Part shown: piece after piece, positions 1 through 64,000 of the stretch
How positions within the stretch are numbered: the first letter of the stretch is position 1
How the letters are laid out: each line of letters starts with the position of its first letter
Made by a program: the position numbers and the translations under genes
Assembly: GCA_023667245.1 (NCBI GenBank)
Contig: JAMPAL010000002.1
Span: 20,732-84,731 of the forward strand
DNA length: 64,000 nt
Direction: 5' to 3'
Source of the DNA: Anaeroplasma bactoclasticum
Lineage (GTDB): Bacteria; Bacillota_I; Bacilli_A; ML615J-28; CAG-313
The notes under the pieces: model-generated
Databases searched by the model: none
The model's input: the letters and a program-made list of their open reading frames with translations, nothing else
Told to the model about the DNA's origin: nothing

Positions 1-1618
1 TTTTTGTAGCGCGAATTTCATCTAGTTTGGCCTGCATTCTTGACTTAATCAAATCAGCAAGTTCATTTTTATTCAAATCTTTATATTCGTCATAATAAAT
101 GGGCTCTAAAATATGAACCTCTGGTTTAATTTTTTTGAGTGAAGAGATAGAAAATACTTTCCACGAATCCCATAATACAATGGGTTGAATTGCGCAATGG
201 CTTTGATAAGCAGCCCGTAAAATACCTGTTTGAAATTCTTGTAATTCATTTTGATTATCGGAATGTTTTCCTTCAATAAAGGCAATAAAACTTCTACCTT
301 CAGCAAGTCTTTCTCCCATCTCCTTGATAAAGGTAACTTGCTTGCGCATATTGGTTCGATCTACATATACTCCTTCTATCAATTGAAAAAAAGTACTGTA
401 ATATGGATTATTGATTCGACTTTTATCTGCTACTAAACTACAAGGATGATCATATAATGCGGTAAACACAGCTATGCCATCATACCTACCTTGATGATTG
501 GGAATGTATAAAGTAGGCGCATCAATCAAATGTTCTCTACCAAAATATTGAGGGTAAATAAAACCACCTTTATTCACTCTACCCATTAACTGGATGCAAT
601 GATTGTATCGTTCTTCAAAAGGAGTCGTGCCTTTTTTTAACATTTTTTTCATTTTCAATAAGTAATAAATAGCAGCTGGAATTTGTATACCAATCGTAAA
701 GAAAAAGCGCAATAAATTTCTTTTTTTCATCGCTTCGATTCGTGTATCATGAGGATCATTTAAGTGATAAATTAACATCATCACTAACATTGAAACAAAG
801 AAAAGCAAAATTGCAATAATCCATTGTGAACCAAAAGTGAATCCTGCATCAAAATAATCATTATTGATGATGCATTGCTTAATGATTAAAATGGGACTAA
901 TGGCAACAAAGGCAAAACTAGCAAATTGCATCTTTACTTCATGCTTTTCAATCACTTTTTTGATCAATTTAGAATAAAAGAAAGCTCCTATTCCGTAACT
1001 AACTAGATAGACAGATAGAATCAGTAGATTTCCTCCAATACTACTACCTTGCCATATATTGAGTAGCATCATAATCGCATTGTAATACCCTAAATTGAGT
1101 AAGACTATCGCAAAATCCATACCTGGCACAACGAGTGTTGCCGCGGTAATAAAACCAACAATGGCCAATAAAACATAATCTATAAATGGCATACCTATGC
1201 CCAATGTAACTTCTTCACCTTTAATGACAGCAAAAGAAAAGCCAAGCAAAATGGCCCAAATGACAAATACAACAAGCCAATTGGATAATTTTCGAATATG
1301 CGGTCTCAAATCACGTAACATTTTAGGAAGAGAGCCTACAATAAATCCCAATACTACAAAAACAAATGGAAGTGGATATTTCTCATACATAATGCTAACC
1401 AAATTGGCACCAATTAGAGAACCTATTCCAAAACCGATTAATAGAAAAAACAAGAAATGAATACTTGTTTTGAAGTCTTTCAGTATAGCACTAATGGCAT
1501 CAATCAGTTTGTAATATAAGCAAAGGATAATCGCAACAGTACTCGCACTAAGACCTGGTATGGCAACACTAGCAAACCCAATTACTGTTCCTTTCAAAAC
1601 AATTTTTAAATTTTTCAT
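1..1618 (-). CDS. Fusion protein: N-terminal DUF368-family polytopic membrane domain plus C-terminal PlsC/LPLAT-type acyltransferase domain (3' end runs off the window)
   Basis: Absent from the supplied track because it has no in-window stop. My translation from ATG 1618..1616 (MKNLKIVLKGTVIGFASVAIPGLSASTVAII...) stays open to position 1. It shows two DUF368-like half repeats (AIPGLSAST..., LVVPGMDFAIVLL...). These are followed by the acyltransferase motifs NHQGRYD (HX4D; codon at 502 is in frame with 1618) and FIEGKHS (FPEGTR-like). Confidence 0.75.
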   Translation of the reverse strand, partial: MKNLKIVLKGTVIGFASVAIPGLSASTVAIILCLYYKLIDAISAILKDFKTSIHFLFFLLIGFGIGSLIGANLVSIMYEKYPLPFVFVVLGFIVGSLPKMLRDLRPHIRKLSNWLVVFVIWAILLGFSFAVIKGEEVTLGIGMPFIDYVLLAIVGFITAATLVVPGMDFAIVLLNLGYYNAIMMLLNIWQGSSIGGNLLILSVYLVSYGIGAFFYSKLIKKVIEKHEVKMQFASFAFVAISPILIIKQCIINNDYFDAGFTFGSQWIIAILLFFVSMLVMMLIYHLNDPHDTRIEAMKKRNLLRFFFTIGIQIPAAIYYLLKMKKMLKKGTTPFEERYNHCIQLMGRVNKGGFIYPQYFGREHLIDAPTLYIPNHQGRYDGIAVFTALYDHPCSLVADKSRINNPYYSTFFQLIEGVYVDRTNMRKQVTFIKEMGERLAEGRSFIAFIEGKHSDNQNELQEFQTGILRAAYQSHCAIQPIVLWDSWKVFSISSLKKIKPEVHILEPIYYDEYKDLNKNELADLIKSRMQAKLDEIRATK

Positions 1619-1716
1619 AGTTTTTTCCTCTTCATATCTTGCTTATTATATACTATTTTTTCCATTTTTTCAAGTCTTACGTATAACAACATCTAAATAT
1701 TTGATTGATTTTGTGT

Positions 1717-1748
1717 AAAAAAATCCTTCTTATTACAAAAAGGATTTT
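1717..1748 (-). terminator. Rho-independent terminator after the radical SAM gene
   Basis: Stem aaaatcctt (1720-1728) pairs with aaggatttt (1740-1748). An A-run on the plus strand gives a T-run following the hairpin on the minus strand. Confidence 0.5.
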
Positions 1749-1767
1749 CTTTCACAACTGAAATACA

Positions 1768-2634
1768 TTATTCAAATAACTTTAATTGTTCACCGGTTGG
1801 GTCAAAATATTTTAAATAGGCAAAGACATCTTTCATTTGGTATAAAATGCCATGTTCTTTACAAAATTCTTCTAATATTACCATATATTCTTGATGATGC
1901 TCACTACGTACCTCATAGCGATTGTGATACATTCGAATGTATTTTTCAGTTAAATCTGGAAAAAGTTCATCTAATTTTTGATAAAAATATTCTCTATTTC
2001 CCTCTCTTAGGGTAAGACCTATTCCAAAACAAAGAATTCCTTTTACCCCAGCTTCTAGGCATGCTTGTAATAAGGCAAGAAAATTTTCTTTTGTATCGTT
2101 GATATAAGGCAAAAAAGGGGATAACCATACAACAGTAGGAATATGGTGTTCTTTAAGCAATTGCAACACTTCAATTCTTCTTTTGGTAGTAGGAGCATAA
2201 GGTTCTATTTTTTTGACCAAATTTTCATCCATAGTCGTAAGCGTTATTTGTACTACACATTTTGCCTTTTGGTGAATACGCTCCAAAATAGGCAAATCTC
2301 TTAAAATCAAATCTGACTTGGTAATTAATGTCACACCAAAGCCGTATTTTTCAATGACTTGTAAACATTTTCTTGTCAATTGATATAGTTTTTCAATAGG
2401 CTGATATGGATCTGTCATCGATCCCATACTAATCATAGCTCGTTTTTTCCTTCTTTGAAGCGTCTGTTCTAATAAAACTGGCGCATTGACCTTTACTTCT
2501 ACATCTTCAAAATCATGTTCCATTTGATAACACTTGCTTCTAGAGTCACAATAAATACACCCATGTCTACATCCTCTATAAATATTCATTACAAGTTGTG
2601 AGGATACAATTGATTGGGCACTCACTTCATGCAT
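1768..2634 (-). CDS. Radical SAM protein, SplB/DNA-photolyase-like (COG1533-type) family
   Basis: The N-terminal motif NIYRGCRHGCIYCDSR carries the CxxxCxxC cluster in the N-x-Y-x-G-C-x-H-x-C-x-Y-C context typical of this family. Length is 288 aa. Confidence 0.85.
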   Translation of the reverse strand: MHEVSAQSIVSSQLVMNIYRGCRHGCIYCDSRSKCYQMEHDFEDVEVKVNAPVLLEQTLQRRKKRAMISMGSMTDPYQPIEKLYQLTRKCLQVIEKYGFGVTLITKSDLILRDLPILERIHQKAKCVVQITLTTMDENLVKKIEPYAPTTKRRIEVLQLLKEHHIPTVVWLSPFLPYINDTKENFLALLQACLEAGVKGILCFGIGLTLREGNREYFYQKLDELFPDLTEKYIRMYHNRYEVRSEHHQEYMVILEEFCKEHGILYQMKDVFAYLKYFDPTGEQLKLFE

Positions 2635-2648
2635 AGTCTTCCTCCTTT

Positions 2649-3644
2649 CTAAATAATGATATCTGAAATAGCATATACATCTATATGTTTATAATATATT
2701 TCTTCTAGTGGCATCCATACATTGAAATAATCCAATGCCCGTTTGCGTCGTTTAATTCTCATGAATTGCGTGTCTTGATCTATTTCTATATATATGAAGT
2801 GATCAAACTGTGCCCTAAAATAAGGATGAAATGCATATACTCCCTCCACTATGACACAATCTTTGAGTTCAATTTCTCTATTATGATAGGTTTGCGTAGT
2901 ACAACAAAAAGTCTTTAATGTCACTTTCTTTTGATGGTTCTGATATGCTTTTTTTATTTGAAGCAGACTTTCTAGAACAAGTTCATAATCTATATTACCG
3001 CCTACTTCATTTAATCTTTCTTTTGTTTTTCTTATGATTGGTAAAAAGAAGTCATCCATATGCAAAACTGTATATGTATTTTCTAGTGCTTGACATAACG
3101 TTGTCTTTCCTGATGCACAACGTCCCTCTAAAGCAATGATACTTTGGGGGCGCTGGTGCCGAAGAAAGTCTTGAAGTTGAATCAAACGCATTTCAAAAGT
3201 CAATATATCCCGATGAACCACCCTATAACATGGATGATAAGCACTATGATAGATGGTGGAGTGGTGGGGACTTTCTTCATACCAAATGGGCTGTATTTTT
3301 TCCATATACAATGCTAATGCTTGGTGATAAACAGATATAGGCCTGTTTTCTTGCGATGAAGACAGAAAGTGCTCTATGAGATAGGTGATATCTAGCCCTG
3401 CTTGAAGATAGGGTCTCAAATGAATACGAAGATATTGGGGACTTAGCCATTCATATAAGGTTTCATATGCATTGATTTGCTTAGACGCTTCTTCTTGAAT
3501 GCTTATTTTGACATACATCGGATCAGGAATAGAATAGAGATGACGTGGTCCAAGTATACCTTGATAGATTAATTTAATTTTATCTTCTCGTTGCATGGCT
3601 GGATATTTTTTAAGATGATAATTGAAAAAAATGGTGGTATCCAT
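2649..3644 (-). CDS. P-loop kinase-like protein (uridine kinase/NRK-like C-terminal domain) with an uncharacterised N-terminal domain
   Basis: Walker A motif EGRCASGKTTL lies at about residue 175. It is followed by DDFF and a short C-terminal kinase-like region. The N-terminal roughly 165 aa has no motif I recognise. Confidence 0.55.
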   Translation of the reverse strand: MDTTIFFNYHLKKYPAMQREDKIKLIYQGILGPRHLYSIPDPMYVKISIQEEASKQINAYETLYEWLSPQYLRIHLRPYLQAGLDITYLIEHFLSSSQENRPISVYHQALALYMEKIQPIWYEESPHHSTIYHSAYHPCYRVVHRDILTFEMRLIQLQDFLRHQRPQSIIALEGRCASGKTTLCQALENTYTVLHMDDFFLPIIRKTKERLNEVGGNIDYELVLESLLQIKKAYQNHQKKVTLKTFCCTTQTYHNREIELKDCVIVEGVYAFHPYFRAQFDHFIYIEIDQDTQFMRIKRRKRALDYFNVWMPLEEIYYKHIDVYAISDIII

Positions 3645-3727
3645 AAGTTCTTTTTCCTTTCTATTCCTTGAATGTTCATGATATACATATAACTACTTTT
3701 TTCAAACTAGAGTGTTTAATATCATTT

Positions 3728-4288
3728 TTATTTGGAGTTTGCATTCTTTGCAAGGCTTGTAATATATTTCACAAAAGCTGTTTTTCCTTCTGTATAATGA
3801 TCTCGGTGATGGGAATATTGTTGCCCTAAAGCAAGTTTTAACACTTCATACGCTTTGGCTATATCTATATGTGATAACAGATAATCCCGAAAATAGACCT
3901 CATCAATGTCCCCTTTTTTTCTTAGATGTATGTGAAACACTTTTTTTGCGTAGCCATCCTTGGTATATCCTTTATTTAACGACACTCGGATTTCACTTTC
4001 ACTCATACAAAGGTAGCCCCTAGCAATCAGAATGTCTTTTATAATGGTTAAAGGATAACTATCCGTCAGTTCTACTAAAATATCCACAATGGGTTTTGCC
4101 ATAATGGTTGCAATAGCAGTACTACCAATATGGTAAATAGCGAATATAGATTCTTGGGGTAAAATCTCTTTTAAGATTTCCGCTTCTTCTTGATACCAAT
4201 CTTTCCATTCTGTTTGATGCTCCACAAGCACAATAGGAAACAATTGCCACAATTCTTCTAGCGTCATTTCTGATAATTCTTTTTGCAT
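3728..4288 (-). CDS. GrpB family (UPF0157) protein
   Basis: HIGSTAI...KPIVDILV and HIHLR...RDYL... segments are characteristic of GrpB nucleotidyltransferase-fold proteins. Length is 186 aa. Confidence 0.7.
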   Translation of the reverse strand: MQKELSEMTLEELWQLFPIVLVEHQTEWKDWYQEEAEILKEILPQESIFAIYHIGSTAIATIMAKPIVDILVELTDSYPLTIIKDILIARGYLCMSESEIRVSLNKGYTKDGYAKKVFHIHLRKKGDIDEVYFRDYLLSHIDIAKAYEVLKLALGQQYSHHRDHYTEGKTAFVKYITSLAKNANSK

Positions 4289-4307
4289 CTACACCTTCTC
4301 CTTCTTT

Positions 4308-5165
4308 TTATATATTTTGGATCAACATACGAATATTTTCATATGGGCATTGTTGTAAAAAATCACCTATTTTCATAAAAGCCACTTGCTGGATTCTTGT
4401 TTCAGTAGGATGAGTTGATGGCTTTTGATTAATTTCAAAACAAACTGGATAAATCCATTTTTGAACCAATTGAAGATGATGATTAATAAACGTAATTGAA
4501 AATGCATCGAGTTGTTTGATGACTTGCTTCGTATCTAACTGGATACCTGTTTCTTCTAAGCATTCTCGGATTGCCGCATCCACGATTGTTTCATCTTGTT
4601 CTATATGTCCTTTAGGTAGTGCACATACAAGTTTACCATAAATTTCTTCTACAGTAGCCAGTATTTCATCTTTATACTTTACAATTGCCATTGCACTTGT
4701 TTCTACTTGGTAACTATCATTTATAAATGCGTCCATAAGATGAAAATAAGCCTTATCTTCTGGTTCAAAGCCATATTTTTGCCATTTTTGATATTCTATA
4801 TGAAGTACCTGGGGTTTGTCCTTTCCTTGCGTTAGGAATGTCTCTAGTAAAAATGTTTCACAATGATAAGGTCCAACAATCCACTTTTTGGGTATATCTA
4901 CATATACTTCACCTATTTTTGTATTTTTCTTATGATATTCATGCATCTTTTGTACATAATCCAAATACTGTTGAATATATTTTTTTGAATCATTTTGAAT
5001 AATAAAAACCAGTGTGGTTGACTCTATTATTTTTTGATAATTTTCTAAAGTGAGTCCTTTTTCAATGTGTAAAATTTGGGTAGAATGATTGGAAAAGAGC
5101 CGTTTTATTTGCGATATCCTTTCTTCTTTCATACTACCAAAAATGACTATTGTTTTCATATACAC
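4308..5165 (-). CDS. NUDIX hydrolase with an N-terminal extension
   Basis: Canonical Nudix box GHIEQDETIVDAAIRECLEETGI (Gx5Ex7REx2EExG) in the C-terminal half. Confidence 0.75.
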   Translation of the reverse strand: MYMKTIVIFGSMKEERISQIKRLFSNHSTQILHIEKGLTLENYQKIIESTTLVFIIQNDSKKYIQQYLDYVQKMHEYHKKNTKIGEVYVDIPKKWIVGPYHCETFLLETFLTQGKDKPQVLHIEYQKWQKYGFEPEDKAYFHLMDAFINDSYQVETSAMAIVKYKDEILATVEEIYGKLVCALPKGHIEQDETIVDAAIRECLEETGIQLDTKQVIKQLDAFSITFINHHLQLVQKWIYPVCFEINQKPSTHPTETRIQQVAFMKIGDFLQQCPYENIRMLIQNI

Positions 5166-5461
5166 TCCTTACTTGCCAATATACTTTGTATTATAACAAA
5201 ATAAACTCAATTTATCAAAGAAAACGAGTTTTGATGCAAAATCCTTTTTTAAACCAATGGATTGTTACATTTATAATTTATATTTAAAATATTTCATCAT
5301 TAATGTTTGTAACCGAATTTTTCCTAATATTCATTTGATTTTTATCTTTTTTTGGATATAAAAAAAGAATGATTTTTTTCTGGGTACAATTGGTATATGA
5401 TATAAAAAGGAACTTCTATTGAAAAAAAGGGAACTATTTGTTATAATATAAATGAGATAAT

Positions 5462-8302
5462 ATGAGAAAGGAACGATCTATGTTACGAAAAATTTATATT
5501 CTATTTTTACTCTTTACGCTATCCATTTGCTTATATGGATGTACAAAACAAAATAAAACAATAAAACTCATTGTTCATGTCGTCGATAACGAAATATTAG
5601 AAGGAAAAACAGATATCAATCGTCACTTGTGGGTCTATTTGACCAATAATAGAGACCATCGTATAGAGGACTTTACCATTGATGGATACGACCCTTCCCA
5701 AATTGGAAAACAAATTTTAACCATTTCGTATAAAGGATATCAAAGTAAAGCAGTTATTTTTGTGGTAGAAAAAAATGAGGCAATTGAAATCATGGAACAT
5801 AGTGATTATCGTTTAAAAACAACACAAGCACTAGTTGCTGATGCATCTTTATTTCAACTAGAAAATACAGGACAAAATGTAGTTAGAAGAAATGGGATTA
5901 TTGCTGTATATAGATGGGAATGTCCCTACCAAACAGACGAAACTGGATGGGAAGTAGCTATCAATCAATATGGACAAGTAGAAGATACTGCTGTAAATGT
6001 AAAAATGCCCAAAAAGGGAATGATTTTATCTGTTACAGGATTAAGAGTTAGTGAACTCCAACAAATCCAAATTGGAGATTTCGTCCTATATGATGGTGAG
6101 AAAATATTTGTATATCGCGATGAGATAATAGCCAAATACAACACCTTATATACACGTTTTTATGAGGTATTGGCTGAAATTGAAAATGTCACCGCTCTAA
6201 AAGAATACAATCAAAAAGTTTCTATCCTAAATACAATGATTCCTCGTTTAGAACAAATCAATCAAACCTATGATGAGGCTATGAAAAATGAACTGATTCA
6301 AGAATTAACTCAAATGCTATCTCCTCAAGAAGAGATTGATATGTATGCACACCAACATATGTATTCCCCAATCAATGTTAGCCACTACGAAAAAAAGGAG
6401 ATAACTTTAGAAAAAGGACCAGTGGAAGATTATCTATTATATACCACTTACAATGACAAATTGTATTATGGTGGTTTTCGTAATGAAAATACAATCGTCC
6501 ATTATGATGCAAGTCACTATCAAACCCGTAATCAATGGGGATTTGAGGTGGCCGTTGATGCTGATGGATACGTTATAGATAAAAATAATCTTGTGGATTT
6601 ACCAGATGGTGGTTTCATTCTAAGTGGTCATACAGCTGGAGCCGATTTTATTCAAGAAAATATTGAAATTCATGATCGTATTGTTATCCAAAATGGAAAA
6701 CTAGAGATTTGGAGGAATCAACAATACCACTATTTATTTACTTATACCCGTTTACGAAATAGTATTATAGATGAACTCAATGTAGAATTAGAACATAAGA
6801 TTCCTCATGATTACCAGTATATTAACACATTGCTACACACCATAGATAAACTAATTGAAGAAACTTCCTATGATATGACTTGTTTTGGCAATTTACAACG
6901 ATTTTATTGTAATTATAATTTGATTCAAGATTATATCAATATCATTTATAGTCAATTGATAGATAACCAGATTGATCAAACAAGGGGCATTTGGTATTAT
7001 CCATTTCTTCGGTTCCAAGGCGTATATTACTACGATGATACCACTAAAGAAGGAATTGTTAAAACATTAACCCATTTCAAACAAATGGGTATCAATGAAA
7101 TCTTGCTTACTCCATTCTTAGAAGTGGGTACCGGTTATATGGTATATGAATCTGAGTATTATCAAACCTATGAAGCCCTTCAACATTATGATTATGGTGA
7201 ATACGGTCATGATTATTTGGAATGTTTTATTAGTGAAGCACATAAGTTAGGAATTTTTGTTACTGCTTATACACAAACCTTCTTTGCTCATGTCACCACT
7301 TTAAAAGAACCACACGATGAATATTATCAAATCAACTATCAAGGACAAAGAAGTAAATCATCTTCTTATGAGGTCTATTACTATGATATCTGTAGTCCAG
7401 AGGTTCAAGAATTATTGGTTGGCTGGTATGGTGAATTACTCACAAAATATGATTTTGATGGCGTTGAATATGATATCATTCGCTATCCTGCAAATAATCT
7501 TTACCATTATTTAGATGTAGAAGTAATCCCAAATCATGTAACGATTGAAGATCATGGGTATACTCCATACGCTATGGACAAATTTATGAATATGTATCAT
7601 TTAGAAGGGGACTTGAGAACGCATATTGTTAATTCTAAAACAGTCCGAAAAAATTGGTTGGATTTTAAAATGACGCAACTGAATCAATTCGTAGAAAGAC
7701 TATCCGCTTTTATTCGCCTGATTCAACCTGATATCAAAATCAGTGCTGCCGTGCTTTCTGATGCTAACTATGCTAAACAAAGCCATCTACAAGACTATAA
7801 AACTTGGATACAACAAGGATGGGTTGATGAAATTGAACCTATGGTTTATACGAGTAGCGTATCAGACTTTAAAAATTCGATAAATACCATTTATAATCAA
7901 GGATTAGATACTTCTATTCGAATCGGAATTGGTGCTAAACTAACTAAAGAAAATACTTACATAGATTTACAGGAAATAAAATTGATGGATGATTATGGCG
8001 GATACTTATTATTTTCATCATATTACTATTACCGCGATACTACTTTAGTTAAACTCCTCAGCAATAATCACCACTATCAATATGTCAGTGCTAGAAATAC
8101 ACAAGAAGAAATTGAAAATGCCTATATAGAAGATACGCTAGATATGATTGAAAATTATTATACCATTGTGAACAACATTACCTATGATTACTTAATCCGA
8201 GCTTTAGAATCTCATGATATCAACCGAATTATTGCGGAAATCCAAGTCATATCCGACCAACAAATGAAAACCTATCTACTACAACGCTTTTACCAGTTGT
8301 AA
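5462..8302 (+). CDS. Lipoprotein with a C-terminal glycosyl hydrolase-like 10 (GHL10/YngK-like) domain
   Basis: Signal peptide with lipobox LYGC. The C-terminal half (GIWYYPF..., INEILLTPF, FDGVEYDIIRYP, EIEPMVYT) resembles the GHL10 TIM-barrel family. A second ATG at 5480, preceded by GAAAGGAA, may be the true start. Confidence 0.65.
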   Translation: MRKERSMLRKIYILFLLFTLSICLYGCTKQNKTIKLIVHVVDNEILEGKTDINRHLWVYLTNNRDHRIEDFTIDGYDPSQIGKQILTISYKGYQSKAVIFVVEKNEAIEIMEHSDYRLKTTQALVADASLFQLENTGQNVVRRNGIIAVYRWECPYQTDETGWEVAINQYGQVEDTAVNVKMPKKGMILSVTGLRVSELQQIQIGDFVLYDGEKIFVYRDEIIAKYNTLYTRFYEVLAEIENVTALKEYNQKVSILNTMIPRLEQINQTYDEAMKNELIQELTQMLSPQEEIDMYAHQHMYSPINVSHYEKKEITLEKGPVEDYLLYTTYNDKLYYGGFRNENTIVHYDASHYQTRNQWGFEVAVDADGYVIDKNNLVDLPDGGFILSGHTAGADFIQENIEIHDRIVIQNGKLEIWRNQQYHYLFTYTRLRNSIIDELNVELEHKIPHDYQYINTLLHTIDKLIEETSYDMTCFGNLQRFYCNYNLIQDYINIIYSQLIDNQIDQTRGIWYYPFLRFQGVYYYDDTTKEGIVKTLTHFKQMGINEILLTPFLEVGTGYMVYESEYYQTYEALQHYDYGEYGHDYLECFISEAHKLGIFVTAYTQTFFAHVTTLKEPHDEYYQINYQGQRSKSSSYEVYYYDICSPEVQELLVGWYGELLTKYDFDGVEYDIIRYPANNLYHYLDVEVIPNHVTIEDHGYTPYAMDKFMNMYHLEGDLRTHIVNSKTVRKNWLDFKMTQLNQFVERLSAFIRLIQPDIKISAAVLSDANYAKQSHLQDYKTWIQQGWVDEIEPMVYTSSVSDFKNSINTIYNQGLDTSIRIGIGAKLTKENTYIDLQEIKLMDDYGGYLLFSSYYYYRDTTLVKLLSNNHHYQYVSARNTQEEIENAYIEDTLDMIENYYTIVNNITYDYLIRALESHDINRIIAEIQVISDQQMKTYLLQRFYQL

Positions 8303-8310
8303 TATAGATA

Positions 8311-8348
8311 AAAAGACTGATTACATCCCTTGTAATCAGTCTTTTTTT
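8311..8348. terminator. Bidirectional terminator between convergent genes
   Basis: Stem aagactgattaca (8313-8325) pairs with tgtaatcagtctt (8331-8343), flanked by an A-run upstream and a T-run downstream. It overlaps the stop of the 8336..8764 gene. Confidence 0.6.
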
Positions 8349-8764
8349 AAGATATCTACATCCTCTGATTTTAATCCACTATAATAACGAAGTGATATTG
8401 TAGTAAAACGCAATATACAATAATCGGAATCATTTTTTCCTTCCTTATAATATAGAATATCTTTATCTTGCCATATCATATCTTTGGTTTCCTGATTCTC
8501 CAATACTTCTATATTACCTTTTAACATTACACCGCGATAAAAACGTTTATCACAAAAATAAATGCAGGCTTTAGGATTTTCTCTAAAACATTTTACTTTT
8601 TGTGATGAGGTATTGGTCGTAAAGTAAAATTCACGTATGCCATTTCTTTTTCTAGGTTGGAACATCGCTTTAGTATTTGGAAAACCATCTTCATCAATTG
8701 AACTTATATAGCAAGTACTTTGATGGTCAATCATATTGCCAATTGTTTTTTCTACATCTCTCAT
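8336..8764 (-). CDS. Pyridoxamine 5'-phosphate oxidase-family (FMN-binding split-barrel, general stress protein 26-like) protein
   Basis: 142 aa. Pattern CYISSIDEDGFPNTKAM...FYFTTNTSSQKV..F..NPKACIYF...GVMLKGNIEVLE matches the PNPOx-like small-protein family. Its start overlaps the upstream gene stop by 4 nt. Confidence 0.65.
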   Translation of the reverse strand: MRDVEKTIGNMIDHQSTCYISSIDEDGFPNTKAMFQPRKRNGIREFYFTTNTSSQKVKCFRENPKACIYFCDKRFYRGVMLKGNIEVLENQETKDMIWQDKDILYYKEGKNDSDYCILRFTTISLRYYSGLKSEDVDILKKD

Positions 8765-9252
8765 TTTATATTCTCCTTGACTTGTTGATAATGTCTAATA
8801 TGAATGCCCATATGCCCTATGCCAAAACCGATTGTAACTGCAAGAAAGTATATATGATTGCCATATAATCCAAGCATAACAAAGGCGCATATAGGTAATA
8901 CCGCAAGAGGAATGGGGATTTTTAAAAAGGAATGATAAAAGTCAATCATCGTTCGTTTACTTTTAAAATATCTGATCCAACAAATCTCATAACAAGCCAT
9001 AAACACATAGGCTAAAACCAATAGAATGATTTTGATGGATATGTCTTGTATGTTAAAGTTTCGAGAACTGAGTAATAAACCAATGATACCCACTTCTCCT
9101 AGTCGTTCCCACATTCGCAAACCGATTTTCTCTTGCTTGACATATGTTGTATAGCCTTGGGGAAGATGATTACTTCCAATCATATTAGGGATCAATAACA
9201 ATAAGACAATAGACAAACCAACATACGAAAATCCAAATTCAATCCTCATCAT
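8761..9252 (-). CDS. Integral membrane protein, unknown function
   Basis: 163 aa with about 5 hydrophobic helices. It is translationally coupled by 4-nt overlaps at both ends. Confidence 0.6.
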   Translation of the reverse strand: MMRIEFGFSYVGLSIVLLLLIPNMIGSNHLPQGYTTYVKQEKIGLRMWERLGEVGIIGLLLSSRNFNIQDISIKIILLVLAYVFMACYEICWIRYFKSKRTMIDFYHSFLKIPIPLAVLPICAFVMLGLYGNHIYFLAVTIGFGIGHMGIHIRHYQQVKENIK

Positions 9253-10034
9253 ATATCACTATTTTTTGAAGTATGACTTACTCTTTTGGCAATTTCTAAG
9301 GCAATAAAGAAGTGTTTTAATCTTTCATCAATTGAAATTAATGATAAGATTCCTCTATCCCAGTTCTCACTATCTAAGTTATCTGCTCGGTATAAAAAAT
9401 TATATAATTCATACCCCCTAAAATTAGCAACTGCCTGGCAAGCACTCACTTCCATCTCTACTGCGATACATCCCTCACTTCTTCTTTTTTCAAAATGATG
9501 AAGGGTTTCGCGATAAAAAGCATCCGTAGTCCAAGTTTTTCCTGTTACATAGGCAATATTTAAATCACAAAGTATTTGAGCTACAACTGGATAATTTGAA
9601 ATCTTTATATAATCACTAGCTTCCATATAATGATAACTCATTCCTTCATCACGATAGGCATCTGTTGGTACAATCAAGTGATTAGAAGGAATAGTTTTAT
9701 CCAATCCTCCACAACTACCAAAAAGAACAAATTGCTTGCAAGAAAAAACATATCCAATCTCTTCAATTAAAGCGGCTGTTATGGGTGCACCCACTGTTGT
9801 TTTTACAACACCAATGTGCGTATTTTTATACACATATATAGGATATTTACAAGAAACACTTTTGATTGTCGTATCATCTATCAATTCGAGTAATCCATCC
9901 TCTATTAGCGCATCCATAATCTTATACGAGAAATTGATAATACAAACATCTAATATTTGATTACTTTTATCATACACGTCTTCTAAATTGATAATGGCTC
10001 TTCTTTCTTGGTCAAATGCATCTATTATACTCAT
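9249..10034 (-). CDS. Nucleoside phosphorylase (PNP/UDP family 1)-like protein
   Basis: 261 aa. Segments GVVKTTVGAPITAA, FGSCGG and VEMEVSA follow the arrangement of uridine/purine nucleoside phosphorylase family-1 enzymes. Confidence 0.7.
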   Translation of the reverse strand: MSIIDAFDQERRAIINLEDVYDKSNQILDVCIINFSYKIMDALIEDGLLELIDDTTIKSVSCKYPIYVYKNTHIGVVKTTVGAPITAALIEEIGYVFSCKQFVLFGSCGGLDKTIPSNHLIVPTDAYRDEGMSYHYMEASDYIKISNYPVVAQILCDLNIAYVTGKTWTTDAFYRETLHHFEKRRSEGCIAVEMEVSACQAVANFRGYELYNFLYRADNLDSENWDRGILSLISIDERLKHFFIALEIAKRVSHTSKNSDI

Positions 10035-10047
10035 TTTTTTCCTCCAG

Positions 10048-11322
10048 TTACTCCTTCATTGTTTCATCTATTTCCACTATTCTGCTATATTCTCTTAGTG
10101 GATATACACCATCATGTGCTTCACCTGAGACAATTCGCGACATATCCGCACTTGTAATTCGCACAACACCCGATGCATATATAACTTTTGCTAATTCCTC
10201 TTTTTGAGCATCACTACAAAGCAGTCCACATGTTTGTAAATGGCTTTTATACTTTTTTAGTTTTAAAATCAGCTGCTGATGGGGAAGAGGTTTGATCCAA
10301 ACATTCCGAAATAAGTACGAAAGCGTTAATTCTTGATCTTCCAAAAGAGTAACACTTACGCCATCTTCACACCATATTTTTCGGTTTGGATGTTCTAATT
10401 GATCCGTGTATAACTGAATTGTATTTTTACCACGCATCCCCATATCAGCTTTTCCTACTTCTTGATTGACTTTTTTTAGAATTTGAAAAAAGCGATATCC
10501 AAATTCAGTCAATAAATGATTGTCTTCTGTGTCTACAAAAATGCCCTGGCAAGAAGAACAAAGAATTTGATTGGTATAACAAATATGATGTGCTAAGGCT
10601 TCCAATTGAGCATCTGTTGCATCTAGTGTAGCATATGCAAACGATAACTTATGCCCCCAAGGAATGACTTTGGTTGTGACACTAGCCATTTGATACGCTG
10701 CTTTTACTGCCAAATCTCCTCCCCACACCACAATGCCATCAGCTATATCCGCAAATTTTTTGAGCGTTTGTACTTCAGTAGAAGGCACATCAAATACATA
10801 AATGTAATCTTTTAATGTCGGCTCTACCTGAACGAGTTGAGCTAATAAATGAACGGATAAGCCACTATCACCACTAGGTAATTTCAAAATATTGATATTG
10901 CCTGCTAATAACCCTTCTATAACACTGAACGCAGGAAGAACATCTACATTCCCTGCCGCAATATGAAACAAAATTCCAAGGGGCTTGCGTAAACGAGTTG
11001 TCCCATTTTTTAGTTTCTGCATATGTGCATAATCTTCTCCCCATTCTACTTTGCACTTATAAATCAATTCCTCTTCTGAAAATAACTTGGCCATATCTAA
11101 AAAACGCTCATAGGGTACATTGGTACTTTTCAAAATAGGCAATATCAAATCATCAAATTCATGATGAATAACCCTTTGATATAGCACATCACAAGCATGT
11201 ATTACTTCATGGATTTGTGGCGTGTTCAATTGACAAAGGGTATAAAGACAATCTTCTTCTAAATGATTTAAAATTCTTTCTTGCTCTTTATTTTCTAATA
11301 TTTCGCCATGATATAATATCAT
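10048..11322 (-). CDS. LuxC-family acyl-CoA reductase
   Basis: 424 aa. The segment HIAAGNVDVLPAFSVIEGLLAGNINILKLPSGD matches the conserved LuxC core (aaGNvp...lK.sS). It sits next to a LuxE-like gene. Confidence 0.75.
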   Translation of the reverse strand: MILYHGEILENKEQERILNHLEEDCLYTLCQLNTPQIHEVIHACDVLYQRVIHHEFDDLILPILKSTNVPYERFLDMAKLFSEEELIYKCKVEWGEDYAHMQKLKNGTTRLRKPLGILFHIAAGNVDVLPAFSVIEGLLAGNINILKLPSGDSGLSVHLLAQLVQVEPTLKDYIYVFDVPSTEVQTLKKFADIADGIVVWGGDLAVKAAYQMASVTTKVIPWGHKLSFAYATLDATDAQLEALAHHICYTNQILCSSCQGIFVDTEDNHLLTEFGYRFFQILKKVNQEVGKADMGMRGKNTIQLYTDQLEHPNRKIWCEDGVSVTLLEDQELTLSYLFRNVWIKPLPHQQLILKLKKYKSHLQTCGLLCSDAQKEELAKVIYASGVVRITSADMSRIVSGEAHDGVYPLREYSRIVEIDETMKE

Positions 11323-11326
11323 CTCA

Positions 11327-12439
11327 TCACCTGTCTTTCAAAAGTTCAGCCGCTCCTGCAGCACATGTTACAATATCTTTCACTCCTACTCTTCCAATAA
11401 TCTCAAGCCAAGGAGACTCAATACCACATCCACATGGATCTGTATGTAATCTTCCCAAATCATCTGTCATTACACTGACTAGGGGTACACTGTCTACCAT
11501 AGGCGTAAGAAACTGAATTAATCCGATTTGATCATTACCTAGAGGCGCTAATGTATCTACATCTCTAATAATCACCCGACTATAAATGGGTATATGAAAA
11601 TGGTGATGCTTGCAATCTGTATATAGAATAGGATGTTCAACTGCACTAAAATATTCTACTATATGTTGGTCATCAATGCCCAAAACTTCATTCACCAATT
11701 GATAAAAGTCTTGTTTTTCAACCTTTTCCGCATAAAATTGTTTCCATCCTCCACCAACGGTCACCAAAGAACCTTTTGGCATTTTCAATCGAATGCCTTC
11801 TTCTTTCATTTGCTTGAGTAAAAAATAGGTGTAAGCTGGAAATCCAATGGTTCGAATAGGGCATTTCCCTTTACTATATTGGATGAAAGCTTGTTTTAAT
11901 CGCTCTAAATCCAAATGATATTCCCCGTTCCGATATGTCAATGCATAAATCCTACTCAAACTTGGTGCATAATAGGTAGATGCATACGCTGATTTAGAAA
12001 TAACGGTTTGATTATGTTTATTAGGTTCATAACCAAAAATAATATAGTGAACGGGCTTAATTTGTAATAAGTGATGATATTTTCCTACTCGAATCGCCAT
12101 TTGAAGTGCACGCTTTAAACTAGCTAGGTTGAATCCAAGTAATGATTTTTGACCACTAGTCCCACTAGAAGTAGCCCGAATAACCATTTTTCGATTTGGC
12201 ATAGAAAACATACGATGATGCTTAAAATATAGTGTAGGAATAAAAGGAATTTGTTCAATATCTTGATAGTTTTTCAAAGCGCTTGGATGAAACCCTAAAT
12301 CATCTAATAATTGCCTATATGCCTTACAGTGCTTATAATGATATTCACAACACTCCCGTATTGCCTTGAAAAATAGGGTGTTGGTTTGATCTATATCATA
12401 TAATTTCTTATACCTAAATAATTGATTTCGATAAGACAT
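11327..12439 (-). CDS. LuxE-family acyl-protein synthetase (adenylate-forming)
   Basis: 370 aa, a LuxE-like length. It carries the adenylation motif ATSSGTSGQKS and lies 4 nt upstream of the LuxC-like gene. Confidence 0.75.
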   Translation of the reverse strand: MSYRNQLFRYKKLYDIDQTNTLFFKAIRECCEYHYKHCKAYRQLLDDLGFHPSALKNYQDIEQIPFIPTLYFKHHRMFSMPNRKMVIRATSSGTSGQKSLLGFNLASLKRALQMAIRVGKYHHLLQIKPVHYIIFGYEPNKHNQTVISKSAYASTYYAPSLSRIYALTYRNGEYHLDLERLKQAFIQYSKGKCPIRTIGFPAYTYFLLKQMKEEGIRLKMPKGSLVTVGGGWKQFYAEKVEKQDFYQLVNEVLGIDDQHIVEYFSAVEHPILYTDCKHHHFHIPIYSRVIIRDVDTLAPLGNDQIGLIQFLTPMVDSVPLVSVMTDDLGRLHTDPCGCGIESPWLEIIGRVGVKDIVTCAAGAAELLKDR

Positions 12440-12622
12440 ATAACCTCCTTATGCTCCTTTTGGTTCGTCATTGTATCTTAGCATTATTATAACATTTTTA
12501 TTTCAATTTGAGCAACGAATTCAATAAAAATGATGTTCTAAATCTCATTTTCTTTTCTTCTCTTTTCTACTTTTATTATACCCATTTAAGAAATTAGTAA
12601 TTACAATCAATTGAATATGTAT

Positions 12623-12658
12623 AAAAAAGCATAGATTTACATATTGCAAATCTATGCT
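12623..12658. terminator. Strong hairpin terminator ending the surface-protein cluster
   Basis: Stem agcatagattt (12628-12638) pairs with aaatctatgct (12648-12658). An A6 run upstream gives a T-run on the minus strand, and there is a T-rich tail on the plus strand. Confidence 0.6.
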
Positions 12659-12690
12659 TTGTTTTATTTATACTAGTAATGATAAAAATA

Positions 12691-15600
12691 TTACTCAGTT
12701 TCTACTTCTACTTTTGTAATTGTCGCTACACCATTTTCATCGATGGTAATAGTATATTTCGTTTCTGCGGATAAAACTATCGTATATGTCTTTGTTTCTT
12801 CTGCGTATGTACATTCTCTTACTACATACTTGCCATTATTCAAACAAATCAACATAATTTGATTATCAACCACATCAAAATAATTTTTATTTTCACTATC
12901 ATAATAGGTAGTAGCAGATAATTCTTCCACTTGTAAACTTTCATAAGGCTGAACTACTTCTTGTTCTTCTTCAAGTGTTGAACCTTCTTTAGAAACTAAA
13001 TTCAATTTATAATACTTAGTTGATGTTATCTTTTCTTCTTCTGTTGTTCTAACAACATAATAACATACATTCTCAATTGTAAATACTTCAGAATATTCAA
13101 TCTTCTCTTCGCCCTTCATTAAATCAATCGCATACAATGAACCTGCAGAATAGTTTCTGTTATCTGATACAATCACACGTTCAACTGTCAATTGATAGTC
13201 ACCATCAGTGATAGTTTCTACCCTAGTTAGTGCTTGAATTTGATAAGCATACATATTGAATGATGAATGATTCTTCAGTGTAAAATATAATTTATATGTA
13301 TATCCATCAGTTCCTGTTAATAAAACTGTATACAATCCATTTTCATATGTATATGCAGATTTTTCTGTAGAAAGCAATTGTCCTTCTAAATCAAAGGCAC
13401 CGCTTCCTTCTAGGAAATCTAATTTTACATAATCTTCAAGTAAAGCACCATCTACATCATAAGTCTTGTATAGATAGAATACACCAAATTGATTAGTAAA
13501 GGCATTGGCATAGTTTGGACCAAGGAAAGAATAAAGCGTATAATAGATCTCTAAGTATGCATAAGGTAAGAATGAACGAATAAATCTTAAGTTAGTTACT
13601 TCATACTTACTATCAGTTTCACCATTTTCATTTTTTCCTGTAAATTTGGCATTAAAATCAAAACGATAATAACCCACCATGAAATACATTTCATATTCAC
13701 CATCAACCAATTCTCTAATTACTGTACACATATAATTTTGGCCATTGATTTTAACACTACCTGAAACAGCAAATGTATCTGATCCTGATGGTGTAAATGT
13801 TAACTCTTCAGTAGCCGCATACAATTCTGGATCTGAAGTAACTAGTACTGGATAATTATTGCTAGTTTCTGCTTTTCTAGTGAATGTAATCGCATAACCA
13901 TCATTGGCATAATAAGTTTCACCGCCATATGTTTTGACATCATCAAATTCACCAAAAATTTCTTCTACGAATCCATATTCATTTGCATTTGGATCTTCTG
14001 TATCTTGATGATAAATAATAACATCATCACCATTCATCGTATAATAATATCTCGTTTCATTATTGAAAATAGCGAATCCATATTGTGAGAATAAAAGTGA
14101 CTTTAAGTCTTCGGTGTAATAACCACGCGCAGTAAAGTTCTCTTCTATAATGGTTCCATTTTCTGGATTATACTTAAAGATATTGGCACTTGTTCCTTCA
14201 TTGTTTACATAATACAAGATGGAATCTGTGATAATCATATAAGTACCATTTTCAGCTACACCATTTTTATCAACCTTGGTTGCATTACCAATAGAATCTA
14301 ATTTCAATATAGACCAATCTTTTTCATTCAAATATGTGCTAACAACTTCTTTATTTTCAATGAAGAAAGAATTGAATACGGTAGAACCATAGGTATATGT
14401 TCCTAAGTAACCATATAGTGTTACATCTTGATTATCTTCAGTATATTGAATTGTATAATAATCATCTACTGATGAATATGTAGCATTTTCATCAATCACT
14501 ACTTCTACAGCATTGCCTTCTGCATCATATTCAAATGTAAATACTTTAACTTTACCATAACCATCTATTGAAAGATATATGCCTTTTGTACCTTGATTAT
14601 ATATAACAATATAAGTACCATACTCAGGGCCACGTGCTGTAAATGTACGACCAGAAATATCAAAATAACGATAAGATGAATCTAGTGCAATTCGAATTAC
14701 ATTTTCTGAAACAACATTATAGATTCCTGAATAGGTATTACCTTCCATATCTGTATATGTACCGAATAATGAATATCCATCTAAATATAGTGTACCATCA
14801 TTTGATTTGTATGTACCATAATATTCACCATAATATGGGAATACAAATAAATTTTGCGAAAGAGTAATTTGTAAGAATTTAAATGTTTTTTCTTCTGATG
14901 TGAATTGATATACTTGGAATTCTTGTTCAGTTTTTTCATCTAGTTGAGTAACTGTACCTTCAATAGTGTGTTGAACAGCCTCTTCTTTTTTATCTTCGCC
15001 TTCTCCAACCCATTCAGTCACATAATATACATAGATTGCATTACCTTTTCCATCAAATGTTACAAACTCTTGTTTAGAATATGTTCCATCACCCATTACA
15101 ACATATGCACTATACGGTGCATGATTTAAAGCAACAAACGTTTTATTTTCTTCATCAATTTCAAGATAAAGCGAGCCTTGACTAGTTGTAACTGTAGTTA
15201 AACCATCTTTTGTTGCATATGTTCCAACAATTGTATTTTCGCCATTAGAGATAATAGCAAGTCCTGCAACTAATTTTAAAGTTAAGCCATCAGTTGAAGT
15301 ATAGTCTACATCATATGATGTTGTTTCATCACCCACTGTAACAGAATACCAATAATTGATTGGATATTGAGTTGAAGTTGAATCTAATCCAAATACAATT
15401 GATTTCACTGTTTTCAAATCAATGATATCATCGATTACTTCTTTGTCATAAACTTCTTCTGTTACAAATGTATATAATCCTGTAACTGCATCATATTCAT
15501 ATGCACCTTGTAAAATTAATTCATAAGTCTTTGATGATGTATACCCATAAATAGAAGCAATTCCTGGTGCAAAATCATTGATGACAATCAAAGGAGCATA

Positions 15601-17616
15601 GAAAAATCCATCCACATTTTTATAATAATATTCTGCATATCCTGCTGGTTTCTTGACAAATTCATATACAATTTTAGTTACGGTTTCTTCACCTACTATG
15701 ATTTCCTCTGTATGTGAATTGATCATAAATGTATAAGTTTTTCCAGAATCTGTGAAAGTTAGAATCTTTCCACCAAAAACAGAATTACTAACTACATAAT
15801 TGCCAATAGCGATATTCCCATCTTTGTCGGTATATTCAGCCACATGTAATCCATCTAATACAAGTTTTTCGCCCTCTTCACCATTGATAGTAAGGTCTAA
15901 GTCTTCATCGTATACCATATATCCATTTTTGCCATTTACTTTCATAACACGGCAAACACCAAATACAGCACCTTTAGAAGTAGTCAAAATTAATTCTTTT
16001 GTAATTGGATCATATGTATATGCATATGTGCTAGCACCATTACCAGTATTATATATAGCTGTACCAAAACCATTTAAGATTAACTGATAAGCAGCGGTAA
16101 AATAAGTAAGATCGCCATTATAAACTGCAAAGCGAACCAATTCTCCTAAGTTAAATTCCTCATCATTTCTCAGTTGGAAAGCATCCATCTTTACATTCTC
16201 TAAGGTTACAGTACCAATGACAAAAGTTAACGTTTCTCCAGCAAGACTACCATCTGTAAAAGTTGCGGTATAAAAGCCATTTTCATCGATAACATAAGTT
16301 CCGTTTGATAATTTGGTTTGATTATTTTCATCTTTTTCAGAATAAGTAATACCGTTGTAAGCATCAAATAATATTTTAATATTCTCATTTAAACCAGAGC
16401 CTACTTTATAAAGGGATGCCGAATACTCATCTCTTGATGCATCAAAGTATGTAAATGTGCCATTATCAAATAATTTACCTTCAAGATTTTCATAATCATT
16501 GTAGAAAATAAATGAACCATCTTCATAATAGTCACCAACAAAATACACACCCTCACGTGATAAATAAACCTTTTGCGTATCTTTTTCTAAGAAAATATAG
16601 TCATGACCATCAAACATATCCGTATATCCTTTATTCCATATCGCATAAAGGGTTGTATTTTTTTCTGCACCAATTTTTACAACATCAAATGTAACATCTT
16701 CTTTTTTGTTGATTGGTAAGTTTTCAATGTAATGAGCGGGGTACATCACCTCACCATCAGGGCTTGTAGACCATCCTAATAAATAATATCCTTTACACAA
16801 ATAGGTGTTGTCTGGAAGTTCTGTTTTGAGTCCATATATAACATCTTTTGTAACTAATGTATTTTCATATCCTTCTACAGGATAATTGCTATAGAATGAA
16901 ATTGTATATGTATCACGATCATAATATAAGCGCATAACATTATCTGATGCATTTTCAGTAACTTGAATAGAATCAACTGTGTCTTCTTTATTTACTAAGG
17001 TAAAACCAGTATAGGCTGTATTTGCATTCAATAATTTACCAATATAAGCAAAATCAGTAATTTTTTCTAATTCATAACCATTTAAATCTAAATTTTGTTT
17101 ATAAACCTCTATTGTATATTCTGCTTTGTATTGCGCTTTTACTGTGACACCATCAGCAGTCAGTTTGTTTGTTGCATTCAATTCAACACCATTGATAAAC
17201 CAGCCACCAAACACAACACCATTCTTAGAAGGAGTTATGCCACTTAAAAGTTGAGCAATACTTTCTCCTTCTTTACCATAAACTACCGTTGTGTTGCATG
17301 TGCCACCATTGGCATCAATTGTAATTTTACTTAACTGTGTCCATTTTGCGTATACTATTGTATTACCTGTTATGGTAATATTGGTAATCGCATCCCCCGT
17401 AAAATCACTATTTATATACCATCCTTCAAACTCATAACCTTCTTTTGAAGGAGTAGGTAAGGTATAGTCTGTTTTATTCTTTATCGTTACTGTACTAATG
17501 TCAGTACCCCCATTGGTTATAAATTCTAGTTTAAACTTTTTCTTACAACTTGTTGTTGTTAAAAGAAATGCAAAGCATACTAGAACGAATATAATTCTAA
17601 TTTTTGACTTTTTCAC
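12691..17616 (-). CDS. Giant surface lipoprotein (1641 aa): three N-terminal Flg_new (Listeria-Bacteroides) repeats plus about 1350 aa of uncharacterised Tyr/Thr/Gly-rich beta-type sequence
   Basis: Signal peptide with lipobox TTSC. Flg_new signatures are GYEFEGWY, VVFGGWF and GYYLLGWS. The remainder has no motif I recognise and shows recurrent G-T/N-Y ... T-F/Y segments. Confidence 0.85.
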   Translation of the reverse strand: MKKSKIRIIFVLVCFAFLLTTTSCKKKFKLEFITNGGTDISTVTIKNKTDYTLPTPSKEGYEFEGWYINSDFTGDAITNITITGNTIVYAKWTQLSKITIDANGGTCNTTVVYGKEGESIAQLLSGITPSKNGVVFGGWFINGVELNATNKLTADGVTVKAQYKAEYTIEVYKQNLDLNGYELEKITDFAYIGKLLNANTAYTGFTLVNKEDTVDSIQVTENASDNVMRLYYDRDTYTISFYSNYPVEGYENTLVTKDVIYGLKTELPDNTYLCKGYYLLGWSTSPDGEVMYPAHYIENLPINKKEDVTFDVVKIGAEKNTTLYAIWNKGYTDMFDGHDYIFLEKDTQKVYLSREGVYFVGDYYEDGSFIFYNDYENLEGKLFDNGTFTYFDASRDEYSASLYKVGSGLNENIKILFDAYNGITYSEKDENNQTKLSNGTYVIDENGFYTATFTDGSLAGETLTFVIGTVTLENVKMDAFQLRNDEEFNLGELVRFAVYNGDLTYFTAAYQLILNGFGTAIYNTGNGASTYAYTYDPITKELILTTSKGAVFGVCRVMKVNGKNGYMVYDEDLDLTINGEEGEKLVLDGLHVAEYTDKDGNIAIGNYVVSNSVFGGKILTFTDSGKTYTFMINSHTEEIIVGEETVTKIVYEFVKKPAGYAEYYYKNVDGFFYAPLIVINDFAPGIASIYGYTSSKTYELILQGAYEYDAVTGLYTFVTEEVYDKEVIDDIIDLKTVKSIVFGLDSTSTQYPINYWYSVTVGDETTSYDVDYTSTDGLTLKLVAGLAIISNGENTIVGTYATKDGLTTVTTSQGSLYLEIDEENKTFVALNHAPYSAYVVMGDGTYSKQEFVTFDGKGNAIYVYYVTEWVGEGEDKKEEAVQHTIEGTVTQLDEKTEQEFQVYQFTSEEKTFKFLQITLSQNLFVFPYYGEYYGTYKSNDGTLYLDGYSLFGTYTDMEGNTYSGIYNVVSENVIRIALDSSYRYFDISGRTFTARGPEYGTYIVIYNQGTKGIYLSIDGYGKVKVFTFEYDAEGNAVEVVIDENATYSSVDDYYTIQYTEDNQDVTLYGYLGTYTYGSTVFNSFFIENKEVVSTYLNEKDWSILKLDSIGNATKVDKNGVAENGTYMIITDSILYYVNNEGTSANIFKYNPENGTIIEENFTARGYYTEDLKSLLFSQYGFAIFNNETRYYYTMNGDDVIIYHQDTEDPNANEYGFVEEIFGEFDDVKTYGGETYYANDGYAITFTRKAETSNNYPVLVTSDPELYAATEELTFTPSGSDTFAVSGSVKINGQNYMCTVIRELVDGEYEMYFMVGYYRFDFNAKFTGKNENGETDSKYEVTNLRFIRSFLPYAYLEIYYTLYSFLGPNYANAFTNQFGVFYLYKTYDVDGALLEDYVKLDFLEGSGAFDLEGQLLSTEKSAYTYENGLYTVLLTGTDGYTYKLYFTLKNHSSFNMYAYQIQALTRVETITDGDYQLTVERVIVSDNRNYSAGSLYAIDLMKGEEKIEYSEVFTIENVCYYVVRTTEEEKITSTKYYKLNLVSKEGSTLEEEQEVVQPYESLQVEELSATTYYDSENKNYFDVVDNQIMLICLNNGKYVVRECTYAEETKTYTIVLSAETKYTITIDENGVATITKVEVETE

Positions 17617-17649
17617 TTTTTTTCTCCTTATATTTTTTTAAAAGAAACA

Positions 17650-20433
17650 TCAATTTTCATCAGCATAAATAGCTGTTAATGTACAATCTTTATCAATATT
17701 CACTACATCTTCATTTGTATATGTTGTATTGTTTTCGTCTTGCCAATAGGCAACTGTTTTCCCATTTGTAACTGGACTATGAATACCATTTGATGCCTTT
17801 CTATTTTGGAATGTAGCATTAGAAATGGAAATAGAAACTACGTTATTATGTTCATCAAATTCTACTCCCCAAAATATTGGACGATACAATGAATTAAATC
17901 GATTATGCCATTCTCCTAGTATCGATTTTGCATCTGTATAGATGGTTAGATTTTTACATCCATAAAAACAGTGTTGACCAATTACCTTAATATGTTCACG
18001 AAGAATAATCGATTGAAGATTCGTCATTCCTTTGAATGCATAATTGCCAATAGATTCTAAAGCATCATTCAAAGTAACTGATTCAACCAATGCTAACCCT
18101 GAGAATGCATAATCTTCAATTGATTTTAAATTGCTGCCTAATTGTAGCGTTACTACGTTTGAACAATTATAAAATGCAGCTTTTCCAATTTTTTCGACAC
18201 CATCTGGAATTTGAATACCAGTTAAATTAGCACAATAAGCAAATGCATACTCTGAAATTTCTTTTAATTGATTGTTGAATACTATAGTTGTCAATAACTC
18301 ACATTTGTAGAATGCTTTTTCCCCAATCGCTTTGAGGTTATCTGTAAATACAACATTGGTTAAACCATTGCATTTATAAAAGGCATAATCACCTATAGAA
18401 GTTAGTGCTTTACTTAACTTTAATTCTTGAATATAAGAACTATAAAATGCACTACGACCAATAGATTCACAATTGGTTTCACTTAAATCTACTTCTGCTA
18501 ATGAAGAACATTTATAAAAGGCATAATCACCAATTTCTTTTAATGTTCTTGGCATAGAAACTTTTAATAAAGAGGAGCAGCCAAAAAATGTTTTTTCACG
18601 AATTTCTGTTAAATTTCGATTAAATGTAACACTTGCTAATTTGGAGCAGCCATAAAATGCCCCTTTACCGATATAACGACAACTGCTCAATCCTTGAATC
18701 GATGAAAGCGTTTCACAATCAGAGAAAGCATAATCACCAATACCCGCTACACGTTCAGCATCGAATTGTAAGACAATACTACCTAAATTATTTGCGTTAT
18801 AACCGACAACCCAGTTTCCCGCATAAACGATACCATCGTTATCACGAGGAGAATTCCAAAGTTTCGTATTATAAAATGCATATGCACCAATACTGGTTAC
18901 CGTTTCAGGAATCCAAGTGTATGGCGAAAGCGTATTATTGTTCAACTGAGTATTATTACAAAAAGCATATTGACCAATTGTTTTTAGCCCTATTCCTAAT
19001 GATATATTGGTTAGGGCACAGTTGGTAAATGCATAATCACCAATTGAAATAATACTATTATCTAATGTTCTAATCTTCCATAAACTTGTACAATTATAAA
19101 AGGCACGTTCACCAATATATTTAAAAGACGCGGGAAGAACAACTGTTTTCAATTCTGGGCATTGATAGAAAGTCCAATCAGCAACACCTACAATTGTATT
19201 CTTTAATGTTTCTGTATTAATTTCTTCTAATGTTTCAATAAATTTTCGGTTAAAATCGATTAACCAATTATCCGCATAAATAAACTGTTCATCATTATCA
19301 ATCGCTGTTTGATATAATTTCGTATTCAAAAAGGCATTTACTCCAACATTTGTTACTGAATCAGCAATTGTAACGGTTTCAAGTAAACTACAACCTTGAA
19401 ATGCGCCTTGATAAATGGCTTCCACACCTTGAGGAACATTTAACTCAGTCAAGGCAGTACAGCCACTAAATGACTCCATGCCAAGTGATTTTACATTTGT
19501 TTCATCCGAAAAAGAAATTGTTGCAAGTGAAGTACACATATTGAAACAATAATTAGGAATAGCCTTTACATTTTTTCCAATGTATAGTGTTTTCAAAGCT
19601 GTACAAGCGGAAAACGCATATTCATCTATCGTTGCTACGCTATCTGGAATATCCACTTCAAGAAGAGAGGAACAATCTTGAAAGCAAGAAGCGCCTATCT
19701 TTTTAACTTGATTACCTATTTTTACACTCTCTAATTTACGACAATATGCAAATGAAAAATCGGGAAGTTCCGTAATTGAAAAAGGAATTTCAATTGATTT
19801 TAAACTACGACAAGATTGAAAACAAGATGCTCCAATTGATTTTACCGAAGTGGGAATATATACCTTTTCTAACTTGCTACAGTTATAAAATGCATTTTCA
19901 CCGATGGAAATGACATTATTACCGATGGTTACATCTACAATTCTTGTACTTCCTTTAAACGCATTTTTGGCAATTTCAGTAACCGCTTTTCCTCGGTAAA
20001 AATCCTCAATGACAAACGCTCCATTGGCTTTGCCTACTTTTGCAATTTGGTATTCAGTATCGTTATTAATCAGTTTATAAACACAACCATTTTCATAATA
20101 TTTATGGAATAATATTTTTTCTGAATATTCTGAATCTTTTCTTTTTTTACTTCCACTATTGGCTTGGACTGTAATTTCATAATCGCCTACTTCTATTTCA
20201 TCTAAACTATAGGATGTTTTTCGTGTTGTATCTACAATAGTTGTATCCAAATCTACATAATAAAGAGAAACCGTATAAGTTTTAGCTTCATCAACGCTAT
20301 CCCATATTAATCTATTATCTGAATCGACTGTAATATTTTGTGGAACAGCTAATTTCTTTTTATTGATACATCCAGTAAGACTAAAGATAAAAACGATTAA
20401 AAATAATGCATATAAATAATTTATTTTTTTCAT
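17650..20433 (-). CDS. Surface lipoprotein with BspA-type leucine-rich repeats (927 aa)
   Basis: Lipobox LTGC. An N-terminal Fn3-like module (LIWDSVDEAKTYTVSL) is followed by about 30 repeats of the I-x-I-P-x-S-V-x-x-I-G-x-x-A-F-x-x-C-x-x-L type. Confidence 0.9.
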   Translation of the reverse strand: MKKINYLYALFLIVFIFSLTGCINKKKLAVPQNITVDSDNRLIWDSVDEAKTYTVSLYYVDLDTTIVDTTRKTSYSLDEIEVGDYEITVQANSGSKKRKDSEYSEKILFHKYYENGCVYKLINNDTEYQIAKVGKANGAFVIEDFYRGKAVTEIAKNAFKGSTRIVDVTIGNNVISIGENAFYNCSKLEKVYIPTSVKSIGASCFQSCRSLKSIEIPFSITELPDFSFAYCRKLESVKIGNQVKKIGASCFQDCSSLLEVDIPDSVATIDEYAFSACTALKTLYIGKNVKAIPNYCFNMCTSLATISFSDETNVKSLGMESFSGCTALTELNVPQGVEAIYQGAFQGCSLLETVTIADSVTNVGVNAFLNTKLYQTAIDNDEQFIYADNWLIDFNRKFIETLEEINTETLKNTIVGVADWTFYQCPELKTVVLPASFKYIGERAFYNCTSLWKIRTLDNSIISIGDYAFTNCALTNISLGIGLKTIGQYAFCNNTQLNNNTLSPYTWIPETVTSIGAYAFYNTKLWNSPRDNDGIVYAGNWVVGYNANNLGSIVLQFDAERVAGIGDYAFSDCETLSSIQGLSSCRYIGKGAFYGCSKLASVTFNRNLTEIREKTFFGCSSLLKVSMPRTLKEIGDYAFYKCSSLAEVDLSETNCESIGRSAFYSSYIQELKLSKALTSIGDYAFYKCNGLTNVVFTDNLKAIGEKAFYKCELLTTIVFNNQLKEISEYAFAYCANLTGIQIPDGVEKIGKAAFYNCSNVVTLQLGSNLKSIEDYAFSGLALVESVTLNDALESIGNYAFKGMTNLQSIILREHIKVIGQHCFYGCKNLTIYTDAKSILGEWHNRFNSLYRPIFWGVEFDEHNNVVSISISNATFQNRKASNGIHSPVTNGKTVAYWQDENNTTYTNEDVVNIDKDCTLTAIYADEN

Positions 20434-20439
20434 ACGGCA

Positions 20440-23280
20440 TCACCTTTTACCTTTATTTTTTTTCATATTTTTAATGATTTCATGTGGCCATTTGAATTTA
20501 AACTTCCGTACTGCAATATCTAGTAAGAAACAAAGGATAGCAATGATAGCAAAGAGATATCGAGGGTCAAATGTACGTCTTAAAACCGTATCAAATGTAT
20601 CAATAATTTCATGAGGATCTTCTAAATCTTCAATGAGTTCTCCATTTCCTATCGTTGCAAAACTATTTAATAATTCACTATAATTTGTATCCTCTTTTAC
20701 TAAGATATCGTACTCTTTAGAATACGCTAGTTCTTTGTAAATGGAATTCGAACCAATTAATTTGCCATCAGCATCATATTTCAATATTTCAATTTCATAT
20801 ACACCTGGTGTCTTAATGATAAATCTTGTTCTCGAATAATGATTATCTTCTGATAGAGCTATTAAAACATAACAATCTGTTTCTCTTAAATTGGCAACAG
20901 AGGTATCTTGAATGGCTTCATTAAGCGATAATGTTTTGCCATTATATTTCATAGTTCCTTCAATTCTTTCACCATTTGCTAAATTGGTATATACACTAAG
21001 TACATTAGAATAATTGTCTTCATTCAAAACCAATTTAATATCATTAGAACGAATATTTTCTGTTGGTGTAATATTAGCAACAACATTTTTCAAAAAGCGT
21101 TCTCCATTTGGATCAGCAATAAAATCGCTTGACCATTCACCATAGACATCGACCATTAAGCTTCCTACTGTACCTTTACCATATTTCCACTGTGCATATA
21201 ATGGCACATTGAAATTTCCACTTAGAATCACTTTTGCGCTAGCACGAGCTTTCACACCATAAAATCCATCTAATTGAACAGTCATTGTATTTGAATTTTC
21301 TGCATCTGTACGTCTTTCTACTCCGTTGAATAGCGTCGATGTAGCATTCGTCATAATAGGATAGAATTCTTCTAGATTGACCTCTTTAATCTCTGGTGCA
21401 TTTAAATCCTCACGCATTTGCGTAACTAATTTTGAATTTTGATCTTTTGGAACAACATGTAGTCTTCCGCCGGTAAGTCTCGTTAATCTTAACATTTTTC
21501 CATATGCAGACTGAGTTTCAATTTCTTCAACAGGAACATTATAATTATTATTGGGAATCGTCATATCCACCCCAACAACTGAAATGGTTATTCCATCTGT
21601 GTCGTGGTAATTCTTAGCATATTCTTCGTATTTACTGATATCACCTTGAGGAACATATCCATCTGAAACAATAATAATGTGCTTTTTATCTACCTCTTTT
21701 AAAGCTCTTAATGCTTGACCAGCGCGATCTATTGCTCCAGGAAAAACTGTTCCACCAGTTGCATCTGTGATGCTTTCAATCGCTGATAAAATCTTGGCTT
21801 CTTGAGTTCTTGGAGTTAATTCTAAAATGGTATTATAATCACTATCTAGAGTCATTAAACCAAAATAATCTCTTTCAGTAAGTGCATTAAGGCAACTCGA
21901 TGCTCCAGCTTTAGCCCAGTCTAATAAACTATTTCCGGTTTCATCTTTTGATGCCATTGAACCAGAAGTATCAATAATAACAATTACTCCAACAGGAGGC
22001 GTATAGTTAATGGCTTGAACGGGTAACATTTGTTGATATAATGAACCAATCATATCACTTCTATTATAAGCATGTGCCTCTCCTGATGAGTCACTTCCAC
22101 CTGTTGTAAATAATCCTCCACCATAATTATAGACATAATCATTTAAGATATCCACAAATTCAGTTGGCAAATCAGCATTGGCAATATTGTTCATAATGAT
22201 TTCATCATACTCGCAAAGTTGTTCTACTTTTGTAGGCAAAAGATCATCATAAACATTGAGAATATCTACTTTAAAAGCATCTTCATTTTTCAAAATTGAG
22301 GCCAACATCTCTGACTGTCCACTTTCTTGTTCAATAATTAATACTTTATTGTATACATCTAAATAGAAATAGGAAATATATTCATTATTTTCTTCAACTG
22401 TATCTTTTAAATTCAAAATTTCAAAACTTAGTTCATGTAATCCTTGTGATGTATAAATATGTTTAAAGGAAACTGTTTGAACCCCTGGATGTAATTCAAC
22501 AACGACTTCCCCATATTCTCCACATATACTATTATCATATAATTTAATTGAGACACTTTCTTCATAAGAACTATAAATGTCTACATTAATTGTACATTCT
22601 TCATTCACACCTACATGATAATCTGGCAAACTAACACCTATGATTTGCACTTCATCTGTATCTACATAACTAGATTCGATATGAACAGTATCAATTTTAA
22701 TACCTGTTGCGGCAATCTGCTTGATAACTGATTTAGCATTTTCATCTGTTTCTTTTCCGTCTGTTACCAAGACAATTTTTCCGCTTTCTGAATTAGTAAA
22801 TAAGTCTTTTGTGTACAATAATGCTGCAGCAATATTGGTTGCAGACGTATCTGGTAAGGCTGCTTCTTTATACCGATTATAAATATTTTTATAATCCCTA
22901 GTCAAAGGAACTGCATATTCTTGATCATATCCAAAGGTGACAACACCTATTTTAAAATTATCAAATTTACATTGATTAATGACTGTATTTACAAAATCAT
23001 CTCGCTTTTTAGATGCCTGATTTTCTGTATTGGAAACGTCCACAACTAAAATAATTTCATTGCTTGAATTCGCAGATGTTCTAACAAAAGTCATACCGGA
23101 TAAAATACATATCACTAATAAAGATACAATGCTATGTAAAACCATTGATGTAATTCTATTTCGTGTTTTTCGATATCTTTTTGATATTCTAAAATAGGGG
23201 AAAATGGTAAAAGCAATAAATAAAATTAATAGTAATAAATACCAAGGACGTGAAAAATTAATATATATACTAAGCATCAT
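20440..23280 (-). CDS. Membrane-anchored double VWA-domain protein (BatB-like, 946 aa) with a GATase1-like middle domain
   Basis: N-terminal TM helices with a BatA-N-like start. VWA 1 is LVVDVSNT and VWA 2 has a perfect MIDAS motif VIIDTSGSMAS. A C-terminal TM helix (FAIIAILCFLLDIAV) is present. Confidence 0.85.
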   Translation of the reverse strand: MMLSIYINFSRPWYLLLLILFIAFTIFPYFRISKRYRKTRNRITSMVLHSIVSLLVICILSGMTFVRTSANSSNEIILVVDVSNTENQASKKRDDFVNTVINQCKFDNFKIGVVTFGYDQEYAVPLTRDYKNIYNRYKEAALPDTSATNIAAALLYTKDLFTNSESGKIVLVTDGKETDENAKSVIKQIAATGIKIDTVHIESSYVDTDEVQIIGVSLPDYHVGVNEECTINVDIYSSYEESVSIKLYDNSICGEYGEVVVELHPGVQTVSFKHIYTSQGLHELSFEILNLKDTVEENNEYISYFYLDVYNKVLIIEQESGQSEMLASILKNEDAFKVDILNVYDDLLPTKVEQLCEYDEIIMNNIANADLPTEFVDILNDYVYNYGGGLFTTGGSDSSGEAHAYNRSDMIGSLYQQMLPVQAINYTPPVGVIVIIDTSGSMASKDETGNSLLDWAKAGASSCLNALTERDYFGLMTLDSDYNTILELTPRTQEAKILSAIESITDATGGTVFPGAIDRAGQALRALKEVDKKHIIIVSDGYVPQGDISKYEEYAKNYHDTDGITISVVGVDMTIPNNNYNVPVEEIETQSAYGKMLRLTRLTGGRLHVVPKDQNSKLVTQMREDLNAPEIKEVNLEEFYPIMTNATSTLFNGVERRTDAENSNTMTVQLDGFYGVKARASAKVILSGNFNVPLYAQWKYGKGTVGSLMVDVYGEWSSDFIADPNGERFLKNVVANITPTENIRSNDIKLVLNEDNYSNVLSVYTNLANGERIEGTMKYNGKTLSLNEAIQDTSVANLRETDCYVLIALSEDNHYSRTRFIIKTPGVYEIEILKYDADGKLIGSNSIYKELAYSKEYDILVKEDTNYSELLNSFATIGNGELIEDLEDPHEIIDTFDTVLRRTFDPRYLFAIIAILCFLLDIAVRKFKFKWPHEIIKNMKKNKGKR

Positions 23281-23289
23281 ATTATCACC

Positions 23290-25245
23290 TTAAATCGTGT
23301 CCTTTCCCTTTAAAATCCATTCAATAAATACTAGTGCGCTCAGTCCAATAGCTACCCAGAATAATAAATCTTTGGTAAGTGTTAATTCACTTGTGCCATT
23401 AATTGGATTCACAATTGTGTCTAATTCATTAAAAATATTGGATTCACTATTTGGAATCTTTGCATATACTTGCTCTTTTATTGTATTTCCAAAATATGTT
23501 GTTTGTGTAATTGTATAAGTACCTGGTAAATTTAAAGATATAGTATTTGGAAATGTATTCAAAATAATCTCTTCTCCATATCCCTCAACAATAATTTCAT
23601 CACTTCTACTTCGAATAGATACTTTGTCATTCACTTCAAAAGAATTTCCGTCAATAGTGGCCGGTAAAAAGTAATCAAATATATTAAACATAAATATAGG
23701 AAATTCATTAATAATTGGCATATTAGAATAGTGCAAACTAAATAACATCACAACTGATTTAATATTTTCTTCATCCTTCACTAATAAAACAGGATGTTCA
23801 TCACAACTCATTAACGTTTGATACCCCTCATCATATGTAAGGAGTGTCATAATTCTTGAAACTGTAATATTATCAGCAACCATATTTTTAGTTAATAAAT
23901 GTGCAGCTTCCTCTGTTAATGGTAAATTGCTTTGATTATATAATTTATTATTACCAATTCTAAATCCTGATCCAGCCACATCCAATTGTGGATCGGCATA
24001 AATAACTACACCATCAGTAGGTGCTGTTGCTAGCATCATTTCATGCTCATAAATATATAAATCATAACCCGAATTAGGTAAATCTCCCTTTTTTACTTCT
24101 GTAATTTGAATGTTAAAACGATCTTGCAATGCATTCTTTAATACGAATAAAATACCATTGAAAAAGCTATTGGCATTAGATGAAGCATAAAGTACATGAA
24201 TGACCTCTTTTGTTCCTCCATAAATATCAAATGTATTATCTTCATAGAAACAATCATCCGCATCGATACCCAAATGAATAGAATCATATGAGAAGATTTT
24301 TTCATTTTCTGGGATTTGATAATAGATGGTATTTTCATCATCAGGCAAATTGGATAAATCTACATCACTATTGATAAATACTATTTGGATAGTTTTATCA
24401 TTGTTTAGATCAATTCCTTGAACAAATTGAAAATCAACTCCACTAGGAGAAGATTCTGTCGCATTCGCACCATAAACATCAAGCGTTAAATCAACTGATA
24501 CATCTCTACCATAACAAGCTACTTTGACTACATATGAATAATAATTGTCGATGATTTCTGCATATGCATCAAGAATTGCAATATTAAACTCACCAGATTG
24601 TTGTACGTTAATCACTTCTAATCCTTCTGTTACATAATTTACTGTAGAATCCGTATATACAAAAATCAAAGCATTGGGATTTTCATTTATGATATCTTGA
24701 CATAAACCTGTTGCATCATCCAAACTGGAACTACCATATGTACATTGTTGTTGTTCTTTCATTTCATTTAAAGTTTCTTCAACATCCCATCTCGAACTTG
24801 CATTTAATCTTTCAGCAACAAAATATGGTTCATGAGAAGCCACAACAATTGAAACAATTCCATCTGTATCAAATGTTTGTTTTGCTTTTTGTTTGACTAA
24901 TTCAATTGCTCTTTCAAATCTTGTCGTCTCTTCATATTTTGTTCTCATACTTGCTGAAGCATCAAGAATAAGAATAACTTCATTATCTATTTTTGCACCA
25001 GTTACTTTTACTGGTTTCACTAAAACTACCGATAATAATGTTAAAATTAATACTTGACAGATAATAAGTAAGAGATTTCTTAATTTATTAATTGGTAATT
25101 TTTTCTTTTTATATTTTAAACTCAATTTCCATACATAAGTACTCGAAACAAATTTTTGTTGGAAATTCGGCTTTAAAATATAAATCAACAATAGCACTAT
25201 AAGGCTCGCTAGCGATAATAGTGCCCATGGATTTAATATTGTCAT
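23290..25245 (-). CDS. BatA-like membrane-anchored VWA-domain protein (651 aa)
   Basis: Aerotolerance-regulator-type N terminus (MTILNPWALLSLASLIVLLLIYILK), MIDAS motif ILILDASASMRT, and a C-terminal TM helix. Confidence 0.85.
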   Translation of the reverse strand: MTILNPWALLSLASLIVLLLIYILKPNFQQKFVSSTYVWKLSLKYKKKKLPINKLRNLLLIICQVLILTLLSVVLVKPVKVTGAKIDNEVILILDASASMRTKYEETTRFERAIELVKQKAKQTFDTDGIVSIVVASHEPYFVAERLNASSRWDVEETLNEMKEQQQCTYGSSSLDDATGLCQDIINENPNALIFVYTDSTVNYVTEGLEVINVQQSGEFNIAILDAYAEIIDNYYSYVVKVACYGRDVSVDLTLDVYGANATESSPSGVDFQFVQGIDLNNDKTIQIVFINSDVDLSNLPDDENTIYYQIPENEKIFSYDSIHLGIDADDCFYEDNTFDIYGGTKEVIHVLYASSNANSFFNGILFVLKNALQDRFNIQITEVKKGDLPNSGYDLYIYEHEMMLATAPTDGVVIYADPQLDVAGSGFRIGNNKLYNQSNLPLTEEAAHLLTKNMVADNITVSRIMTLLTYDEGYQTLMSCDEHPVLLVKDEENIKSVVMLFSLHYSNMPIINEFPIFMFNIFDYFLPATIDGNSFEVNDKVSIRSRSDEIIVEGYGEEIILNTFPNTISLNLPGTYTITQTTYFGNTIKEQVYAKIPNSESNIFNELDTIVNPINGTSELTLTKDLLFWVAIGLSALVFIEWILKGKDTI

Positions 25246-26141
25246 GACATCAATCCCACCTTCAATAATTCTTTAAATAATACACTTTCCACTGGTGTAC
25301 TTGTATTAACAGTAATATAATCTACATCCCTTTTTTTGCAAAAATCACTAATACTTTTTTTGAAATCAGCTAGTGCTTCACTATATGCTTGTTGCATAGC
25401 AGCATTAATTCTAATTTTCATATTCTTGGTATCGGCAATATCTATTGATTCTGAATCTACTAGGTTAACACGTCCAATATATGCTGGATCTTCTTCTTCT
25501 GGCGTAAGTATTTGTAACAATAATACTTGACGTTTCTTATATTTTAAATAATCAACCGCTTTTTTCCAATCTGTATCCGTCATAAAATCAGATATGATAA
25601 CCGCAATACCATTGGCGGTTCCATCATCATTGCAGTTTAAAACACATTTTTCTATATCCACTTCATCTTCAAATTGTAACTCTTCTAATGTTTGTAGCGA
25701 TTTAAAAAATTGGTTTTTACCTATAATTGTTCCATTTACATTTTCACACGTGTTGCCATGCATAATATTAAATGAAACCTTATCCATATTATGAATCGCT
25801 AAATAACCAATACCAGCTGCACATGCTACTGCATAAGCGGCTTTTTTGGGATTATCTTTACCCATAGACGCAGAAGTATCTAGAAAGATTTGAACCTTCA
25901 TTTGTCTTTCGTCAGTAAAAAGTTTGATGAAGAATTTTTCAAACCGACTGTATAGATTCCAGTCGATTCGTCTAATATCATCACCAAGCTGATACTCACG
26001 ATAATCGGCAAATTCGACGGTTTGCCCATAGGATTTAACTAGATGCTTACCGCCGAAATAGCCTGATAAATAGGATTTTAAATTAAAAGATAATGATTCA
26101 AGACGACTAAAAAATTCGTCATTTAAATATGATATTTGCAT
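25242..26141 (-). CDS. DUF58 domain protein (MoxR-system partner)
   Basis: Hallmark motif REYQLGDDIRRIDWN followed by FLDTSASMG. There is a 4-nt overlap with the downstream VWA gene. Confidence 0.9.
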   Translation of the reverse strand: MQISYLNDEFFSRLESLSFNLKSYLSGYFGGKHLVKSYGQTVEFADYREYQLGDDIRRIDWNLYSRFEKFFIKLFTDERQMKVQIFLDTSASMGKDNPKKAAYAVACAAGIGYLAIHNMDKVSFNIMHGNTCENVNGTIIGKNQFFKSLQTLEELQFEDEVDIEKCVLNCNDDGTANGIAVIISDFMTDTDWKKAVDYLKYKKRQVLLLQILTPEEEDPAYIGRVNLVDSESIDIADTKNMKIRINAAMQQAYSEALADFKKSISDFCKKRDVDYITVNTSTPVESVLFKELLKVGLMS

Positions 26142-26230
26142 AATGTTACCTAATTTCTAACTATTTTTAAAATAGTTGTGTATTTTGGTGAAATTTACTT
26201 AAAGAAATTTCGAATAATTGTTATCAATTT

Positions 26231-27232
26231 TTATTTAATTTTATATTTTTTTCTTACTTCTTCCACAATTGACATAACAATTTCATCTGCTGAAACACGT
26301 TCTGCAATAGCTTCAAAGTTGAGTTTAATTCTGTGACGAAGAATTAAACAAGCTAATTCATCAATGTCTTCATAAGCTACATTGTAACGTCCTTTGATTA
26401 AAGCCTTTACTTTTGCAGCCGAGATAAACGCTTGACCTGCTCTTGGACTAGCTCCAAGTCTTAAATATTTTTTGGCTGTTTCACTTGCATATTCACCAGT
26501 TGGGTGAGTTGCAGCAACAATAGTCATTGCATATACCAATACATCATCCGCAACAGGAATACTATTAGCAGTCTCTCTCATTTGTAATAGTTCTTCACTT
26601 GAACATACGGTTTCAGATTGCTCTGCCATTGTAACTTGTGTCAATTGAACGATTTTCATCAAATCTTCTAGTCCGGGATTTGGAACCAAAATCTTGAACA
26701 TAAACCGGTCCATTTGTGCTTCTGGCAGTGGATATGTACCATCTTGTTCAATTGGGTTTTGAGTCGCAAGTACAAAGAATGGTTCATTCAATTGTCTTGT
26801 GACACCCATAACTGTAACTTTATGTTCTTGCATGGCTTCTAATAAAGCAGATTGTGTCTTTGGAGTTGCACGGTTGATTTCATCAGCAAGAATAATATTA
26901 CTAAAAATTGGACCTTCTTTAAATTCAAATGTATTTTTGCCATTTTCATCTTTCATTACCATATTTGTACCTGTTACATCTGTAGGCATTAAATCTGGTG
27001 TAAATTGGATTCTTGAAAAAGGCATACCAAATACTCTTCCAAGTGTTCTAACTAAACGAGTTTTACCTACTCCAGGAACACCTTCTAAAAGAACATTACC
27101 TCCTGCAACCATAGCAATGATGGTTCCTTCCACAACTTCATTTTGACCAATCACGTCAATTGAAACTTGGTCGAAAATTTCTTTAATTTTTATACTAAAA
27201 TCATTTATATTTTTTTCATTTATCATATTCAT
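26231..27232 (-). CDS. MoxR-family AAA+ ATPase
   Basis: Walker A GVPGVGKT, Walker B ILADEINR, and ATQNPIEQDGTYPLPEAQMDRF are classical MoxR (AAA_3) signatures. Confidence 0.95.
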   Translation of the reverse strand: MNMINEKNINDFSIKIKEIFDQVSIDVIGQNEVVEGTIIAMVAGGNVLLEGVPGVGKTRLVRTLGRVFGMPFSRIQFTPDLMPTDVTGTNMVMKDENGKNTFEFKEGPIFSNIILADEINRATPKTQSALLEAMQEHKVTVMGVTRQLNEPFFVLATQNPIEQDGTYPLPEAQMDRFMFKILVPNPGLEDLMKIVQLTQVTMAEQSETVCSSEELLQMRETANSIPVADDVLVYAMTIVAATHPTGEYASETAKKYLRLGASPRAGQAFISAAKVKALIKGRYNVAYEDIDELACLILRHRIKLNFEAIAERVSADEIVMSIVEEVRKKYKIK

Positions 27233-27255
27233 ATTTTCCTATTTTCGTTTATTTA

Positions 27256-28308
27256 TTATTTTTCAATTGTTGAATAGTAATCACCAATAATGTCTTTTAA
27301 ACCATCAGACATATTACTATCTTGTTGTAAGTTATCCATTGCATCAGAATATGCATTATCAAATGTTGTATCACCATAATAAGTTTGGCCATCAATCACT
27401 TGATTGTTTTCTTCGTATTTTCCCCCTGCTCCTGATTCACCTTCTCCAGGTTTTTCTCCCGGTTTAGGTTGTTCTTGTTCTGATGGAGGAGTAGGTTTAT
27501 CGTCTTGTGTTGGTTCATCACCTGGTTCACCATCTTCGCCATCTAGTTCTTCTACTTCAACAAACTGAGCACAAATCACTAAATTTGCCTTTACATTTTC
27601 ATCTATACGATATGGATCTGATTCATTAGCAGTAGATGTATAAGTTGATGGAGATACAATTACCCATCCATTAAATGCCCATCCTTCTTCTGGTACAGCA
27701 ACTACTGGTGTTGTACTTTTACCTTCAACAACTACTTGAAAAATATCTCCTTCAATGAATCCTTCACCCATAGTATCATATGTTACTTCATATTCTACCA
27801 CTTTGCTTGGCACAAGTGTCTCACCCCCAGGCTTAATGACATCATTTGATGACAATGCAGCAAGAATTGTTGTAGTTGCACTAGATAAAATGCTTACAAA
27901 AAGTAATACAATAATAAGAACTGGTGTAACTAATTTTACTAATTTCTTGTTTACCTTATTGATATGTTCAATCGCATTACCACGTTGGATTTTTGCCATT
28001 AATGAATTATCATTTTGATATTGATACATAGTTACAACTCTTTGTTGTAATCCTAATTCATCCAATTTTTTTGATAATTTTCTATCGGTTGGCTTTAGTC
28101 TAGAAAAGGCAATAAGGAAAATGGTTACTTCAAGTACTCCAAATGCGATTAATGCAATCCAAAATTGTTTTACATCAACCATCCAAAATACAAAAGAAAC
28201 GATGAACAATACAGAGCAGCTGATTAAAGTTGCTAAAATCAAAGACTTTAAAATAGCACTTTTTAAATACTCTTTGTACAAGGGACTAAAATCTTTTTTA
28301 AAATTCAT
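27256..28308 (-). CDS. Three-TM membrane protein with an extracytoplasmic Flg_new-like repeat and an acidic Pro/Glu-rich tract
   Basis: Three hydrophobic helices, the repeat signature EEGWAFNGWV, and the low-complexity tract EELDGEDGEPGDEPTQDDKPTPPSEQEQPKPGEKPGEGESG. It lies 23 nt upstream of the MoxR gene. Confidence 0.8.
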   Translation of the reverse strand: MNFKKDFSPLYKEYLKSAILKSLILATLISCSVLFIVSFVFWMVDVKQFWIALIAFGVLEVTIFLIAFSRLKPTDRKLSKKLDELGLQQRVVTMYQYQNDNSLMAKIQRGNAIEHINKVNKKLVKLVTPVLIIVLLFVSILSSATTTILAALSSNDVIKPGGETLVPSKVVEYEVTYDTMGEGFIEGDIFQVVVEGKSTTPVVAVPEEGWAFNGWVIVSPSTYTSTANESDPYRIDENVKANLVICAQFVEVEELDGEDGEPGDEPTQDDKPTPPSEQEQPKPGEKPGEGESGAGGKYEENNQVIDGQTYYGDTTFDNAYSDAMDNLQQDSNMSDGLKDIIGDYYSTIEK

Positions 28309-28337
28309 ATTTTTTTCCTCTCTTTCTAATCAATTAT

Positions 28338-28364
28338 TCTCTAAAGGGATAATCCCTTTAGAGA
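28338..28364 (-). promoter_or_regulatory. Perfect 12-bp stem / 3-nt loop hairpin in the gap between the giant gene and the next gene (no U-tract)
   Basis: tctctaaaggga (28338-28349) pairs with tccctttagaga (28353-28364). No T-run follows on the minus strand. The RBS-like AGAGAGGAAAAA lies further downstream, before the ATG at 28308. Confidence 0.5.
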
Positions 28365-28396
28365 AAACTGATTCATTTTAATGAAATTATTTATTT

Positions 28397-31300
28397 TTAC
28401 TTTGAACTTTCATTATATTCAAATACAAATTCAGCATCAGTACCTGTCCAATAACCTTTAAAGGTTGAACTAGACACGATTTCATACCAATAACCAGTTA
28501 TATCATATAAAGAAGCAACAACACATACTTTTTGATCACTCGTCCATCCAGCGAATGCACTATCACCAACTGTGATACAATTTTCATAAATAACGATAGA
28601 TTTTATCTTGTTACAATTTTGGAATGTGCCACTACCAATAGATTGAAGTGATTGTGGAAGTGTAATTGTTTCTAAATTTACGCAATTTTTAAATACATTA
28701 CCTGTAGGATTACCACCTGTACTAATTGTACCTAATGTTTCAAGTCCTTCATTTAATACAACAGAAACAAGATTTGCACAATCAAGGAATGCTGAACCAA
28801 AAATATTTTTTACTTTTGAAGGAATTTGAACTGAAGTTAAACCCGTATTTGCGAATGCAGCTGTTTGAATAGTCACAAGTTCATCAGGTAATTTGATTTG
28901 TGTTAAACTTGTACAGTTTTGGAATGCATATGTACCAATTTCAGTGATACCATTAGGCAAATCAATTGTTGAAAGTGATGTGCAATTAGCAAAAGCATAA
29001 TTTGGAATCTTTGTAATATGTTGAGACATTTGTACAGATTCAAGAGCAGTACATCCATTAAACATATTATTATTCAACACATTGCATAAAATAGTTGCAT
29101 TCTTTAATGTTGTGACATCTTTACATATATTTAAGCCCACTCTTGTAACCGTTGAAGGAATAGTAATAGATGTAATTGCGGTTCCAACAAATGCACTATC
29201 ACAAATTGTTTCCAAACCTTCATTTAAGATAACTGAAGTTAGATTTTCACAGTCTTTAAATACTGATCCACTTGATGTTGAAGTTGAACTATACGTACCT
29301 AAACATTCTACACTTCCTGGAATAACAATACTAGTTAAACCTGATAATGTAAATGCATTACTTTCTATTTTTAATAATTTATCGCTTAGTGCAATTGTGC
29401 TCAAATTTTTACAATTCTTAAATGCATTAGATGCAATAGACACAATATTTTCACTATTTTCTATAGTTTGAACCGTACTATTTTCAAACGCGTTACTACC
29501 AACAGCAACTTCTTCTGCGCCCAATACTACAGTATCAATGTTTGTATTCGCAAATAAAGAGGTTGGAAGTGTAGATAAACCAGATCCTAGCACCACCTTA
29601 GTAGCTGCTAATCCATATAGTGCATAATTTGGTAAAGTTGTTAATGTATCAGGTAGTGTTAATGTACCTAATGTGACACCATTTAATGCATAACTTGCAA
29701 TATTTACTCCCTCAGGTAGTATGTAATCACCGCTTAAATTGAATACTGAAACAACAGTAGTTGTTGCGATTTCTACAATAGCCTTATTATCATATACCAT
29801 ATAAGTTGTATTTGCGCCATCAATTGAAAGTGTTGCAAGATTTGGACAAGCATTGAATACGGCTTTACCCAATTTAGCAACCTTACTAGGCACATTGATA
29901 TTTTCTATTCCTGATCCAAAGAATGCATAATCACCCAATTCTGTTACTGTTTCAGGAATAGTAATACTCTTTAATGCTGTACAATTTCTAAATGCATATC
30001 CATAAATGTGTGTAATAGCACCTAAGAATTTTACGTTTTCAAGTGCAGTACAACCGTCAAATACATAACCAGCTGTCGTACTAGAACCAATCTTAGTTGT
30101 TTTGTTTGGAATCTCAACTGTTTTTAAAGATACGCAATTTTGGAACGTGTAGTTTGGTAGTATTGCAATATTTGGTAATACTGCAGTAGCTAAGTTTGCA
30201 CAATCTTTCAATGCAGCCGTTCCCATTGTAGTTACTTTAGACAAATCAATTGATTCAAGTCCACTATTTTGGAAGGCATAACTACCAATTGAAGTACAGG
30301 TACTTGGAAGAGTAATACTCTTTAATGATGTACAATTTTTAAATACATAAGCACCAATATAAGTTGCCTTACCTAAAATTTCAACTTCTGCTAGTGATGT
30401 ACAACCATCAAATGTATATGCACTTGCAGAATAAGTAGTGCCGCCAATTTTAACCAAAGAAGCAGGTAATGTAATTTTTTCTAGTCCTGTACAATTTTGG
30501 AACGCATATGTACCAAGCGTTGTTAATTTTGCAGGAAGAGTTACATTAGTTAAATTTTCACAATTTTGGAATGCATAATTACCAATGGTTGTATTGTCAT
30601 CTGCAATAATAACGTCAGTTAAATTTGAACATCCTTTAAACATATATGTACCAAATGATTTTAGTGTGCCTTCAATATTAGCAGAAACAAGAGATTGGCA
30701 ATCGGCGAATGCATAGTTGCCAAGGGTTGTTACTGTTGATGGCACAACTACTTTTTCAAGTCCACTATTTTGGAAAGCATATGCTGCAATTGTAGTTAAA
30801 GCGGTAGGGAATGTAAGTGATCGAAGCGATGTACAACCTCTAAATGCATATTGACCAATAATTTCTACTTTATCACCTAAGAAAGTTACACTTTCGAGTG
30901 CAGTACAACCATCAAATGCATATGAAGATGCGGTAGCTGATTTACTAGCACCAATATACGTAATACCTTCTGGAATTTCAATTGATTCTAATGAAGTGCA
31001 TCCTTGGAATGTATAATTTCCAAATGTAGTCAATGTAGAAGGTAACTTCACTGTTTTTAGACTTGTACAACCTTTAAATGCATATCCACCAAGAATTGTT
31101 AAGCCTTCTGGAAGATTTACTGTAGTTAATGCTGTACAATTGGTAAACAATTGATTGGCAAATGTTTTAATTGTAGTTGGAAGTGTAGCCTCCGTTAATG
31201 AATAACACTCTGTAAATACATAAGTACCAAACTGAGTAACGCCTTCTGGAATTGTAACTGTTTCAAGTCCTGAACTTCTAAATGCATAATTCATAATCTT

Positions 31301-34300
31301 CTTTAAACTATTTGGGAATGTAATGGATTTCAATGATGAAGTAAACACAAAAGCATATTGATCAATGGATTGTAAATTATTAGGAAGTGTAATACTTTCT
31401 AGCGATTCACAAGCCGCAAATGCGTATTCTGGAATGGTTTGAATACCATTTGGAAGAACGATATTTTTAAGACTCTTACAAGCATTAAATACATTCTTAC
31501 CTAGTGTATCTAATACACATCCATTTGCAAATTCTATTTCAACTAAGTTATAACAATTATTAAATGCATAATCACCAATAGTTTTCATTGTTTTTGGAAC
31601 AATTACTTTGGTAATATTGGTTTGACCAGCAAATGCATAAGTTCCAATGGTAGTAACACCTTCTGGGATGGCAAATACACCATCCATTCTACCGAATAAG
31701 AATTGAATTGCTGTACCATCAACATTTAAAATGATGGGTTGTGTTTCTGAAACTCTAAAGTTTTCACTATGTTCTGCAACAACAATGGTTTGAATACCAG
31801 AGCATTTCACAAATAGATTACTAATTGAAGTTACTGCTTCTGATAAATAAACATGAGTTAAATTGCTATCACCTTCAAATAAATGTACCATTGTACCAGA
31901 ACCAAGTGTAATTTTATTATAAACACCAGCTTCATCAACACCACAATATGGGAAAGCAAATGATGTAAGACTACTACAATTTCCAAATGCTCTTTGACCA
32001 ATCATTTGCAAACTTGAGCCTTCTTCTGTATCCGTACCTTCAAAAGTAACTGTTACTAATGACTTACAATTTTGGAATGCATAATTATCAATTTTTTTGA
32101 TAGATTGAGGGAAAGAAATTGATGTAATTGGAGTATAACAGAATGCATTTGCTCCAATTGTTTCTAGTTGCGATCCTTCCGCAAATGTGACTGATGCTAG
32201 CAGTATATCATTATAAAATGCCCATGTTCCAATGGATGTAACTGAAGCTGGGATAACGACAGATTGGATAAATTTACAACCATAAAAAGCATTATCTGAT
32301 ATAGTTTGAAGTCCTTCTGGAAGATTTAACGATGTAATACCTGAATAAGCAAAGGCATATTTTCCTAACACCAAATCAGGAGCCGTTTCAGCAAATGTTA
32401 AATCTGTTAAACCAGAACATTGATAGAATGCATTGTCACCGATTTTCTTTGTAGTAGATGGAATATATACTGTTTTAATTTTAGACATACCCGCAAATGC
32501 ATATTTACCTATTGTTGTTAATCTTTCAGGTAATATAATCGTTTCTAGATTATCACACATTGCAAATGTACCATAATAATATGTATATTCATCCCCTGAT
32601 GATACAGTTCCATCTCCCAGTTCAAGAGGAACGGTTCCACCTTCTTCAAATGTTATTTTATTAAGGGAACTACAATAATAGAAAGTTTTTGTAGGCAAGA
32701 ACTCTACTGTATTAGGAATCACTACTTCACGAAGCAAATCACATCTATAAAATGCTTGTGTACCAATATTTTTTAATCCATTAGGTAACTCAAGTTGAGA
32801 TAAGTTTGTACATTCATAAAATGCAAAGCTACCAATTGATAACTCGGTATCTATCCCATTGCTAAATGTCAATTCTTCGATTGATTTATTTTGATAGAAG
32901 GAACGATTAGCAAGTGCAATGACATTACTTGGTAAGTCAATTTTTCCACCTTTATTTTGAGGACAAACAAGTAATTCATAACCCAAAATTTCTCCTTCTT
33001 TATTTTTCACTACACGATATAAAATACCATCTATAACTTTATAATTTTCATTTTCACCAACTAAAACAAATTCAGTTAAACTCTTACAGAAATCAAATGA
33101 ACGAATTCTATCTTCTTTATCATCAGTAAGGGTACTTCCTGATTCTACAATCACTTCAAGCGATGTAGGTAAAGTAATGCGAACCGCACTAGAGCAACTT
33201 TGGAATGCTTCAGCTCCAATGGATTTAACGTTACTCGGAATAACGATTTCAGGAATAGCCTCACATGCTTTAAACGCCGCATCTAAGATTTGAGTTAGTC
33301 TTTCAGGAAGTTGAAGATTCACTAAAGCTCTACAACTATAAAATGCCATAGAACCAATAACAAGTTCTTCAGTTCCACCTTCTTCAAAAATAACTTCTTT
33401 TAAATTTGTACAATTTGCAAATGCACTTGTACCAATCAATTTAACGTTCTTACTAATTGTAATCGATGTAATACCTGTTTTATTTTCAAATACTTTAGCG
33501 CCAATTTCTACTACTGTTTCTGGTACTACATAATTACCTTCTCTTTCAGTAGGATAATACACAATTTTCGTTACATCTTTGTCAAATAAAACGCCATCAA
33601 TTGATGCATAATTGGTATTACCTTCTTCTACTACTACTTTAGCCAATACTTTGGAACCAAATACACCTGTAATATCAAATGCTGCTACTTCTTTTGCTAT
33701 AAATAATTCCTTCACATAATATGTTGGAGATATGGAAACAGAAGTAGTTGTCGTACCAAATGCTGCATACTCAAAATTAATATTTGGACTTACTGCATAT
33801 ACATTGACTTTAGTCAGTTTTGATGTACCACCAAAAGCATTTTTTTCCATTACAGTTAGGTTTGCTGGAAGTGTAACTTCTGTCAAACTTGCATTGTTGC
33901 ATCCATAGAATGCACTATTTTTGATTGTTAACGCACTATCTTCAGCACCACCTAAGAAATTTATTTTTTCAAGGGCAGTACATGATTTAAATGCATTCTT
34001 TTCAATTAGAGTCACTTGACCAGAAATATTGATCTCTATTAATCCTTTACAAGAATCAAATGCACTTTCTCTAATTGTTTGAATACCTACTGGAGTCGTA
34101 TATGTTGGACCTTTTGCACGCGGGAAAAAGATAATTTCTGTTTTATCAACATCCATCAGTACACCATCCATAGATGAATATACTGCATTTTCATATGTAC
34201 CAGTAATATTTACAGCAACTAATTTTGAACAAGAATTAAAAATATCTGCGTTAAATGATGTCAATCTAGCTGGTAAATTAATAACCTCAAGAGAAGTATT

Positions 34301-37300
34301 GCTTGCAAATACCTTTGAACCAAGCATTAACTCTTGCACCGCTGCTCCTTCTTCTGGATTTAAGAATGTAACAGTTGTTAATTTTGAACAAGATTGGAAT
34401 GCATTTTCATCAATTTTTGTAACGGTTGCTGGAATAATAATTTCTGTAATTTTAGAACAGCTCTTGAATGCATTAATCGGAATGGTTGTTACAATACTAG
34501 GAATAGTATAAGTACCACCTTTTGTGTTATATGGGAAATATTTAATTTCGTAGCCATTATATTCGTTTCGATAAATTAACACGCCATCAACTGAAAAATA
34601 ACGGATATCTTCTTCAAGCAGTCCCTCAACTGGATATACATTTACTGCTTGTAAATTTGTACAAGATTGGAAACATGAACCAGTACCATTAGGACCTTGA
34701 GATCCAACTTCTACATTTAGAATTGAGGCTGGAATATTCACAGTAATTAAGTTAGAACAAGATTGGAATGCACTTGCTTCAACAGTTGTTACTGGTAGAC
34801 CTAAGTATGTTGTAGGGATAGTTATCGTTGATACATAGCCAATACCAGGACCTTTAGAAACAGAATACGCTTTGCCATCATTAATCAAATCAAATGTAAA
34901 CACATCTACCCAACCAGCATATAATGTAACTTCTCCATAATCTCTCCAATTTTTAAGAGATTTACCTTGTTCATTTGTATATCTTTCACCTTGAGCATTC
35001 AACTCTGAATACCAACCAATAAATGCTTTTAAATTACTTTCAGTTTTAGGAATTGGTAAAGTAAATGGTGAGCCAAATTGTGTAGTTACTTGATCAATTT
35101 CACCACTACCATAAGTAGCATAATCTAATTTTGCAACATATTCTTTTCCGTTCCAAGAAGCAAAAATTTCAATATCTGTATCCGCTTCAAACGTTTCTGC
35201 GGTAAATAAATTACCAGAATTTACAGCACCATTTTCAATATCATACCAACCTATGAAGTTATATCCTTCAAATGTTGGAATAGGTAATGATGGAATTTTG
35301 TCTCCTTTAACAAAATATAAATTTTCAAGTGTTTCACCACCGCTTGTATTAAGAATTAGTGCATATACTTCAACAGCATATGGAAAAAATTCTCCATAAT
35401 TTCCCTCGTTATCAACAGCGGTGACATAAATGGTATGTTTACCTGATGTTATTTTATAATCTACTTGAGTATCATTTTCAACAAAAATAATTTCGCTATC
35501 ATCCACTTTAACAGCATATTTTCCAACAAATGGAACCGAGTTCCAGCTGATTACACCATTTTTATATTCAATGGTGTTGACTCCATCCTTACTAATAAAT
35601 ACATCAGGACTATACAATGAATTATTTTTTTCTTCCGTCGCAACAGCTTGAACACTAATTACAAATTCATCAAGTGTTTCAATTTCTTCAAGTGTTAATG
35701 TATAAGCATTTGTTGAAGATGTAAATAACTTATCTCCAATTTTAATATTATATCCAATAGCCCCTTCAACTGCATCCCATAATACTTCACAACCTATTAC
35801 TTTAATATTTGTTGGTGTGAATAATGCTGTTTTATTGTAATCGTATTTTGTTGTTTTCGCATAACATCCTTGAGCAACTGGAGTAATAGTAAAACTCAAA
35901 TTACCATAGAAACTATCAATTGCAAGCATATTGTTGGTCGTTGTATAAGTATATGTTTGACCATTTGGAGTAAGGATAGTTACTTTATAACTAGTTGCAT
36001 TTTCAACTACATCCCACATTAATGTTTGAGTCGCTGCATCAACTGTAACATTAGTTACTTCACTTAATTCTCTATACAACATTACTTCTTTAGAAGTAGA
36101 TGACATATATCCATTTGCTTTTGCAGTAACGATAAATTTAATACCTTTATCTGGCATCAAACATTCGCTAAAGTCATATTCATTTACATCGCCTAAATCA
36201 AGCATTTTATGCTGATGGCCACTTAAACCACACTCAACCGTTATTAAATAATTGGTTGCATTTTCCACTTTATTCCAAGTTAATTTAAATCCATCAATTT
36301 CAAATTTACAAACTTGCGTTAATTTTTTATTGCAATAGTATGCTTTTCCTGTATAATCGCCTGTAGTTACTTCTACTACATAATTTCCAGCACTTAATGT
36401 ATTAAAATCAAATTCAACATAATTGGCATTGACCCTCTTTGTAAATACAGGTTCTTCAGCAAGATCATCTGCATATCGTATATTTACTGCATATTGCTTA
36501 TTTACACCTTTATTATCCCAAGCAATTTGTCTTTCATTGACAGATACTAGCGGTGCAGAATTGGCATAGACTGCATAAAGAACTATGTCTTGTTTGATTT
36601 CCATCATTGGTAAGAATTCATATGTAAGCTTAGAGCCATCTTCATAATCACTTATCCACCAACCAATAAATGTTTTCCCCTCTACATCAACTGTTGGAAG
36701 TGTATATAATGTGTTATTGAATGTTTCAACACTTTCAATATTTACCCCCTCTATACCAGTATCAAAACTTACTGTATATTCATAATCATATTTTTCTTTC
36801 GCAACAAATCTTGCATAGATTGTTGTATCACTTGTAATGACTTCCTTTTCGAAATCAAATACAGTCAAATATGAACTATCTTTATACCAATTTACAAATA
36901 AATGATTTTCTTTTTCAGGATCTTGAGGTTTTTCACATTTTTGACCATTTTTTATCGTAAGCGTACGATTAGAACCTGCACTAAAAGTCACAGTATAATT
37001 GACATCACGATAAAAGGTATATGAATATCCTTTATAAGAAAAGCTCATTATGTTTTCTTTATAATCTACATTTACACTTTTTTTATCATTTTCAAATGTA
37101 AAATCAAGTGTAGAACCATCAAATGTATAAGAACCATTTAAAGTTTCAACGAGATTATTCAGAGTGAACTTTCCTTCATCAAGTTCCAATGAATAAGTTT
37201 CTTCATCTAGATAACTATAATACTTGCCAACTTCGCCTTGATCAACGAATTTTTTCTTTTTACAATTACACCCTGCAAAAAGGGTTGTAAAGATAAGAAA

Positions 37301-37345
37301 GGCAACTAACATAAAAATAATTTTAGCCCTAAATTTCGCCTTCAT
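28397..37345 (-). CDS. Giant surface lipoprotein (2982 aa): Flg_new repeats, five Fn3-like modules, then about 2100 aa of BspA-type leucine-rich repeats
   Basis: Lipobox FAGC. Flg_new signatures are HLFVNWY, KTFIGWW, YNFIGWY and KAFIGWY. Fn3-like modules carry the x-W-D/N-x-V-x-x-A-x-x-Y motif (LTWNKVENATNYLITV, LMWDVVENATSYKVTI, VLWDAVEGAIGYNIKI ...). Dozens of YAF(Q/K/A)(N/G)C(T/S)xL LRR units follow. There is no LPXTG motif. Confidence 0.9.
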   Translation of the reverse strand: MKAKFRAKIIFMLVAFLIFTTLFAGCNCKKKKFVDQGEVGKYYSYLDEETYSLELDEGKFTLNNLVETLNGSYTFDGSTLDFTFENDKKSVNVDYKENIMSFSYKGYSYTFYRDVNYTVTFSAGSNRTLTIKNGQKCEKPQDPEKENHLFVNWYKDSSYLTVFDFEKEVITSDTTIYARFVAKEKYDYEYTVSFDTGIEGVNIESVETFNNTLYTLPTVDVEGKTFIGWWISDYEDGSKLTYEFLPMMEIKQDIVLYAVYANSAPLVSVNERQIAWDNKGVNKQYAVNIRYADDLAEEPVFTKRVNANYVEFDFNTLSAGNYVVEVTTGDYTGKAYYCNKKLTQVCKFEIDGFKLTWNKVENATNYLITVECGLSGHQHKMLDLGDVNEYDFSECLMPDKGIKFIVTAKANGYMSSTSKEVMLYRELSEVTNVTVDAATQTLMWDVVENATSYKVTILTPNGQTYTYTTTNNMLAIDSFYGNLSFTITPVAQGCYAKTTKYDYNKTALFTPTNIKVIGCEVLWDAVEGAIGYNIKIGDKLFTSSTNAYTLTLEEIETLDEFVISVQAVATEEKNNSLYSPDVFISKDGVNTIEYKNGVISWNSVPFVGKYAVKVDDSEIIFVENDTQVDYKITSGKHTIYVTAVDNEGNYGEFFPYAVEVYALILNTSGGETLENLYFVKGDKIPSLPIPTFEGYNFIGWYDIENGAVNSGNLFTAETFEADTDIEIFASWNGKEYVAKLDYATYGSGEIDQVTTQFGSPFTLPIPKTESNLKAFIGWYSELNAQGERYTNEQGKSLKNWRDYGEVTLYAGWVDVFTFDLINDGKAYSVSKGPGIGYVSTITIPTTYLGLPVTTVEASAFQSCSNLITVNIPASILNVEVGSQGPNGTGSCFQSCTNLQAVNVYPVEGLLEEDIRYFSVDGVLIYRNEYNGYEIKYFPYNTKGGTYTIPSIVTTIPINAFKSCSKITEIIIPATVTKIDENAFQSCSKLTTVTFLNPEEGAAVQELMLGSKVFASNTSLEVINLPARLTSFNADIFNSCSKLVAVNITGTYENAVYSSMDGVLMDVDKTEIIFFPRAKGPTYTTPVGIQTIRESAFDSCKGLIEINISGQVTLIEKNAFKSCTALEKINFLGGAEDSALTIKNSAFYGCNNASLTEVTLPANLTVMEKNAFGGTSKLTKVNVYAVSPNINFEYAAFGTTTTSVSISPTYYVKELFIAKEVAAFDITGVFGSKVLAKVVVEEGNTNYASIDGVLFDKDVTKIVYYPTEREGNYVVPETVVEIGAKVFENKTGITSITISKNVKLIGTSAFANCTNLKEVIFEEGGTEELVIGSMAFYSCRALVNLQLPERLTQILDAAFKACEAIPEIVIPSNVKSIGAEAFQSCSSAVRITLPTSLEVIVESGSTLTDDKEDRIRSFDFCKSLTEFVLVGENENYKVIDGILYRVVKNKEGEILGYELLVCPQNKGGKIDLPSNVIALANRSFYQNKSIEELTFSNGIDTELSIGSFAFYECTNLSQLELPNGLKNIGTQAFYRCDLLREVVIPNTVEFLPTKTFYYCSSLNKITFEEGGTVPLELGDGTVSSGDEYTYYYGTFAMCDNLETIILPERLTTIGKYAFAGMSKIKTVYIPSTTKKIGDNAFYQCSGLTDLTFAETAPDLVLGKYAFAYSGITSLNLPEGLQTISDNAFYGCKFIQSVVIPASVTSIGTWAFYNDILLASVTFAEGSQLETIGANAFCYTPITSISFPQSIKKIDNYAFQNCKSLVTVTFEGTDTEEGSSLQMIGQRAFGNCSSLTSFAFPYCGVDEAGVYNKITLGSGTMVHLFEGDSNLTHVYLSEAVTSISNLFVKCSGIQTIVVAEHSENFRVSETQPIILNVDGTAIQFLFGRMDGVFAIPEGVTTIGTYAFAGQTNITKVIVPKTMKTIGDYAFNNCYNLVEIEFANGCVLDTLGKNVFNACKSLKNIVLPNGIQTIPEYAFAACESLESITLPNNLQSIDQYAFVFTSSLKSITFPNSLKKIMNYAFRSSGLETVTIPEGVTQFGTYVFTECYSLTEATLPTTIKTFANQLFTNCTALTTVNLPEGLTILGGYAFKGCTSLKTVKLPSTLTTFGNYTFQGCTSLESIEIPEGITYIGASKSATASSYAFDGCTALESVTFLGDKVEIIGQYAFRGCTSLRSLTFPTALTTIAAYAFQNSGLEKVVVPSTVTTLGNYAFADCQSLVSANIEGTLKSFGTYMFKGCSNLTDVIIADDNTTIGNYAFQNCENLTNVTLPAKLTTLGTYAFQNCTGLEKITLPASLVKIGGTTYSASAYTFDGCTSLAEVEILGKATYIGAYVFKNCTSLKSITLPSTCTSIGSYAFQNSGLESIDLSKVTTMGTAALKDCANLATAVLPNIAILPNYTFQNCVSLKTVEIPNKTTKIGSSTTAGYVFDGCTALENVKFLGAITHIYGYAFRNCTALKSITIPETVTELGDYAFFGSGIENINVPSKVAKLGKAVFNACPNLATLSIDGANTTYMVYDNKAIVEIATTTVVSVFNLSGDYILPEGVNIASYALNGVTLGTLTLPDTLTTLPNYALYGLAATKVVLGSGLSTLPTSLFANTNIDTVVLGAEEVAVGSNAFENSTVQTIENSENIVSIASNAFKNCKNLSTIALSDKLLKIESNAFTLSGLTSIVIPGSVECLGTYSSTSTSSGSVFKDCENLTSVILNEGLETICDSAFVGTAITSITIPSTVTRVGLNICKDVTTLKNATILCNVLNNNMFNGCTALESVQMSQHITKIPNYAFANCTSLSTIDLPNGITEIGTYAFQNCTSLTQIKLPDELVTIQTAAFANTGLTSVQIPSKVKNIFGSAFLDCANLVSVVLNEGLETLGTISTGGNPTGNVFKNCVNLETITLPQSLQSIGSGTFQNCNKIKSIVIYENCITVGDSAFAGWTSDQKVCVVASLYDITGYWYEIVSSSTFKGYWTGTDAEFVFEYNESSK

Positions 37346-37406
37346 GTTCTTCCTCCAATAAATTTAAATTTCCAAATAATCAAGTAATTTACTTAATTAT
37401 ATGCTT

Positions 37407-37415
37407 ATTATATCA
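37407..37415 (-). promoter_or_regulatory. Candidate extended -10 promoter element (TGATATAAT) for the surface cluster
   Basis: The minus-strand sequence TTTGATATAAT lies about 60 nt upstream of the ATG at 37345. No good -35 element occurs at 17-nt spacing. Confidence 0.3.
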
Positions 37416-38055
37416 AATTTCGTTTACAATCTTTACATTTTTGACATAGAAAACGCTTACATCTTGGTTTTTGCTTATTTTTTGTTTTTCCAATCCTATA
37501 AAAAAGATAAGTAAAATCTAAATTAAAGGTGTTTTTTAAGGATATAACAAAGCAATTATTTTTTTTAAAATTTAGCTGCATTAATCTTTTTTTGACTTTT
37601 GCTTAGTAAATTATTCCTATATAGATACCCTTCTCTTCTTCTTACAATAGACTAATGTAAAGCGGTAGAAAATGATTTTCATTCGCTGTATGCCTATCTA
37701 ACACGTTTTGATAATAAATCCTATCTACTAGGATCCCTTGAAATCTTGGTGGCTTTTATCAATATATATACAATTAAATATTATATCTCCATTATATCCT
37801 ACTAAATACAATTACAAGTAGTAAATAACGAAAAGAGAATCCTCATTCACTTACAAATGGCACATAGAAATTAGAACATTACAATTCATTGGCATTTTTC
37901 TAATAATTATAACATATTTTAAGAGATTTTGCCACTATATTAAACACAAATAATATTTTGAATTCAAATCCGTATTGAAAGTATATCCAAGCACTATAAT
38001 GAATTGTATTTGAACATGAAATAGACATTGTGCCATATCAAATACAATTGACTAT

Positions 38056-38085
38056 AAAAAAATACCCTCTTTTGTTAGAGGGTAT
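38056..38085 (-). terminator. Rho-independent terminator of the MATE gene
   Basis: Stem ataccctc (38062-38069) pairs with gagggtat (38078-38085). On the minus strand the hairpin is followed by a T7 run. Confidence 0.7.
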
Positions 38086-38227
38086 CTTAAGTTGTTTTTG
38101 TAGAAAATTCTTTTTATGCAATTGTATAAATAAATTTACTTCTTATTTTTTTTTAAATTGTATTAAACACTATATGTATATAACGAAAAAGAGTCATTTA
38201 ATCTAAAAAATTTATTGAATAGTGACC

Positions 38228-39631
38228 TTAATGTATTGTATTGATTGCATTCATTTTACTTAATTTTCTAAAATAATCAATTGTTAAAGCAACAACAACC
38301 ACCATAGCAATAAAATCCGCTATGGGTGCAGATACCAAAATACCATTTATACCACTAAAAATAGGTAAGATACAAATAAGTGGAATAAAGCAAATGATAT
38401 CTCTTATCAGTGATGTTAAAACAGCTAGAATAGGTTTGCCAACTGCTTGAAAAAATATGGATGACATTTTAATTGTACAAGTGAAAATAACAAGCGAAAG
38501 AAAGATTCTAAAAGTCTTATCTGCGAAATCCCAATAATCATCTGGATTAGGTATATTTGTGGGTTTACCAAACATTCCTACTACTAAATGTGGTGCTAAT
38601 TCAAATAGCAATGTTGCAATTATACCTACAATAAGCGTACAAGACAAAATAGACTTATATAGTTTTTTTACCCGTGCAATATGTTTTGCTCCTATGTTAT
38701 ACCCTATTATTGGCTGACAACCTAAAACTATACCCACAACAATATTAATAACAACAGTGAAGACTTTACTTTCTATACCAATTACTGCAATCGGAATATC
38801 CGCACCATATTGTGACATTGAACCATACTTCGCAAGCATCATATTACATACCAAAGAAATAATCACAATCGTCACTTGCGTAATGAAGGAAGATAATCCT
38901 AATTTTATTGTTTCTACAAATACTTCAAATTGGGGTACAAAACTTTTCAATGTTAGAGTAAACGTTTTGGTGTGAAACAAATAAATGACACTAATAATGA
39001 GAGACACGACTTGACCAATAACCGTGGCCCAAGCGGCTCCTGACATTCCCCAATGACAGCCAAATATAAATATAGGATCAAGTATGATATTTACTATTGC
39101 TCCAGTAAGCATTGAGGCCATAGACCAATTGGGGCTACCATCTGCCCTAATGACTGCATTTATCATATTCATCAGCATATAGACAGGAAAAAATCCCAAA
39201 ATAATATTAAAATATTCTACCGCATATCCAATGCTATTTTCTGATGCACCAAATAATATCAAAAGTGATGTTTTCAGTGGATAAAATATCGCTATCAAAA
39301 CAATACTTATGATAAATGTAAAAAACATACCTGTTCCAACACACTTATGGGTATTTTCGTTATCCCCTTTACCCTGATGTATATTCATAAAAGTTGCACA
39401 TCCATCGCCAATCCACCAAGCGAACGCCTGAGCAATAATAAATATAGGAAATACTACCCCTGTTGCTGCATTCCCCAGTGTGGAAAGTTCGCTATTACCT
39501 ATAAATATTTGGTCAACTATGTTATATAAAGCACTTACAAGTAAAGATAGCACACACGGAATACAAAATCTCAACATCAATTTTGAAATGTTAGCTGTAC
39601 CTAAAAAATTTGTTTGTTCTTGTTTTTCCAT
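38228..39631 (-). CDS. MATE family efflux transporter
   Basis: About 12 TM helices with the MATE-type N terminus MEKQEQTNFLGTANISKLMLRFCIPCVLSLLVSALYNIVDQIFIGN. I place the start at ATG 39631, preceded by GAGGAGG. The track start at 39697 adds an implausible basic leader that overlaps a hairpin. Confidence 0.9.
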   Translation of the reverse strand: MEKQEQTNFLGTANISKLMLRFCIPCVLSLLVSALYNIVDQIFIGNSELSTLGNAATGVVFPIFIIAQAFAWWIGDGCATFMNIHQGKGDNENTHKCVGTGMFFTFIISIVLIAIFYPLKTSLLILFGASENSIGYAVEYFNIILGFFPVYMLMNMINAVIRADGSPNWSMASMLTGAIVNIILDPIFIFGCHWGMSGAAWATVIGQVVSLIISVIYLFHTKTFTLTLKSFVPQFEVFVETIKLGLSSFITQVTIVIISLVCNMMLAKYGSMSQYGADIPIAVIGIESKVFTVVINIVVGIVLGCQPIIGYNIGAKHIARVKKLYKSILSCTLIVGIIATLLFELAPHLVVGMFGKPTNIPNPDDYWDFADKTFRIFLSLVIFTCTIKMSSIFFQAVGKPILAVLTSLIRDIICFIPLICILPIFSGINGILVSAPIADFIAMVVVVALTIDYFRKLSKMNAINTIH

Positions 39632-39705
39632 AAAAACCTCCTCATAAAGATGTCGTCTTTGTCGGAGTAAAGAGCGCATGAAACCTGCGAAGAACATAAA
39701 AAGAA

Positions 39706-39739
39706 AAGAGCGTAGAAATCGTCGAATTTCTACGCTCTT
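39706..39739. terminator. 14-bp stem hairpin with T-rich tails on both strands, 75 nt upstream of the MATE start
   Basis: aagagcgtagaaat (39706-39719) pairs with atttctacgctctt (39726-39739). The plus strand continues TTTTTTGG and the minus strand continues TTTCTTTTTAT. Confidence 0.45.
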
Positions 39740-40396
39740 TTTTGGCTGTTCAACATTGACTATTTTACCAAATTTATATCATTTTGTCAAACAAAATAAA
39801 TTGTTAACGATACTATTAGTTAGTTTAATGAATGAAAATTGTGAATCTGTCTAATCCAAAAAATAATACTCAAAAGCGCTTTTATTAATGTATTAAGTGT
39901 TTTGTTCAAACACTGCTTTTAAGATTACAAATCAGGACTAGTGACAGGCTTTCAGAAAAAACAAAGGTTAGTGCAAACTTACTAAAAAGTCGGTCACAAT
40001 GCGTGTATAACTTTCAACAGGAGAACCTAAATAAAATTTGAAAAACCAACAAGAAACCAATATGGAAAATTTGTTCCCACATTCAGATTTACCGAATTTA
40101 TAATATTATGATATTTTTTGAGAGTATTTCTCTAATCATTTTATATTCATAGATGATATAATTATATGGCCAATAATAAGGGTTGTTAAATGAATAACTA
40201 TATTGAATAAGGTATAATAGCGATTGATATTTGATAAATAAGGAGCAAAGGTTAGTTGAATTTATTGTTCAAATAAGACATATTTTATAAAGCTATATTT
40301 GTCGGTTATTCACCATATCATCAGACAACAAATATCAACAAAACTAAATGCACCATTTCGAAGTGAATACAAAAAAAGCAACTAAGGAGAATAAAA

Positions 40397-40945
40397 ATGA
40401 ACAAAACAGATATGTATTACATCAATAAATACGATTCACCTATTGGTGGCATCACACTTGCGAGTAATGGGAAAGAACTCACTGGGCTTTGGTTTGATGG
40501 GCAAAAATATTTTGCCAACAATTTACCAGAGCACCCTATGGAAATGGATTTACCGCTATTTAAGCAAACTAAAAAATGGTTAGACATTTACTTTTCAGGT
40601 AAAACGCCTGATTTTACTCCACCTATTTCTATGGAGAATATTTCACCATTTCGCAAAAGGGTTTGGGAAATTATGCTAGCCATTCCCTTTGGAAAAACTT
40701 CTACATATGAAAAAATTGCAAAGCAAATTGAAAAAGAAAGTGGCAAAAAAGCTTCTGCGCAAGCAGTTGGTGGAGCTGTTGGACACAACTCCATTTCACT
40801 TATTATCCCTTGTCACAGGGTTGTTGGTACAAATGGAAATATTACAGGCTATGCTGGTGGTATAGATAAAAAACTTTTTCTTTTACAAATGGAAAGCATA
40901 GACATATCAAAACTATTTATTCCAAAAAACAAAACAACAGTTTAA
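40397..40945 (+). CDS. ogt: Methylated-DNA--protein-cysteine methyltransferase
   Basis: Active-site motif IPCHRVVG, the upstream helix-turn-helix segment (STYEKIAKQI), and RBS AAGGAGA 7 nt before the ATG. Confidence 0.9.
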   Translation: MNKTDMYYINKYDSPIGGITLASNGKELTGLWFDGQKYFANNLPEHPMEMDLPLFKQTKKWLDIYFSGKTPDFTPPISMENISPFRKRVWEIMLAIPFGKTSTYEKIAKQIEKESGKKASAQAVGGAVGHNSISLIIPCHRVVGTNGNITGYAGGIDKKLFLLQMESIDISKLFIPKNKTTV

Positions 40946-41251
40946 ACCAATTCAAACTTTTTTATACTATCAATGATAACCCTCAAATTAAGGAAAAAGA
41001 CAACTAATAAATTTTCAGTTGTGACTTGACCTCTTTATTTATTAATAGTATTATAATCCGTTTTTCCTTCTTCTTCCATTTGAAGTTTTTTCTTAATTAT
41101 ACTTTATACAAAAGGGATTATCGAAAATAGAATTATAACTTGGAAAGTTATTTATTAATATGTTATCTTGTTAGACTTTATTTATTCAATTTGTTTTATC
41201 CAATTTTGCAAGATGGCAGGATATTTTATTTATTTTTGTTACTTAATAGGG

Positions 41252-41297
41252 AAGAAAAAGACATAGAAATTCTTATTGAATTTCTATGTCTTTTATT
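41252..41297. terminator. 15-bp stem hairpin at the distal edge of the accessory island
   Basis: aaagacatagaaatt (41257-41271) pairs with aatttctatgtcttt (41279-41293). The minus strand continues TTTTTCTTCCC. Confidence 0.55.
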
Positions 41298-41303
41298 TTA
41301 TTT

Positions 41304-42994
41304 CTATTCAGTTAATAACCGATTATCTTTTTTATGAAATTCTAAATTGCCAAGTCGATAAGTTTCAATATCTTCATCGACTAATACAATTACTCCATTT
41401 GGCAATATATAACTTCCATTTCTATTACATATTCCACTTCTGTTGATAAAGCATTGAGTTGTACAAATCCTCTTTCTGCTACTCCACCACAGAACAAACA
41501 CATAGCATATCTTTTTCCTCCAGAAAAGGCATTACTTGATACAGCATGTCCTTATTGAGTCATTGCTCCACATCCACAAGTTGCTCTATGTTGATTATAA
41601 TCTACCCAAACATATGGTTCATGATGGTCATGAGCAGTTGTATAATTATTACAATGAATACAATAATGGTCATGATATACATGCAATAATGTCGTTGTAT
41701 ATCCACAATAACAAGTTGCTAAGTGTCCATAGTTCGCTTGTTCATATGTAGTATACGTATGAGAGTGTACCAAAATATTAATATTTATATTACCTGAAGA
41801 GGTTGTGTTTACATAATTTAACTTTAAATAATATGTTTCTTTCAAAAGTGGTTTATAAAATACAACATTTGATTCTGTATATGATTCTATTAATTCCATT
41901 TCATTATCATAAAGTTCTATTTTAATTGCACTTGTTGCATTCATATTAAACCCATAATATTTGTTATAGAGTGAATTATTAATTTCTAAAATAGAATCTT
42001 TACCCGATTGCACACCTGAATTAGAGGAAAAATTTGATGCACTTGATGAAATATCAACTTTATTTTTATCGTATTTGATAAAATAAATATTACTATCATC
42101 ATATAATTGAGCAAATATATTTATTTTACTTTTTCCTTCTTTACCATTCACGCTATATTCACCATACCATTTTTCAGAATTATTTGGTGTAGAATTATAC
42201 TTAAGTACAGCAGTACTTCCTGGTTTATGATACCAAGAATTAGTTGACAAATCGTATTTCATAAAATGATAATCATATCTAGACATTCTTATACATATTA
42301 GTTCTTGATTGTTAGTAATAGTGGGTATAGTTGTTGATAATGAAATATTAGTATAACCCATTTTTATTCAGTCATCCTTAACAACATTTGCTAATTGTGA
42401 TATCGAGTTTGCAGTGCCAAAACTACCACTTCCTGACATATCGCCTATTTGATATTGGATATAATTCCCTGAAGGGTAAAATTGATGTTGCCCTATTCTA
42501 TTCATAACATATGCATAACAATTATAATTTTTCCATTTATTATACTAGGAACCGCCTTGTTTCACCCAGTTACCATTTGAGTCTTTAACAATATTGTACT
42601 GTAATGAGTAAGAAGAATAAACAGACAATGGTGTATTTTGATTATCTAAGTAATAAATAACATTATCTTTTATTTCATTCGCAAAATTTTGCAGTTCATC
42701 ATAGTTAAAAACAAAGTCACAGAATTGGTTATTATAAACTAATTGTATTAGTCCTTTTACAAAGTTTCCAATATCTGAATAATCCCGAAATTTATTTGGT
42801 ATATCTATGTTATAATCTTCTAAAAATTACAAACTTTCTTCTTCTGTGATATTAATAAAATCATATTCAGTACTTGCACAAACACTTAACGTTGTTCTAT
42901 TTACAAATGAGCAGAAACCGAATGAAACTAACAAAACAAAACATAGAAATTTTTTAATTAAATTTTTTATATTTCTATATCTTCTATGCCTCAT
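41304..42994 (-). pseudogene. Secreted papain-like (Cys-His) hydrolase with a His/Cys-rich C-terminal repeat region, disrupted by four in-frame stops and one terminal frame change
   Basis: My translation from ATG 42994..42992 gives a signal peptide (MRHRRYRNIKNLIKKFLCFVLLVSFGFCSF). The same frame is then interrupted by TAA (42829..42827), TAG (42547..42545), TGA (42370..42368) and TAA (41554..41552). Conserved-looking motifs are NCYAYVMN, YDYHFMKY and WYHKPG, followed by HxH...CxCG repeats. The last about 65 aa (41304..41501) lie in a different frame. Confidence 0.7.
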
Positions 42995-43196
42995 TTAACA
43001 AATAAACCTTAAATATCCCTACATAACCTTCACTTTTTGATGCAAATAAAAGGTATTGGTTATTTACATTTTCAATTAAATAAAAGCTATCCGCCTCATT
43101 GATGTCCGTTGTGCTCTTTATTACAAAACACTTTTCGATATTCATTAGATCAACAAGTTCCACATTATAAAAAAATTCATAATCACTTGAATTCAT
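42984..43196 (-). CDS. Small hypothetical protein, probably the remnant of a longer degraded gene
   Basis: 70-aa ORF whose stop overlaps the downstream start. The same frame stays open upstream of its Met (…CITNFKVEIKNNKLNIDNEEVGTLSNGKISQDNW) until an in-frame TGA at about 43326. A lipoprotein-like start (TTG..SFLTCSC) sits in another frame at about 43385. Confidence 0.35.
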   Translation of the reverse strand: MNSSDYEFFYNVELVDLMNIEKCFVIKSTTDINEADSFYLIENVNNQYLLFASKSEGYVGIFKVYLLNEA

Positions 43197-43476
43197 CCAA
43201 TTATCTTGACTTATTTTTCCATTAGATAGAGTGCCTACTTCCTCATTATCTATATTTAATTTATTATTTTTGATTTCTACTTTAAAATTTGTTATGCACC
43301 TTGAAAAGCATATTGGCTGAGCAACTCATACGGCATTATATTTACCATTTTTTATATGAATTATAATTCGTGCAACTACAAGTTAAAAAACTCAAAAGAA
43401 TCCCCCCCTAACACAAGAAATAATCTTGTGTATTTACTATGATTTCCACCTTATTTCATGCTATGCTTTTATAAGC

Positions 43477-43507
43477 AAAAAACTCTCTTTTTTACCTAAA
43501 GAGAGTT
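43477..43507 (-). terminator. Hairpin terminator downstream of the 43654..43989 fragment
   Basis: aactctcttt (43481-43490) pairs with aaagagagtt (43498-43507). The minus strand continues with a T-run and then GCTTAT. Confidence 0.45.
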
Positions 43508-43653
43508 TTCTATCCTTATTTTGTTGCCTTAGGCATTGATACAACCATCTAAGTGTGCTTTTGCTTATAATTTCATTTTATCATAAAATATTTTCTTACA
43601 CAATCAATATCATAATTTTTATTGATGCTCATTTTCTGAATATGTATGTTCTT

Positions 43654-43989
43654 TTAAAACCATATCTCCACATAGCAACTAGCGTAATGTTCGTGTTCAT
43701 TATAATACTCATAATAATTATTATAGACGTGATATATAAAGATATCTGAATTGCAATATGCTTTATGTGAAAGTTCATCTATATATTCGTAGCTTTCACC
43801 ATAACGATAATGATGTGGTTTGGAAATAACTTGATTTTTTGTATCAACACATACATCTATATAATCAATTATAATTCTTCCTTTATTTTCTACTATTATT
43901 CTTATTTTTAACACCTTTAGGTATGATTGTAAAATTTGCTTTTGATGGTAATAAAAGTACATTCGCCTCTTTTTATATTCTCCATTCAT
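43654..43989 (-). pseudogene. Fragment paralogous to the His/Cys-rich C-terminal region of the 41304..42994 gene
   Basis: ...HHYRYGESYEYIDELSHKAYCNSD...YNEHEHYASC resembles ...YNQHRATCGCG of the neighbouring gene. The expected CxCG continues only after a 1-nt shift (CGDMVLKEHTYSENEHQ). No catalytic N-terminal domain is present. Confidence 0.4.
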
Positions 43990-44287
43990 TTGCTACTTCA
44001 TTAAAATATTGTCCTTAATTACTTTCGTTTTTAAAAGTCATAAATAACATATTTGGTAAGCACTGCTATTTGTATATAATATTATAATAAATTACTCCAG
44101 TCATAAAGCTATTTAATATATCAGAATACATATATGTAGGTAGATAGGTTCATTCCTCCAATTTGAACGCATTTCTAGCATTGTATGTATAATGCTTTAC
44201 TTGGTTAAAGTCATTTGTACAATTTCATGGAAGAGCAAGAGTTTTTTCCATTTCCCTGTGGATTATTACTTGTAACTCTAGTATAGT

Positions 44288-44900
44288 TAATTTTCGTTAT
44301 AAACTTGTGCTACTGTTTCAGCAAAAATAGATCTTGATTTTTTGTTTTCATCAGGATTATTTTCTTTATTTCTTAAGCATTTGTTTCGCACCTCTTGCCA
44401 TATAAAGCCTATTATTCTTTTTTCATCCAACATATAGAAAGAGTCAGGTTGATATTCCCATTTATATGTATTTTGTTTCTTGTTATAATGTATATATTGT
44501 TGCCTTCCATCATTACAAGCATATACAACTGCAAAATCACAACTGTGAAGAATTCTTGAATTTTTCTTGTCTTTAACTTTTATAGTAATTACTCTGCTAC
44601 TATCCTCAGCATAATCATATAAGAATATTTATCAAATGCTTGTTTTAGAATATTTCGTATTTCTTTTGCACTATAATCTTCGTCATCATCATTGACCCCA
44701 ATGTTTACATCAAAATCATATCCTTTATTACCATTTACCTCTCTTGTAATCATATTTCGACTTGCACTCCCAATAAAATCAAATCTAAATGTAAAAAAAT
44801 CTCGAACCTCATCTTGAACCATATTAATCAGTTCTATAAGTTCTTTCTTTACTGACATATATTCTTTTTTTGATACATATTCGTACTGTTTCATAAACAA
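44288..44900 (-). pseudogene. Minimal Pol-beta-superfamily nucleotidyltransferase (about 200 aa) split by a single frameshift near 44615-44630
   Basis: The track ORF 44589..44900 carries the NTase motif FIGSASRNMITREVNGNKGYDFDVNIG (GS ... DxD). The C-terminal half reads on in another frame to TAA at 44290..44288 (YDYAEDSSRVITIKVKDKKNSRILHSCDFAVVYA...QVYNEN). Confidence 0.65.
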
Positions 44901-45020
44901 CCCCCTCTATCTTTTCGTTCATTTAGTATGTATCTTCACTAAATCGTAATATAATACTAATAAAGTCCTAAGTTGTCAAGTAATTTGTATAGAAATTATG
45001 CTGCAAAATAAAAGTTGAGA

Positions 45021-45046
45021 TTAAATGATTAAGCATAATCATTTAA
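45021..45046 (-). terminator. Weak hairpin between the 1216-aa ORF and the nucleotidyltransferase gene
   Basis: ttaaatgatt (45021-45030) pairs with aatcatttaa (45037-45046). The stem is all A/T, and the minus-strand tail is only moderately T-rich. Confidence 0.3.
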
Positions 45047-45083
45047 AAACTGAAATGTTTCAAATTTTTTATGCCTACTTGCC

Positions 45084-48000
45084 TTATAAAAGAATTGCTT
45101 CCATTCTATCATCATCTGCATTTTCTTTATAGGAGGTTGCTATTTGAGTTAAAACATAATTCGTTGATGATTTTAATTTATAATGTTCTGCATATGAAAA
45201 ATATTGATTCATTATATTATATTCCATAGTGCCATCTTCTATAGTGCGAGCCCCTCGAGAATTTATTTTTGAAATAATAAATTGCGATAATATTTCTCTG
45301 TTAGAAATCAATTCTAAAATATCTGAAACATTGTTGGAAGGCCAAACTTCTCCATCTTTTTCTTTCTCAAATGATATAGTATGCATAATAGTACGTTGAA
45401 CTAAATCTTTTTCTTTATCATCTAAAGTTTGGGATGCATCTAATAATATTTTTACCCATTTTTTCAATTTATCAGGATATAATGAAATGTATTCTTCAGG
45501 AATTAAACATCTATTAAGTGGATAAAGCAAAAGATTTTTCAATTCTTCATCTTTAAAATCATTACTATATACTTTACTTAAAAGTTCCACTAATACACTT
45601 GGGTTATTCCAAAAATATTTTTTAATTCCTAGTGACAACGCTTCACTCTTCAAAATTGGCAATAGTTTAAATTCACAAAAGACAATTTCTTCATCATATA
45701 CCATATTGTCAAGTTTATTTATAAAATCACAAATTAAAGAAATATAATTATTCTCAAAATCCAATCCAATAGGATTTTTTATAAACGATAATAATGCTTG
45801 TTTCATTTTTTCTACATTAAAACGATAATCAGGATTAGCAAGATAGTCAATTACTTTAATAGGAAAAAAGTGGAGTAATCTATCATATGCTTTTTTAAAT
45901 ACATCTTCGTTTTCTATTCCATATAAAGTTTGATTTTTCCAAAATAAATCCTCATTTTTCTTCCTTTTCACAAAATTAATGGTATTCTCATTAAGAGGTA
46001 ACAAAGGAATAATGTTAAATTGTATTTCTTCATCATAACTTTCTATAATTTTCATTAATTTAAAAGGTTCAATATTTATAAAACAATTAAACAATAAATT
46101 ATACTTTCCTAATTTAAATAAACTTAAAATAAGTTTACTATGGTTATGTTCATACTGTAATAACAGTTTTCCTATTTGACTCTCATTTGAAACCGTTTCT
46201 ACAATTTTATCAGTAGCATCATTTCTATAATAGCTATATAAAACTTGAAATGTTTCATTAAGTTCTTCCTCCCTTTTAAGATCATTTATTCTTGTATAGT
46301 TTTTATAATTGTTTTGATTATATGGTTCAGGATTCTTTAAAGGAAAGTAATATGGCTTTGCTTCAAGTCTGTATTTATATTTTAAAAACACGTCAGTAGG
46401 TTCAGAAATTTCTAATAATTGCTCAAAACAATCTAAAAACTTTATTTTATATTTTCGACTTTCAATATACATTTTCATATCATAAATTTCATAAAGAATT
46501 ATTTTATAAATTTTATATTTATAATTATCATCAAAAGTTGCTATTTTCTCTTTTAATTTTTCAAAAAAGTGATAAATATTTTTTGAAGGAACGTAATTTA
46601 TAAAATCAAATGCATTTTTCAACCACACAGAATAATCTTTTGTATTATCAATTAGCCAATAAATTGCAAATTGATAATAAAAATCAATATCACTATCACT
46701 TAATTTAATTACATTATTATTTCTTTTCCACTTAGGACTAATAGAAATGCCTCTTGATAAATTTCTTCTTGATATAAATAATTCAAGTATTTTTTCTGAT
46801 TTACTATTGTCATATCTTGAAAGTTTATCTTTTAATAATTGAATTTTATCTTGTATTTTTAAAGGTATAATGTTAGTTGATACTAAACTAAAATATGATG
46901 CAATTTTTTCTGCAAAATGAAAATGTTCAAGTATTGTATAATCACTGAAATAAATTTTTAAATATATATTCAAAGCTCGTATGCATATATTATCCATCTG
47001 ACAACAAATATCAAGAGCCCAACATATGTATTTAAAATGAGATTCATCACACTCAGGTAAAAAACCATTATATCTCTTTTCTATCAAATTGCTTACAGCT
47101 AAGTTCTTAAAATATAAATTAGTTTCTAAAAAATCCAGGAAAATATTTGGAGATAATTCTGCTATTTTTGGAAAATACGGGGCTATGTTAAAAACTAGAT
47201 TTTCATTATTCATTATGTTATTTAAAATTTCTTCGATATGTTTATCACAACATTCTTGGTTTTTATCTGAAATATTACTATATAAAATTAAACTATCAAG
47301 AATTCCTTCAACTAAATATGTCTTATATTTTTCTTTTATACCATAAACACTTGAATAGTGCCATTGTTCTGGTGCTAAATTATATTTCTCATTTTCGCAA
47401 TTAAATATTTTTTTTAATGAACTTACTAAACGAGTAATATAAACACTTGAAATATCAATTATTTTAAAGCACTCTTCTTTTGAATTAATTTTATAAATAA
47501 AATTATATCTAAATACTGGACTATCGTCTTTACCTACCCATTTATCTAATGATAATAAATATTCATCAAATTTTATACCAGAAATTATTTTTAATACTTC
47601 TCGATCATATTTATCGTTTTTATTAAACTCAGTTACAAGCAATAATGGAATTATACTATCTCTATTTGAATCCTTTGTCCATTTAGGTTGTTTAACACAT
47701 GGTTCAATTGCTAGTTGCCTTTTTAATATAGATAAGTTTTTATTTACCTTTGCTGATAATTCACTAGCATCTATATTTTGTAGTCCCATACTTTCAAGAG
47801 CTTTTGTAAAATTAACATGTGTACAATAATTTAAATTTAAAATAGTTTCAATTCCTCTTTCAGTTTCTGAAATCATAATAATATATAGATTATCATCACC
47901 CAATATTATATCTTGATAAAATTTAGTTATAACTATTTTATCTTTACAATTTTTCTTAATATAATTCAATGAATCAACATTATTTGCAAAAATAATTTTT

Positions 48001-48734
48001 TCTTTAATTTCTTTTTTACCCAATTCAAATAAACTTCCTAATAAAAAATATAATACATGTTCTGTTCCTTGATAAGATTTGATTGTTAAAAATTTATGTT
48101 GTGCAGATTCAAAATAAGTGTATAACTCTTCCATTTTATCTCTATTACTATTTATCATTATTTTGCTATTAAATTGAGGACTCGTTATGTTTACAACTTT
48201 ATTCCATTTACTCTGAAAGGTATCAACATCTATATTTTTTCCTTCACTAAATTGTTCAAGTAGCCATACACCCACTTCAATATTTTCTTCTATCCAATCA
48301 GATATTTTCTCTGCATCAATTAGGATAACTTGTTTCCATATTTTTTCTTGGTTTTTAGAATATTCCCAATCTAGAATATTTATTCCAAATATATTGGAAG
48401 ACACAAGTAAAAAAGTATACTCTCTTTTATCATAATCAGTAAGTTCTTTACTTCTCTTATCATAATCAGCATTAATTTTTTTTAAAGAATTCTCATTTGT
48501 TCCTACTTCCCAAATAGAGTTTCCTATTGGAACATAATTTGTATCAACAGTAACGTTTTCTATTACACCATCAAATCCATATGCCCAAATTGCATCACCT
48601 GATGGAAATCTAATATTGCCTCTTCTATTACAAGAAGCAATAATTAATCTTTTTATTAGTTCAGGAAATATTCCTTGTCCTTTTCTGCTACCAGAAAATA
48701 ATTGCGCTATTTTTGTGCTTGTAATAAAATTCAT
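45084..48734 (-). CDS. Orphan large protein (1216 aa): N-terminal about 160-aa globular domain with a possible D...E-x-G-T...K nuclease-like signature, the rest predicted helical-repeat-like
   Basis: This is an uninterrupted 3.65-kb ORF in the most AT-rich DNA of the window, where random stops are frequent, and that argues for selection. RBS AAGGAGAA precedes the ATG. The N terminus reads FPELIKRLIIAS...IRFPSGDAIWAYGFDGV...IGNSIWEVGTNENSLKKINADYDKR. I saw no P-loop and no TM helix. Confidence 0.85.
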   Translation of the reverse strand: MNFITSTKIAQLFSGSRKGQGIFPELIKRLIIASCNRRGNIRFPSGDAIWAYGFDGVIENVTVDTNYVPIGNSIWEVGTNENSLKKINADYDKRSKELTDYDKREYTFLLVSSNIFGINILDWEYSKNQEKIWKQVILIDAEKISDWIEENIEVGVWLLEQFSEGKNIDVDTFQSKWNKVVNITSPQFNSKIMINSNRDKMEELYTYFESAQHKFLTIKSYQGTEHVLYFLLGSLFELGKKEIKEKIIFANNVDSLNYIKKNCKDKIVITKFYQDIILGDDNLYIIMISETERGIETILNLNYCTHVNFTKALESMGLQNIDASELSAKVNKNLSILKRQLAIEPCVKQPKWTKDSNRDSIIPLLLVTEFNKNDKYDREVLKIISGIKFDEYLLSLDKWVGKDDSPVFRYNFIYKINSKEECFKIIDISSVYITRLVSSLKKIFNCENEKYNLAPEQWHYSSVYGIKEKYKTYLVEGILDSLILYSNISDKNQECCDKHIEEILNNIMNNENLVFNIAPYFPKIAELSPNIFLDFLETNLYFKNLAVSNLIEKRYNGFLPECDESHFKYICWALDICCQMDNICIRALNIYLKIYFSDYTILEHFHFAEKIASYFSLVSTNIIPLKIQDKIQLLKDKLSRYDNSKSEKILELFISRRNLSRGISISPKWKRNNNVIKLSDSDIDFYYQFAIYWLIDNTKDYSVWLKNAFDFINYVPSKNIYHFFEKLKEKIATFDDNYKYKIYKIILYEIYDMKMYIESRKYKIKFLDCFEQLLEISEPTDVFLKYKYRLEAKPYYFPLKNPEPYNQNNYKNYTRINDLKREEELNETFQVLYSYYRNDATDKIVETVSNESQIGKLLLQYEHNHSKLILSLFKLGKYNLLFNCFINIEPFKLMKIIESYDEEIQFNIIPLLPLNENTINFVKRKKNEDLFWKNQTLYGIENEDVFKKAYDRLLHFFPIKVIDYLANPDYRFNVEKMKQALLSFIKNPIGLDFENNYISLICDFINKLDNMVYDEEIVFCEFKLLPILKSEALSLGIKKYFWNNPSVLVELLSKVYSNDFKDEELKNLLLYPLNRCLIPEEYISLYPDKLKKWVKILLDASQTLDDKEKDLVQRTIMHTISFEKEKDGEVWPSNNVSDILELISNREILSQFIISKINSRGARTIEDGTMEYNIMNQYFSYAEHYKLKSSTNYVLTQIATSYKENADDDRMEAILL

Positions 48735-48922
48735 AGTTTTCTCCTTAATTATTATCGTAACTCTTACAATTTACAATTATTATATCATAACCAATATATT
48801 TTTAGCAAAAATTTATTTTAAATATCAATTTATTTTTTTTCATGAGTTTGAGTTCCATTTTTTATTTTTTTATAAAAAATAGCCATAAAATTTAATCCAA
48901 TTTTTTGATAAATTTTAAAGTA

Positions 48923-48977
48923 TTAAAAAAGGCTATTTTACTTACATTTATTAGGACTTATAAAGTAAAATAGCCTT
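48923..48977 (-). terminator. Strong terminator immediately downstream of tRNA-Leu
   Basis: 14-bp stem: aaggctattttact (48929-48942) pairs with agtaaaatagcctt (48964-48977). The minus strand continues TTTTTTAATAC. Confidence 0.65.
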
Positions 48978-48992
48978 TTCGTATGCTTTACA

Positions 48993-49077
48993 TGGTGCAA
49001 CTGATGAGATTCGAACTCACACGTCTTTCGACACTACAGCCTGAATGTAGCGCGTCTGCCAATTCCGCCACAATTGC
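48993..49077 (-). tRNA. tRNA-Leu (anticodon CAG), type II with a long variable arm, CCA encoded
   Basis: Folded by hand. The acceptor is GCAATTG/CAGTTGC. The anticodon stem is CTACA/TGTAG with loop TTCAGGC. The T-loop is GTTCGAATC, and the 3' end is CCA. Length 85 nt. Confidence 0.9.
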
Positions 49078-49193
49078 ATTTTAAATAGTATACCACAAAA
49101 TCTTCTTTTTGAAAAGTAAATCAATTTAATTTTATTATACAAAATAAAGAAGACACCTTATGACTTGTTAGTAATCAGGTGTCTTTTTGAATA

Positions 49194-50990
49194 TTATGCA
49201 ATGGGTTCAAATTGAGAATTATATAACTCCGCATAAAAACCGCCTTGTTGCAGTAAGCTTTGATGTGTACCTTGTTCAATAATATCTCCATTTTTCATTA
49301 CCAAAATGACATCGGCATTTTTAATGGTAGAAAGACGATGAGCAATAACAAACGAAGTTCGTCCTTTTGTTAGGTTATCCATTGCATTTTGAATCACTTG
49401 TTCTGTTCTAGTATCTACACTAGATGTAGCCTCATCCAAAATCAATAATGGTGCATCCTTAATCATAGCTCTAGCAATCGTCAATTGTTGTTTCTGACCT
49501 TCTGATAAACTAATTGTATCATCAATCATTGTATCATAACCTTGCGCAAGTGTGTGGATAAAGTGTTTTAAACCAACAGCCTCACAGACTTCGTCTAATC
49601 TTTCATCACTCACTTGTTCTTTATTGTAAACTAAATTTTCTCTAATAGTTCCCTTAAATAGCCACGTATCTTGTAAAATCATATCAAATAAATCATGAAC
49701 AGTTTCTCTTTTCATATCAGTAATAGATATACCATCTATTTCTATAGATCCCGAATTCAGCTCATAAAAGCGCATGAGTAAATTAACGATGGTCGTTTTA
49801 CCAGCTCCTGTTGGTCCAACAATAGCTACTTTTTGTCCCTTTTTTAAATGGGCAGAAAAATCATGAATAATTGTATGCTCTTTTGAATATCCAAATTGAA
49901 CATGATCGAATGTCACATTGCCCTCTACTTGGTCTAAAACGATCTTTTTATGATTTTCATTTTCCAATTCCTCTGATTCTAGCATTTCAAATACGCGCTT
50001 AGATGCAGCTGATGCTTGTTGAATAGATGTCATTGACTGAGCAAAAGTGGTGAGTGGATTTGAAAACAATCTAGCATAAATTGTAAATGACATAATTGTA
50101 CCAAATGTAACCGTATGGCTTCCCCCTAATATCAGTGCTACTCCTACAATAAAAATCAATGCATAAGATAAATTGCCTATAAATCCCATAATAGGTTGCA
50201 TAAATCCTGATAAAAATTGTGATTTCCAATTATTCTGATATAACTGTTGATTAATAGATTGAAACTTCTGTTTGGCGTCTTCTTCTGCATTATAGGATTT
50301 CATTACATGATGATTGGTATACATTTCTTCAATATGTCCATTCATATCACCTAGATTTTTTTGCCTTCTATTAAAGAATTTTTGCGATTTTCCTAAAATA
50401 ATAAACATAACTAGAAATCCTAAAAGCGATGATATTGTTGTTACAACTGCTAAAATCGGATTAGTTACAAACATTTTATAGATTACACCAACAAATAAAA
50501 CGACTGCACTTACTAAATTCGCAATAGATGAACCAAGCGTTTGCGAAATTGTATCAACATCATTGGTTACTCTACTCAAAATATCTCCTCTTGTAGTCGT
50601 GTCAAAAAATTTTAGTGGCAAGTGATTGATTTTTTGATTGATATCTGTTCTTAAACTTTTAGATATTTTTTGCGTAATCGTTGCCATGATAAATTGTTGC
50701 GTATAATTCGCAATAGCACCTATCAAATATAGGGTGAGTAGCCATATACAAATGCGTACAAATACACTCATATCTATTCCTGTAGGAGATTTTAATCCAT
50801 TTAAAATGGTATCTGTCAATTCTTGAATTCTTTCTGGCCCAACAATTGTAGTTATTGCTCCCACTACAGCAAAAAACAAAGCAATTAAAATAGCAGGTAA
50901 ATACATCTTACAATAGACCAATATTTTTTTCAATGATTTCAAATCTGTTTTTTCTTTTGACTGACTCATCGGTCTCATATGTGGTGGCAT
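49194..50990 (-). CDS. ABC exporter half-transporter (TMD-NBD), canonical ATPase site
   Basis: Six TM helices, Walker A GPTGAGKTT, signature LSEGQKQ, and Walker B LLILDEATSSVD. Confidence 0.9.
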   Translation of the reverse strand: MPPHMRPMSQSKEKTDLKSLKKILVYCKMYLPAILIALFFAVVGAITTIVGPERIQELTDTILNGLKSPTGIDMSVFVRICIWLLTLYLIGAIANYTQQFIMATITQKISKSLRTDINQKINHLPLKFFDTTTRGDILSRVTNDVDTISQTLGSSIANLVSAVVLFVGVIYKMFVTNPILAVVTTISSLLGFLVMFIILGKSQKFFNRRQKNLGDMNGHIEEMYTNHHVMKSYNAEEDAKQKFQSINQQLYQNNWKSQFLSGFMQPIMGFIGNLSYALIFIVGVALILGGSHTVTFGTIMSFTIYARLFSNPLTTFAQSMTSIQQASAASKRVFEMLESEELENENHKKIVLDQVEGNVTFDHVQFGYSKEHTIIHDFSAHLKKGQKVAIVGPTGAGKTTIVNLLMRFYELNSGSIEIDGISITDMKRETVHDLFDMILQDTWLFKGTIRENLVYNKEQVSDERLDEVCEAVGLKHFIHTLAQGYDTMIDDTISLSEGQKQQLTIARAMIKDAPLLILDEATSSVDTRTEQVIQNAMDNLTKGRTSFVIAHRLSTIKNADVILVMKNGDIIEQGTHQSLLQQGGFYAELYNSQFEPIA

Positions 50991-50991
50991 A

Positions 50992-52731
50992 TTATAACTC
51001 CTCCTTTGTTAATTGTGATAAAGCGATTTCTTGATAAACACTACAACTATCTAGTAATGATTCGTGCTTTCCTATTCCTACGATTTTTCCTTCGTCTAAA
51101 ACAATAATTTGATCGGCATTTTTGATTGTACCAATACGTTGTGCAACGATAATTACTGTTTTGTCTTTTAACTTTTCTTTGATTTTTTTACGAATGAGCA
51201 TATCGGTCTTATAATCTAAGGCCGAAAATGTATCATCAAAAATCATGATTTCAGCATCTTTATAAATTGCCCTTGCAATAGATATTCTTTGTTTTTGTCC
51301 ACCTGAAAAATTTGTTCCACCTTGGGCCACTTCACTATCTATGCCTCGTTCTAATTCCTTTACAAAATGCGATTGTGAGATATCTAATGCCATAACTATT
51401 TGATCTTCATCTATTTTATTTGTACCATATGTAATATTCTCTTTGATTGTTCCTTTAAATAGTACCGCTTTTTGTGATGCAAGTGCAATCTTATCACGAA
51501 GATCATGTTCTTTATACACCTTAACATTCACACCATCTACTAAAATCGCTCCTGAACCAACATCATAGAATCTAGATATTAAATTGACAAGGGTAGTTTT
51601 ACCAGAACCTGTTGCACCAACAATAGCGAGCGTTTCTCCCTTCTTTACTTTAAAAGATATATGTTGTATTGCTGGGGCTGCATCCTTTGTATAGCTAAAA
51701 GATACATCTTGAAACTCAATAGTTCCCGTTTCAAAAGATGTTGTTCCTTCTCCATCTTTTATATTCAATGGAGTATGGAGCACATCATATATACGTCCAC
51801 CAGAAACAATAGTTCGCGGTAAAATAATGAAAATCATAATAAGCATCATAAAAGCCATAATCACTTGCATTGCATACTGTGTGAAAGCTGTCATATTCCC
51901 TAATAAAATTTGTTTTTCCATCATACCTTCTGTTTGATTAATTAGAATGGCTCCTATAAAATAGATGGCAAGAGTTAAAGCATTCATACAAATTGTCATA
52001 ACAGGATTCATCAATCCCATTGTTCTACTTGTAAACAAATTATTTTTTGTAATTTCCTTATTGGTTTGTTCAAATTTTTCTTCTTGATATTTTTCCGCAT
52101 TAAAAGCTCGAACGACTCTTACACCACTTACGTTTTCCCTTGTAATATCGTTTAAGTCATCCGTTAATTTTTGAATTTTCTTGAATCTATTATAACAAAT
52201 AGCAACCAATATACCCACAACAATCACGATAACTGCTACTGTAAGAATCGTTGCTAGTGTCCAAGCGATATGTGTTTCAGAAATTTTGCAAATTGCCCAT
52301 ATGGCCATAATGGGTGCTTTAAATAATAACTGTACACCCATGGCTACAAACATCTGCATTTGAACGACATCCGTCGTTGTTCTTGTAATTAAGCTAGGAG
52401 TTGAAAATTGGTTGATTTCTTGATTTGAAAAACCAACTACTTTTTCAAATAATTTTTCCCGTAATCTCATTGAAAATGAACTTGCTACTTTCGAAATAAA
52501 ATAACCACATGCTATGGCAGCTATTAAACTACCCATTGCACAAAGTAACATCCTTCCGCCATTATACCATACATCAGCCATTGTGATTTGTTCAGATGAT
52601 ACAAGGGTGGTCAAAGCCTTTGTATAGTCTGGCATTTTTAATTCTAAACCCACCTGGAGTATAATTAGCCCGATACAAATTATAATATATACCCAGTCCT
52701 TCTTTTTTAAATATCGAAATAGTTTTATCAT
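50992..52731 (-). CDS. ABC exporter half-transporter (TMD-NBD), degenerate catalytic site
   Basis: Walker A GATGSGKTT and signature FSGGQKQ. Walker B is IMIFDDTFSALD, with Asp in place of the catalytic Glu, as in heterodimeric exporters of the LmrCD/BmrCD type. There is a 1-nt gap to the partner gene. Confidence 0.9.
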   Translation of the reverse strand: MIKLFRYLKKKDWVYIIICIGLIILQVGLELKMPDYTKALTTLVSSEQITMADVWYNGGRMLLCAMGSLIAAIACGYFISKVASSFSMRLREKLFEKVVGFSNQEINQFSTPSLITRTTTDVVQMQMFVAMGVQLLFKAPIMAIWAICKISETHIAWTLATILTVAVIVIVVGILVAICYNRFKKIQKLTDDLNDITRENVSGVRVVRAFNAEKYQEEKFEQTNKEITKNNLFTSRTMGLMNPVMTICMNALTLAIYFIGAILINQTEGMMEKQILLGNMTAFTQYAMQVIMAFMMLIMIFIILPRTIVSGGRIYDVLHTPLNIKDGEGTTSFETGTIEFQDVSFSYTKDAAPAIQHISFKVKKGETLAIVGATGSGKTTLVNLISRFYDVGSGAILVDGVNVKVYKEHDLRDKIALASQKAVLFKGTIKENITYGTNKIDEDQIVMALDISQSHFVKELERGIDSEVAQGGTNFSGGQKQRISIARAIYKDAEIMIFDDTFSALDYKTDMLIRKKIKEKLKDKTVIIVAQRIGTIKNADQIIVLDEGKIVGIGKHESLLDSCSVYQEIALSQLTKEEL

Positions 52732-52812
52732 GTTGCCTCCTTTTATCTACCCTAGTTAGATATTTAATTATTTTTTATGCAGGAAGATTCCTGCTCATTG
52801 TTTTTAAATGAA

Positions 52813-53241
52813 TTATACTTCATTTGTATGTTCTATGGCCTCTTTTATTTTCATAGAAATTCGAATAAATTCCTCGATATCTTTGACCCCAACTACTTCA
52901 ATCAATCTTTCCATCCCTGAAATTAATTCTTCTTTAAACGCATCTACTTGTTTTTTCCCTGCTTCGGTAATTTCAATAATGGTCTTCCTTGCATCTTCTG
53001 GCGAACTATATGTTCTAATTAAGCTTCTTGCCTCCATTTTTTTGATCAATACTGCTATACGTGCTGTGGAAACATTTAAGTGTTTGGCTAAATCCCCTGC
53101 AATTACTTTTCCTTTTGCATCTTCTAAATAACCTAAAATAAAATGAATTCCCCGATCAGTCATATTCAATTGATTGATAAAGTCTGATTTGCTTGGCTTC
53201 ATTTTGTGAATTAATTCAATAGCTTTCTCACGTTGATTCAT
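52813..53241 (-). CDS. MarR family transcriptional regulator
   Basis: 142 aa with a winged-helix segment (GDLAKHLNVSTARIAVLIKKMEARSLIRTYSSPEDARKTIIEITEAGK). It lies directly upstream of the ABC exporter genes. Confidence 0.9.
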   Translation of the reverse strand: MNQREKAIELIHKMKPSKSDFINQLNMTDRGIHFILGYLEDAKGKVIAGDLAKHLNVSTARIAVLIKKMEARSLIRTYSSPEDARKTIIEITEAGKKQVDAFKEELISGMERLIEVVGVKDIEEFIRISMKIKEAIEHTNEV

Positions 53242-53270
53242 ATATACTCCATTTTTATCTAACTAGGTTA

Positions 53271-53299
53271 TATTTTATCATTTTAGCATTATGGTGTCA
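53271..53299 (-). promoter_or_regulatory. Sigma-70-type promoter of the marR-ABC operon
   Basis: Minus strand: TTGACA (53299..53294), a 17-nt spacer, then TAAAAT (53276..53271). The 12-mer box at 53255-53266 lies between the -10 element and the ATG. Confidence 0.6.
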
Positions 53300-53613
53300 A
53301 GGATTTTATAGCCAATTTCAGAAATATATCACACAACAAGACTTTTTTTAGCTATGTTATTTTTTTCCTATTCTTTCTATACACCAATTATTGTATCATA
53401 ACTGACCCTCCTTATTGATATTTTATTCAAAGTTTTTTATGCCATTCCTTCAATGTTGATATTTTTATATAAAACAGTATATCGTTATCTCTACTTTAGT
53501 ATTATGATGAATAAAACCACTTATATTTAATCCTTTATATCTAATTTTTTAAATATATCCTTTCCCGCTATAGGTTAAAACGCTGTCCTGTAATACTTTT
53601 TTTGGTATCACAG

Positions 53614-53665
53614 AAAATGTCAATTTAGTATAAAAATTGACATTTTTTACCAATATTTGTATAAT
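53614..53665 (+). promoter_or_regulatory. Consensus promoter TTGACA-N17-TATAAT overlapped by a perfect 13-bp inverted repeat (candidate operator)
   Basis: -35 TTGACA at 53637-53642, an exact 17-nt spacer, and -10 TATAAT at 53660-53665. The inverted-repeat arms are aaaatgtcaattt (53614-53626) and aaattgacatttt (53634-53646). Confidence 0.65.
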
Positions 53666-53699
53666 ATATTTATATATTATGAAATGGAGGGGTAAATAT

Positions 53700-55046
53700 A
53701 TGATTAGAAAGTATTTGAATGCAGATGTATATCATAGTCTATTGAAGCGCCTAAATTTTATATTTAAACAATTTGATAATATATATGTTTCATTTTCCGG
53801 AGGTAAAGATAGCGGACTATTATTAAACTTGGTCCTTGATTTTCAAAAAAAATATTATCCTAATCGTAAAATTGGTGTTTTCCATCAGGATTTTGAAGCA
53901 CAGTACACGCTAACAGCTGAATATGTTGAACGAACTTTTGAAAAGATAAAAGATAGTGTTGAACCCTACTGGGTGTGTTTACCTATGGCCACTAGAACTG
54001 CTGTAAGCAATTACAAAATGTACTGGTATCCTTGGGATGATACCAAAGAAGAATTATGGGTTAGAAAAATGCCCAAACATGATTATGTCATTAATCTCAA
54101 AAATAATAAGATTACTACCTATCGTTATCAAATGCATCAAGAAGATTTAGCAAAACAATTTGGAAGGTGGTACAAAGAAATTCACGAAGGAAAATCGACC
54201 ATTTGTTTATTGGGTATTCGTGCTGATGAGTCACTACAAAGATATAGTGGATTTTTAAATAAAAAATATGGGTATATGGGACAATGCTGGATTACAAACC
54301 AATTTAAAAATGTGTGGTGTGCTTCCCCTTTATACGATTGGAGTGTTAGCGATGTATGGCATGCCAATTTCTTATTTGGATATGACTATAATCGCCTTTA
54401 TGACCTATATTATATGGCCGGGTTAAAACCATCACAAATGCGTGTGGCTTCTCCTTTTAATGATAGTGCAAAAGAAAGTTTAAACTTATACAGAATTATT
54501 GATCCCGAAATATGGGTAAAACTCGTTGGTAGAGTACATGGTGCAAATTTTGCTTCCATCTATGGTAAAACAAAAGCACTGGGTTATCGCAATATTACAC
54601 TTCCAGAAGGACATACATGGGAGTCCTATACTAAATTTCTTCTTTCTACGCTTCCTACACAAATTCGCAACAATTATGTCAAAAAATTCAATACATCTAT
54701 TCAATTTTGGCATACCATTGGTGGTGGTTTAGAAGACGAGGTTATTGAAGAATTAATTCAAAAAGGATATCATATCCGTTGTAATGGTGTTTCAAATTAT
54801 ACCGTTTTAAAAAATAAGCGAGTTGTGTTTGTAGGTAAAATACCTGATCATACAGATGATATTCGCTCTACTAAAGATATACCTAGTTGGAAAAGAATGT
54901 GTTACTGCATTTTAAAAAATGATCATATATGCCGATTCATGGGATTTGGATTATCTAGACAGCAACAGAAATTACTTGATACAATTAAAGAAAAATACAA
55001 AATTTTGGAAGAGGTGGATGATGAGTTACAAAAGTCCAGTATATAA
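53700..55046 (+). CDS. IbrA-like PAPS-reductase/PP-loop ATPase with a DUF3440-type C-terminal domain
   Basis: PP-loop motif SFSGGKDS lies near the N terminus, and the long C-terminal domain has a WK.MC..ILKND..C-like segment. I place the start at ATG 53700, preceded by GGAGGGG. The track start at 53637 lies inside the promoter. Confidence 0.8.
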   Translation: MIRKYLNADVYHSLLKRLNFIFKQFDNIYVSFSGGKDSGLLLNLVLDFQKKYYPNRKIGVFHQDFEAQYTLTAEYVERTFEKIKDSVEPYWVCLPMATRTAVSNYKMYWYPWDDTKEELWVRKMPKHDYVINLKNNKITTYRYQMHQEDLAKQFGRWYKEIHEGKSTICLLGIRADESLQRYSGFLNKKYGYMGQCWITNQFKNVWCASPLYDWSVSDVWHANFLFGYDYNRLYDLYYMAGLKPSQMRVASPFNDSAKESLNLYRIIDPEIWVKLVGRVHGANFASIYGKTKALGYRNITLPEGHTWESYTKFLLSTLPTQIRNNYVKKFNTSIQFWHTIGGGLEDEVIEELIQKGYHIRCNGVSNYTVLKNKRVVFVGKIPDHTDDIRSTKDIPSWKRMCYCILKNDHICRFMGFGLSRQQQKLLDTIKEKYKILEEVDDELQKSSI

Positions 55047-55572
55047 TATTATTGCGGTGCCACTAGAAAAGATTATTCCCAATACGTATAATCCCAATTC
55101 CGTTGCACCACCAGAACTCCAGTTATTATATGAAAGCATCAAAATCGATGGCTATACTATGCCTATTGTATGTTATTACAATCCAGTAGAAGACAACTAT
55201 ATCATTATAGATGGTTTTCATCGTTATCGCATTATGTTGGAATATCCTGATATTTATGAAAGGGAAAATGGTCTATTACCTGTATCTGTCATTGATAAAT
55301 CATTTGATTACCGAATGGCGAGTACCATTCGACATAATCGTGCAAGAGGTAGCCATAATGTAGACTTAATGAGCAATATTGTCAAAGAATTGACCAAATT
55401 AGGCCGTTCTGATGCGTGGATTTCAAAACATCTAGGTATGGATAAAGATGAAATATTGCGACTGAAACAAATAACTGGTTTAGAAGCTCTTTTTAAAGAT
55501 GTTGATTTTGGAAAAAGTTGGGTACCTGAAGAAGAAATTAAATTAATAGATGAAAAAGAGAAAATAGGTTAA
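55018..55572 (+). CDS. IbrB-like ParB/Srx-fold nuclease-domain protein
   Basis: ParB-like N-terminal domain (VPLEKIIPNTYNPNSV ... IIDGFHRY). The start ATGATG at 55018 overlaps the end of the upstream gene and is preceded by GGAAGAGGTGG. Confidence 0.8.
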   Translation: MMSYKSPVYNIIAVPLEKIIPNTYNPNSVAPPELQLLYESIKIDGYTMPIVCYYNPVEDNYIIIDGFHRYRIMLEYPDIYERENGLLPVSVIDKSFDYRMASTIRHNRARGSHNVDLMSNIVKELTKLGRSDAWISKHLGMDKDEILRLKQITGLEALFKDVDFGKSWVPEEEIKLIDEKEKIG

Positions 55573-55579
55573 TAAATAG

Positions 55580-55613
55580 AAAAGTGGATAACGAAATACG
55601 TTATCCACTTTTT
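55580..55613. terminator. Bidirectional terminator between convergent genes
   Basis: aagtggataacg (55582-55593) pairs with cgttatccactt (55599-55610). It is preceded by an A-run and followed by TTTT. Confidence 0.6.
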
Positions 55614-55644
55614 CATACAATATGACTATAATTATTTATATATG

Positions 55645-56529
55645 TTATTCTACTTTAATATATCCATCAAATCCTGCTGCTTTTGCTTTTGCTAATAATG
55701 CTTCTGCGTTTGCTCTTACAGAGAATGCACCCAATTGAACGCAATATAATTGTCCATAAGTTTTGATGTATCCATCAAATCCTGCTGCTTTTACTTGTGT
55801 TAATAATGCATCTGCATTTGCTTTTACAGAGAATGCACCTACTTGTACACAATATAAAGTATCACTTTGGTTCATTTTGTTGTATACATCTTGACGTAAT
55901 GTATCCATTGATTTTCCAAATTTTGAGAACCAATGTCCAGGATCGGCATGATTAGATGCAACACCGCGTTGATATCCTTCGTAGTGACCAATGATAACAC
56001 CATCAGCTAATGGATTAAAATTATATAATTTGCAAAGGTATGCACAAAGTTCAACTGCTTCATTATAAACCTTTAAGAAATAATCTTTATCAGTTAGGGC
56101 ATCTTCACACATTTCAAATCCAATATGCGTATTGTTTGCGGCACCACCACAATGCCAACCTCTCATATTCCATGGAAGTGTTTGATAAGTAGCAACTGTT
56201 CCATCAGCTAGTTTACCAATGAAAGCATGTACACATTTTTGTTGACCATCAGGTTTAGATTGATTCCAGTGATTACCACCAGTATTTGTACCAATTAAAC
56301 CATCATTAGGTGCTAAATAGCGTTTTAAATTTGGATTGTTTGCACCAGTTGAATGTACCATAATACCTTTAGGTGTAATATATTGTCCTGCTTTATAGCA
56401 ATCATTATTGGTTAAGATTAGTTTATGTAAATTTGGATTGCCTTCAGCAGAAACAGGTTCAACTTTATTCGCAAATCCTAAAAACAAGCAAATTGATAAT
56501 ATACAAATTAGACTAATAAATTTTTTCAT
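55645..56529 (-). CDS. Secreted N-acetylmuramoyl-L-alanine amidase (amidase_2/PGRP type) with two C-terminal SPOR domains
   Basis: Signal peptide, amidase_2-like segments (GIMVHSTGANN, HAFIG, GWHCGG, NHADPGHWF), and two copies of LYCVQ(V/L)GAFS(V)(K/R)ANA(D/E)ALL...KAAGFDGYIK. Confidence 0.85.
   Translation of the reverse strand: MKKFISLICILSICLFLGFANKVEPVSAEGNPNLHKLILTNNDCYKAGQYITPKGIMVHSTGANNPNLKRYLAPNDGLIGTNTGGNHWNQSKPDGQQKCVHAFIGKLADGTVATYQTLPWNMRGWHCGGAANNTHIGFEMCEDALTDKDYFLKVYNEAVELCAYLCKLYNFNPLADGVIIGHYEGYQRGVASNHADPGHWFSKFGKSMDTLRQDVYNKMNQSDTLYCVQVGAFSVKANADALLTQVKAAGFDGYIKTYGQLYCVQLGAFSVRANAEALLAKAKAAGFDGYIKVE
55648..55860 (-). repeat. Tandem 108-nt coding repeat (two SPOR domains)
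   Basis: Two adjacent, highly similar stretches on the plus strand: atccatcaaatcctgctgcttttgc... and atccatcaaatcctgctgcttttac... Confidence 0.7.
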
Positions 56530-56893
56530 TTTCTTCTCTCCTTATTTTATATTTTAGTCTCACTTTTTTTAATCTTCCAGCAATTTATTCATTTTTTGAG
56601 ACCCCTACTTGAATAAAATGCCTACTTTAGACTTATAAACATGTATCTACCATTATTATCAATCCCCCCCTGCTTACAAATCAAATTGTATATTCACATC
56701 CGATTCATATCTTTACACCTCATTATACCAATATTAATTGTCGAAAAAGATAGAAATGTGTAGTAACTATAGGAAAAAAGAAAATATTATTCGTAGAATT
56801 AGATGAATGACTAACTCATATTTTTGTTATAACCTATTACATTATTACCATAAAAGTCTAGTTATGACTTTTCAACTATCTTGTTTATTCCAC

Positions 56894-57265
56894 TTATTTG
56901 TCAAATAAAAAAATGCCACAATACTGTGACATTGAACATACAAAATGCCTAACTGCTACGATATCTATTCCTTTTATAGGTGGGTGGGACGATAAGTCTC
57001 TTTTAAATTTTTTTAATATATCATGGTGACCGATATCAACTAAAATAATAAGCTCTTCATTTTCAAAATACCATATTATTCTAATATCCATATTAATACT
57101 GCTTTCGTAAAGATCTTTTTGACCTTTAATCTTTTTTGTTCTTAAAGATGGATGTAATACATTTTCCACAAACAACTTCATTTTATTTTGAAACTGAATT
57201 TGCTCATTATTAGTAAGATTATTAAAAGCTTTCTTAAATCTTTCAGTATATGCTAATTTATACAT
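56894..57265 (-). CDS. RelE/ParE-superfamily toxin with an about 35-aa C-terminal extension
   Basis: The first about 88 aa (MYKLAYTERFKKAFNNL...HPSLRTKKIKG...YESSINMDIRIIWYFENEELIILVDIGHHDIL) fit the RelE/YafQ-like toxin pattern. The tail (…SSHPPIKGIDIVAVRHFVCSMSQYCGIFLFDK) looks like readthrough. Confidence 0.7.
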   Translation of the reverse strand: MYKLAYTERFKKAFNNLTNNEQIQFQNKMKLFVENVLHPSLRTKKIKGQKDLYESSINMDIRIIWYFENEELIILVDIGHHDILKKFKRDLSSHPPIKGIDIVAVRHFVCSMSQYCGIFLFDK

Positions 57266-57268
57266 AAG

Positions 57269-57535
57269 CTACTCCTTACTATCATCTTTAAGACTCTTTA
57301 ATAAATCATCTACATTATTAAATGTATTGTATTCTAATTTTACATCCTCTCTTAATACTTGGATTTCTTCAGCTAATTTTAATATATATTCTTTTGGGTA
57401 TACAGCGACAGGTTCCAGTTTAATGCTACCATTTTCAATTGATACTTCAAATTTATCTCCTTCTTGTAAATTTAAATTTTTTACAATTTCTTTGGGTAAA
57501 GTGATTTGCGACTTCTTTCTTAATTCAATAATCAT
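57269..57535 (-). CDS. AbrB/MazE/SpoVT-family antitoxin
   Basis: N-terminal swapped-hairpin motif (LRKKSQITLPKEIVKNLNLQEGDKFEVSIENGSIKLEPV). It ends 3 nt before the toxin start. Confidence 0.75.
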   Translation of the reverse strand: MIIELRKKSQITLPKEIVKNLNLQEGDKFEVSIENGSIKLEPVAVYPKEYILKLAEEIQVLREDVKLEYNTFNNVDDLLKSLKDDSKE

Positions 57536-57816
57536 AATATCCTCCTTGTCGTAAATTCCAACTTTCCTACTATCAGTATATCATATTCAAATTAAATTAT
57601 CAACTATTATAAATAAAAAGAATTCAAATCCCATCAACAGACTATTTTCCAACACCTCTAAAATACACTATATTCAAATCACTTGAATTGCAAAAATCTA
57701 GTAACTTTACTAGAAAATAAAAAAATTGCTCCAAATATGGAACAAAATCTTATAAATTAGGTATTAAAACCTCTATATTTGAACTACAAGTCAAGTGACT
57801 TATAGACACATTCTAA

Positions 57817-57907
57817 TGGCGGAAAAAAGGGGATTTGAACCCCTGCGTCGGTCTCCCGACCTACAAGCTTTCCAAGCCTGCCCCTTCAGCCTCTTGGGTA
57901 TTTTTCC
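57817..57907 (-). tRNA. tRNA-Ser (anticodon GGA), long variable arm, CCA encoded
   Basis: Hand fold: acceptor GGAAAAA/TTTTTCC, anticodon stem CAGGC/GCTTG with loop TTGGAAA, T-loop GGGGTTCAAATCCCC. Length 91 nt. Confidence 0.9.
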
Positions 57908-58083
57908 TTTTTCTACTTGTTTATTATATCATATCATCTTTCATTTGACTCAATAAATGAATTATTATTTTTATTTCAAGATATATATCCCAAACAAGTA
58001 TCTATATTATTTTCAAAATGGCAAAAAAAATATAGAATATAGCTTTTCTGCTATTTCCTTTATATTTTATTGGACACTATCGA

Positions 58084-58564
58084 TTATTTTTGATCCCATT
58101 CTTTTTTAAGATTGCATATTGAGATGTATTTTCATACTTTGTTGTTCCATCAAGAAAGTTTATAAGCGAAATAAATTCTAAAAATAAACCCTCTTGCCGC
58201 ATTTCTAACTTTTTGCATAGTTTTTAACAAGCATAATTATCATCTTCTGTATATATATAAATTCTTATTGTCCTTGATAGTCTAAGTGAAGCATCCAACA
58301 TGGGGAAAATGTCTCTTTGTCTTCTTCTAATTGTGAAAACACTTCTCCAATTACCTTTCCTGTCATTTTTAAACATATTGCAAAATCATACTCATTGAAA
58401 TGAATCAAACGTCTAACTATCTCTTTTCTTGCTTCTTCTATGGAGTTTAATCACATATCCATGAAACAATTGACTGATGACGCAGATAAATATTCAAACA
58501 TATCTTGTGCATTATCTTGCGTAAAAGATCTCAAGATGAGTCTATTGGTTTCTATCCTATGAAT
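58084..58564 (-). pseudogene. GNAT family N-acetyltransferase (RimJ/RimL-like) pseudogene
   Basis: The minus-strand translation gives IETNRLILRSFTQDNAQDMFEYLS...VIGEVFSQLEEDKETFSPCWMLHLDYQGQ ... RIYIYTEDDNYAC*KLCKKLEMRQEGLFLEFISL...QYAILKK. It has no start codon, carries in-frame TGA and TAA stops, and has at least two frameshifts, one at an A-run near the 3' end. Confidence 0.5.
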
Positions 58565-58585
58565 TCTTCTTTAAAACAAATTTTT

Positions 58586-58774
58586 CTATAGTACCAAAGC
58601 TTTTTTAGGACAACGATTGGAGCATTTTCCACATCTTATACACTTGTCATAATCTATTTTTGGTGCTTCAAAACCATTTTGAATCAAAGCCCCAACAGGA
58701 CAAACCTTTATCGCAGGACACTTATGATTTTGAGGACAATTCTCTATAATAATTTTTAATTTTTTCTCCATCAT
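58586..58774 (-). CDS. Small 4Fe-4S ferredoxin-domain protein
   Basis: Motifs CIRCGKCSNRCP plus CPAIKVCP. I place the start at ATG 58774, preceded by AAGGGAG. The track start at 58825 adds 17 unlikely residues. Confidence 0.7.
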   Translation of the reverse strand: MMEKKLKIIIENCPQNHKCPAIKVCPVGALIQNGFEAPKIDYDKCIRCGKCSNRCPKKALVL

Positions 58775-59147
58775 TTTATCTCCCTTCAAATTATGAATAC
58801 TATTCTTTTTATTCATTTGCAACAACTGAATATATCGCTTAACTTTAATTCTTTACATTCTAAATGATTGATAGTTAAATTATACCATAAATTTTTTGAT
58901 TTGCCTTAAAATTGATAAAAATAATTCTTCTTTTTTGAAATGCTCTCCATTTTGCTTATACAGAAAAAAGTACATCGATATTCTAAAAAATCTATTAACT
59001 GACTTTATATTATACGAAAATATTTTTCAAGTAATTGATATATTAATATTATATGTAACCCCTAATTATAAAAGAAATGACTGGATTAAAATCTAATCAT
59101 AATAAAGTGTTAAGGTTGATTGTTAAATAATCTTAAAGTTTTACCAC

Positions 59148-59252
59148 TTAGTTAATGCATCTTTTCTTTTGTTCAAGACTAGATTGAACGTATTGATTTG
59201 AAATGGTAGTGATGTTAGACTGTCCTAGTATACCACTTATAGTTTTATAATC
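59148..59252 (-). pseudogene. C-terminal fragment of a tyrosine recombinase/integrase
   Basis: The minus-strand translation DYKTISGILGQSNITTISNQYVQSSLEQKK matches the LGH-x-x-x-x-T-T-x-x-Y integrase C-terminal box (His replaced by Gln), including the catalytic Tyr position. Stops lie immediately upstream, so only about 34 codons survive. Confidence 0.4.
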
Positions 59253-59646
59253 CAATTTTTTTCAATCAATTTAACTTGTTAAACTGTTTATGTTACTTTT
59301 ATTTTTTATACTGAATCAAAGAATTAATCATCTTGCTTGAAATACTACTTAATTTAAAAACATGTGTTTAATTATTTTCCATAATTTTGAACAAAAGCTC
59401 TATCTTTATTATACTTGTTTCTTTTATATTGTCTATATTAATCTCATAGTCAGTATGCTACAAAAGTGTTGTGTAAAGACAAAAAAGAACTTTGAATAAT
59501 CAAAGTTCTTAAATTTAATATCATGTCTAAGTACGTTAACTTTAATACAATTGCGTACGGATTTATTAGTCTTTTTTAAGAGAAACTATGATCTGCTCTA
59601 TAAATTGTAATTTGTCGTACAAATTATAGTCAAATATAAATGATAA

Positions 59647-60189
59647 TCAACGCTTATCATTTACATCTATGATTTCCCCAACAAACATATAATGTGTTTG
59701 CCAATCGCCATTGGCATCAGGAGGATATACTTTCGGACTTGCCTTATAATATTGGTGAATTTCCTCAGCTAAGTCTTCTTTAACAAACTCATGCTGATAA
59801 AGTTTCTTACATAGAAAAGTCAGCTCCGCTTCTTTATATCCTACGCTCTTTCCAATAGAAATAGGGATTAGCCCTGCGCCTTTCACCTTGTCCTCATTGC
59901 GTCCAGAATGAGTCCCCATATACCCCAAAGCCTTTCGATACTCTTTAGGAAAAAAGCTTACAGTAAAGGTATCATTTGCTTTAAGAAATTCACAAGTATA
60001 GCGTGAAGGATAGACATAGATCGTCACAATTGGTCCCACGCTTCCTGCCTTTGCCCAAATATTTCCTAAACTACCCCATCCAATAGTACATCCATTAAAA
60101 TGCTCAATATCTCCAGCGGTTACCAAAGCCATTTGATGACTAAACATTTCGAACACCTTATACTCTTTTTGCTCAAACTCCATTACCAC
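59647..60189 (-). CDS. Flavin reductase-like (FMN-binding split-barrel) protein
   Basis: 180 aa. Segments ALVTAGDIEHFNGCTIGWGSLG and VYPSRYT resemble the flavin reductase-like domain family. Confidence 0.7.
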   Translation of the reverse strand: MVMEFEQKEYKVFEMFSHQMALVTAGDIEHFNGCTIGWGSLGNIWAKAGSVGPIVTIYVYPSRYTCEFLKANDTFTVSFFPKEYRKALGYMGTHSGRNEDKVKGAGLIPISIGKSVGYKEAELTFLCKKLYQHEFVKEDLAEEIHQYYKASPKVYPPDANGDWQTHYMFVGEIIDVNDKR

Positions 60190-60517
60190 TTTTACCTCTT
60201 TTCAAAATTTTGCGTAACCATTCGCTAAATTACAATTTATCTTTCCCTTAGATTATATCATAGAATTTCAATTTTTATCGTATAAATGCAAAAAAGTGCA
60301 TAAGAACAATGAATCAGCTACCCTTATGCACCTATCTTTAATATTCAATTTTTATCTCTTTATTACATATGAATTTAAATGTTACTGATTTGTCTTTATG
60401 AACCAGAACCTTTTCTACTACAAGAACCCATATACCACCAGACTTGATTGGTAGGGTTCTTTTGGATATATTAAAAAAGACTGATACTTTAAATGGTATC
60501 AATCTTGTGTTTTCTAA

Positions 60518-60594
60518 TGGGGCGAATAATGGGATTCGAACCCACGCATGACGGAGCCACAATCCGCTGTGTTAACCACTTCACCATATTCGCC
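60518..60594 (-). tRNA. tRNA-His (anticodon GTG) with encoded G-1 and CCA
   Basis: Hand fold: 8-bp acceptor GGCGAATA/TATTCGCC (G-1:C73), anticodon loop TTGTGGC, T-loop GGGTTCGAATCCC. Length 77 nt. Confidence 0.9.
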
Positions 60595-60603
60595 ATCATT
60601 GAA

Positions 60604-60677
60604 TGGCAGGGGCAGTAGGAATCGAACCCACATTGACGGTTTTGGAGACCGGTGTACTACCGTTGTACGATGCCCCT
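60604..60677 (-). tRNA. tRNA-Trp (anticodon CCA), CCA encoded
   Basis: Hand fold: acceptor AGGGGCA/TGCCCCT, anticodon loop CTCCAAA, T-loop GGGTTCGATTCC. Length 74 nt, 9 nt from tRNA-His. Confidence 0.9.
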
Positions 60678-60767
60678 ACTATTTATTGCTTTATTATTAT
60701 ATCAAAATTTATAAGCTTTTGCAAGTGATTGGATTAAAAAATAAAATAGTGAGAAATTCTCACTATT

Positions 60768-61130
60768 TTAATCTCTAGGTTCAAATGTCTTACATTCCGT
60801 TACGCCTGGTTTTTGTGAATGTTTATAACTATGTTCAGTATCTCCATTGACGTTGGCAATCTCAATACGATCAGCATAACATCTTTGTCCTTTTTCATAC
60901 ACACATTTTACTGCATCACAATAAACTTCCGTTTGAAGAGTTGCCTCTTTATCCATCGTTGCAAATTCATATTCATATGTATCTACATCTTTAAACAAAT
61001 AACTTCTACAACTTGTCTCTTTCTTATTGTTAGCCTCAGGTCCGTCAACATCAATATAATTTTTAGAGCATAATCCTGATTTATTATGTGCGCATTGATC
61101 AACTTTGCATTTTAATTTCGGCATATTCAT
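60768..61130 (-). CDS. DUF1540 domain protein (two Cys-rich repeats)
   Basis: CKVDQCAHNKSGLCSKNYIDVDG and CDAVKCVYEKGQRCYADRIEI match the duplicated DUF1540 pattern C-x-V-x-x-C-x-x-N-x(4)-C-x-A-x-x-I-x-V. Confidence 0.8.
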   Translation of the reverse strand: MNMPKLKCKVDQCAHNKSGLCSKNYIDVDGPEANNKKETSCRSYLFKDVDTYEYEFATMDKEATLQTEVYCDAVKCVYEKGQRCYADRIEIANVNGDTEHSYKHSQKPGVTECKTFEPRD

Positions 61131-61256
61131 CTTCCTTTCTTTTATAGTATGAACATTTTTTTTGTATATATACCAAAAAATACAAAATCAAAATGAGGCC
61201 TTTTTCATATCATTTGACAAAACGATTAAAAAAAGGTATAATAATAGAGCATAAAT

Positions 61257-61347
61257 GGAGTAGTACTCAAGAGGCTGAAGAGGTGCCCCTGCTAAGGGTA
61301 TAGGTCGGGAAACTGGCGCAAGGGTTCAAATCCCTTCTACTCCGCCA
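61257..61347 (+). tRNA. tRNA-Ser (anticodon GCT), long variable arm, CCA encoded
   Basis: Hand fold: acceptor GGAGTAG/CTACTCC, anticodon stem TGCCC/GGGTA with loop CTGCTAA, T-loop GGGTTCAAATCCC. Length 91 nt. Confidence 0.9.
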
Positions 61348-61348
61348 T

Positions 61349-61425
61349 GGTTCGTTGGAGAAGCGGCTTAACTCACATGCCTTTCACGCATGCATTCACG
61401 GGTTCGAATCCCGTACGAATCACCA
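61349..61425 (+). tRNA. tRNA-Glu (anticodon TTC), CCA encoded
   Basis: Hand fold: acceptor GGTTCGT/ACGAATC, anticodon stem CATGC/GCATG with loop CTTTCAC, T-loop GGGTTCGAATCCC. Length 77 nt, 1 nt after tRNA-Ser. Confidence 0.9.
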
Positions 61426-61632
61426 TTTATTGTTGTTTATCCATATGTATATAGCCACTATTAGACTTTTTATTTATGGATAATTATAGTATTTATAATG
61501 CTAACAAAAAGAACATTAGTAATGTTCTTTTTTATTATGTGCATAAAAAGTGCGTGTAACATAAACTACCTTAAAAAATATATTGAAAAGACTTTTGCTC
61601 TCCAAAAGTCTTTTTTCATTAAAAAAAGTGGC

Positions 61633-62097
61633 TTATTTTTTGCCACTCATATATTCTTCAAATAAATTGCAAATATTAGATATCCCTGTTTTTTTATTAG
61701 ACAAACTACCTGATGATGATATCGTAGCAAGACAAGGAAGAGATGTTTCGATATTTGCTTCTGCAATATTGAAATGGGTTGAAGCAATAATCTCCTTATC
61801 TGTTCGATAATCAATTACATAAAGTCTTGGAGCCTCTTTGTTTGTTCTTGCAAATTCAGCGTACGCAACTGCACTTTCAAATATTTCCTTTGAATCCTTT
61901 TTACTATCAAAAAGTAAAACAAAATAGGAATCGCTTCCAGTACTTTTTGATTTATAATCTTTAATATTCACAACTTTAATATCATCAAAGTTTTTGATTT
62001 CATATGGACGTACAGCAAGCACAATGGTAGTAATAATAGCAAGCAATGTAACTATACCTAGAATAATCCATAAATCTAAATTCTTTACTTTTTTCAT
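61633..62097 (-). CDS. Membrane-anchored thioredoxin-fold-like protein lacking the CxxC motif
   Basis: Single N-terminal TM helix. Its overall pattern (YFVLLFDSKKDSKEIFESAVAYAEF...LYVIDY...) parallels the adjacent CxxC-containing paralogue but has no redox cysteines. Confidence 0.45.
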   Translation of the reverse strand: MKKVKNLDLWIILGIVTLLAIITTIVLAVRPYEIKNFDDIKVVNIKDYKSKSTGSDSYFVLLFDSKKDSKEIFESAVAYAEFARTNKEAPRLYVIDYRTDKEIIASTHFNIAEANIETSLPCLATISSSGSLSNKKTGISNICNLFEEYMSGKK

Positions 62098-62106
62098 AAA
62101 TACTCC

Positions 62107-62598
62107 TTACTTTTTCAAATTGGTAATATACGTTTTGATATCTGTTTTAGGTGTTTGTGTAACTTTTGTTGAAATGAGTTTGGTTACTCGACCATTTTCA
62201 ACCAGAATTAAAGCTGGTGTAGTAGCAATTTTAATTTGGTTATATATATTTGTCCCAACAAAATTCTCGTAAGATTCATCACCATCTGTGGCAATAATGC
62301 CTTCATTCACCCGATTATTCGATGTATTGAGGCAATATAAGGGCATATAGCCTTTTTTGTTTTTAGCAAGACTTGCATATTCACAAAGCAGTGGTTCTAA
62401 TTCCTCACAAGCTGAACAAGTATTTCCATAAAAAAAGACAAGATAAGCTGTTTCTTCTTGTGAAAGAAGAGCAGGATAAATGACTTGATCCATTTGACTA
62501 TATGTTTGAATTTCTACCTTTTTTTGACAACCTGTAATCCCCCATACTAAAAAACAAGCTATCAATAAGGTTAATCTTTTACCTTTTAAATGTAACAT
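62107..62598 (-). CDS. Thioredoxin-like lipoprotein
   Basis: Lipobox ITGC and a thioredoxin-type active site in YLVFFYGNTCSACEELEP (CxxC). Confidence 0.65.
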   Translation of the reverse strand: MLHLKGKRLTLLIACFLVWGITGCQKKVEIQTYSQMDQVIYPALLSQEETAYLVFFYGNTCSACEELEPLLCEYASLAKNKKGYMPLYCLNTSNNRVNEGIIATDGDESYENFVGTNIYNQIKIATTPALILVENGRVTKLISTKVTQTPKTDIKTYITNLKK

Positions 62599-62735
62599 GT
62601 TTTTTCACCTTTTTCCAATTGATATTTATATTATCATACCATAATATAATCATTCTGTCAAGAAATTAAGGATATAGCTCATCAAAACAAATCATCAAAA
62701 TAGACATTTTCATGTCTATTTTGATTTGTTATTTT

Positions 62736-63737
62736 TTATTTATTATCGCCAGAACGCAATGAATCTGCCATTTTTATCATTTCAAGTTGAGTAACTTGAT
62801 TAGAAGCAATGGTATATTGTACACCATTTTCATAAAATTCAATGTGATTATCGCCTACGAAGGTAAATACGCCACCCATAATATACAAATCGCCATTAAT
62901 GTGTTCTGTTGTTGCTACTGCTGCTTTATTTACAAATTGTTCAACAATGGTAAAATTAGATGTACCTGTAAATTTCATAATAGCTAATTTATTATCTTTT
63001 GTTCCTGTAACGGTTTCTTCTTTTAAAGAGGTGCCCTCAGGATAATAGGTTGGATAACTGACCAAACGCTCAAATTCAATTGGATTTTTATCAAAATAAG
63101 ATGCAAGGGTTTCTAAACTTTCTGTGGCATTGAATTGATCGTCATCAATTGTAATATTTTGCTCTAAAGATTTTACAACAAAACGAGTCAATAGGTTTTG
63201 ATTGCTATCATAAAATAGTACTTCTTTTGGTAATTTATTCTCACCAAAAATAATTTTTTGCGTGGTTTGTTCATCTTGGTTAAACAACTTTGCCTTTAAT
63301 TCAATAATAGTATCTTTTCCTTCAGTTGTGGTTCTTAAATTTTCATCACTTACGATATCGTTTCTTAACGATTGTAACAAATAAGGATAACTTGTATTTC
63401 CCGGCCAATTGCTATTTACTTTAAATGTTTTATTGATACTAGGAATGAGTACATATACTCCACTACTATTTTTTACCATGATTTGTGTTTCATTATTATT
63501 GGGATTTTGAATTTCTACTCGATAATTATTAGGAGATTTGTAATATGTTGTAATCTCACACTCTTTTGTACCACTTGGAAAATTAGATTCTAATCTGCCA
63601 ACTAATTTATAGGATGTTAAACCATTTACAATTTCTGGAAATGTTGTTTCAACAGGTTTATTTTTCTTACAACTGACACATCCTAAGCATAATAAAATCA
63701 ATACATTTAAACAAATTATTTTGCATATTTTTTTCAT
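62736..63737 (-). CDS. Lipoprotein with a LolA/RseB-like N-terminal fold and a DUF4367-like C-terminal domain
   Basis: Lipobox LGCVSC. The N-terminal segment (YKLVGRLESNFPSGTKECEITTYYKSPNNYRVEIQNP...IMVKNSSGVYVLIPS.NKTFKV) is typical of LolA-like lipoprotein-sorting-fold proteins of Firmicutes. Confidence 0.5.
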   Translation of the reverse strand: MKKICKIICLNVLILLCLGCVSCKKNKPVETTFPEIVNGLTSYKLVGRLESNFPSGTKECEITTYYKSPNNYRVEIQNPNNNETQIMVKNSSGVYVLIPSINKTFKVNSNWPGNTSYPYLLQSLRNDIVSDENLRTTTEGKDTIIELKAKLFNQDEQTTQKIIFGENKLPKEVLFYDSNQNLLTRFVVKSLEQNITIDDDQFNATESLETLASYFDKNPIEFERLVSYPTYYPEGTSLKEETVTGTKDNKLAIMKFTGTSNFTIVEQFVNKAAVATTEHINGDLYIMGGVFTFVGDNHIEFYENGVQYTIASNQVTQLEMIKMADSLRSGDNK

Positions 63738-63874
63738 ATCATTACCTCACCTGATAAATTTTATTCACAGTATAACAAAAAAATAACTAAATTTTATTGT
63801 ATTTTTTGGCAGGAATTGTTTTATCAATTAGGCAAACAATAATAATGTAAATTTGTAATAGGAGGTAATTGTTT

Positions 63875-64000
63875 TGAAAGTATTAAGAAATATAGCTTTA
63901 GTATTCCTTATCATAGGTGGTCTAAACTGGGGACTAGTTGGTTTATTCGACTTTAACCTTGTTGCTTTCTTATTTGATGGATTTAGTGTTGTTATTTCTA
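63875..64000 (+). CDS. DUF378 family small membrane protein (5' part; runs off the window)
   Basis: TTG start 8 nt after AGGAGG. The translation LKVLRNIALVFLIIGGLNWGLVGLFDFNLVAFLFDGFSVVIS contains the DUF378 hallmark GGLNWGLVG. It is not in the track because the window holds no stop. Confidence 0.7.

Follow-up and report, generated by a model that had tools for sequence, protein, structure and literature searches.

Layout and boundaries of the locus

Five open reading frames (ORFs) lie on the minus strand at positions 8336–12439 of the window (the whole 64,000-nucleotide stretch of DNA that was analysed). Adjacent genes are separated by a 4-nt gap and a 13-nt gap or joined by two 4-nt ATGA overlaps, and the ORF list gave exactly the coordinates that the earlier note had described for this array. 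The genes and the signals around them, in the direction of transcription, are:

12628–12660, minus strand: upstream terminator, an AT-rich hairpin followed by a T-run, forming the operon's upstream boundary (from folding)
12486–12515, minus strand: candidate operon promoter, with TTGCTC and an extended −10 (TGTTATAAT) separated by 18 nt, read from the sequence
11327–12439, minus strand: luxE-like acyl-protein synthetase, 370 aa (PF04443, 162 bits)
10048–11322, minus strand: luxC-like acyl-thioester reductase, 424 aa (PF05893, 201 bits)
9249–10034, minus strand: PNP/UDP-superfamily protein, 261 aa, first gene of the downstream trio (PF01048, 75 bits)
8761–9252, minus strand: small polytopic membrane protein of 163 aa, in the middle of the trio (hydrophobic stretches, no family match)
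8336–8764, minus strand: PNPOx-like/Pyrid_ox_like split-barrel flavoprotein of 142 aa, last in the trio (PF01243, PF16242)
8310–8346, minus strand: intrinsic terminator at the operon's 3' end (terminator scan, 16 pairs and a T-run; folding)

The array had been described as bracketed by terminators, and strong hairpins were indeed found at both ends. The upstream hairpin (−22.7 kcal/mol, z = −7.2, with 0/200 shuffled sequences equally stable) terminates the preceding gene, which encodes a 1641-aa Flg_new surface protein, and is conserved in two related loci (L171 and L173). It was missed by the terminator scan because it contains too few G-C pairs. The downstream terminator (−19.6 kcal/mol, z = −6.1) is conserved in the related locus L011. 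The block at 12486–12515 was considered a candidate operon promoter from its sequence; it is absent from the consensus promoter scan because its −35 element is weak. This block is kept in L171, where luxE and luxC are deleted and it directly precedes the trio. No terminator was found between luxC and the PNP-like gene, which has its own GGAGG in the 13-nt gap. The tight packing is consistent with a single transcript of all five genes, and the trio, which lies 13–25 nt 3' of luxC in the clade described below, is probably transcribed from the promoter of luxE.

The LuxE–LuxC pair and its likely substrate

The proposed assignment of the two large proteins to LuxE and LuxC was upheld by HMM searches, in which both exceeded the Pfam cut-offs, and by the catalytic residues of the solved Photobacterium phosphoreum complex (PDB 7XC6). 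First, LuxE scored 162.4 bits against PF04443 (gathering cut-off 24.9), with residues 16–362 covering positions 31–385 of the 391 in the profile, and it matched chain E of 7XC6 (E = 2.6e-27, 99 bits). In this alignment, K233, R350 and C359 correspond to K238, R355 and C364 of the P. phosphoreum protein (PpLuxE), where Lys238 and Arg355 form the adenylation/thioesterification pair and Cys364 is the acyl acceptor in a short C-terminal tail (PMC9157457). All three residues are invariant (79/79 relatives), and C359 lies 11 residues from the C-terminus. Second, LuxC scored 201 bits against PF05893 (gathering cut-off 21), with residues 35–414 covering positions 4–400 of 401, and it matched chain A of 7XC6 (E = 1.3e-12, 51 bits). 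Its C255 aligns to the catalytic Cys of PpLuxC, and H403/D404 align to His442/Asp443; none of the three varies (80/80 relatives). The catalytic Cys, which carries the acyl thioester, is Cys296 in the numbering of the structural paper (PMC9157457) and Cys286 in the older numbering, an offset that we checked using His442/Asp443.

The pair shares with P. phosphoreum LuxC–LuxE the same two Pfam families, the adjacency of the genes, the Lys/Arg and tail Cys of LuxE, and the Cys and neighbouring His-Asp of LuxC. As in luminous LuxE, the C-terminal subdomain of ANL/PaaK ligases is absent (370 aa, versus 437–443 aa for PaaK). However, the matches are distant (99 bits for LuxE and 51 for LuxC), and LuxC is about 50 residues shorter than luminous LuxC, with an identity to PpLuxC that is too low for the acyl clefts to be compared. 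The order here is luxE then luxC, rather than the luminous luxC...luxE, and the hosts are anaerobic, low-GC bacteria. In addition, the lack of luxA, luxB and luxD that had been noted was borne out: neither these luciferase (Bac_luciferase) families nor luxD were found among the five genes and 20 other mid-sized ORFs of the window (each at most 900 aa, in a window that also has six longer ORFs), and neither the luciferase nor the LuxD family recurs among the neighbours at 80 related loci.

The two genes behave as a unit across genomes. luxE is directly upstream of luxC in all 80 genomes with the closest LuxC relatives, and any other neighbouring family occurs in at most 10 of these 80 loci. LuxC is fused to an adenylating domain in related proteins, and one relative is a LuxE–LuxC fusion. 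Together with the adjacency, these fusions are indirect evidence for a fatty acid reductase complex of the LuxC–LuxE kind. The two-gene cassette is conserved across several hundred low-GC anaerobes, among them strict anaerobes from gut and sediment, including Lachnospiraceae, Ruminococcus, Acutalibacteraceae and Anaeroplasma-, Acholeplasma- and Izemoplasma-like metagenome-assembled genomes (MAGs). LuxE and LuxC homologues outside lux operons, in non-luminous genomes, have already been reported, as in the flagellin-glycosylation islands of Aeromonas, AS87_03730 of Riemerella anatipestifer and the LuxE domain of V. cholerae RfbN (PMC7874193, PMC4772473). These are likewise a LuxE-type synthetase and a LuxC-type reductase outside bioluminescence, but they lie in glycan/O-antigen clusters that also carry genes for ACP, ketoreductase and glycosyltransferase, whereas no neighbour is conserved around the pair considered here, which represents a subfamily of Bacillota- and Mollicutes-type MAGs.

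By analogy with the Photobacterium complex, which has been both solved and assayed, and given the residues found here, the pair would act as a relay. LuxE would adenylate a carboxylic acid at the expense of ATP, move the acyl group onto its own Cys359 and hold it there as a thioester on the flexible C-terminal tail. The tail would then pass its acyl load on to LuxC, at Cys255, and LuxC would reduce the thioester with NAD(P)H and release the free aldehyde.

By family analogy, the pair most likely reduces a medium- or long-chain fatty acid, as the only characterized members of both Pfam families reduce long-chain fatty acids (PMC9157457), although the scores are far below the cut-offs of the luminous NCBIfam equivalogs: 118.5 bits versus 550 for LuxE (NF052244, long-chain-fatty-acid--protein ligase) and 64.8 versus 750 for LuxC (NF052251, long-chain-fatty-acyl-CoA reductase). 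These low scores leave some room for a non-fatty carboxylic acid (hydroxy, aromatic or short-chain), by comparison with the LuxE-domain sugar/O-antigen proteins and PaaK relatives, and the homologues in flagellin-glycosylation islands and in RfbN point the same way, as does the lack of a luxD-type thioesterase, a source of fatty acids, in the ORFs scanned. LuxE also has weak matches to PaaK- and FlxY-type proteins. However, the PaaK matches extend only over residues 17–110 or 260–361 and so cover the adenylation domain incompletely, mainly the ~90 residues at its N-terminus, and glycosyltransferase or sugar-pathway neighbours are absent from the 80 loci. With these points, a non-fatty substrate appears unlikely, at perhaps one chance in a handful.

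The downstream trio

The 261-aa protein had been described as nucleoside phosphorylase-like. Its membership of the family was confirmed (PF01048, PNP_UDP_1, 75.4 bits versus a cut-off of 25.1), but the phosphate-binding arginines expected of a phosphorylase are absent. Among PDB entries it matches 4LDN and 4LNH best, and the phosphate-binding Arg in the '(I/V)R(I/V)GS' motif of these structures is replaced by Leu. The other positions were numbered on what we take to be the E. coli DeoD sequence (R24, R43', R87 and the G20 loop), which served as a lead, with the PDB alignments as the test. Across 118 members of the PNP-like family, R24 is replaced by L/I, R43 by S/A and R87 by L/M, and the alignment has a gap at G20. 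Thus, the protein shares its fold family with DeoD-type purine nucleoside phosphorylase and uridine phosphorylase and keeps the ribose and base contacts (S90, F159, M180, E181 and D204, each conserved in 111–118 of the 118 members), but differs from them in lacking the equivalents of all three arginines and the G20 loop. Canonical phosphorolysis is doubtful for this reason and because the protein falls below all NCBIfam cut-offs. With 2976 relatives, it represents a widespread Clostridia-type family, whose members stand alone and probably act on nucleosides without phosphate.

The second gene, whose start overlaps the stop of the PNP-like gene by 4 nt, encodes a hydrophobic product, in agreement with its description as a membrane protein. 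It has several hydrophobic stretches of ~19 or more residues each and no match in Pfam, NCBIfam or PADLOC, and only 40 related clusters were found. It adjoins the PNP-like and PNPOx genes in this clade only; its distant relatives stand alone.

The third product is a single-domain member of the PNPOx-like flavoproteins, as had been proposed, with both PNPOx_N (PF01243, 56.1 bits versus 28.1) and Pyrid_ox_like (PF16242, 52.3 versus 28.8) over cut-off. Against the PdxH equivalog it reached 33.7 bits (cut-off 180), so it was considered a family member and not a pyridoxamine-phosphate oxidase. It resembles the small, single-domain FMN split-barrel proteins of the Pyrid_ox_like/general-stress-protein-26 type; it differs in being dispensable in a sister strain (L011, see below).

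Linkage of the luxE–luxC pair and the trio

Conservation of the linkage was assessed as adjacency in 80 LuxC-centred and 86 PNP-centred loci. The PNP-like and membrane protein genes follow luxC in only one LuxC-centred locus, that of a 97%-identical sister, and an intact PNPOx gene follows it in 0/80. Around the PNP-like relatives, genes for LuxE, LuxC, the membrane protein and PNPOx are missing from all 86 loci (54 of them at least 6 kb long), and relatives at 67–80% identity occur in unrelated gene contexts. The five-gene linkage is confined to one narrow clade, comprising the window and the loci L011/L004 and L173/L174. Within it, the gene order persists despite substantial divergence (window versus L173, dS 0.5–1.0), and pairwise dN/dS values of 0.05–0.28 show purifying selection on each of the five genes.

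Either half has been lost inside this clade while the other remained intact. L171 and L172 have lost luxE and ~90% of luxC, keeping the luxE leader, the promoter and the last 42 luxC codons, and their trio is intact (dN/dS 0.07–0.21). Conversely, L011 and L004 have intact luxE and luxC (99% and 97% amino acid identity; dN/dS 0.06–0.13) and a PNPOx pseudogene, which in L011 carries a 100-nt deletion and in-frame stops. The PNPOx-like protein is dispensable in this sister strain; the gene is intact in L171–L174.

Considering these data, we favour, with a probability of roughly 70%, the view that two modules, independent in both evolution and function, have been joined into one transcription unit. 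One, luxE–luxC (10048–12439), would be a self-sufficient carboxylic-acid reductase of the kind used in bioluminescence, driven by ATP and NAD(P)H; the other (8336–10034) would be the PNP-like, membrane and PNPOx-like trio, brought together only in the narrow clade and co-transcribed with the first without demonstrable functional dependence. A more specific and rather improbable proposal is that the orphan luxE–luxC supplies fatty aldehydes, or alcohols after their reduction, to an undescribed lipid or signalling route of anaerobes and that the fusion in the clade is adaptive, for example in aldehyde handling or detoxification.

Least probable is the single pathway proposed in the earlier note, in which the trio would act on a nucleoside- or cofactor-like metabolite that either incorporates the LuxE–LuxC aldehyde or gives rise to it. 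The single strand, the short luxC–PNP gap lacking a terminator, the single flanking promoter and terminator, the order shared by three or more diverged lineages within the clade and the purifying selection all speak for it, but it is largely refuted by the missing conservation of linkage (1/80 and 0/86 loci), an outcome that the note itself had named as refuting, together with the separate losses of the halves and the unrelated contexts of close PNP-like relatives. The missing phosphate-binding arginines of the supposed phosphorylase also count against it. Returning to the two-module fusion, the persistent order, tight spacing and lack of an internal terminator may still reflect some local functional tie between luxE–luxC and the trio. 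As the pair has no conserved neighbour, the user of its aldehyde would be encoded elsewhere in these anaerobes or be part of general metabolism.

Gene cluster and identity of the LuxE and LuxC proteins

The earlier note had described five closely spaced genes on one strand, bracketed by terminators, and all of these were recovered, the minus-strand open reading frames and their spacings with coordinates unchanged. From luxE to the PNPOx-like gene, the first two junctions are gaps of 4 and 13 nt and the last two are ATGA overlaps. The downstream terminator was found by both terminator scan and folding and the upstream one by folding; the latter contains too few G-C pairs for the scan, the sole reason why it was missed there.

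Features of the five-gene cluster (window positions)
12628-12660: upstream hairpin and T-run, ending the preceding 1641-aa Flg_new gene; fold -22.7 kcal/mol, z = -7.2
12486-12494: predicted extended -10 element TGTTATAAT, between the upstream hairpin and luxE, read from the sequence
11327-12439 (-): luxE-like gene, 370 aa
10048-11322 (-): luxC-like gene, 424 aa
9249-10034 (-): PNP-like gene, 261 aa
8761-9252 (-): membrane-protein gene, 163 aa
8336-8764 (-): PNPOx-like gene, 142 aa
8310-8346: downstream terminator, found by terminator scan; fold -19.6 kcal/mol, z = -6.1

The two large proteins match the Pfam LuxE (162 bits) and LuxC (201 bits) families, and both match chains of the one solved LuxC-LuxE structure, the Photobacterium phosphoreum complex (PDB 7XC6; E = 2.6e-27 for LuxE and 1.3e-12 for LuxC). 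In that complex, Lys238 and Arg355 of PpLuxE serve adenylation and thioesterification, and Cys364, in a flexible C-terminal motif, is the acyl carrier; Cys296 of PpLuxC is the acyl acceptor, with His442 and Asp443 nearby (PMC9157457). K233, R350 and C359 of the window LuxE align to the former three residues, and C255, H403 and D404 of the window LuxC to the latter; their equivalents are invariant in 79 LuxE and 80 LuxC relatives. At 51 bits, the LuxC match to the solved PpLuxC chain is too weak outside the core motifs for chain length to be read from the acyl cleft. Judged by the profile and structure matches and the aligned functional residues, the pair are true LuxE- and LuxC-family enzymes with a predicted complete acyl relay, as the earlier note had assigned them. 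An identity as ordinary aldehyde dehydrogenase or PaaK was rejected on the LuxE/LuxC profiles and the acyl-relay residues. Neither counts as an equivalog of the luminous enzymes, as both miss the NCBIfam equivalog cut-offs (LuxE 118 versus 550 bits, LuxC 65 versus 750 bits). A scan of 20 further mid-sized ORFs of the window found no luciferase or LuxD family member, in agreement with the reported absence of luxA, luxB and luxD.

The five genes have no paralogues elsewhere in the window, and a role in anti-phage defence was rejected, as PADLOC matched 0/5 proteins. No riboswitch or leader RNA was detected with Rfam at the gathering threshold (whole window) or at an E-value threshold (8000-13000), the only matches being tRNAs elsewhere and sub-threshold hairpins.

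Several other window features were recorded. A PAPS_reduct+DUF3440 protein (53637-55046, +) overlaps a weak, sub-threshold ParB_N-like ORF (54919-55572, +), and this pair presumably resembles the IbrA/IbrB type. A minus-strand run of very large ORFs (12691-37345, 900-2982 aa) holds a gene set of MoxR-type AAA_3 ATPase, DUF58 and BatA/VWA (23290-27232, -); the 1641-aa ORF of this run has Flg_new repeats in the sister genome.

The luxE-luxC pair across genomes

A LuxC alignment was run against a single genome for each GTDB species and found 324 loci with a relative, of which the best 80 (52-97% identity) were analysed. These come from Lachnospiraceae/Acetatifactor, Ruminococcus and Acutalibacteraceae, and from MAGs labelled Mollicutes, Anaeroplasma, Acholeplasmataceae and Izemoplasmatales. 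In the 50%-identity library, the LuxC family overall has 1240 representative clusters with E <= 0.001, of which 222 reach E <= 1e-30. In every one of the best 80 of the 324 loci (80/80), the gene immediately 5' of luxC, and on its strand, is luxE. A conserved third partner was sought by de novo clustering of neighbouring ORFs and rejected, since no other family exceeded 10/80 loci; the clusters consisted of shadow ORFs and generic families (HTH regulators, peptidases, BipA, ABC). Three relatives of 820-850 aa (P0394, P0397 and P0411) carry an AMP-binding (adenylating) domain C-terminal to LuxC, and P0408 is a LuxE-LuxC fusion. Such Rosetta-stone proteins support the adenylation and reductase pair as a predicted unit and, together with the universal adjacency, argue for its self-sufficiency.

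LuxE/LuxC homologues outside luminous bacteria are already known, from flagellin-glycosylation islands of Aeromonas (PMC7874193) and from Riemerella, with the LuxE domain of V. cholerae RfbN cited there (PMC4772473). Some LuxC relatives are publicly annotated as 'acyl-CoA reductase' or 'long-chain-fatty-acyl-CoA reductase', and our literature search, which included Lachnospiraceae and Mollicutes, found no specific paper on this subfamily. Records of proteins 97% identical to the window LuxC (loci L011/L004, protein P0001) carry the labels 'Prevotella sp.' and 'Staphylococcus sp.'; the MAG taxonomy of these records looks unreliable, as the two names disagree and do not fit the window's GC content of ~31%.

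Linkage to the PNP-like, membrane and PNPOx-like genes

Two of the remaining three proteins (the trio) belong to recognizable families. The PNPOx-like flavoprotein is confirmed as such (PNPOx_N/Pyrid_ox_like, 56/52 bits), and the 163-aa protein has several hydrophobic stretches and no Pfam match. The description of a nucleoside phosphorylase-like enzyme holds for the family (PNP_UDP_1, 75 bits) but not for the phosphate-binding arginines of DeoD/Udp, which are missing. Across the window protein and P0121-P0240, the equivalents of DeoD R24, R43 and R87 and of the G20 loop are absent, and the ribose/base contacts S90, F159, M180, E181 and D204 are kept. The E. coli DeoD numbering is a provisional guide; the Arg-to-Leu replacement is independently visible against PDB 4LDN and 4LNH. 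Lacking these arginines and the G20 loop, the family is probably not a phosphorylase, and its member here may cleave nucleosides without phosphate. Some relatives are fused to GNAT (P0138, P0173) or ASCH (P0183) domains. On the far side of a GHL10 gene in opposite orientation are NUDIX, GrpB, deoxynucleoside-kinase-like and radical-SAM genes (1768-5165, -), a nucleotide-flavoured neighbourhood that may have more to do with the trio than luxEC has.

The earlier note proposed that all five genes form one pathway for an aldehyde-bearing nucleoside or cofactor-like metabolite, and itself regarded a lack of conserved linkage as evidence against this. Counting adjacency within 5-7 kb, PNP-like and membrane genes lie 3' of luxC in 1/80 LuxC loci, namely in L011, the sister locus at 97% identity to the window, and an intact PNPOx gene in 0/80. 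Since these 80 loci are the closest relatives, the sample should favour finding the linkage rather than hide it. The PNP-like family is large (2976 clusters), and relatives at 80%, 77% and 67% identity sit in unrelated contexts; 0/86 PNP-centred loci (54 of which span 6 kb or more) have any of the other four genes (luxE, luxC, membrane-protein gene, PNPOx) within 5 kb. The five-gene neighbourhood is thus not conserved. The membrane-protein family is small (40 clusters). Distant relatives of this protein (42-48% identity, L175-L178) stand alone in variable islands, with neighbours including ParE/Phd toxin-antitoxin, Fic, HerA/DUF87, HEPN/nucleotidyltransferase and PadR genes.

Three genotypes occur among contigs that share synteny with the window (Flg_new ... 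GHL10, GrpB, dNK-like and radical SAM genes).

Genotypes among syntenic contigs
Window, L173/L174: luxE-luxC present (L173 LuxC 84% identical to the window's); PNP-like and membrane genes present; PNPOx intact
L011/L004: luxE-luxC present (99% and 97% aa identity); PNP-like and membrane genes present; PNPOx pseudogene
L171/L172 (two samples): luxE-luxC deleted; PNP-like and membrane genes present; PNPOx intact

The pseudogene (L011:9558-9900 = L004 8561-8917; sister of window 8336-8764) has lost 100 nt after codon 3 and is interrupted by several in-frame stops, and the four genes upstream of it are intact; luxE and luxC of this sister show dN/dS of 0.06-0.13. In L171 (4826-5215) and L172, in the interval syntenic with window 10048-12620, luxE and ~90% of luxC are cleanly deleted, joining the luxE leader with its extended -10 block directly to the last 42 luxC codons, followed by the intact trio. 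The trio in these contigs is under purifying selection (pairwise dN/dS 0.07-0.21). From these reciprocal losses and the selection on the remaining genes, each half survives without the other. The promoter retained in L171 points to the predicted luxE promoter as the usual start of trio transcription, which supports the operon reading but lends no support to functional dependence.

Between window 8700-12600 and L011, dS is 0.07-0.09 in luxE and luxC versus 0.27-0.32 in the PNP-like and membrane genes (~four-fold lower), and DNA identity is 96-99% over luxEC versus 76-94% on both sides; the luxEC segment may have been exchanged recently by recombination. In L173 (1720-2530) and L171 (4014-4825), the interval from the Flg_new gene to the luxE promoter holds an HTH_3 regulator gene and a 115-aa ORF, neither of which is in the window or L011.

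A probable fusion of two modules in one transcription unit

The locus is best explained, from comparative sequence evidence, as two independent modules that a single narrow clade has joined into one transcription unit. The first would be a self-sufficient LuxE-LuxC-type carboxylic-acid reductase, which, given the conserved residues and the characterised homologue, would take an acid through acyl-AMP, acyl-S-Cys359 and acyl-S-Cys255 to the aldehyde; a fatty acid as its substrate, like its biological role, we infer only. The second would be the clade-specific trio. The persistence of the five-gene order across dS of ~0.5-1.0 inside the clade leaves the single pathway of the earlier note some probability, but a very low one: the unconserved linkage and the reciprocal losses speak against a coupling of luxEC to the PNP-like and PNPOx genes. 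If true, it would add a new aldehyde-nucleoside pathway to metabolism, but the evidence points the other way.

As two fused modules, the locus is a clean case in which tight spacing and start-stop overlaps do not imply a shared pathway. It also documents a widespread LuxE-LuxC subfamily of non-luminous anaerobes, always as a bare pair, which could supply carboxylic-acid reductases for making aldehydes or alcohols and may bear on the lipid metabolism of gut anaerobes.

Follow-up and report, generated by a model that had tools for sequence, protein, structure and literature searches.

A locus in which a MoxR/DUF58/VWA module lies between genes for very large LRR lipoproteins raises the question of whether the two sets of genes work together or are neighbors by chance. 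The locus lies in a window of 64,000 nucleotides, and the original prediction took it to be a functional unit in which AAA+/MIDAS machinery might mature, load with metal or anchor a multi-megadalton LRR complex.

Gene order and control signals of the block

The block comprises eight minus-strand open reading frames between positions 37345 and 12691 of the window, and their predicted packing, coordinates, gaps and domains were all confirmed by ORF and profile checks. It encodes a 2982-aa lipoprotein (gene 1, 28397–37345), a 350-aa membrane protein (gene 2, TM350, 27256–28308), a MoxR AAA+ ATPase of 333 aa (gene 3, 26231–27232), a DUF58 protein of 299 aa (gene 4, 25242–26141), a BatA-like membrane protein of 651 aa (gene 5, 23290–25245), a double-VWA membrane protein of 946 aa (gene 6, 20440–23280), a 927-aa LRR lipoprotein (gene 7, LRR927, 17650–20433), and a 1641-aa lipoprotein with a GTG start (gene 8, Lipo1641, 12691–17616). 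The gaps from gene 1 to gene 8, computed from the ORF coordinates, are 88, 23, 89, −4, 9, 6, and 33 nt.

In the 882-nt spacer that separates the terminator of the MatE gene, a terminator-like hairpin at 38088–38059, from the giant LRR gene, a consensus scan placed a candidate promoter of the sigma-70 type (GTGGCA-18-TG-TATAAT, 37906–37935, minus strand) that would serve the cluster. It is a consensus match only, at 10 of 12 positions with an extended −10 element. The cluster is closed by an intrinsic terminator with a 16-bp stem followed by UUUUUU (12623–12658, minus strand, ΔG −22.7, z −4.95), which the consensus scanner missed because the stem is AT-rich. Beyond it, a promoter-like TTGATT...TATAAT precedes the LuxE/LuxC genes.

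This terminator had been proposed as the only convincing one of the cluster; it is real, but a conserved hairpin at 28373–28328 had been overlooked. The latter is a 21-bp RNA hairpin without U-tract (minus strand, ΔG −26.3 kcal/mol, z −4.99) in the 88-nt spacer between genes 1 and 2, and its core stem is kept in the close relatives L001, L002, and L082. Among relatives, this junction is the longest gap of the block (60–375 nt) and is strongly structured in nearly all, with canonical U-tails in some, while no intergenic terminator was found between genes 2 and 8 when the window was scanned. The hairpin may be a leaky terminator, an attenuator or a 3′-end stabilizer, possibly uncoupling expression of the giant LRR protein from that of the other seven genes. 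Because this strong, conserved structure stands between gene 1 and the other seven, the block may comprise two or more expression units and is probably not one simple transcript.

Architecture of the eight proteins

The lipoproteins of the block carry the lipoboxes LFAGC (gene 1, following a signal peptide), LTGC (gene 7), and TTSC. Profile searches of gene 1 matched LRR_5 in 22 stretches (E = 0) and Flg_new (E 1.7e-21): Flg_new/InlB B-repeats occupy residues of about 117–248 and 661–797, the motif W-[DN]-x-V-x-x-A-x-x-Y at 357, 444, and 523 marks three Fn3-like modules, and a continuous BspA-type LRR_5 region of about 2000 aa extends from about 930 to 2965. Gene 7 has a single such Fn3-like motif, at residue 44, followed by about 700 aa of LRR_5 (E 5e-179); the resemblance to Fn3 is limited to this motif, as Pfam fn3 gave no match in the block. 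In gene 8, two Flg_new repeats are restricted to the N terminus and precede about 1300 aa of all-β structure that matched no family or solved structure; a recurrent hairpin motif, L-x-L-D-G-x-G-x-A-x-Y, is present. The sharing of modules among the non-Bat genes thus holds as predicted, with Flg_new in the 2982-, 350-, and 1641-aa proteins and the Fn3-like motif together with LRR_5 in the 2982- and 927-aa proteins.

The products of genes 3 and 4 are cytoplasmic and by far the best conserved of the block. Gene 3, the most conserved of all (median identity of 75% across relatives), encodes a MoxR-proper AAA+ protein with AAA_3 (E 2.4e-62) and AAA_lid_2 matches and intact Walker A (GVPGVGKT) and Walker B (ILADEINR) motifs. 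Gene 4 (DUF58, E 9.5e-33; median identity of 67%) carries the motif DTSAS, of the DxSxS type that is also represented in gene 5, and its product is the presumed adaptor of MoxR.

The three membrane proteins have three hydrophobic TM segments each, arranged as 2+1 in the two VWA proteins. TM350 begins with a TM hairpin, a conserved cytoplasmic segment of about 55 aa (D-x-LGLEER-x-x-TM ... QReDA) and the third TM segment; outside the membrane, an InlB-B-repeat domain resembling Flg_new_2 is followed by a low-complexity acidic linker, and the C terminus is formed by a conserved NQVIDG-x-TYYG module. Its only profile match, to Flg_new_2, is subthreshold (19.9 bits against a cut-off of 23.6), but 20 of 25 orthologues match this family (best E 2.4e-8); a weak N-terminal similarity to DUF4175, below the cut-off, was seen in four of the 25 (best E 1.2e-4). 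Gene 5 matches BatA_N (33.3 bits, above the cut-off) and VWA_2, and in it the N-terminal double-TM domain leads to an external VWA domain with a DASAS MIDAS, while a long stretch, also external, precedes the C-terminal TM segment. Gene 6, with two VWA stretches and a weak GATase1_like match, consists of a double-TM domain, VWA1, a β-sandwich, an α/β domain, VWA2 with an invariant DRSGS MIDAS, a GATase1-like α/β region, a β domain and a C-terminal TM segment, and ends in an invariant cytoplasmic tail, AVRKFKFKWPHE, also given as RKFKFKWPHE. The VWA/MIDAS domains are predicted to be external, and gene 6 has an invariant MIDAS motif in each of its two VWA domains. When the AF2 model of gene 6 (pLDDT 82) was submitted to Foldseek, the best matches were the double-VWA protein PTMP1 and the Bacteroides BatB structures 3ibs (25–26% identity, TMt of about 0.7) and 4jdu, so that, among bacterial structures, BatB is the nearest to the VWA fold. 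In all three proteins, conservation peaks in the cytoplasmic loops and TM segments, as exemplified by LGLEER-x-x-TM of TM350; it reaches 0.81 and 0.79 in TM1 and the cytoplasmic loop of gene 5 (0.57 overall), and 0.82 in the loop and 0.81 in TM3 of gene 6 (0.62 overall).

Conservation of the block among relatives

We compared the locus across 80 genomes, each representing one species of uncultured Clostridia from gut or rumen, picked by the similarity of their double-VWA orthologues (44–95% identity). Clostridia is here the class-level label of the records, several of which are mislabelled, and 289 weaker double-VWA matches in the genome collection were left out of this 80-locus sample. Wherever the contig allows, the canonical order is observed: giant LRR, three-TM B-repeat protein, MoxR, DUF58, BatA-like, double-VWA, LRR protein of about 930 aa and lipoprotein of about 1650 aa. 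Each neighbor gene is present at 94–100% of the assessable loci: the giant LRR gene lies upstream of the TM protein gene at 49 of 50 and TM350 directly upstream of MoxR at 56 of 56; MoxR (62/66), DUF58 (64/68), BatA-like (73/76), and Lipo1641 (68/70) are in canonical order; and LRR927 follows the double-VWA gene at 73 of 77 loci. Metagenome loci have the same arrangement, with the giant LRR gene upstream of the TM protein gene in most. This constancy argues for the functional unit rather than for chance adjacency. Orthologous modules beside unrelated neighbors, the observation named in the original prediction as its refutation, were sought in the same 80 relatives, and there the linkage survived while the outer flanks differ: at 58 loci, the downstream neighbors represent about 30 unrelated groups, and upstream genes of different lineages are unrelated to each other.

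Spacing within the block is close and regular. From the TM protein to Lipo1641, the median gaps in relatives are 37, 19, −4, 9, 26, and 69 nt; the 4-nt overlap of genes 4 and 5 in the window is also the median of 64 relatives, and LRR927 often overlaps the double-VWA gene. A ninth gene, encoding a cell-envelope type S8/PA subtilase, is present in 23 of 58 relatives (about 40%) and absent from the block of the window; its presence is consistent with proteolytic maturation. Some loci depart from this arrangement: in L027, MoxR-DUF58 has been relocated to the 3′ end but remains within the block; in L144, L146, and L154, whose blocks have no MoxR, DUF58 comes straight after the TM protein; and no MoxR-DUF58 lies within 2 kb downstream in L064. 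One MAG contains the entire block twice, in diverged copies. As MoxR is missing from the block in some lineages, the ATPase need not be encoded in cis.

These data bear on an alternative that we regard as unlikely, namely that a generic Bat-like module for envelope homeostasis or stress was co-inherited in one clade with LRR/B-repeat lipoproteins that are ordinary adhesins. The hairpin and long spacer downstream of gene 1 and the blocks devoid of MoxR fit such a history, as do the Bat-like modules of Bacteroides, Leptospira, and Borrelia, which have no LRR partners (PMC3557215, PMC5700661). Against it, the eight genes stay together while their flanks turn over, the same order holds for double-VWA identities as low as 44% and for the most divergent full-length Lipo1641 orthologue, at 29%, LRR927 sits tightly behind the double-VWA gene, and duplication and rearrangement affect the block as a whole. 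Lengths, moreover, are conserved unlike those of freely evolving adhesins, with LRR927 kept at about 920–1050 aa and Lipo1641 likewise constrained; the giant LRR orthologues measure 2558–3103 aa where complete. Since they are single orthologues of conserved length, the surface proteins resemble machine parts rather than variable adhesins.

A proposed envelope-spanning unit and its relation to known systems

That the eight genes form one functional unit is well supported, and we think it probable that this unit spans the envelope and serves the ATP-driven assembly, maturation or switching of a surface LRR array. This reading is favored by the linkage kept while the flanks turn over and through rearrangement and duplication, the tight conserved spacing, the best-conserved cytoplasmic loops and TM segments, the invariant MIDAS motifs, the high identity of MoxR and DUF58, the BatB-like VWA fold, and the known action of MoxR ATPases, together with VWA partners, in remodelling or maturing dedicated complexes (PMC8430577, PMC3893208); the gene 1 hairpin, the blocks lacking MoxR and the Bat-like modules found elsewhere without LRR partners count against it. 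Alongside the observed gene content, topology signals and conservation pattern, we infer the protein contacts, the pairing of partners and the role of ATP hydrolysis. In the cytoplasm, a MoxR AAA+ hexamer and its DUF58 adaptor would engage the conserved loops and tails of the 350-aa B-repeat, BatA-like, and double-VWA proteins; outside, the VWA domains with their MIDAS motifs, together with the B-repeat domain, would bind the three lipoproteins (LRR of roughly 3000 aa, LRR of roughly 930 aa and all-β of roughly 1650 aa), and ATP hydrolysis would assemble, mature or switch the array. The 3′ hairpin would partly uncouple expression of the giant LRR gene, as would suit a cargo or adhesin whose amount differs from that of the machinery.

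The same precedent of maturation factors would also suit a transient chaperone, in which MoxR, DUF58 and the VWA proteins act once in the export or folding of the LRR lipoproteins, for example by loading metal or preventing aggregation, and stay outside the final structure. The apparently partly independent expression of the giant LRR gene and the co-encoded subtilase agree with it, but MoxR and DUF58 are cytoplasmic and the VWA domains predicted external, so folding outside would still need stable membrane partners, and three membrane proteins with conserved external domains exceed the needs of a simple chaperone; the data fit this reading as well as the envelope-spanning one, and we give it a small chance. 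Much less probable is a conflict- or phage-related role, either as a membrane version of the MoxR-vWA-β-propeller ternary systems or as a phage-receptor complex under arms-race pressure. MoxR does match bpMoxR (PF20030, E 3.9e-11), but with 43 bits against 209 for AAA_3; multi-propeller scaffolds are among the top Foldseek matches of the all-β Lipo1641 model, but with TM-scores below 0.11, so that no propeller assignment is justified. TM350 homologues were located on 19 large viral contigs of IMG/VR and, beside tail genes, in five phage-like metagenome loci; PADLOC nevertheless gave no matches of substance, the eight proteins of the window contain no effector, nuclease or protease domains, and the gene set is stable, without diversification. 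Finally, a machine for surface motility or adhesion cycling, by analogy with the gliding legs of Mycoplasma, which an internal ATPase drives, would combine giant surface proteins with a cytoplasmic ATPase and membrane connectors as seen here, but is highly improbable, as the partial NCBIfam match of LRR927 to Gli349 (87.6 bits, far short of the cut-off of 1750) is restricted to LRR-like stretches, the block has no other gliding components, and MoxR ATPases are not known to drive motility.

Among the closest known counterparts of the block are the Bat and Bat-like clusters of B. fragilis (batI/II/A-E), Borrelia (bb0170-bb0176), and Leptospira (batABD), with which it shares a MoxR-proper AAA+ protein followed by DUF58 and then by VWA membrane proteins carrying the N-terminal double-TM domain of BatA, as well as the BatB-like fold. 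The module had been likened to the Bat operon itself; because BatC (TPR), BatD, and BatE (SH3/TPR) are missing from the eight proteins in profile searches, it is Bat-like instead. It differs further in its second VWA protein, a 946-aa double-VWA protein with extra domains in place of BatB of roughly 340 aa, in the added three-TM B-repeat protein and three dedicated LRR/B-repeat lipoproteins, and in its host, a Bacillota (Clostridia) lineage. The function of the Bat module is unresolved in Bacteroides and spirochaetes too (PMC3557215, PMC5700661); in Borrelia, the BatA-type BB0173 is an inner-membrane protein and for the Bat-like VWA protein BB0172 a role as an adhesin that binds integrins has been reported (PMC5700661). 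In the Bifidobacterium PFNA cluster (pkb2, fn3, aaa-atp, duf58, tgm), a MoxR ATPase and DUF58 likewise stand in fixed order with a large secreted adhesin-type protein that carries FN3 domains and of which the ATPase is the proposed chaperone (PMC8430577). The original claim that no such module had been linked to adhesins was therefore too strong in general, but for the LRR_5/B-repeat/Bat-like combination we found no published description in the searchable literature. Unlike PFNA, the block has membrane VWA proteins instead of a Ser/Thr kinase or transglutaminase, and its surface proteins are LRR_5/InlB-B-repeat lipoproteins.

With BspA-type LRR and InlB B-repeat proteins, the block shares the dominance of LRR_5 in genes 1 and 7 and the B-repeats of genes 1, 2, and 8. 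BspA-like proteins known so far stand alone and are often variable and present in several copies, whereas each of the two LRR proteins of the block is a single orthologue of conserved length, fixed within an ATPase/VWA operon. Like RavA-ViaA and the other MoxR-VWA remodelling pairs, which include NorQ-NorD, CbbQ-CbbO, and CoxD-CoxE, the block encodes a MoxR-family AAA+ protein beside MIDAS-bearing VWA proteins. The expected logic is also alike, in that a remodeller driven by ATP would act with an adaptor on its dedicated target (PMC3893208), but the VWA partner and target of these pairs are cytoplasmic or lie at the inner side of the membrane, whereas the MIDAS domains of the block are predicted outside the membrane and its candidate targets are lipoproteins. 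Because the block is intact across at least 80 animal-gut Clostridia species, we argue that the Bat-like module here serves cell-surface assembly, as a MoxR-VWA system built on a Bat-like core without BatC, BatD, and BatE and provided with dedicated LRR cargo.

Organization of the eight-gene block

The block comprises eight genes on the minus strand, from 37345 to 12691, which encode proteins of 2982, 350, 333, 299, 651, 946, 927 and 1641 residues and are separated by 88, 23, 89, -4, 9, 6 and 33 nt; map and spacing both agree with the original prediction. Its domain calls were likewise borne out by Pfam profile annotation, with one qualification that concerns the 350-residue protein. The first gene product, a giant LRR protein of 2982 residues, carries LRR_5 in 22 stretches (E = 0) together with Flg_new. 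The 333-residue MoxR protein matches AAA_3 (E = 2.4e-62) and AAA_lid_2 (E = 3.1e-16) and has intact Walker A and Walker B motifs, and the 299-residue protein, encoded 89 nt downstream of MoxR, matches DUF58 (E = 9.5e-33) and carries the motif DTSAS. BatA651, the BatA-like protein of 651 residues, scores 33.3 bits against BatA_N (PF07584, cut-off 25.9) and 38.3 bits against VWA_2, and its metal site (MIDAS) reads DASAS. Two VWA stretches and a weak GATase1_like match are found in the 946-residue double-VWA protein (VWA946), six LRR_5 stretches (E = 5.3e-179) in the 927-residue protein (LRR927), and Flg_new confined to the N-terminus in the 1641-residue protein (Lipo1641).

The three largest of the LRR and Flg_new proteins (2982, 927 and 1641 residues) all possess a lipobox and the 350-residue protein (TM350) has three TM segments, as had been proposed; BatA651 (residues 6–24, 58–76 and 623–641) and VWA946 have 2+1 each. 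The proposed sharing of modules also holds: the Fn3-like motif W-[DN]-x-V-x-x-A-x-x-Y occurs three times in the 2982-residue protein and once in LRR927, and the LRR regions of these two proteins align over long extents. The Flg_new call in TM350 is valid for the family, because 20 of 25 orthologues match Flg_new_2; the window protein itself stays below threshold. Matches of LRR927 to the NCBIfam models of Gli349 (87.6 bits, cut-off 1750) and HupY (216 bits, cut-off 1250) were taken as generic LRR similarity, and both identities were rejected.

Beyond its N-terminal B-repeats (InlB B-repeat or Flg_new type), Lipo1641 matched nothing in Pfam, NCBIfam or the PDB sequences. The AF2 model of residues 442–1641 is all-β, with a pLDDT of 87, and many Tyr and Gly positions of this part are invariant across orthologues. 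Foldseek returned only generic long-β matches, namely CPSF160/DDB1 propeller scaffolds and Rhs/teneurin shells, with TM scores of 0.06–0.11 and r.m.s. deviations of 30–45 Å, so that no fold family could be assigned; with TM scores below 0.11, there is no confident β-propeller match. A hairpin motif, L-x-L-D-G-x-G-x-A-x-Y, recurs at residues 512, 585, 852, 943, 1015, 1104 and 1174 (~510–1180). It matches no known repeat family, and its spacing is irregular, as seen when a regular internal period was sought by regex.

A single terminator had been proposed for the block. The one downstream of the last gene was indeed recovered by RNA folding (~12658–12623, dG -22.7, z -4.95), but the 88 nt that follow the giant LRR gene hold a second strong hairpin, which had been overlooked (28373–28328, 21 bp, dG -26.3, z -4.99, without U-tract). 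Both hairpins emerged from folding; a consensus terminator scan had missed them, their stems being AT-rich or without a U-tract. The core of the second hairpin is kept in the closest relatives; across relatives, the corresponding spacer measures 60–375 nt and is strongly structured, with a canonical U-tail in some.

The surrounding genes are unrelated to the block: upstream lie genes for an Ogt methyltransferase and for a MatE transporter that has a terminator-like hairpin of its own, and the downstream genes include a LuxE/LuxC-type acyl-protein synthetase and reductase and a member of the phosphorylase superfamily. The LuxE/LuxC pair (10048–12439, minus strand; E = 1.9e-47 for the LuxE-type acyl-protein synthetase and 3.9e-59 for the LuxC-type acyl-CoA reductase) has its own promoter-like site. 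The pair, which lies directly downstream of the cluster, looks unexpected in the genome of an anaerobic gut Clostridia member, and it presumably has a fatty-aldehyde or lipid function and not one in luminescence. The GC content is ~31% throughout the window; the most AT-rich part (46001–48000, GC 0.22 versus ~0.31) holds part of a 1216-residue ORF (45084–48734, minus strand) that has no Pfam match.

Linkage across relatives

The double-VWA protein has more than 900 homologues, at ~50% identity, among uncultured Clostridia. With an alignment of 22 homologues (A1) as query, the best 80 of 369 genome matches by double-VWA similarity were retained from species-representative genomes with 10-kb flanks, and all their ORFs were annotated against the window proteins; double-VWA identity reaches down to 44% in this set. 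The record titles are nearly all uncultured Clostridia, Clostridiales or Eubacteriales, from human, Hadza, rabbit, ruminant and chicken gut, and named carriers include Candidatus Scatosoma, Candidatus Neoclostridium, CAG:314 and "Christensenella sp. UBA4636". Both of these Candidatus genera are assigned to Bacillota, Clostridia incertae sedis, by the NCBI taxonomy.

MoxR-DUF58-VWA modules with unrelated neighbors were sought in these 80 loci, and the linkage to LRR/B-repeat genes held. The conserved order is giant LRR, TM protein, MoxR, DUF58, BatA-like protein, double-VWA protein, ~930-residue LRR protein and ~1650-residue lipoprotein. Counting only loci whose contig reaches far enough, the giant LRR gene stands in its canonical position in 49 of 50 loci, TM350 in 56 of 56, MoxR in 62 of 66, DUF58 in 64 of 68, the BatA-like gene in 73 of 76, LRR927 in 73 of 77 and Lipo1641 in 68 of 70. 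Median gaps from the TM protein to Lipo1641 are 37, 19, -4, 9, 26 and 69 nt, the MoxR-to-DUF58 value of 19 nt being that of 63 relatives. Among the full-length Lipo1641 orthologues identified, even the most diverged, at 29% identity, is encoded in the same operon; precomputed Pfam calls concur. An independent search of metagenomes with the TM350 alignment recovered this block too, with giant LRR genes of 2558–3103 residues where complete; it remained within the same clade, without more distant lineages. The flanks behave differently: the gene 3' of Lipo1641 falls into ~30 unrelated groups among 58 loci, and the genes upstream of the block are unrelated between lineages. Since the flanks turn over while the block persists, its conservation reflects selection on the block and not residual synteny. 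The block is fixed and tightly spaced; it encodes two proteins of the cytoplasm, three of the membrane and three lipoproteins, and its ATPase and MIDAS motifs are intact. The outcome of the linkage test supports the view that the eight genes form a functional unit.

Several variants were observed. In 23 of 58 loci, the block is extended by a ninth gene 3' of Lipo1641, at a distance of 11–30 nt in the tightest cases (L003:15265–17498, L004:20604–22862, L008:20673–22790, L024:20730–22826 and 19 further loci). The four examples scanned all encode a Peptidase_S8 subtilase with an inserted PA domain, regarded as of the cell-envelope-protease type. The gene is absent at this position in the window and in the relative loci L001 and L002, and no homologue occurs anywhere in the 64-kb window. 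MoxR-DUF58 is relocated in L027 to the 3' end of the block, after the last gene and not after the TM protein. In three metagenome loci (L144, L146 and L154), DUF58 comes directly after the TM protein, with no MoxR visible in the 21-kb locus. In three genomes (L064, L022 and L029), MoxR or MoxR-DUF58 is missing from the canonical position, and no MoxR-DUF58 was seen in L064 within the visible 2 kb downstream. Two block copies occur in one MAG in CAKQKI01 (L027 and L063) and likewise in CANQRP01 (L048 and L068). In CAKQKI01, the membrane and surface genes of the copies are 29–45% identical, DUF58 77% and MoxR 99%. The near-identity of MoxR could stem from gene conversion, recent copying of the ATPase or a binning artefact; if the pair is not such an artefact, it suggests that one ATPase type can serve two diverged surface sets.

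Six metagenome contigs (L092, L098, L100, L105, L109 and L116) end ~70–100 nt after the TM350 gene, and five others (L094, L111, L126, L137 and L159) start just before it. Assemblies are likely tangled at this point by the repeats of the giant LRR gene on the upstream side and by the high conservation of MoxR on the downstream side, so that the block is probably under-represented in MAGs. Three records with a near-identical or related Clostridia-type block are titled 'Prevotella sp.' (L001, JAMPDF010000002.1), 'uncultured Mollicutes bacterium' (L002) and 'uncultured Acidiphilium sp.' (L050), probably through taxonomic mislabeling of MAGs.

Full-length TM350 homologues with 24–35% identity, which keep LGLEER-x-x-TM, were also found in phage-like contexts devoid of MoxR, VWA or LRR genes (L114:10001–11071; also L104, L113, L120 and L158, and L163–L181 from IMG/VR). 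In L114, the gene follows a tail protein (phrog_1887) and a YadA-head-like fiber and precedes a phage 'peptidase', an RRXRR protein, a primase and TnpB. Unlike IMG/VR, where 19 contigs of 8–202 kb, mostly 78–202 kb, carry a homologue, GenBank phages gave none by tblastn.

Membrane proteins and proposed function

The AF2 model of the double-VWA protein (pLDDT 82) contains, in order, two N-terminal TM helices, VWA1, a β-sandwich, an α/β domain, VWA2, an α/β region at the site of the GATase1-like match, a β domain, a C-terminal TM helix and an amphipathic helix. In the 22 sequences compared, neither MIDAS signature varies. Foldseek ranks the double-VWA matrix protein PTMP1 among the best matches; the best single-domain ones are Bacteroides BatB (3ibs; 25–26% identity, TMt 0.68–0.73) and 4jdu. 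The TM1-TM2 loop and the C-terminal tail are both K/R-rich which, by the positive-inside rule, would place the VWA domains outside the membrane. Localization of Borrelia BB0173 to the inner membrane and topology work on this protein are consistent with external VWA domains (PMC5700661).

TM350 is composed of a TM hairpin, a segment of ~55 residues, a third TM, a B-repeat domain, an acidic linker and a conserved C-terminal module. The ~55-residue conserved segment (D-x-LGLEER-x-x-TM ... QReDA) is predicted to be cytoplasmic and the B-repeat domain external. DUF4175 (PF13779), a domain of TIGR02302-like membrane proteins linked to MoxR operons, is matched at positions ~13–98, in the N-terminal TM hairpin region, in 4 of 25 TM350 orthologues, always below the cut-off (best E = 1.2e-4), and has no match in the window's TM350 in the profile search; we found no paper connecting DUF4175 with MoxR.

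Across species, the cytoplasmic MoxR and DUF58 proteins are 75% and 67% identical, compared with 31–47% for the other block proteins, and the best-conserved segments of each membrane protein are its cytoplasmic loop and TM parts. Within the block, constraint is strongest on the cytoplasmic side of the membrane.

MoxR ATPases and their VWA partners together remodel dedicated complexes (PMC3893208, PMC8430577). We consider it fairly probable that the LRR/B-repeat lipoproteins share one pathway or complex with the Bat-like core; our confidence in any particular contact map among them is much lower. MoxR and DUF58 would engage those conserved parts of the three membrane proteins that lie in the cytoplasm; the external VWA/MIDAS and B-repeat domains of these membrane proteins would hold or mature the three lipoproteins. 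The hairpin after the first gene may let the giant LRR protein be produced in different amounts, and the subtilase, where present, may process the products of the block. The originally predicted mechanism, in which AAA+/MIDAS machinery would mature, metal-load or anchor a multi-megadalton LRR surface complex, is plausible.

A bolder and rather unlikely extension would make the block a bacterial "inside-out" adhesion switch, with a function comparable to the activation of integrins by way of their cytoplasmic tails. MoxR with DUF58 would pull on or remodel the invariant cytoplasmic loops and tails of the three membrane proteins, altering the state of the external MIDAS/VWA domains and hence how a megadalton LRR lipoprotein array is displayed or how tightly it binds its ligands. 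If true, the switch would provide the first defined extracellular clients of the long-unexplained Bat-type MoxR-DUF58-VWA modules, and would explain the phage-borne TM350 homologues, for instance as tampering with a receptor complex.

To our knowledge, few conserved bacterial gene clusters are as widespread as the Bat-like MoxR-DUF58-VWA modules and yet lack an agreed function or identified clients. In this clade, the module is fixed in an operon with three length-conserved surface lipoproteins and an extra membrane protein, which names candidate clients and makes their role testable. The carriers are common but uncultured Clostridia from the gut and rumen of humans, ruminants, rabbits and poultry. 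A block of ~25 kb is a large investment for probably small genomes, and is therefore likely central to how they interact with their surroundings.

Comparison with known systems

The block shares with Bat-like modules an AAA_3 MoxR gene, a DUF58 gene directly downstream and a BatA-type protein with double TM and VWA/MIDAS. VWA946 takes the place of the second membrane VWA protein, with an architecture far larger than that of BatB. BatC (TPR), BatD and BatE (SH3/TPR) have no Pfam or NCBIfam match in the eight proteins or the adjacent genes examined, so that the block is a Bat-like core and not a Bat operon. The role of Bat proteins in aerotolerance or oxidative stress is itself disputed for those of Leptospira (PMC3557215). 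The 2982- and 927-residue proteins are BspA-like, combining tandem LRR_5 with lipoprotein signal peptides. In the Bifidobacterium PFNA cluster, MoxR-DUF58 is combined with a secreted FN3 protein (PMC8430577); however, its Ser/Thr kinase pkb2 and transglutaminase tgm, which flank aaa-atp and duf58, have no counterpart, as no Pkinase or transglutaminase match was found in the eight block proteins. The Borrelia VWA protein BB0172 is reported to bind integrin (PMC5700661).

A MoxR-vWA-β-propeller conflict system was rejected: the MoxR protein scores 42.8 bits for bpMoxR versus 209 for AAA_3, the VWA proteins of the block are membrane proteins without effector domains, unlike the cytoplasmic vWA-effector proteins of such systems, and Lipo1641 is a lipoprotein that lacks a confident propeller match. 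PADLOC, too, returned nothing of substance for this defense-system reading. In the literature searched, where subscription journals are partly covered, we found no MoxR/DUF58/VWA paper with LRR_5 or B-repeat proteins. Links between MoxR-DUF58 modules and adhesins are already known, as in the Bifidobacterium and Borrelia cases above.

Follow-up and report, generated by a model that had tools for sequence, protein, structure and literature searches.

The uninterrupted 1216-aa ORF found at positions 45084 to 48734 on the minus strand of the 64,000-nt stretch of Anaeroplasma bactoclasticum DNA analysed here (the window) is, as we read it with moderate confidence, the gene for a stand-alone Avs-like, STAND-derived phage sensor of the Avs8/PD-λ-4A lineage, equipped with a predicted nuclease effector. 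The frame runs from an ATG to a TAA and its product is identical to NC090_00855, a protein annotated by NCBI in this MAG. The ORF is real, far beyond chance: given its base composition, stops would make up about 10% of random codons, the probability of finding none in 1216 codons is approximately 7e-57, and the other five frames of the same interval contain between 54 and 208 stops. It lies within the lowest-GC kilobases of the window (21–25% versus approximately 31–35% in the flanks) and lies directly downstream of a tRNA-Leu(CAG) gene (48993–49077, minus strand). As to the intact frame, its AT-rich setting and the tRNA-Leu neighbour, the original prediction, made from the letters alone, was accurate. 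The putative expression signals (48740..48808, minus strand) consist of a strong Shine-Dalgarno sequence, AAGGAG, 7 nt ahead of the ATG, and of a promoter-like site, TTGCTA-18-TG-TATAAT, of a kind whose matches are not above chance in this AT-rich DNA; promoter and terminator scans of it were uninformative (51 sites versus 45.5 expected). A search for an att-type direct repeat that would copy the 3′ end of tRNA-Leu and so bound the island found none.

The protein had been described as an orphan resembling no system that could be named, and neither statement holds. Only 10 relatives came out of a word-indexed protein search, a 90-sequence profile notwithstanding, and a locus search with the homologue alignment A1 returned only 4 loci, all in Clostridia MAGs. 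The impression of an orphan given by the word-indexed search is misleading compared with the exhaustive phmmer search, which yielded 2,746 cluster representatives from many phyla, mostly full length, 513 of them at E ≤ 1e-30; counted at 50% identity, the homologue clusters number approximately 2,700–2,750. None of them bears a name or a Pfam domain. Pfam, PADLOC and NCBIfam gave no match when scanned with the window protein, Pfam found nothing consistent in 39 family members, and the family profiles produced only weak PUF-repeat noise against PDB chain sequences. Judged by sequence, the protein belongs to a large unnamed family, located in mobile elements and defence islands, which is a distant full-length relative of Avs8 (PD-λ-4A).

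The relationship with Avs8 emerged from profile-profile comparison. A profile built from six true Avs8A-type proteins matched that of the family in hhalign with 99.5% probability (E 1.8e-22), collinearly over 1,025 columns (positions 25–1219 versus 37–1197); a single Avs8A sequence left the nucleotide-binding domain (NBD) segment unaligned against the family profile, a gap that the six-sequence profile bridged. Avs8/PD-λ-4A is represented by WP_000963924.1 of E. coli ECOR07 (Vassallo 2022; Nagy 2025, PMC12236752; Lee 2026, PMC13581612). The PADLOC model PD-Lambda-4_A, on which a true Avs8A member reaches 8e-66 along its whole length, was matched collinearly, if partially, by 9 of 39 diverse family members (best E 3e-8) and gave no match with the window protein. 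The predicted structures agree with this relationship. AlphaFold produced confident models of both the full-length protein (pLDDT 88, pTM 0.74) and residues 1–445 (pLDDT 93, pTM 0.88), and the best Foldseek match of the former in the PDB was the Avs4-portal structure 8dgf_B (E 7e-6, prob 1.0), aligned full length. The latter matched EfAvs5 (4e-6), Avs3 (1.5e-5) and Avs4 (2e-3), followed by SAMD9, Apaf-1, the wheat resistosome and AAA+ clamp loaders; in these comparisons the TM-scores are low (0.15–0.36), as expected of flexible multidomain chains, and the domain superpositions are tentative. Models and matches together display the tripartite order of an N-terminal effector, a central NBD-HD-WHD module (NOD) and a C-terminal repeat sensor.

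The N-terminal domain (aa 1–165; 48240..48734, minus strand) adopts a restriction-endonuclease-like alpha/beta fold. Its modelled core has the order alpha-beta-beta-beta-alpha-beta (H17–34, E40–42, E56–61, E71–78, H83–96, E106–112), and its matches include phage restriction endonucleases (prob 0.99 and 0.97) and an Mrr-like protein in BFVD, as well as EcoT38I, MUS81 and Cap4. The domain alone aligns with the Mrr-type nuclease domain of Avs8A at 92% and E 6e-7 (hhalign). The PD-(D/E)xK-type core suspected at the N-terminus was thus borne out as a fold of approximately 160 aa of the PD-(D/E)xK/Mrr-like type, and the Asp and Glu singled out at the time (D55 and E76) proved to be invariant across the family, together with the rest of G53-x-D55-G56 and S73-x-W75-E76-x-G78, and with K86, D90, K93 and R94; the window protein has every one of the residues that are invariant in the family. 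The active-site pattern, on the other hand, departs from that of Avs8-type proteins, in which D49, D53, Q76 and K78 (D...QxK) are invariant. In the family, QxK has become E-x-G: where canonical (D/E/Q)xK has its lysine, 81 of 90 members have Gly and the other 9 Ser, and an invariant lysine, K86, occurs ten residues later in the next helix. K86 could serve as the substitute catalytic lysine, as in the known variants with a migrated lysine; alternatively, the domain could be non-catalytic.

The central region also departs from a canonical receptor. The remaining 1050 aa or so had been taken for helical repeats; this description fits the C-terminal 790 aa approximately, which are all-helical repeats in the AlphaFold secondary structure, but residues 190–425 appear to form a degenerate STAND module. 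It comprises a putative NBD (aa 190–300; 47835..48167, minus strand) and, as indicated by the model and by conservation, helical and winged-helix-like modules equivalent to the HD/WHD of STAND proteins (aa 305–425; 47460..47822, minus strand), in which R339, P350, W352, D377 and P406 are near-invariant. The absence of a P-loop, already pointed out in the original prediction, extends to the family: neither the window protein nor any of 126 full-length relatives has a Walker A motif (GxxxxGK[ST]). The beta1-alpha1 loop is reduced, in 90 of 90 members, to 2–4 residues, followed by an acidic helix cap, [ED][ED]A, and the Walker A of Avs8 falls opposite a gap in the family profile. Likewise, no conserved Walker B acid was found across the same 90 members, the aligned position being occupied by D in 32, N in 31 and S in 16, and by Asn in the window protein. 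At the sequence level the NBD gave no match with STAND, and its assignment, which is that suggested by the model, rests on the fold and on the collinear homology of the flanking regions. Since Walker A is lost and no Walker B acid is conserved family-wide, activation is probably independent of NTP binding and hydrolysis.

The C-terminal part (aa 430–1216; 45087..47447, minus strand) is an all-alpha solenoid, a collinear homologue of the Avs8A sensor and presumably the ligand sensor. It also resembles importins, CAND1 and FANCI in Foldseek, which is one of the points in favour of a non-immune function, such as that of a generic HEAT/ARM scaffold, a DNA-binding regulator or a mobile-element maintenance factor. 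Many members are indeed named "helix-turn-helix transcriptional regulator" or "HigA antitoxin" in RefSeq, and some copies adjoin ParA/ParB or directly follow serine recombinases. However, the solenoid matches have weaker E-values than Avs4 and reflect generic repeat similarity, while the HTH is an optional N-terminal add-on carried by a subset of the members, absent from most of them and, according to the domain scan, from the window protein; one Avs8-type protein carries an added HTH as well. In other relatives the N-terminal effector is swapped for HetE-N or for a canonical D..QxK nuclease, and, as far as such comparisons can tell, effector swaps and HTH add-ons represent the modularity typical of Avs/NLR receptors. 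A non-immune role is rather unlikely also in view of the full-length homology of the core to a proven antiphage receptor and of the patchy distribution on mobile elements next to defence genes. The homologues are stand-alone genes with varied neighbours, among which are Gabija, an RT-SLATT pair with Shedu, type I R-M, a set of Abi, SIR2, RES-Xre and AbiEii, Abi with SieB, and AbiEi/Eii with Avs8A and restriction enzymes. Some adjoin large serine recombinases at the ends of elements, one lies next to a prophage, and 12 of the 25 plasmid records with homologues are conjugative; against this, some copies lie in plain chromosomal contexts, such as after gyrA in Ca. Magnetomonas. The defence and mobile-element neighbourhoods support the earlier view of the 1216-aa protein as a strong candidate for a role in conflict or defence.

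One of these contexts suggests a division of labour, in which the P-loop-less protein would be a sensor or decoy partner (or an HTH regulator) dependent on an adjacent ATP-competent Avs8A as helper. Three Rhizobium plasmids carry the family gene directly upstream of a full-length Avs8A homologue (PADLOC E 8e-66) on the same strand; these homologues share only 54% identity from one plasmid to another, so that the pairing does not derive from a single recent element. The alteration of both catalytic motifs, Walker A and QxK, would fit such an arrangement. The tandem is nevertheless limited to 2 of 17 complete distinct loci (L020 and L032), to which the R602sp plasmid adds a truncated family copy; no gene of the Avs8A type could be detected anywhere in the 64-kb window or in loci other than the Rhizobium tandems, and most copies stand alone. 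Furthermore, the invariance of D55, E76 and K86 argues for a retained activity. We regard a helper-dependent function as unlikely.

It might also be supposed that the gene is a decaying relic, namely a recently acquired, non-functional Avs8-like pseudo-receptor that is intact by chance. Measured against Avs8, both canonical catalytic motifs are "broken", and the island offers a frameshifted neighbour and otherwise only short ORFs, so that this copy, amid apparently decayed genes, may have come in too recently to have decayed, instead of being kept by selection. The earlier statement that every other gene of the island is broken, however, is borne out only for the nucleotidyltransferase (NTase) described below; the remaining ORFs between 41 and 44 kb are short (≤269 aa) and have no recognisable relatives. 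What makes a relic quite improbable is that the same "breaks" occur in all ~2,750 clusters across phyla, accompanied by newly invariant residues (G78, K86, D90 and R94), which marks them as features of ancient origin kept by selection, not signs of decay. A stop-free frame of 3.65 kb at 24% GC is, in addition, very unlikely without selection.

The NTase gene next to the ORF (44287–44900, minus strand, downstream; approximately 200 aa, one frameshift near 44610–44625) is located where the original prediction placed it, but its proposed partnership was not substantiated by tblastn with the repaired query across all homologue loci, which revealed no conserved adjacency. A relative with 32% identity was detected in 1 of 17 distinct homologue loci (P0003, loci L002–L004), 5.6 kb from the family gene and beyond a Gabija pair, in a separate cluster made up of a HEPN-like protein (R-x4-H), an MNT-like NTase and a PD-ExK-like nuclease; the 16 other loci have no adjacent NTase. 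Remnants of the HEPN-like and nuclease partners were sought in the window and not found. On this sequence evidence the NTase is a frameshifted MNT-like gene of an unrelated HEPN/MNT-type module and is no conserved partner of the 1216-aa protein. A CBASS-like two-gene system, with the NTase producing a signal or modifying a target and the 1216-aa protein as effector, is highly improbable: although the genes are adjacent on the same strand and the repaired NTase has weak PADLOC matches to oligonucleotide cyclases (E 1.9e-5), the NTase is frameshifted, has its own promoter-like site across a 180-bp gap, is of MNT antitoxin/toxin and not of CD-NTase size, and no SAVED, CARF or other nucleotide-sensor domain was found in the large protein.

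By analogy with Avs8, Avs3 and Avs4, we infer for the stand-alone protein, as an intracellular pattern-recognition receptor, an antiphage function that would start with ligand sensing. The solenoid (aa 430–1216) would wrap around a conserved phage protein, and binding would lift the autoinhibition imposed through the NBD-HD-WHD module (aa 190–425). The receptor would then oligomerise, and the juxtaposed N-domains (aa 1–165), with D55, E76 and K86, would cut DNA and abort the infection.

STAND/NLR receptors are present in all domains of life, and nucleotide binding is thought to switch their oligomerisation. A natural family which has kept the fold and deleted the P-loop could, if this reading is true, provide a test case for receptor switching by ligand alone. 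The family is probably a P-loop-less variant of the Avs/STAND receptor type already known. It is possible, although we advance this only tentatively, that it constitutes a very large, uncatalogued and phylogenetically broad NLR/Avs-type class with a pseudo-NTPase NOD, nucleotide-free activation and a remodelled active site (D55, E76, K86), maybe paired with Avs8A in some genomes. The family would also expose a blind spot of defence annotation: Pfam, PADLOC and NCBIfam fail to recognise it and STAND surveys seeded with the NTPase would miss it, so that likely immune genes, in their thousands, now go under "hypothetical" or "HTH regulator". In the present case, the single intact gene of an AT-rich island next to a tRNA is, by the same analogy, a probable antiphage receptor in a gut bacterium of the Mollicute lineage, a group whose immunity is little studied.

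Among the known systems, Avs8 is the closest. It has the same length (approximately 1,250 aa) and the same order of Mrr-like nuclease, NOD and helical sensor; the N-domains have in common G-x-D-G and a terminal YDA..(I/L)..W...P.V..WL, and both groups occur on plasmids and in defence islands and include members with the optional N-terminal HTH. The differences are also clear: identity is approximately 11%, Walker A is deleted and not merely mutated, there is no conserved Walker B acid, E-x-G plus the new invariant K86 stand where Avs8 has QxK, and an Avs8B-like partner is lacking. Degenerate Walker motifs have been reported for KpAvs8 (PMC13581612), which offers a precedent. The DNase activity of Avs8A needs ATP (PMC12236752), whereas the family is unable to bind ATP through a P-loop; the ligand of Avs8 is the HK97-fold major capsid protein. 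Avs3, Avs4 and Avs5 (8dgc, 8dgf, 9jap) are the best solved-structure matches of both the full model and the N-terminal module, and share the tripartite effector-NOD-sensor plan, Avs3 and Avs4 also having a nuclease effector. Nevertheless, they have no detectable sequence similarity to the family, their sensors and ligands differ, and their P-loops are functional, ATP being required to assemble tetramers or filaments. An Avs sensor is also shared by Dsr1 and other non-STAND systems (PMC13581612), a precedent for an Avs-type sensor without a functional STAND NTPase; in Dsr1 the NOD is missing altogether and the effector is SIR2, whereas in the family the NOD fold persists as a pseudo-NTPase. Finally, plants have paired NLRs with P-loop-independent sensor members, such as RRS1/RPS4 and RGA5/RGA4. 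Although this is an analogy for which no homology is claimed, and a canonical neighbour is lacking for most of the family, the Rhizobium tandem with Avs8A resembles this arrangement, in which a receptor whose P-loop is degenerate or dispensable sits beside a canonical one.

An intact ORF of 1216 aa (ATG to TAA) occupies 45084–48734 on the minus strand. With a base composition of 41% A and 35% T, stops are expected at about 10% of codons by chance; the probability of 1216 stop-free codons at this composition is ~7e-57, and the remaining five frames contain 54–208 stops. The uninterrupted ORF in AT-rich DNA is real. The GC content is 21–25% over the gene vs 31–35% in the flanks, and the low GC extends over the entire 41–49 kb. 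A Shine-Dalgarno AAGGAG is positioned 7 nt 5′ of the ATG, and tRNA-Leu(CAG) (48993–49077, minus strand), followed by a hairpin, lies directly upstream. The island is bordered by ordinary genes, namely an O6-methylguanine-DNA methyltransferase (40397–40945, plus strand; Pfam E 8e-30) and two ORFs that resemble ABC transporters and whose Walker A motifs are clear (49194–52731, minus strand). Between 41000 and 44300 only short ORFs, possibly gene remnants, are found (≤269 aa, Asn/Tyr/Ile-rich), with neither a Pfam match nor relatives among the fetched loci; a search for att-like repeats of the 3′ end of tRNA-Leu found none. About 8 kb from the island lies a giant ORF of 2,982 aa (28397–37345, minus strand).

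An Anaeroplasma bactoclasticum MAG encodes an identical protein, named "hypothetical protein". It had been taken for an orphan, which is wrong: when 1.84 billion cluster representatives were searched exhaustively with phmmer, 2,746 matched at E≤1e-3, including 513 with E≤1e-30, and the majority are 1,150–1,280 aa long and aligned end to end. Searching again with a high-GC family member as the seed added 514 relatives from Chloroflexota, Actinomycetota, Cyanobacteria, Acidobacteriota and Armatimonadota. All relatives from these searches are named "hypothetical", and the core holds no Pfam domain in any of them. Three members (P0199, P0245, and P0246) carry an annotated NB-ARC (1579 aa) or tyrosine integrase (1539 aa) N-terminal to the full core, either as genuine fusions or through read-through in gene calling. 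A word-indexed protein search with this AT-rich, low-complexity protein returned 10 relatives, against ~2,750 in the exhaustive search; such a search badly undercounts, and "orphan" calls resting on it alone are therefore unsafe.

The structure was predicted with AlphaFold2 from a 111-sequence alignment (residues 1–1200: pLDDT 88, pTM 0.74; residues 1–445: pLDDT 93, pTM 0.88). The model consists of an alpha/beta domain of order alpha-beta-beta-beta-alpha-beta (residues 1–165), a second, Rossmann-like alpha/beta domain (190–300), helical and winged-helix-like modules (305–425) and an all-alpha solenoid (430–1200). In Foldseek searches against the PDB, the top match of the whole model is portal-bound Avs4 (8dgf_B, E 7e-6, prob 1.0), followed by generic HEAT/ARM solenoids. 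The 1–445 model retrieves EfAvs5 (4e-6), Avs3 (1.5e-5) and Avs4 (2e-3) on top, then SAMD9, Apaf-1, the wheat resistosome and AAA+ clamp-loader subunits, and more weakly EcoT38I, MUS81-EME1 and Cap4. Among viral structures, the best matches are phage "restriction endonucleases" (prob 0.99 and 0.97, the latter with an rmsd of 4.9 Å over 154 columns), besides an Mrr-like protein and AAA+ ATPases. From this layout and these matches, the protein has the effector-NOD-sensor architecture of Avs/NLR-type receptors, where NOD stands for the NBD-HD-WHD module and the effector has a restriction-endonuclease fold.

Avs8A (PD-λ-4A) is a proven antiphage receptor composed of an Mrr nuclease, a P-loop STAND module and a repeat sensor; it binds HK97-fold major capsid proteins, after which it degrades DNA in a reaction that depends on ATP (PMC12236752; PMC13581612). 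A PADLOC scan of the 1216-aa protein gave no match; among 39 diverse relatives, on the other hand, 9 match the PD-Lambda-4_A model collinearly, with a best E of 3e-8. A true, full-length Avs8A homologue (PADLOC E 8e-66) is encoded directly downstream of a family member in Rhizobium plasmids. When the family was compared with a profile of this homologue and five other plasmid-borne Avs8-type proteins, 1,025 columns aligned from the nuclease domain through the end of the sensor (99.5% probability, E 1.8e-22), and the N-domain alone aligned with Avs8A at 92% probability (E 6e-7).

The family is found by tblastn on 25 plasmids (Rhizobium, Shewanella, Cupriavidus, Arthrobacter, Adhaeribacter, and others), 12 of them conjugative, and no conserved partner gene was found in 17 distinct homologue loci. 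In one genomic context (L002, also L003 and L004) a Gabija pair (GajA/GajB) is present, and a 215-aa Toprim-like protein (L002:9350–9997; VEGxxD ... DND, weak OLD-like_TOPRIM and PADLOC ATPase-Toprim matches) stops 4 bp short of the family gene P0003 and may be its partner in this lineage. The closest homologue, P0002, has a DUF3800 gene downstream (L001:5114–5908; PADLOC candidate PDC-M04A, E 4.6e-14). Other neighbours are an Mrr_cat gene; a prophage; an RT-SLATT pair with Shedu; type I R-M; a PDDEXK nuclease with ImmA/IrrE; Abi, SIR2, two RES-Xre pairs and AbiEii; Abi with SieB; and AbiEi/Eii, Avs8A and restriction enzymes. Large serine recombinases are found 17 bp upstream of family genes, at the edge of elements with relaxase and TnpV. 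One copy, in Ca. Magnetomonas, follows gyrA near oriC. The original prediction of a nuclease-type defence protein is largely right.

Effector swapping also occurs. A Shewanella copy joins a canonical D..QxK N-terminus to a homologous body (hhalign E 2e-111). In a Buttiauxella plasmid (L022:3576–6670) a 106-aa HetE-N ORF (Pfam E 1.5e-40) is separated by 5 bp from a following 922-aa protein, whose match to the family runs from about residue 359 on; the pair represents a variant with a swapped effector, a split variant or a frameshifted fusion.

One rival explanation, that the protein is a sensor or decoy partner of Avs8A, is favoured by the Rhizobium tandem (L020:5647–15018 and L032:1880–9840), in which an HTH-fused family member precedes the canonical Avs8A homologue on the same strand; the tandem recurs despite mere 54% identity between the Avs8A copies. 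In L020 the next gene, of 415 aa, is possibly an Avs8B analogue. A second rival is a regulatory or maintenance role. Plasmid-borne members bear the names "HTH transcriptional regulator" or "HigA antitoxin", solely because a subset has an additional N-terminal HTH.

A third rival is that the protein is a relic.

The family differs from Avs8 in its motifs. The Avs8-type Walker A (G-x-SG-x-GK[ST]R, 6/6) falls on a gap in the profile alignment; this segment is absent from the family, and G4xGK[ST] was found in none of 126 members. Instead, an acidic cap, [SA]-x-[ST]-x-[ED][ED]-A, comes after a beta1-alpha1 connection of 2–4 residues in 90/90 sequences, and the Walker-B-aligned position is D in 32, N in 31 and S in 16 of these 90. 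Similarly, the nuclease motif DGGxD...QxK of Avs8-type proteins is replaced by G-x-D55-G...S-x-W-E76-x-G78-T (position 78: Gly 81/90, Ser 9/90), with K86 beyond it and D90, K93 and R94 in the next helix. Across the 90 diverse members L30, G53, D55, E76, K86 and W147, all in the N-terminal domain, are invariant. These changes are common to different phyla and accompanied by newly invariant residues; they are therefore old and selected, not signs of decay.

A system coupled to the neighbouring nucleotidyltransferase (NTase; 44287–44900, minus strand, downstream of the ORF), as originally proposed, is essentially excluded. This ~200-aa gene carries one frameshift near 44610–44625 and a promoter-like site of its own (TTGACA-17-TATTAT, 44979–44951); once repaired, it encodes a minimal NTase (GS...DxD...D) with no significant Pfam match and only weak PADLOC cyclase matches. 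Its one relative among the fetched loci (32% identity, E 9e-16) is 5.6 kb from the family gene, on the far side of Gabija, in a three-gene cluster right after that pair (L002:18799–21058, also L003 and L004). The cluster encodes a 222-aa HEPN-like protein (R-x4-H, "RNKVMHH"), the 204-aa MNT-like NTase and a 325-aa PD-ExK-like protein ("ILIECKDY"), and may itself be an uncharacterised defence or TA module. No remnants of the HEPN-like and PD-ExK-like partners were found in the window. Thus, the NTase is a decayed piece of another module, without being a partner of the 1216-aa protein.

We conclude that the 1216-aa protein belongs to a large sister family of Avs8 that lacks the P-loop and is unannotated, and that is novel unless KpAvs8 is a member. 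The Walker motifs of KpAvs8 are reported to be degenerate, "suggesting a lack of ATPase activity", and the Avs7 sensor is also functional in the non-STAND Dsr1 (PMC13581612); nucleotide-independent relatives are therefore plausible. In such a mechanism, the sensor solenoid would bind a conserved phage protein, thereby relieving autoinhibition via the pseudo-NOD; oligomerisation would juxtapose the nuclease domains, and DNA cutting would abort infection, all without NTP. The family is relevant to how NLR-like receptors may be activated independently of nucleotides, and to a blind spot of defence annotation. Its likeness to Avs8A lies in collinear, full-length profile homology and, like Avs genes, its members are stand-alone, mobile and patchy, with defence-island neighbours and modular effectors.
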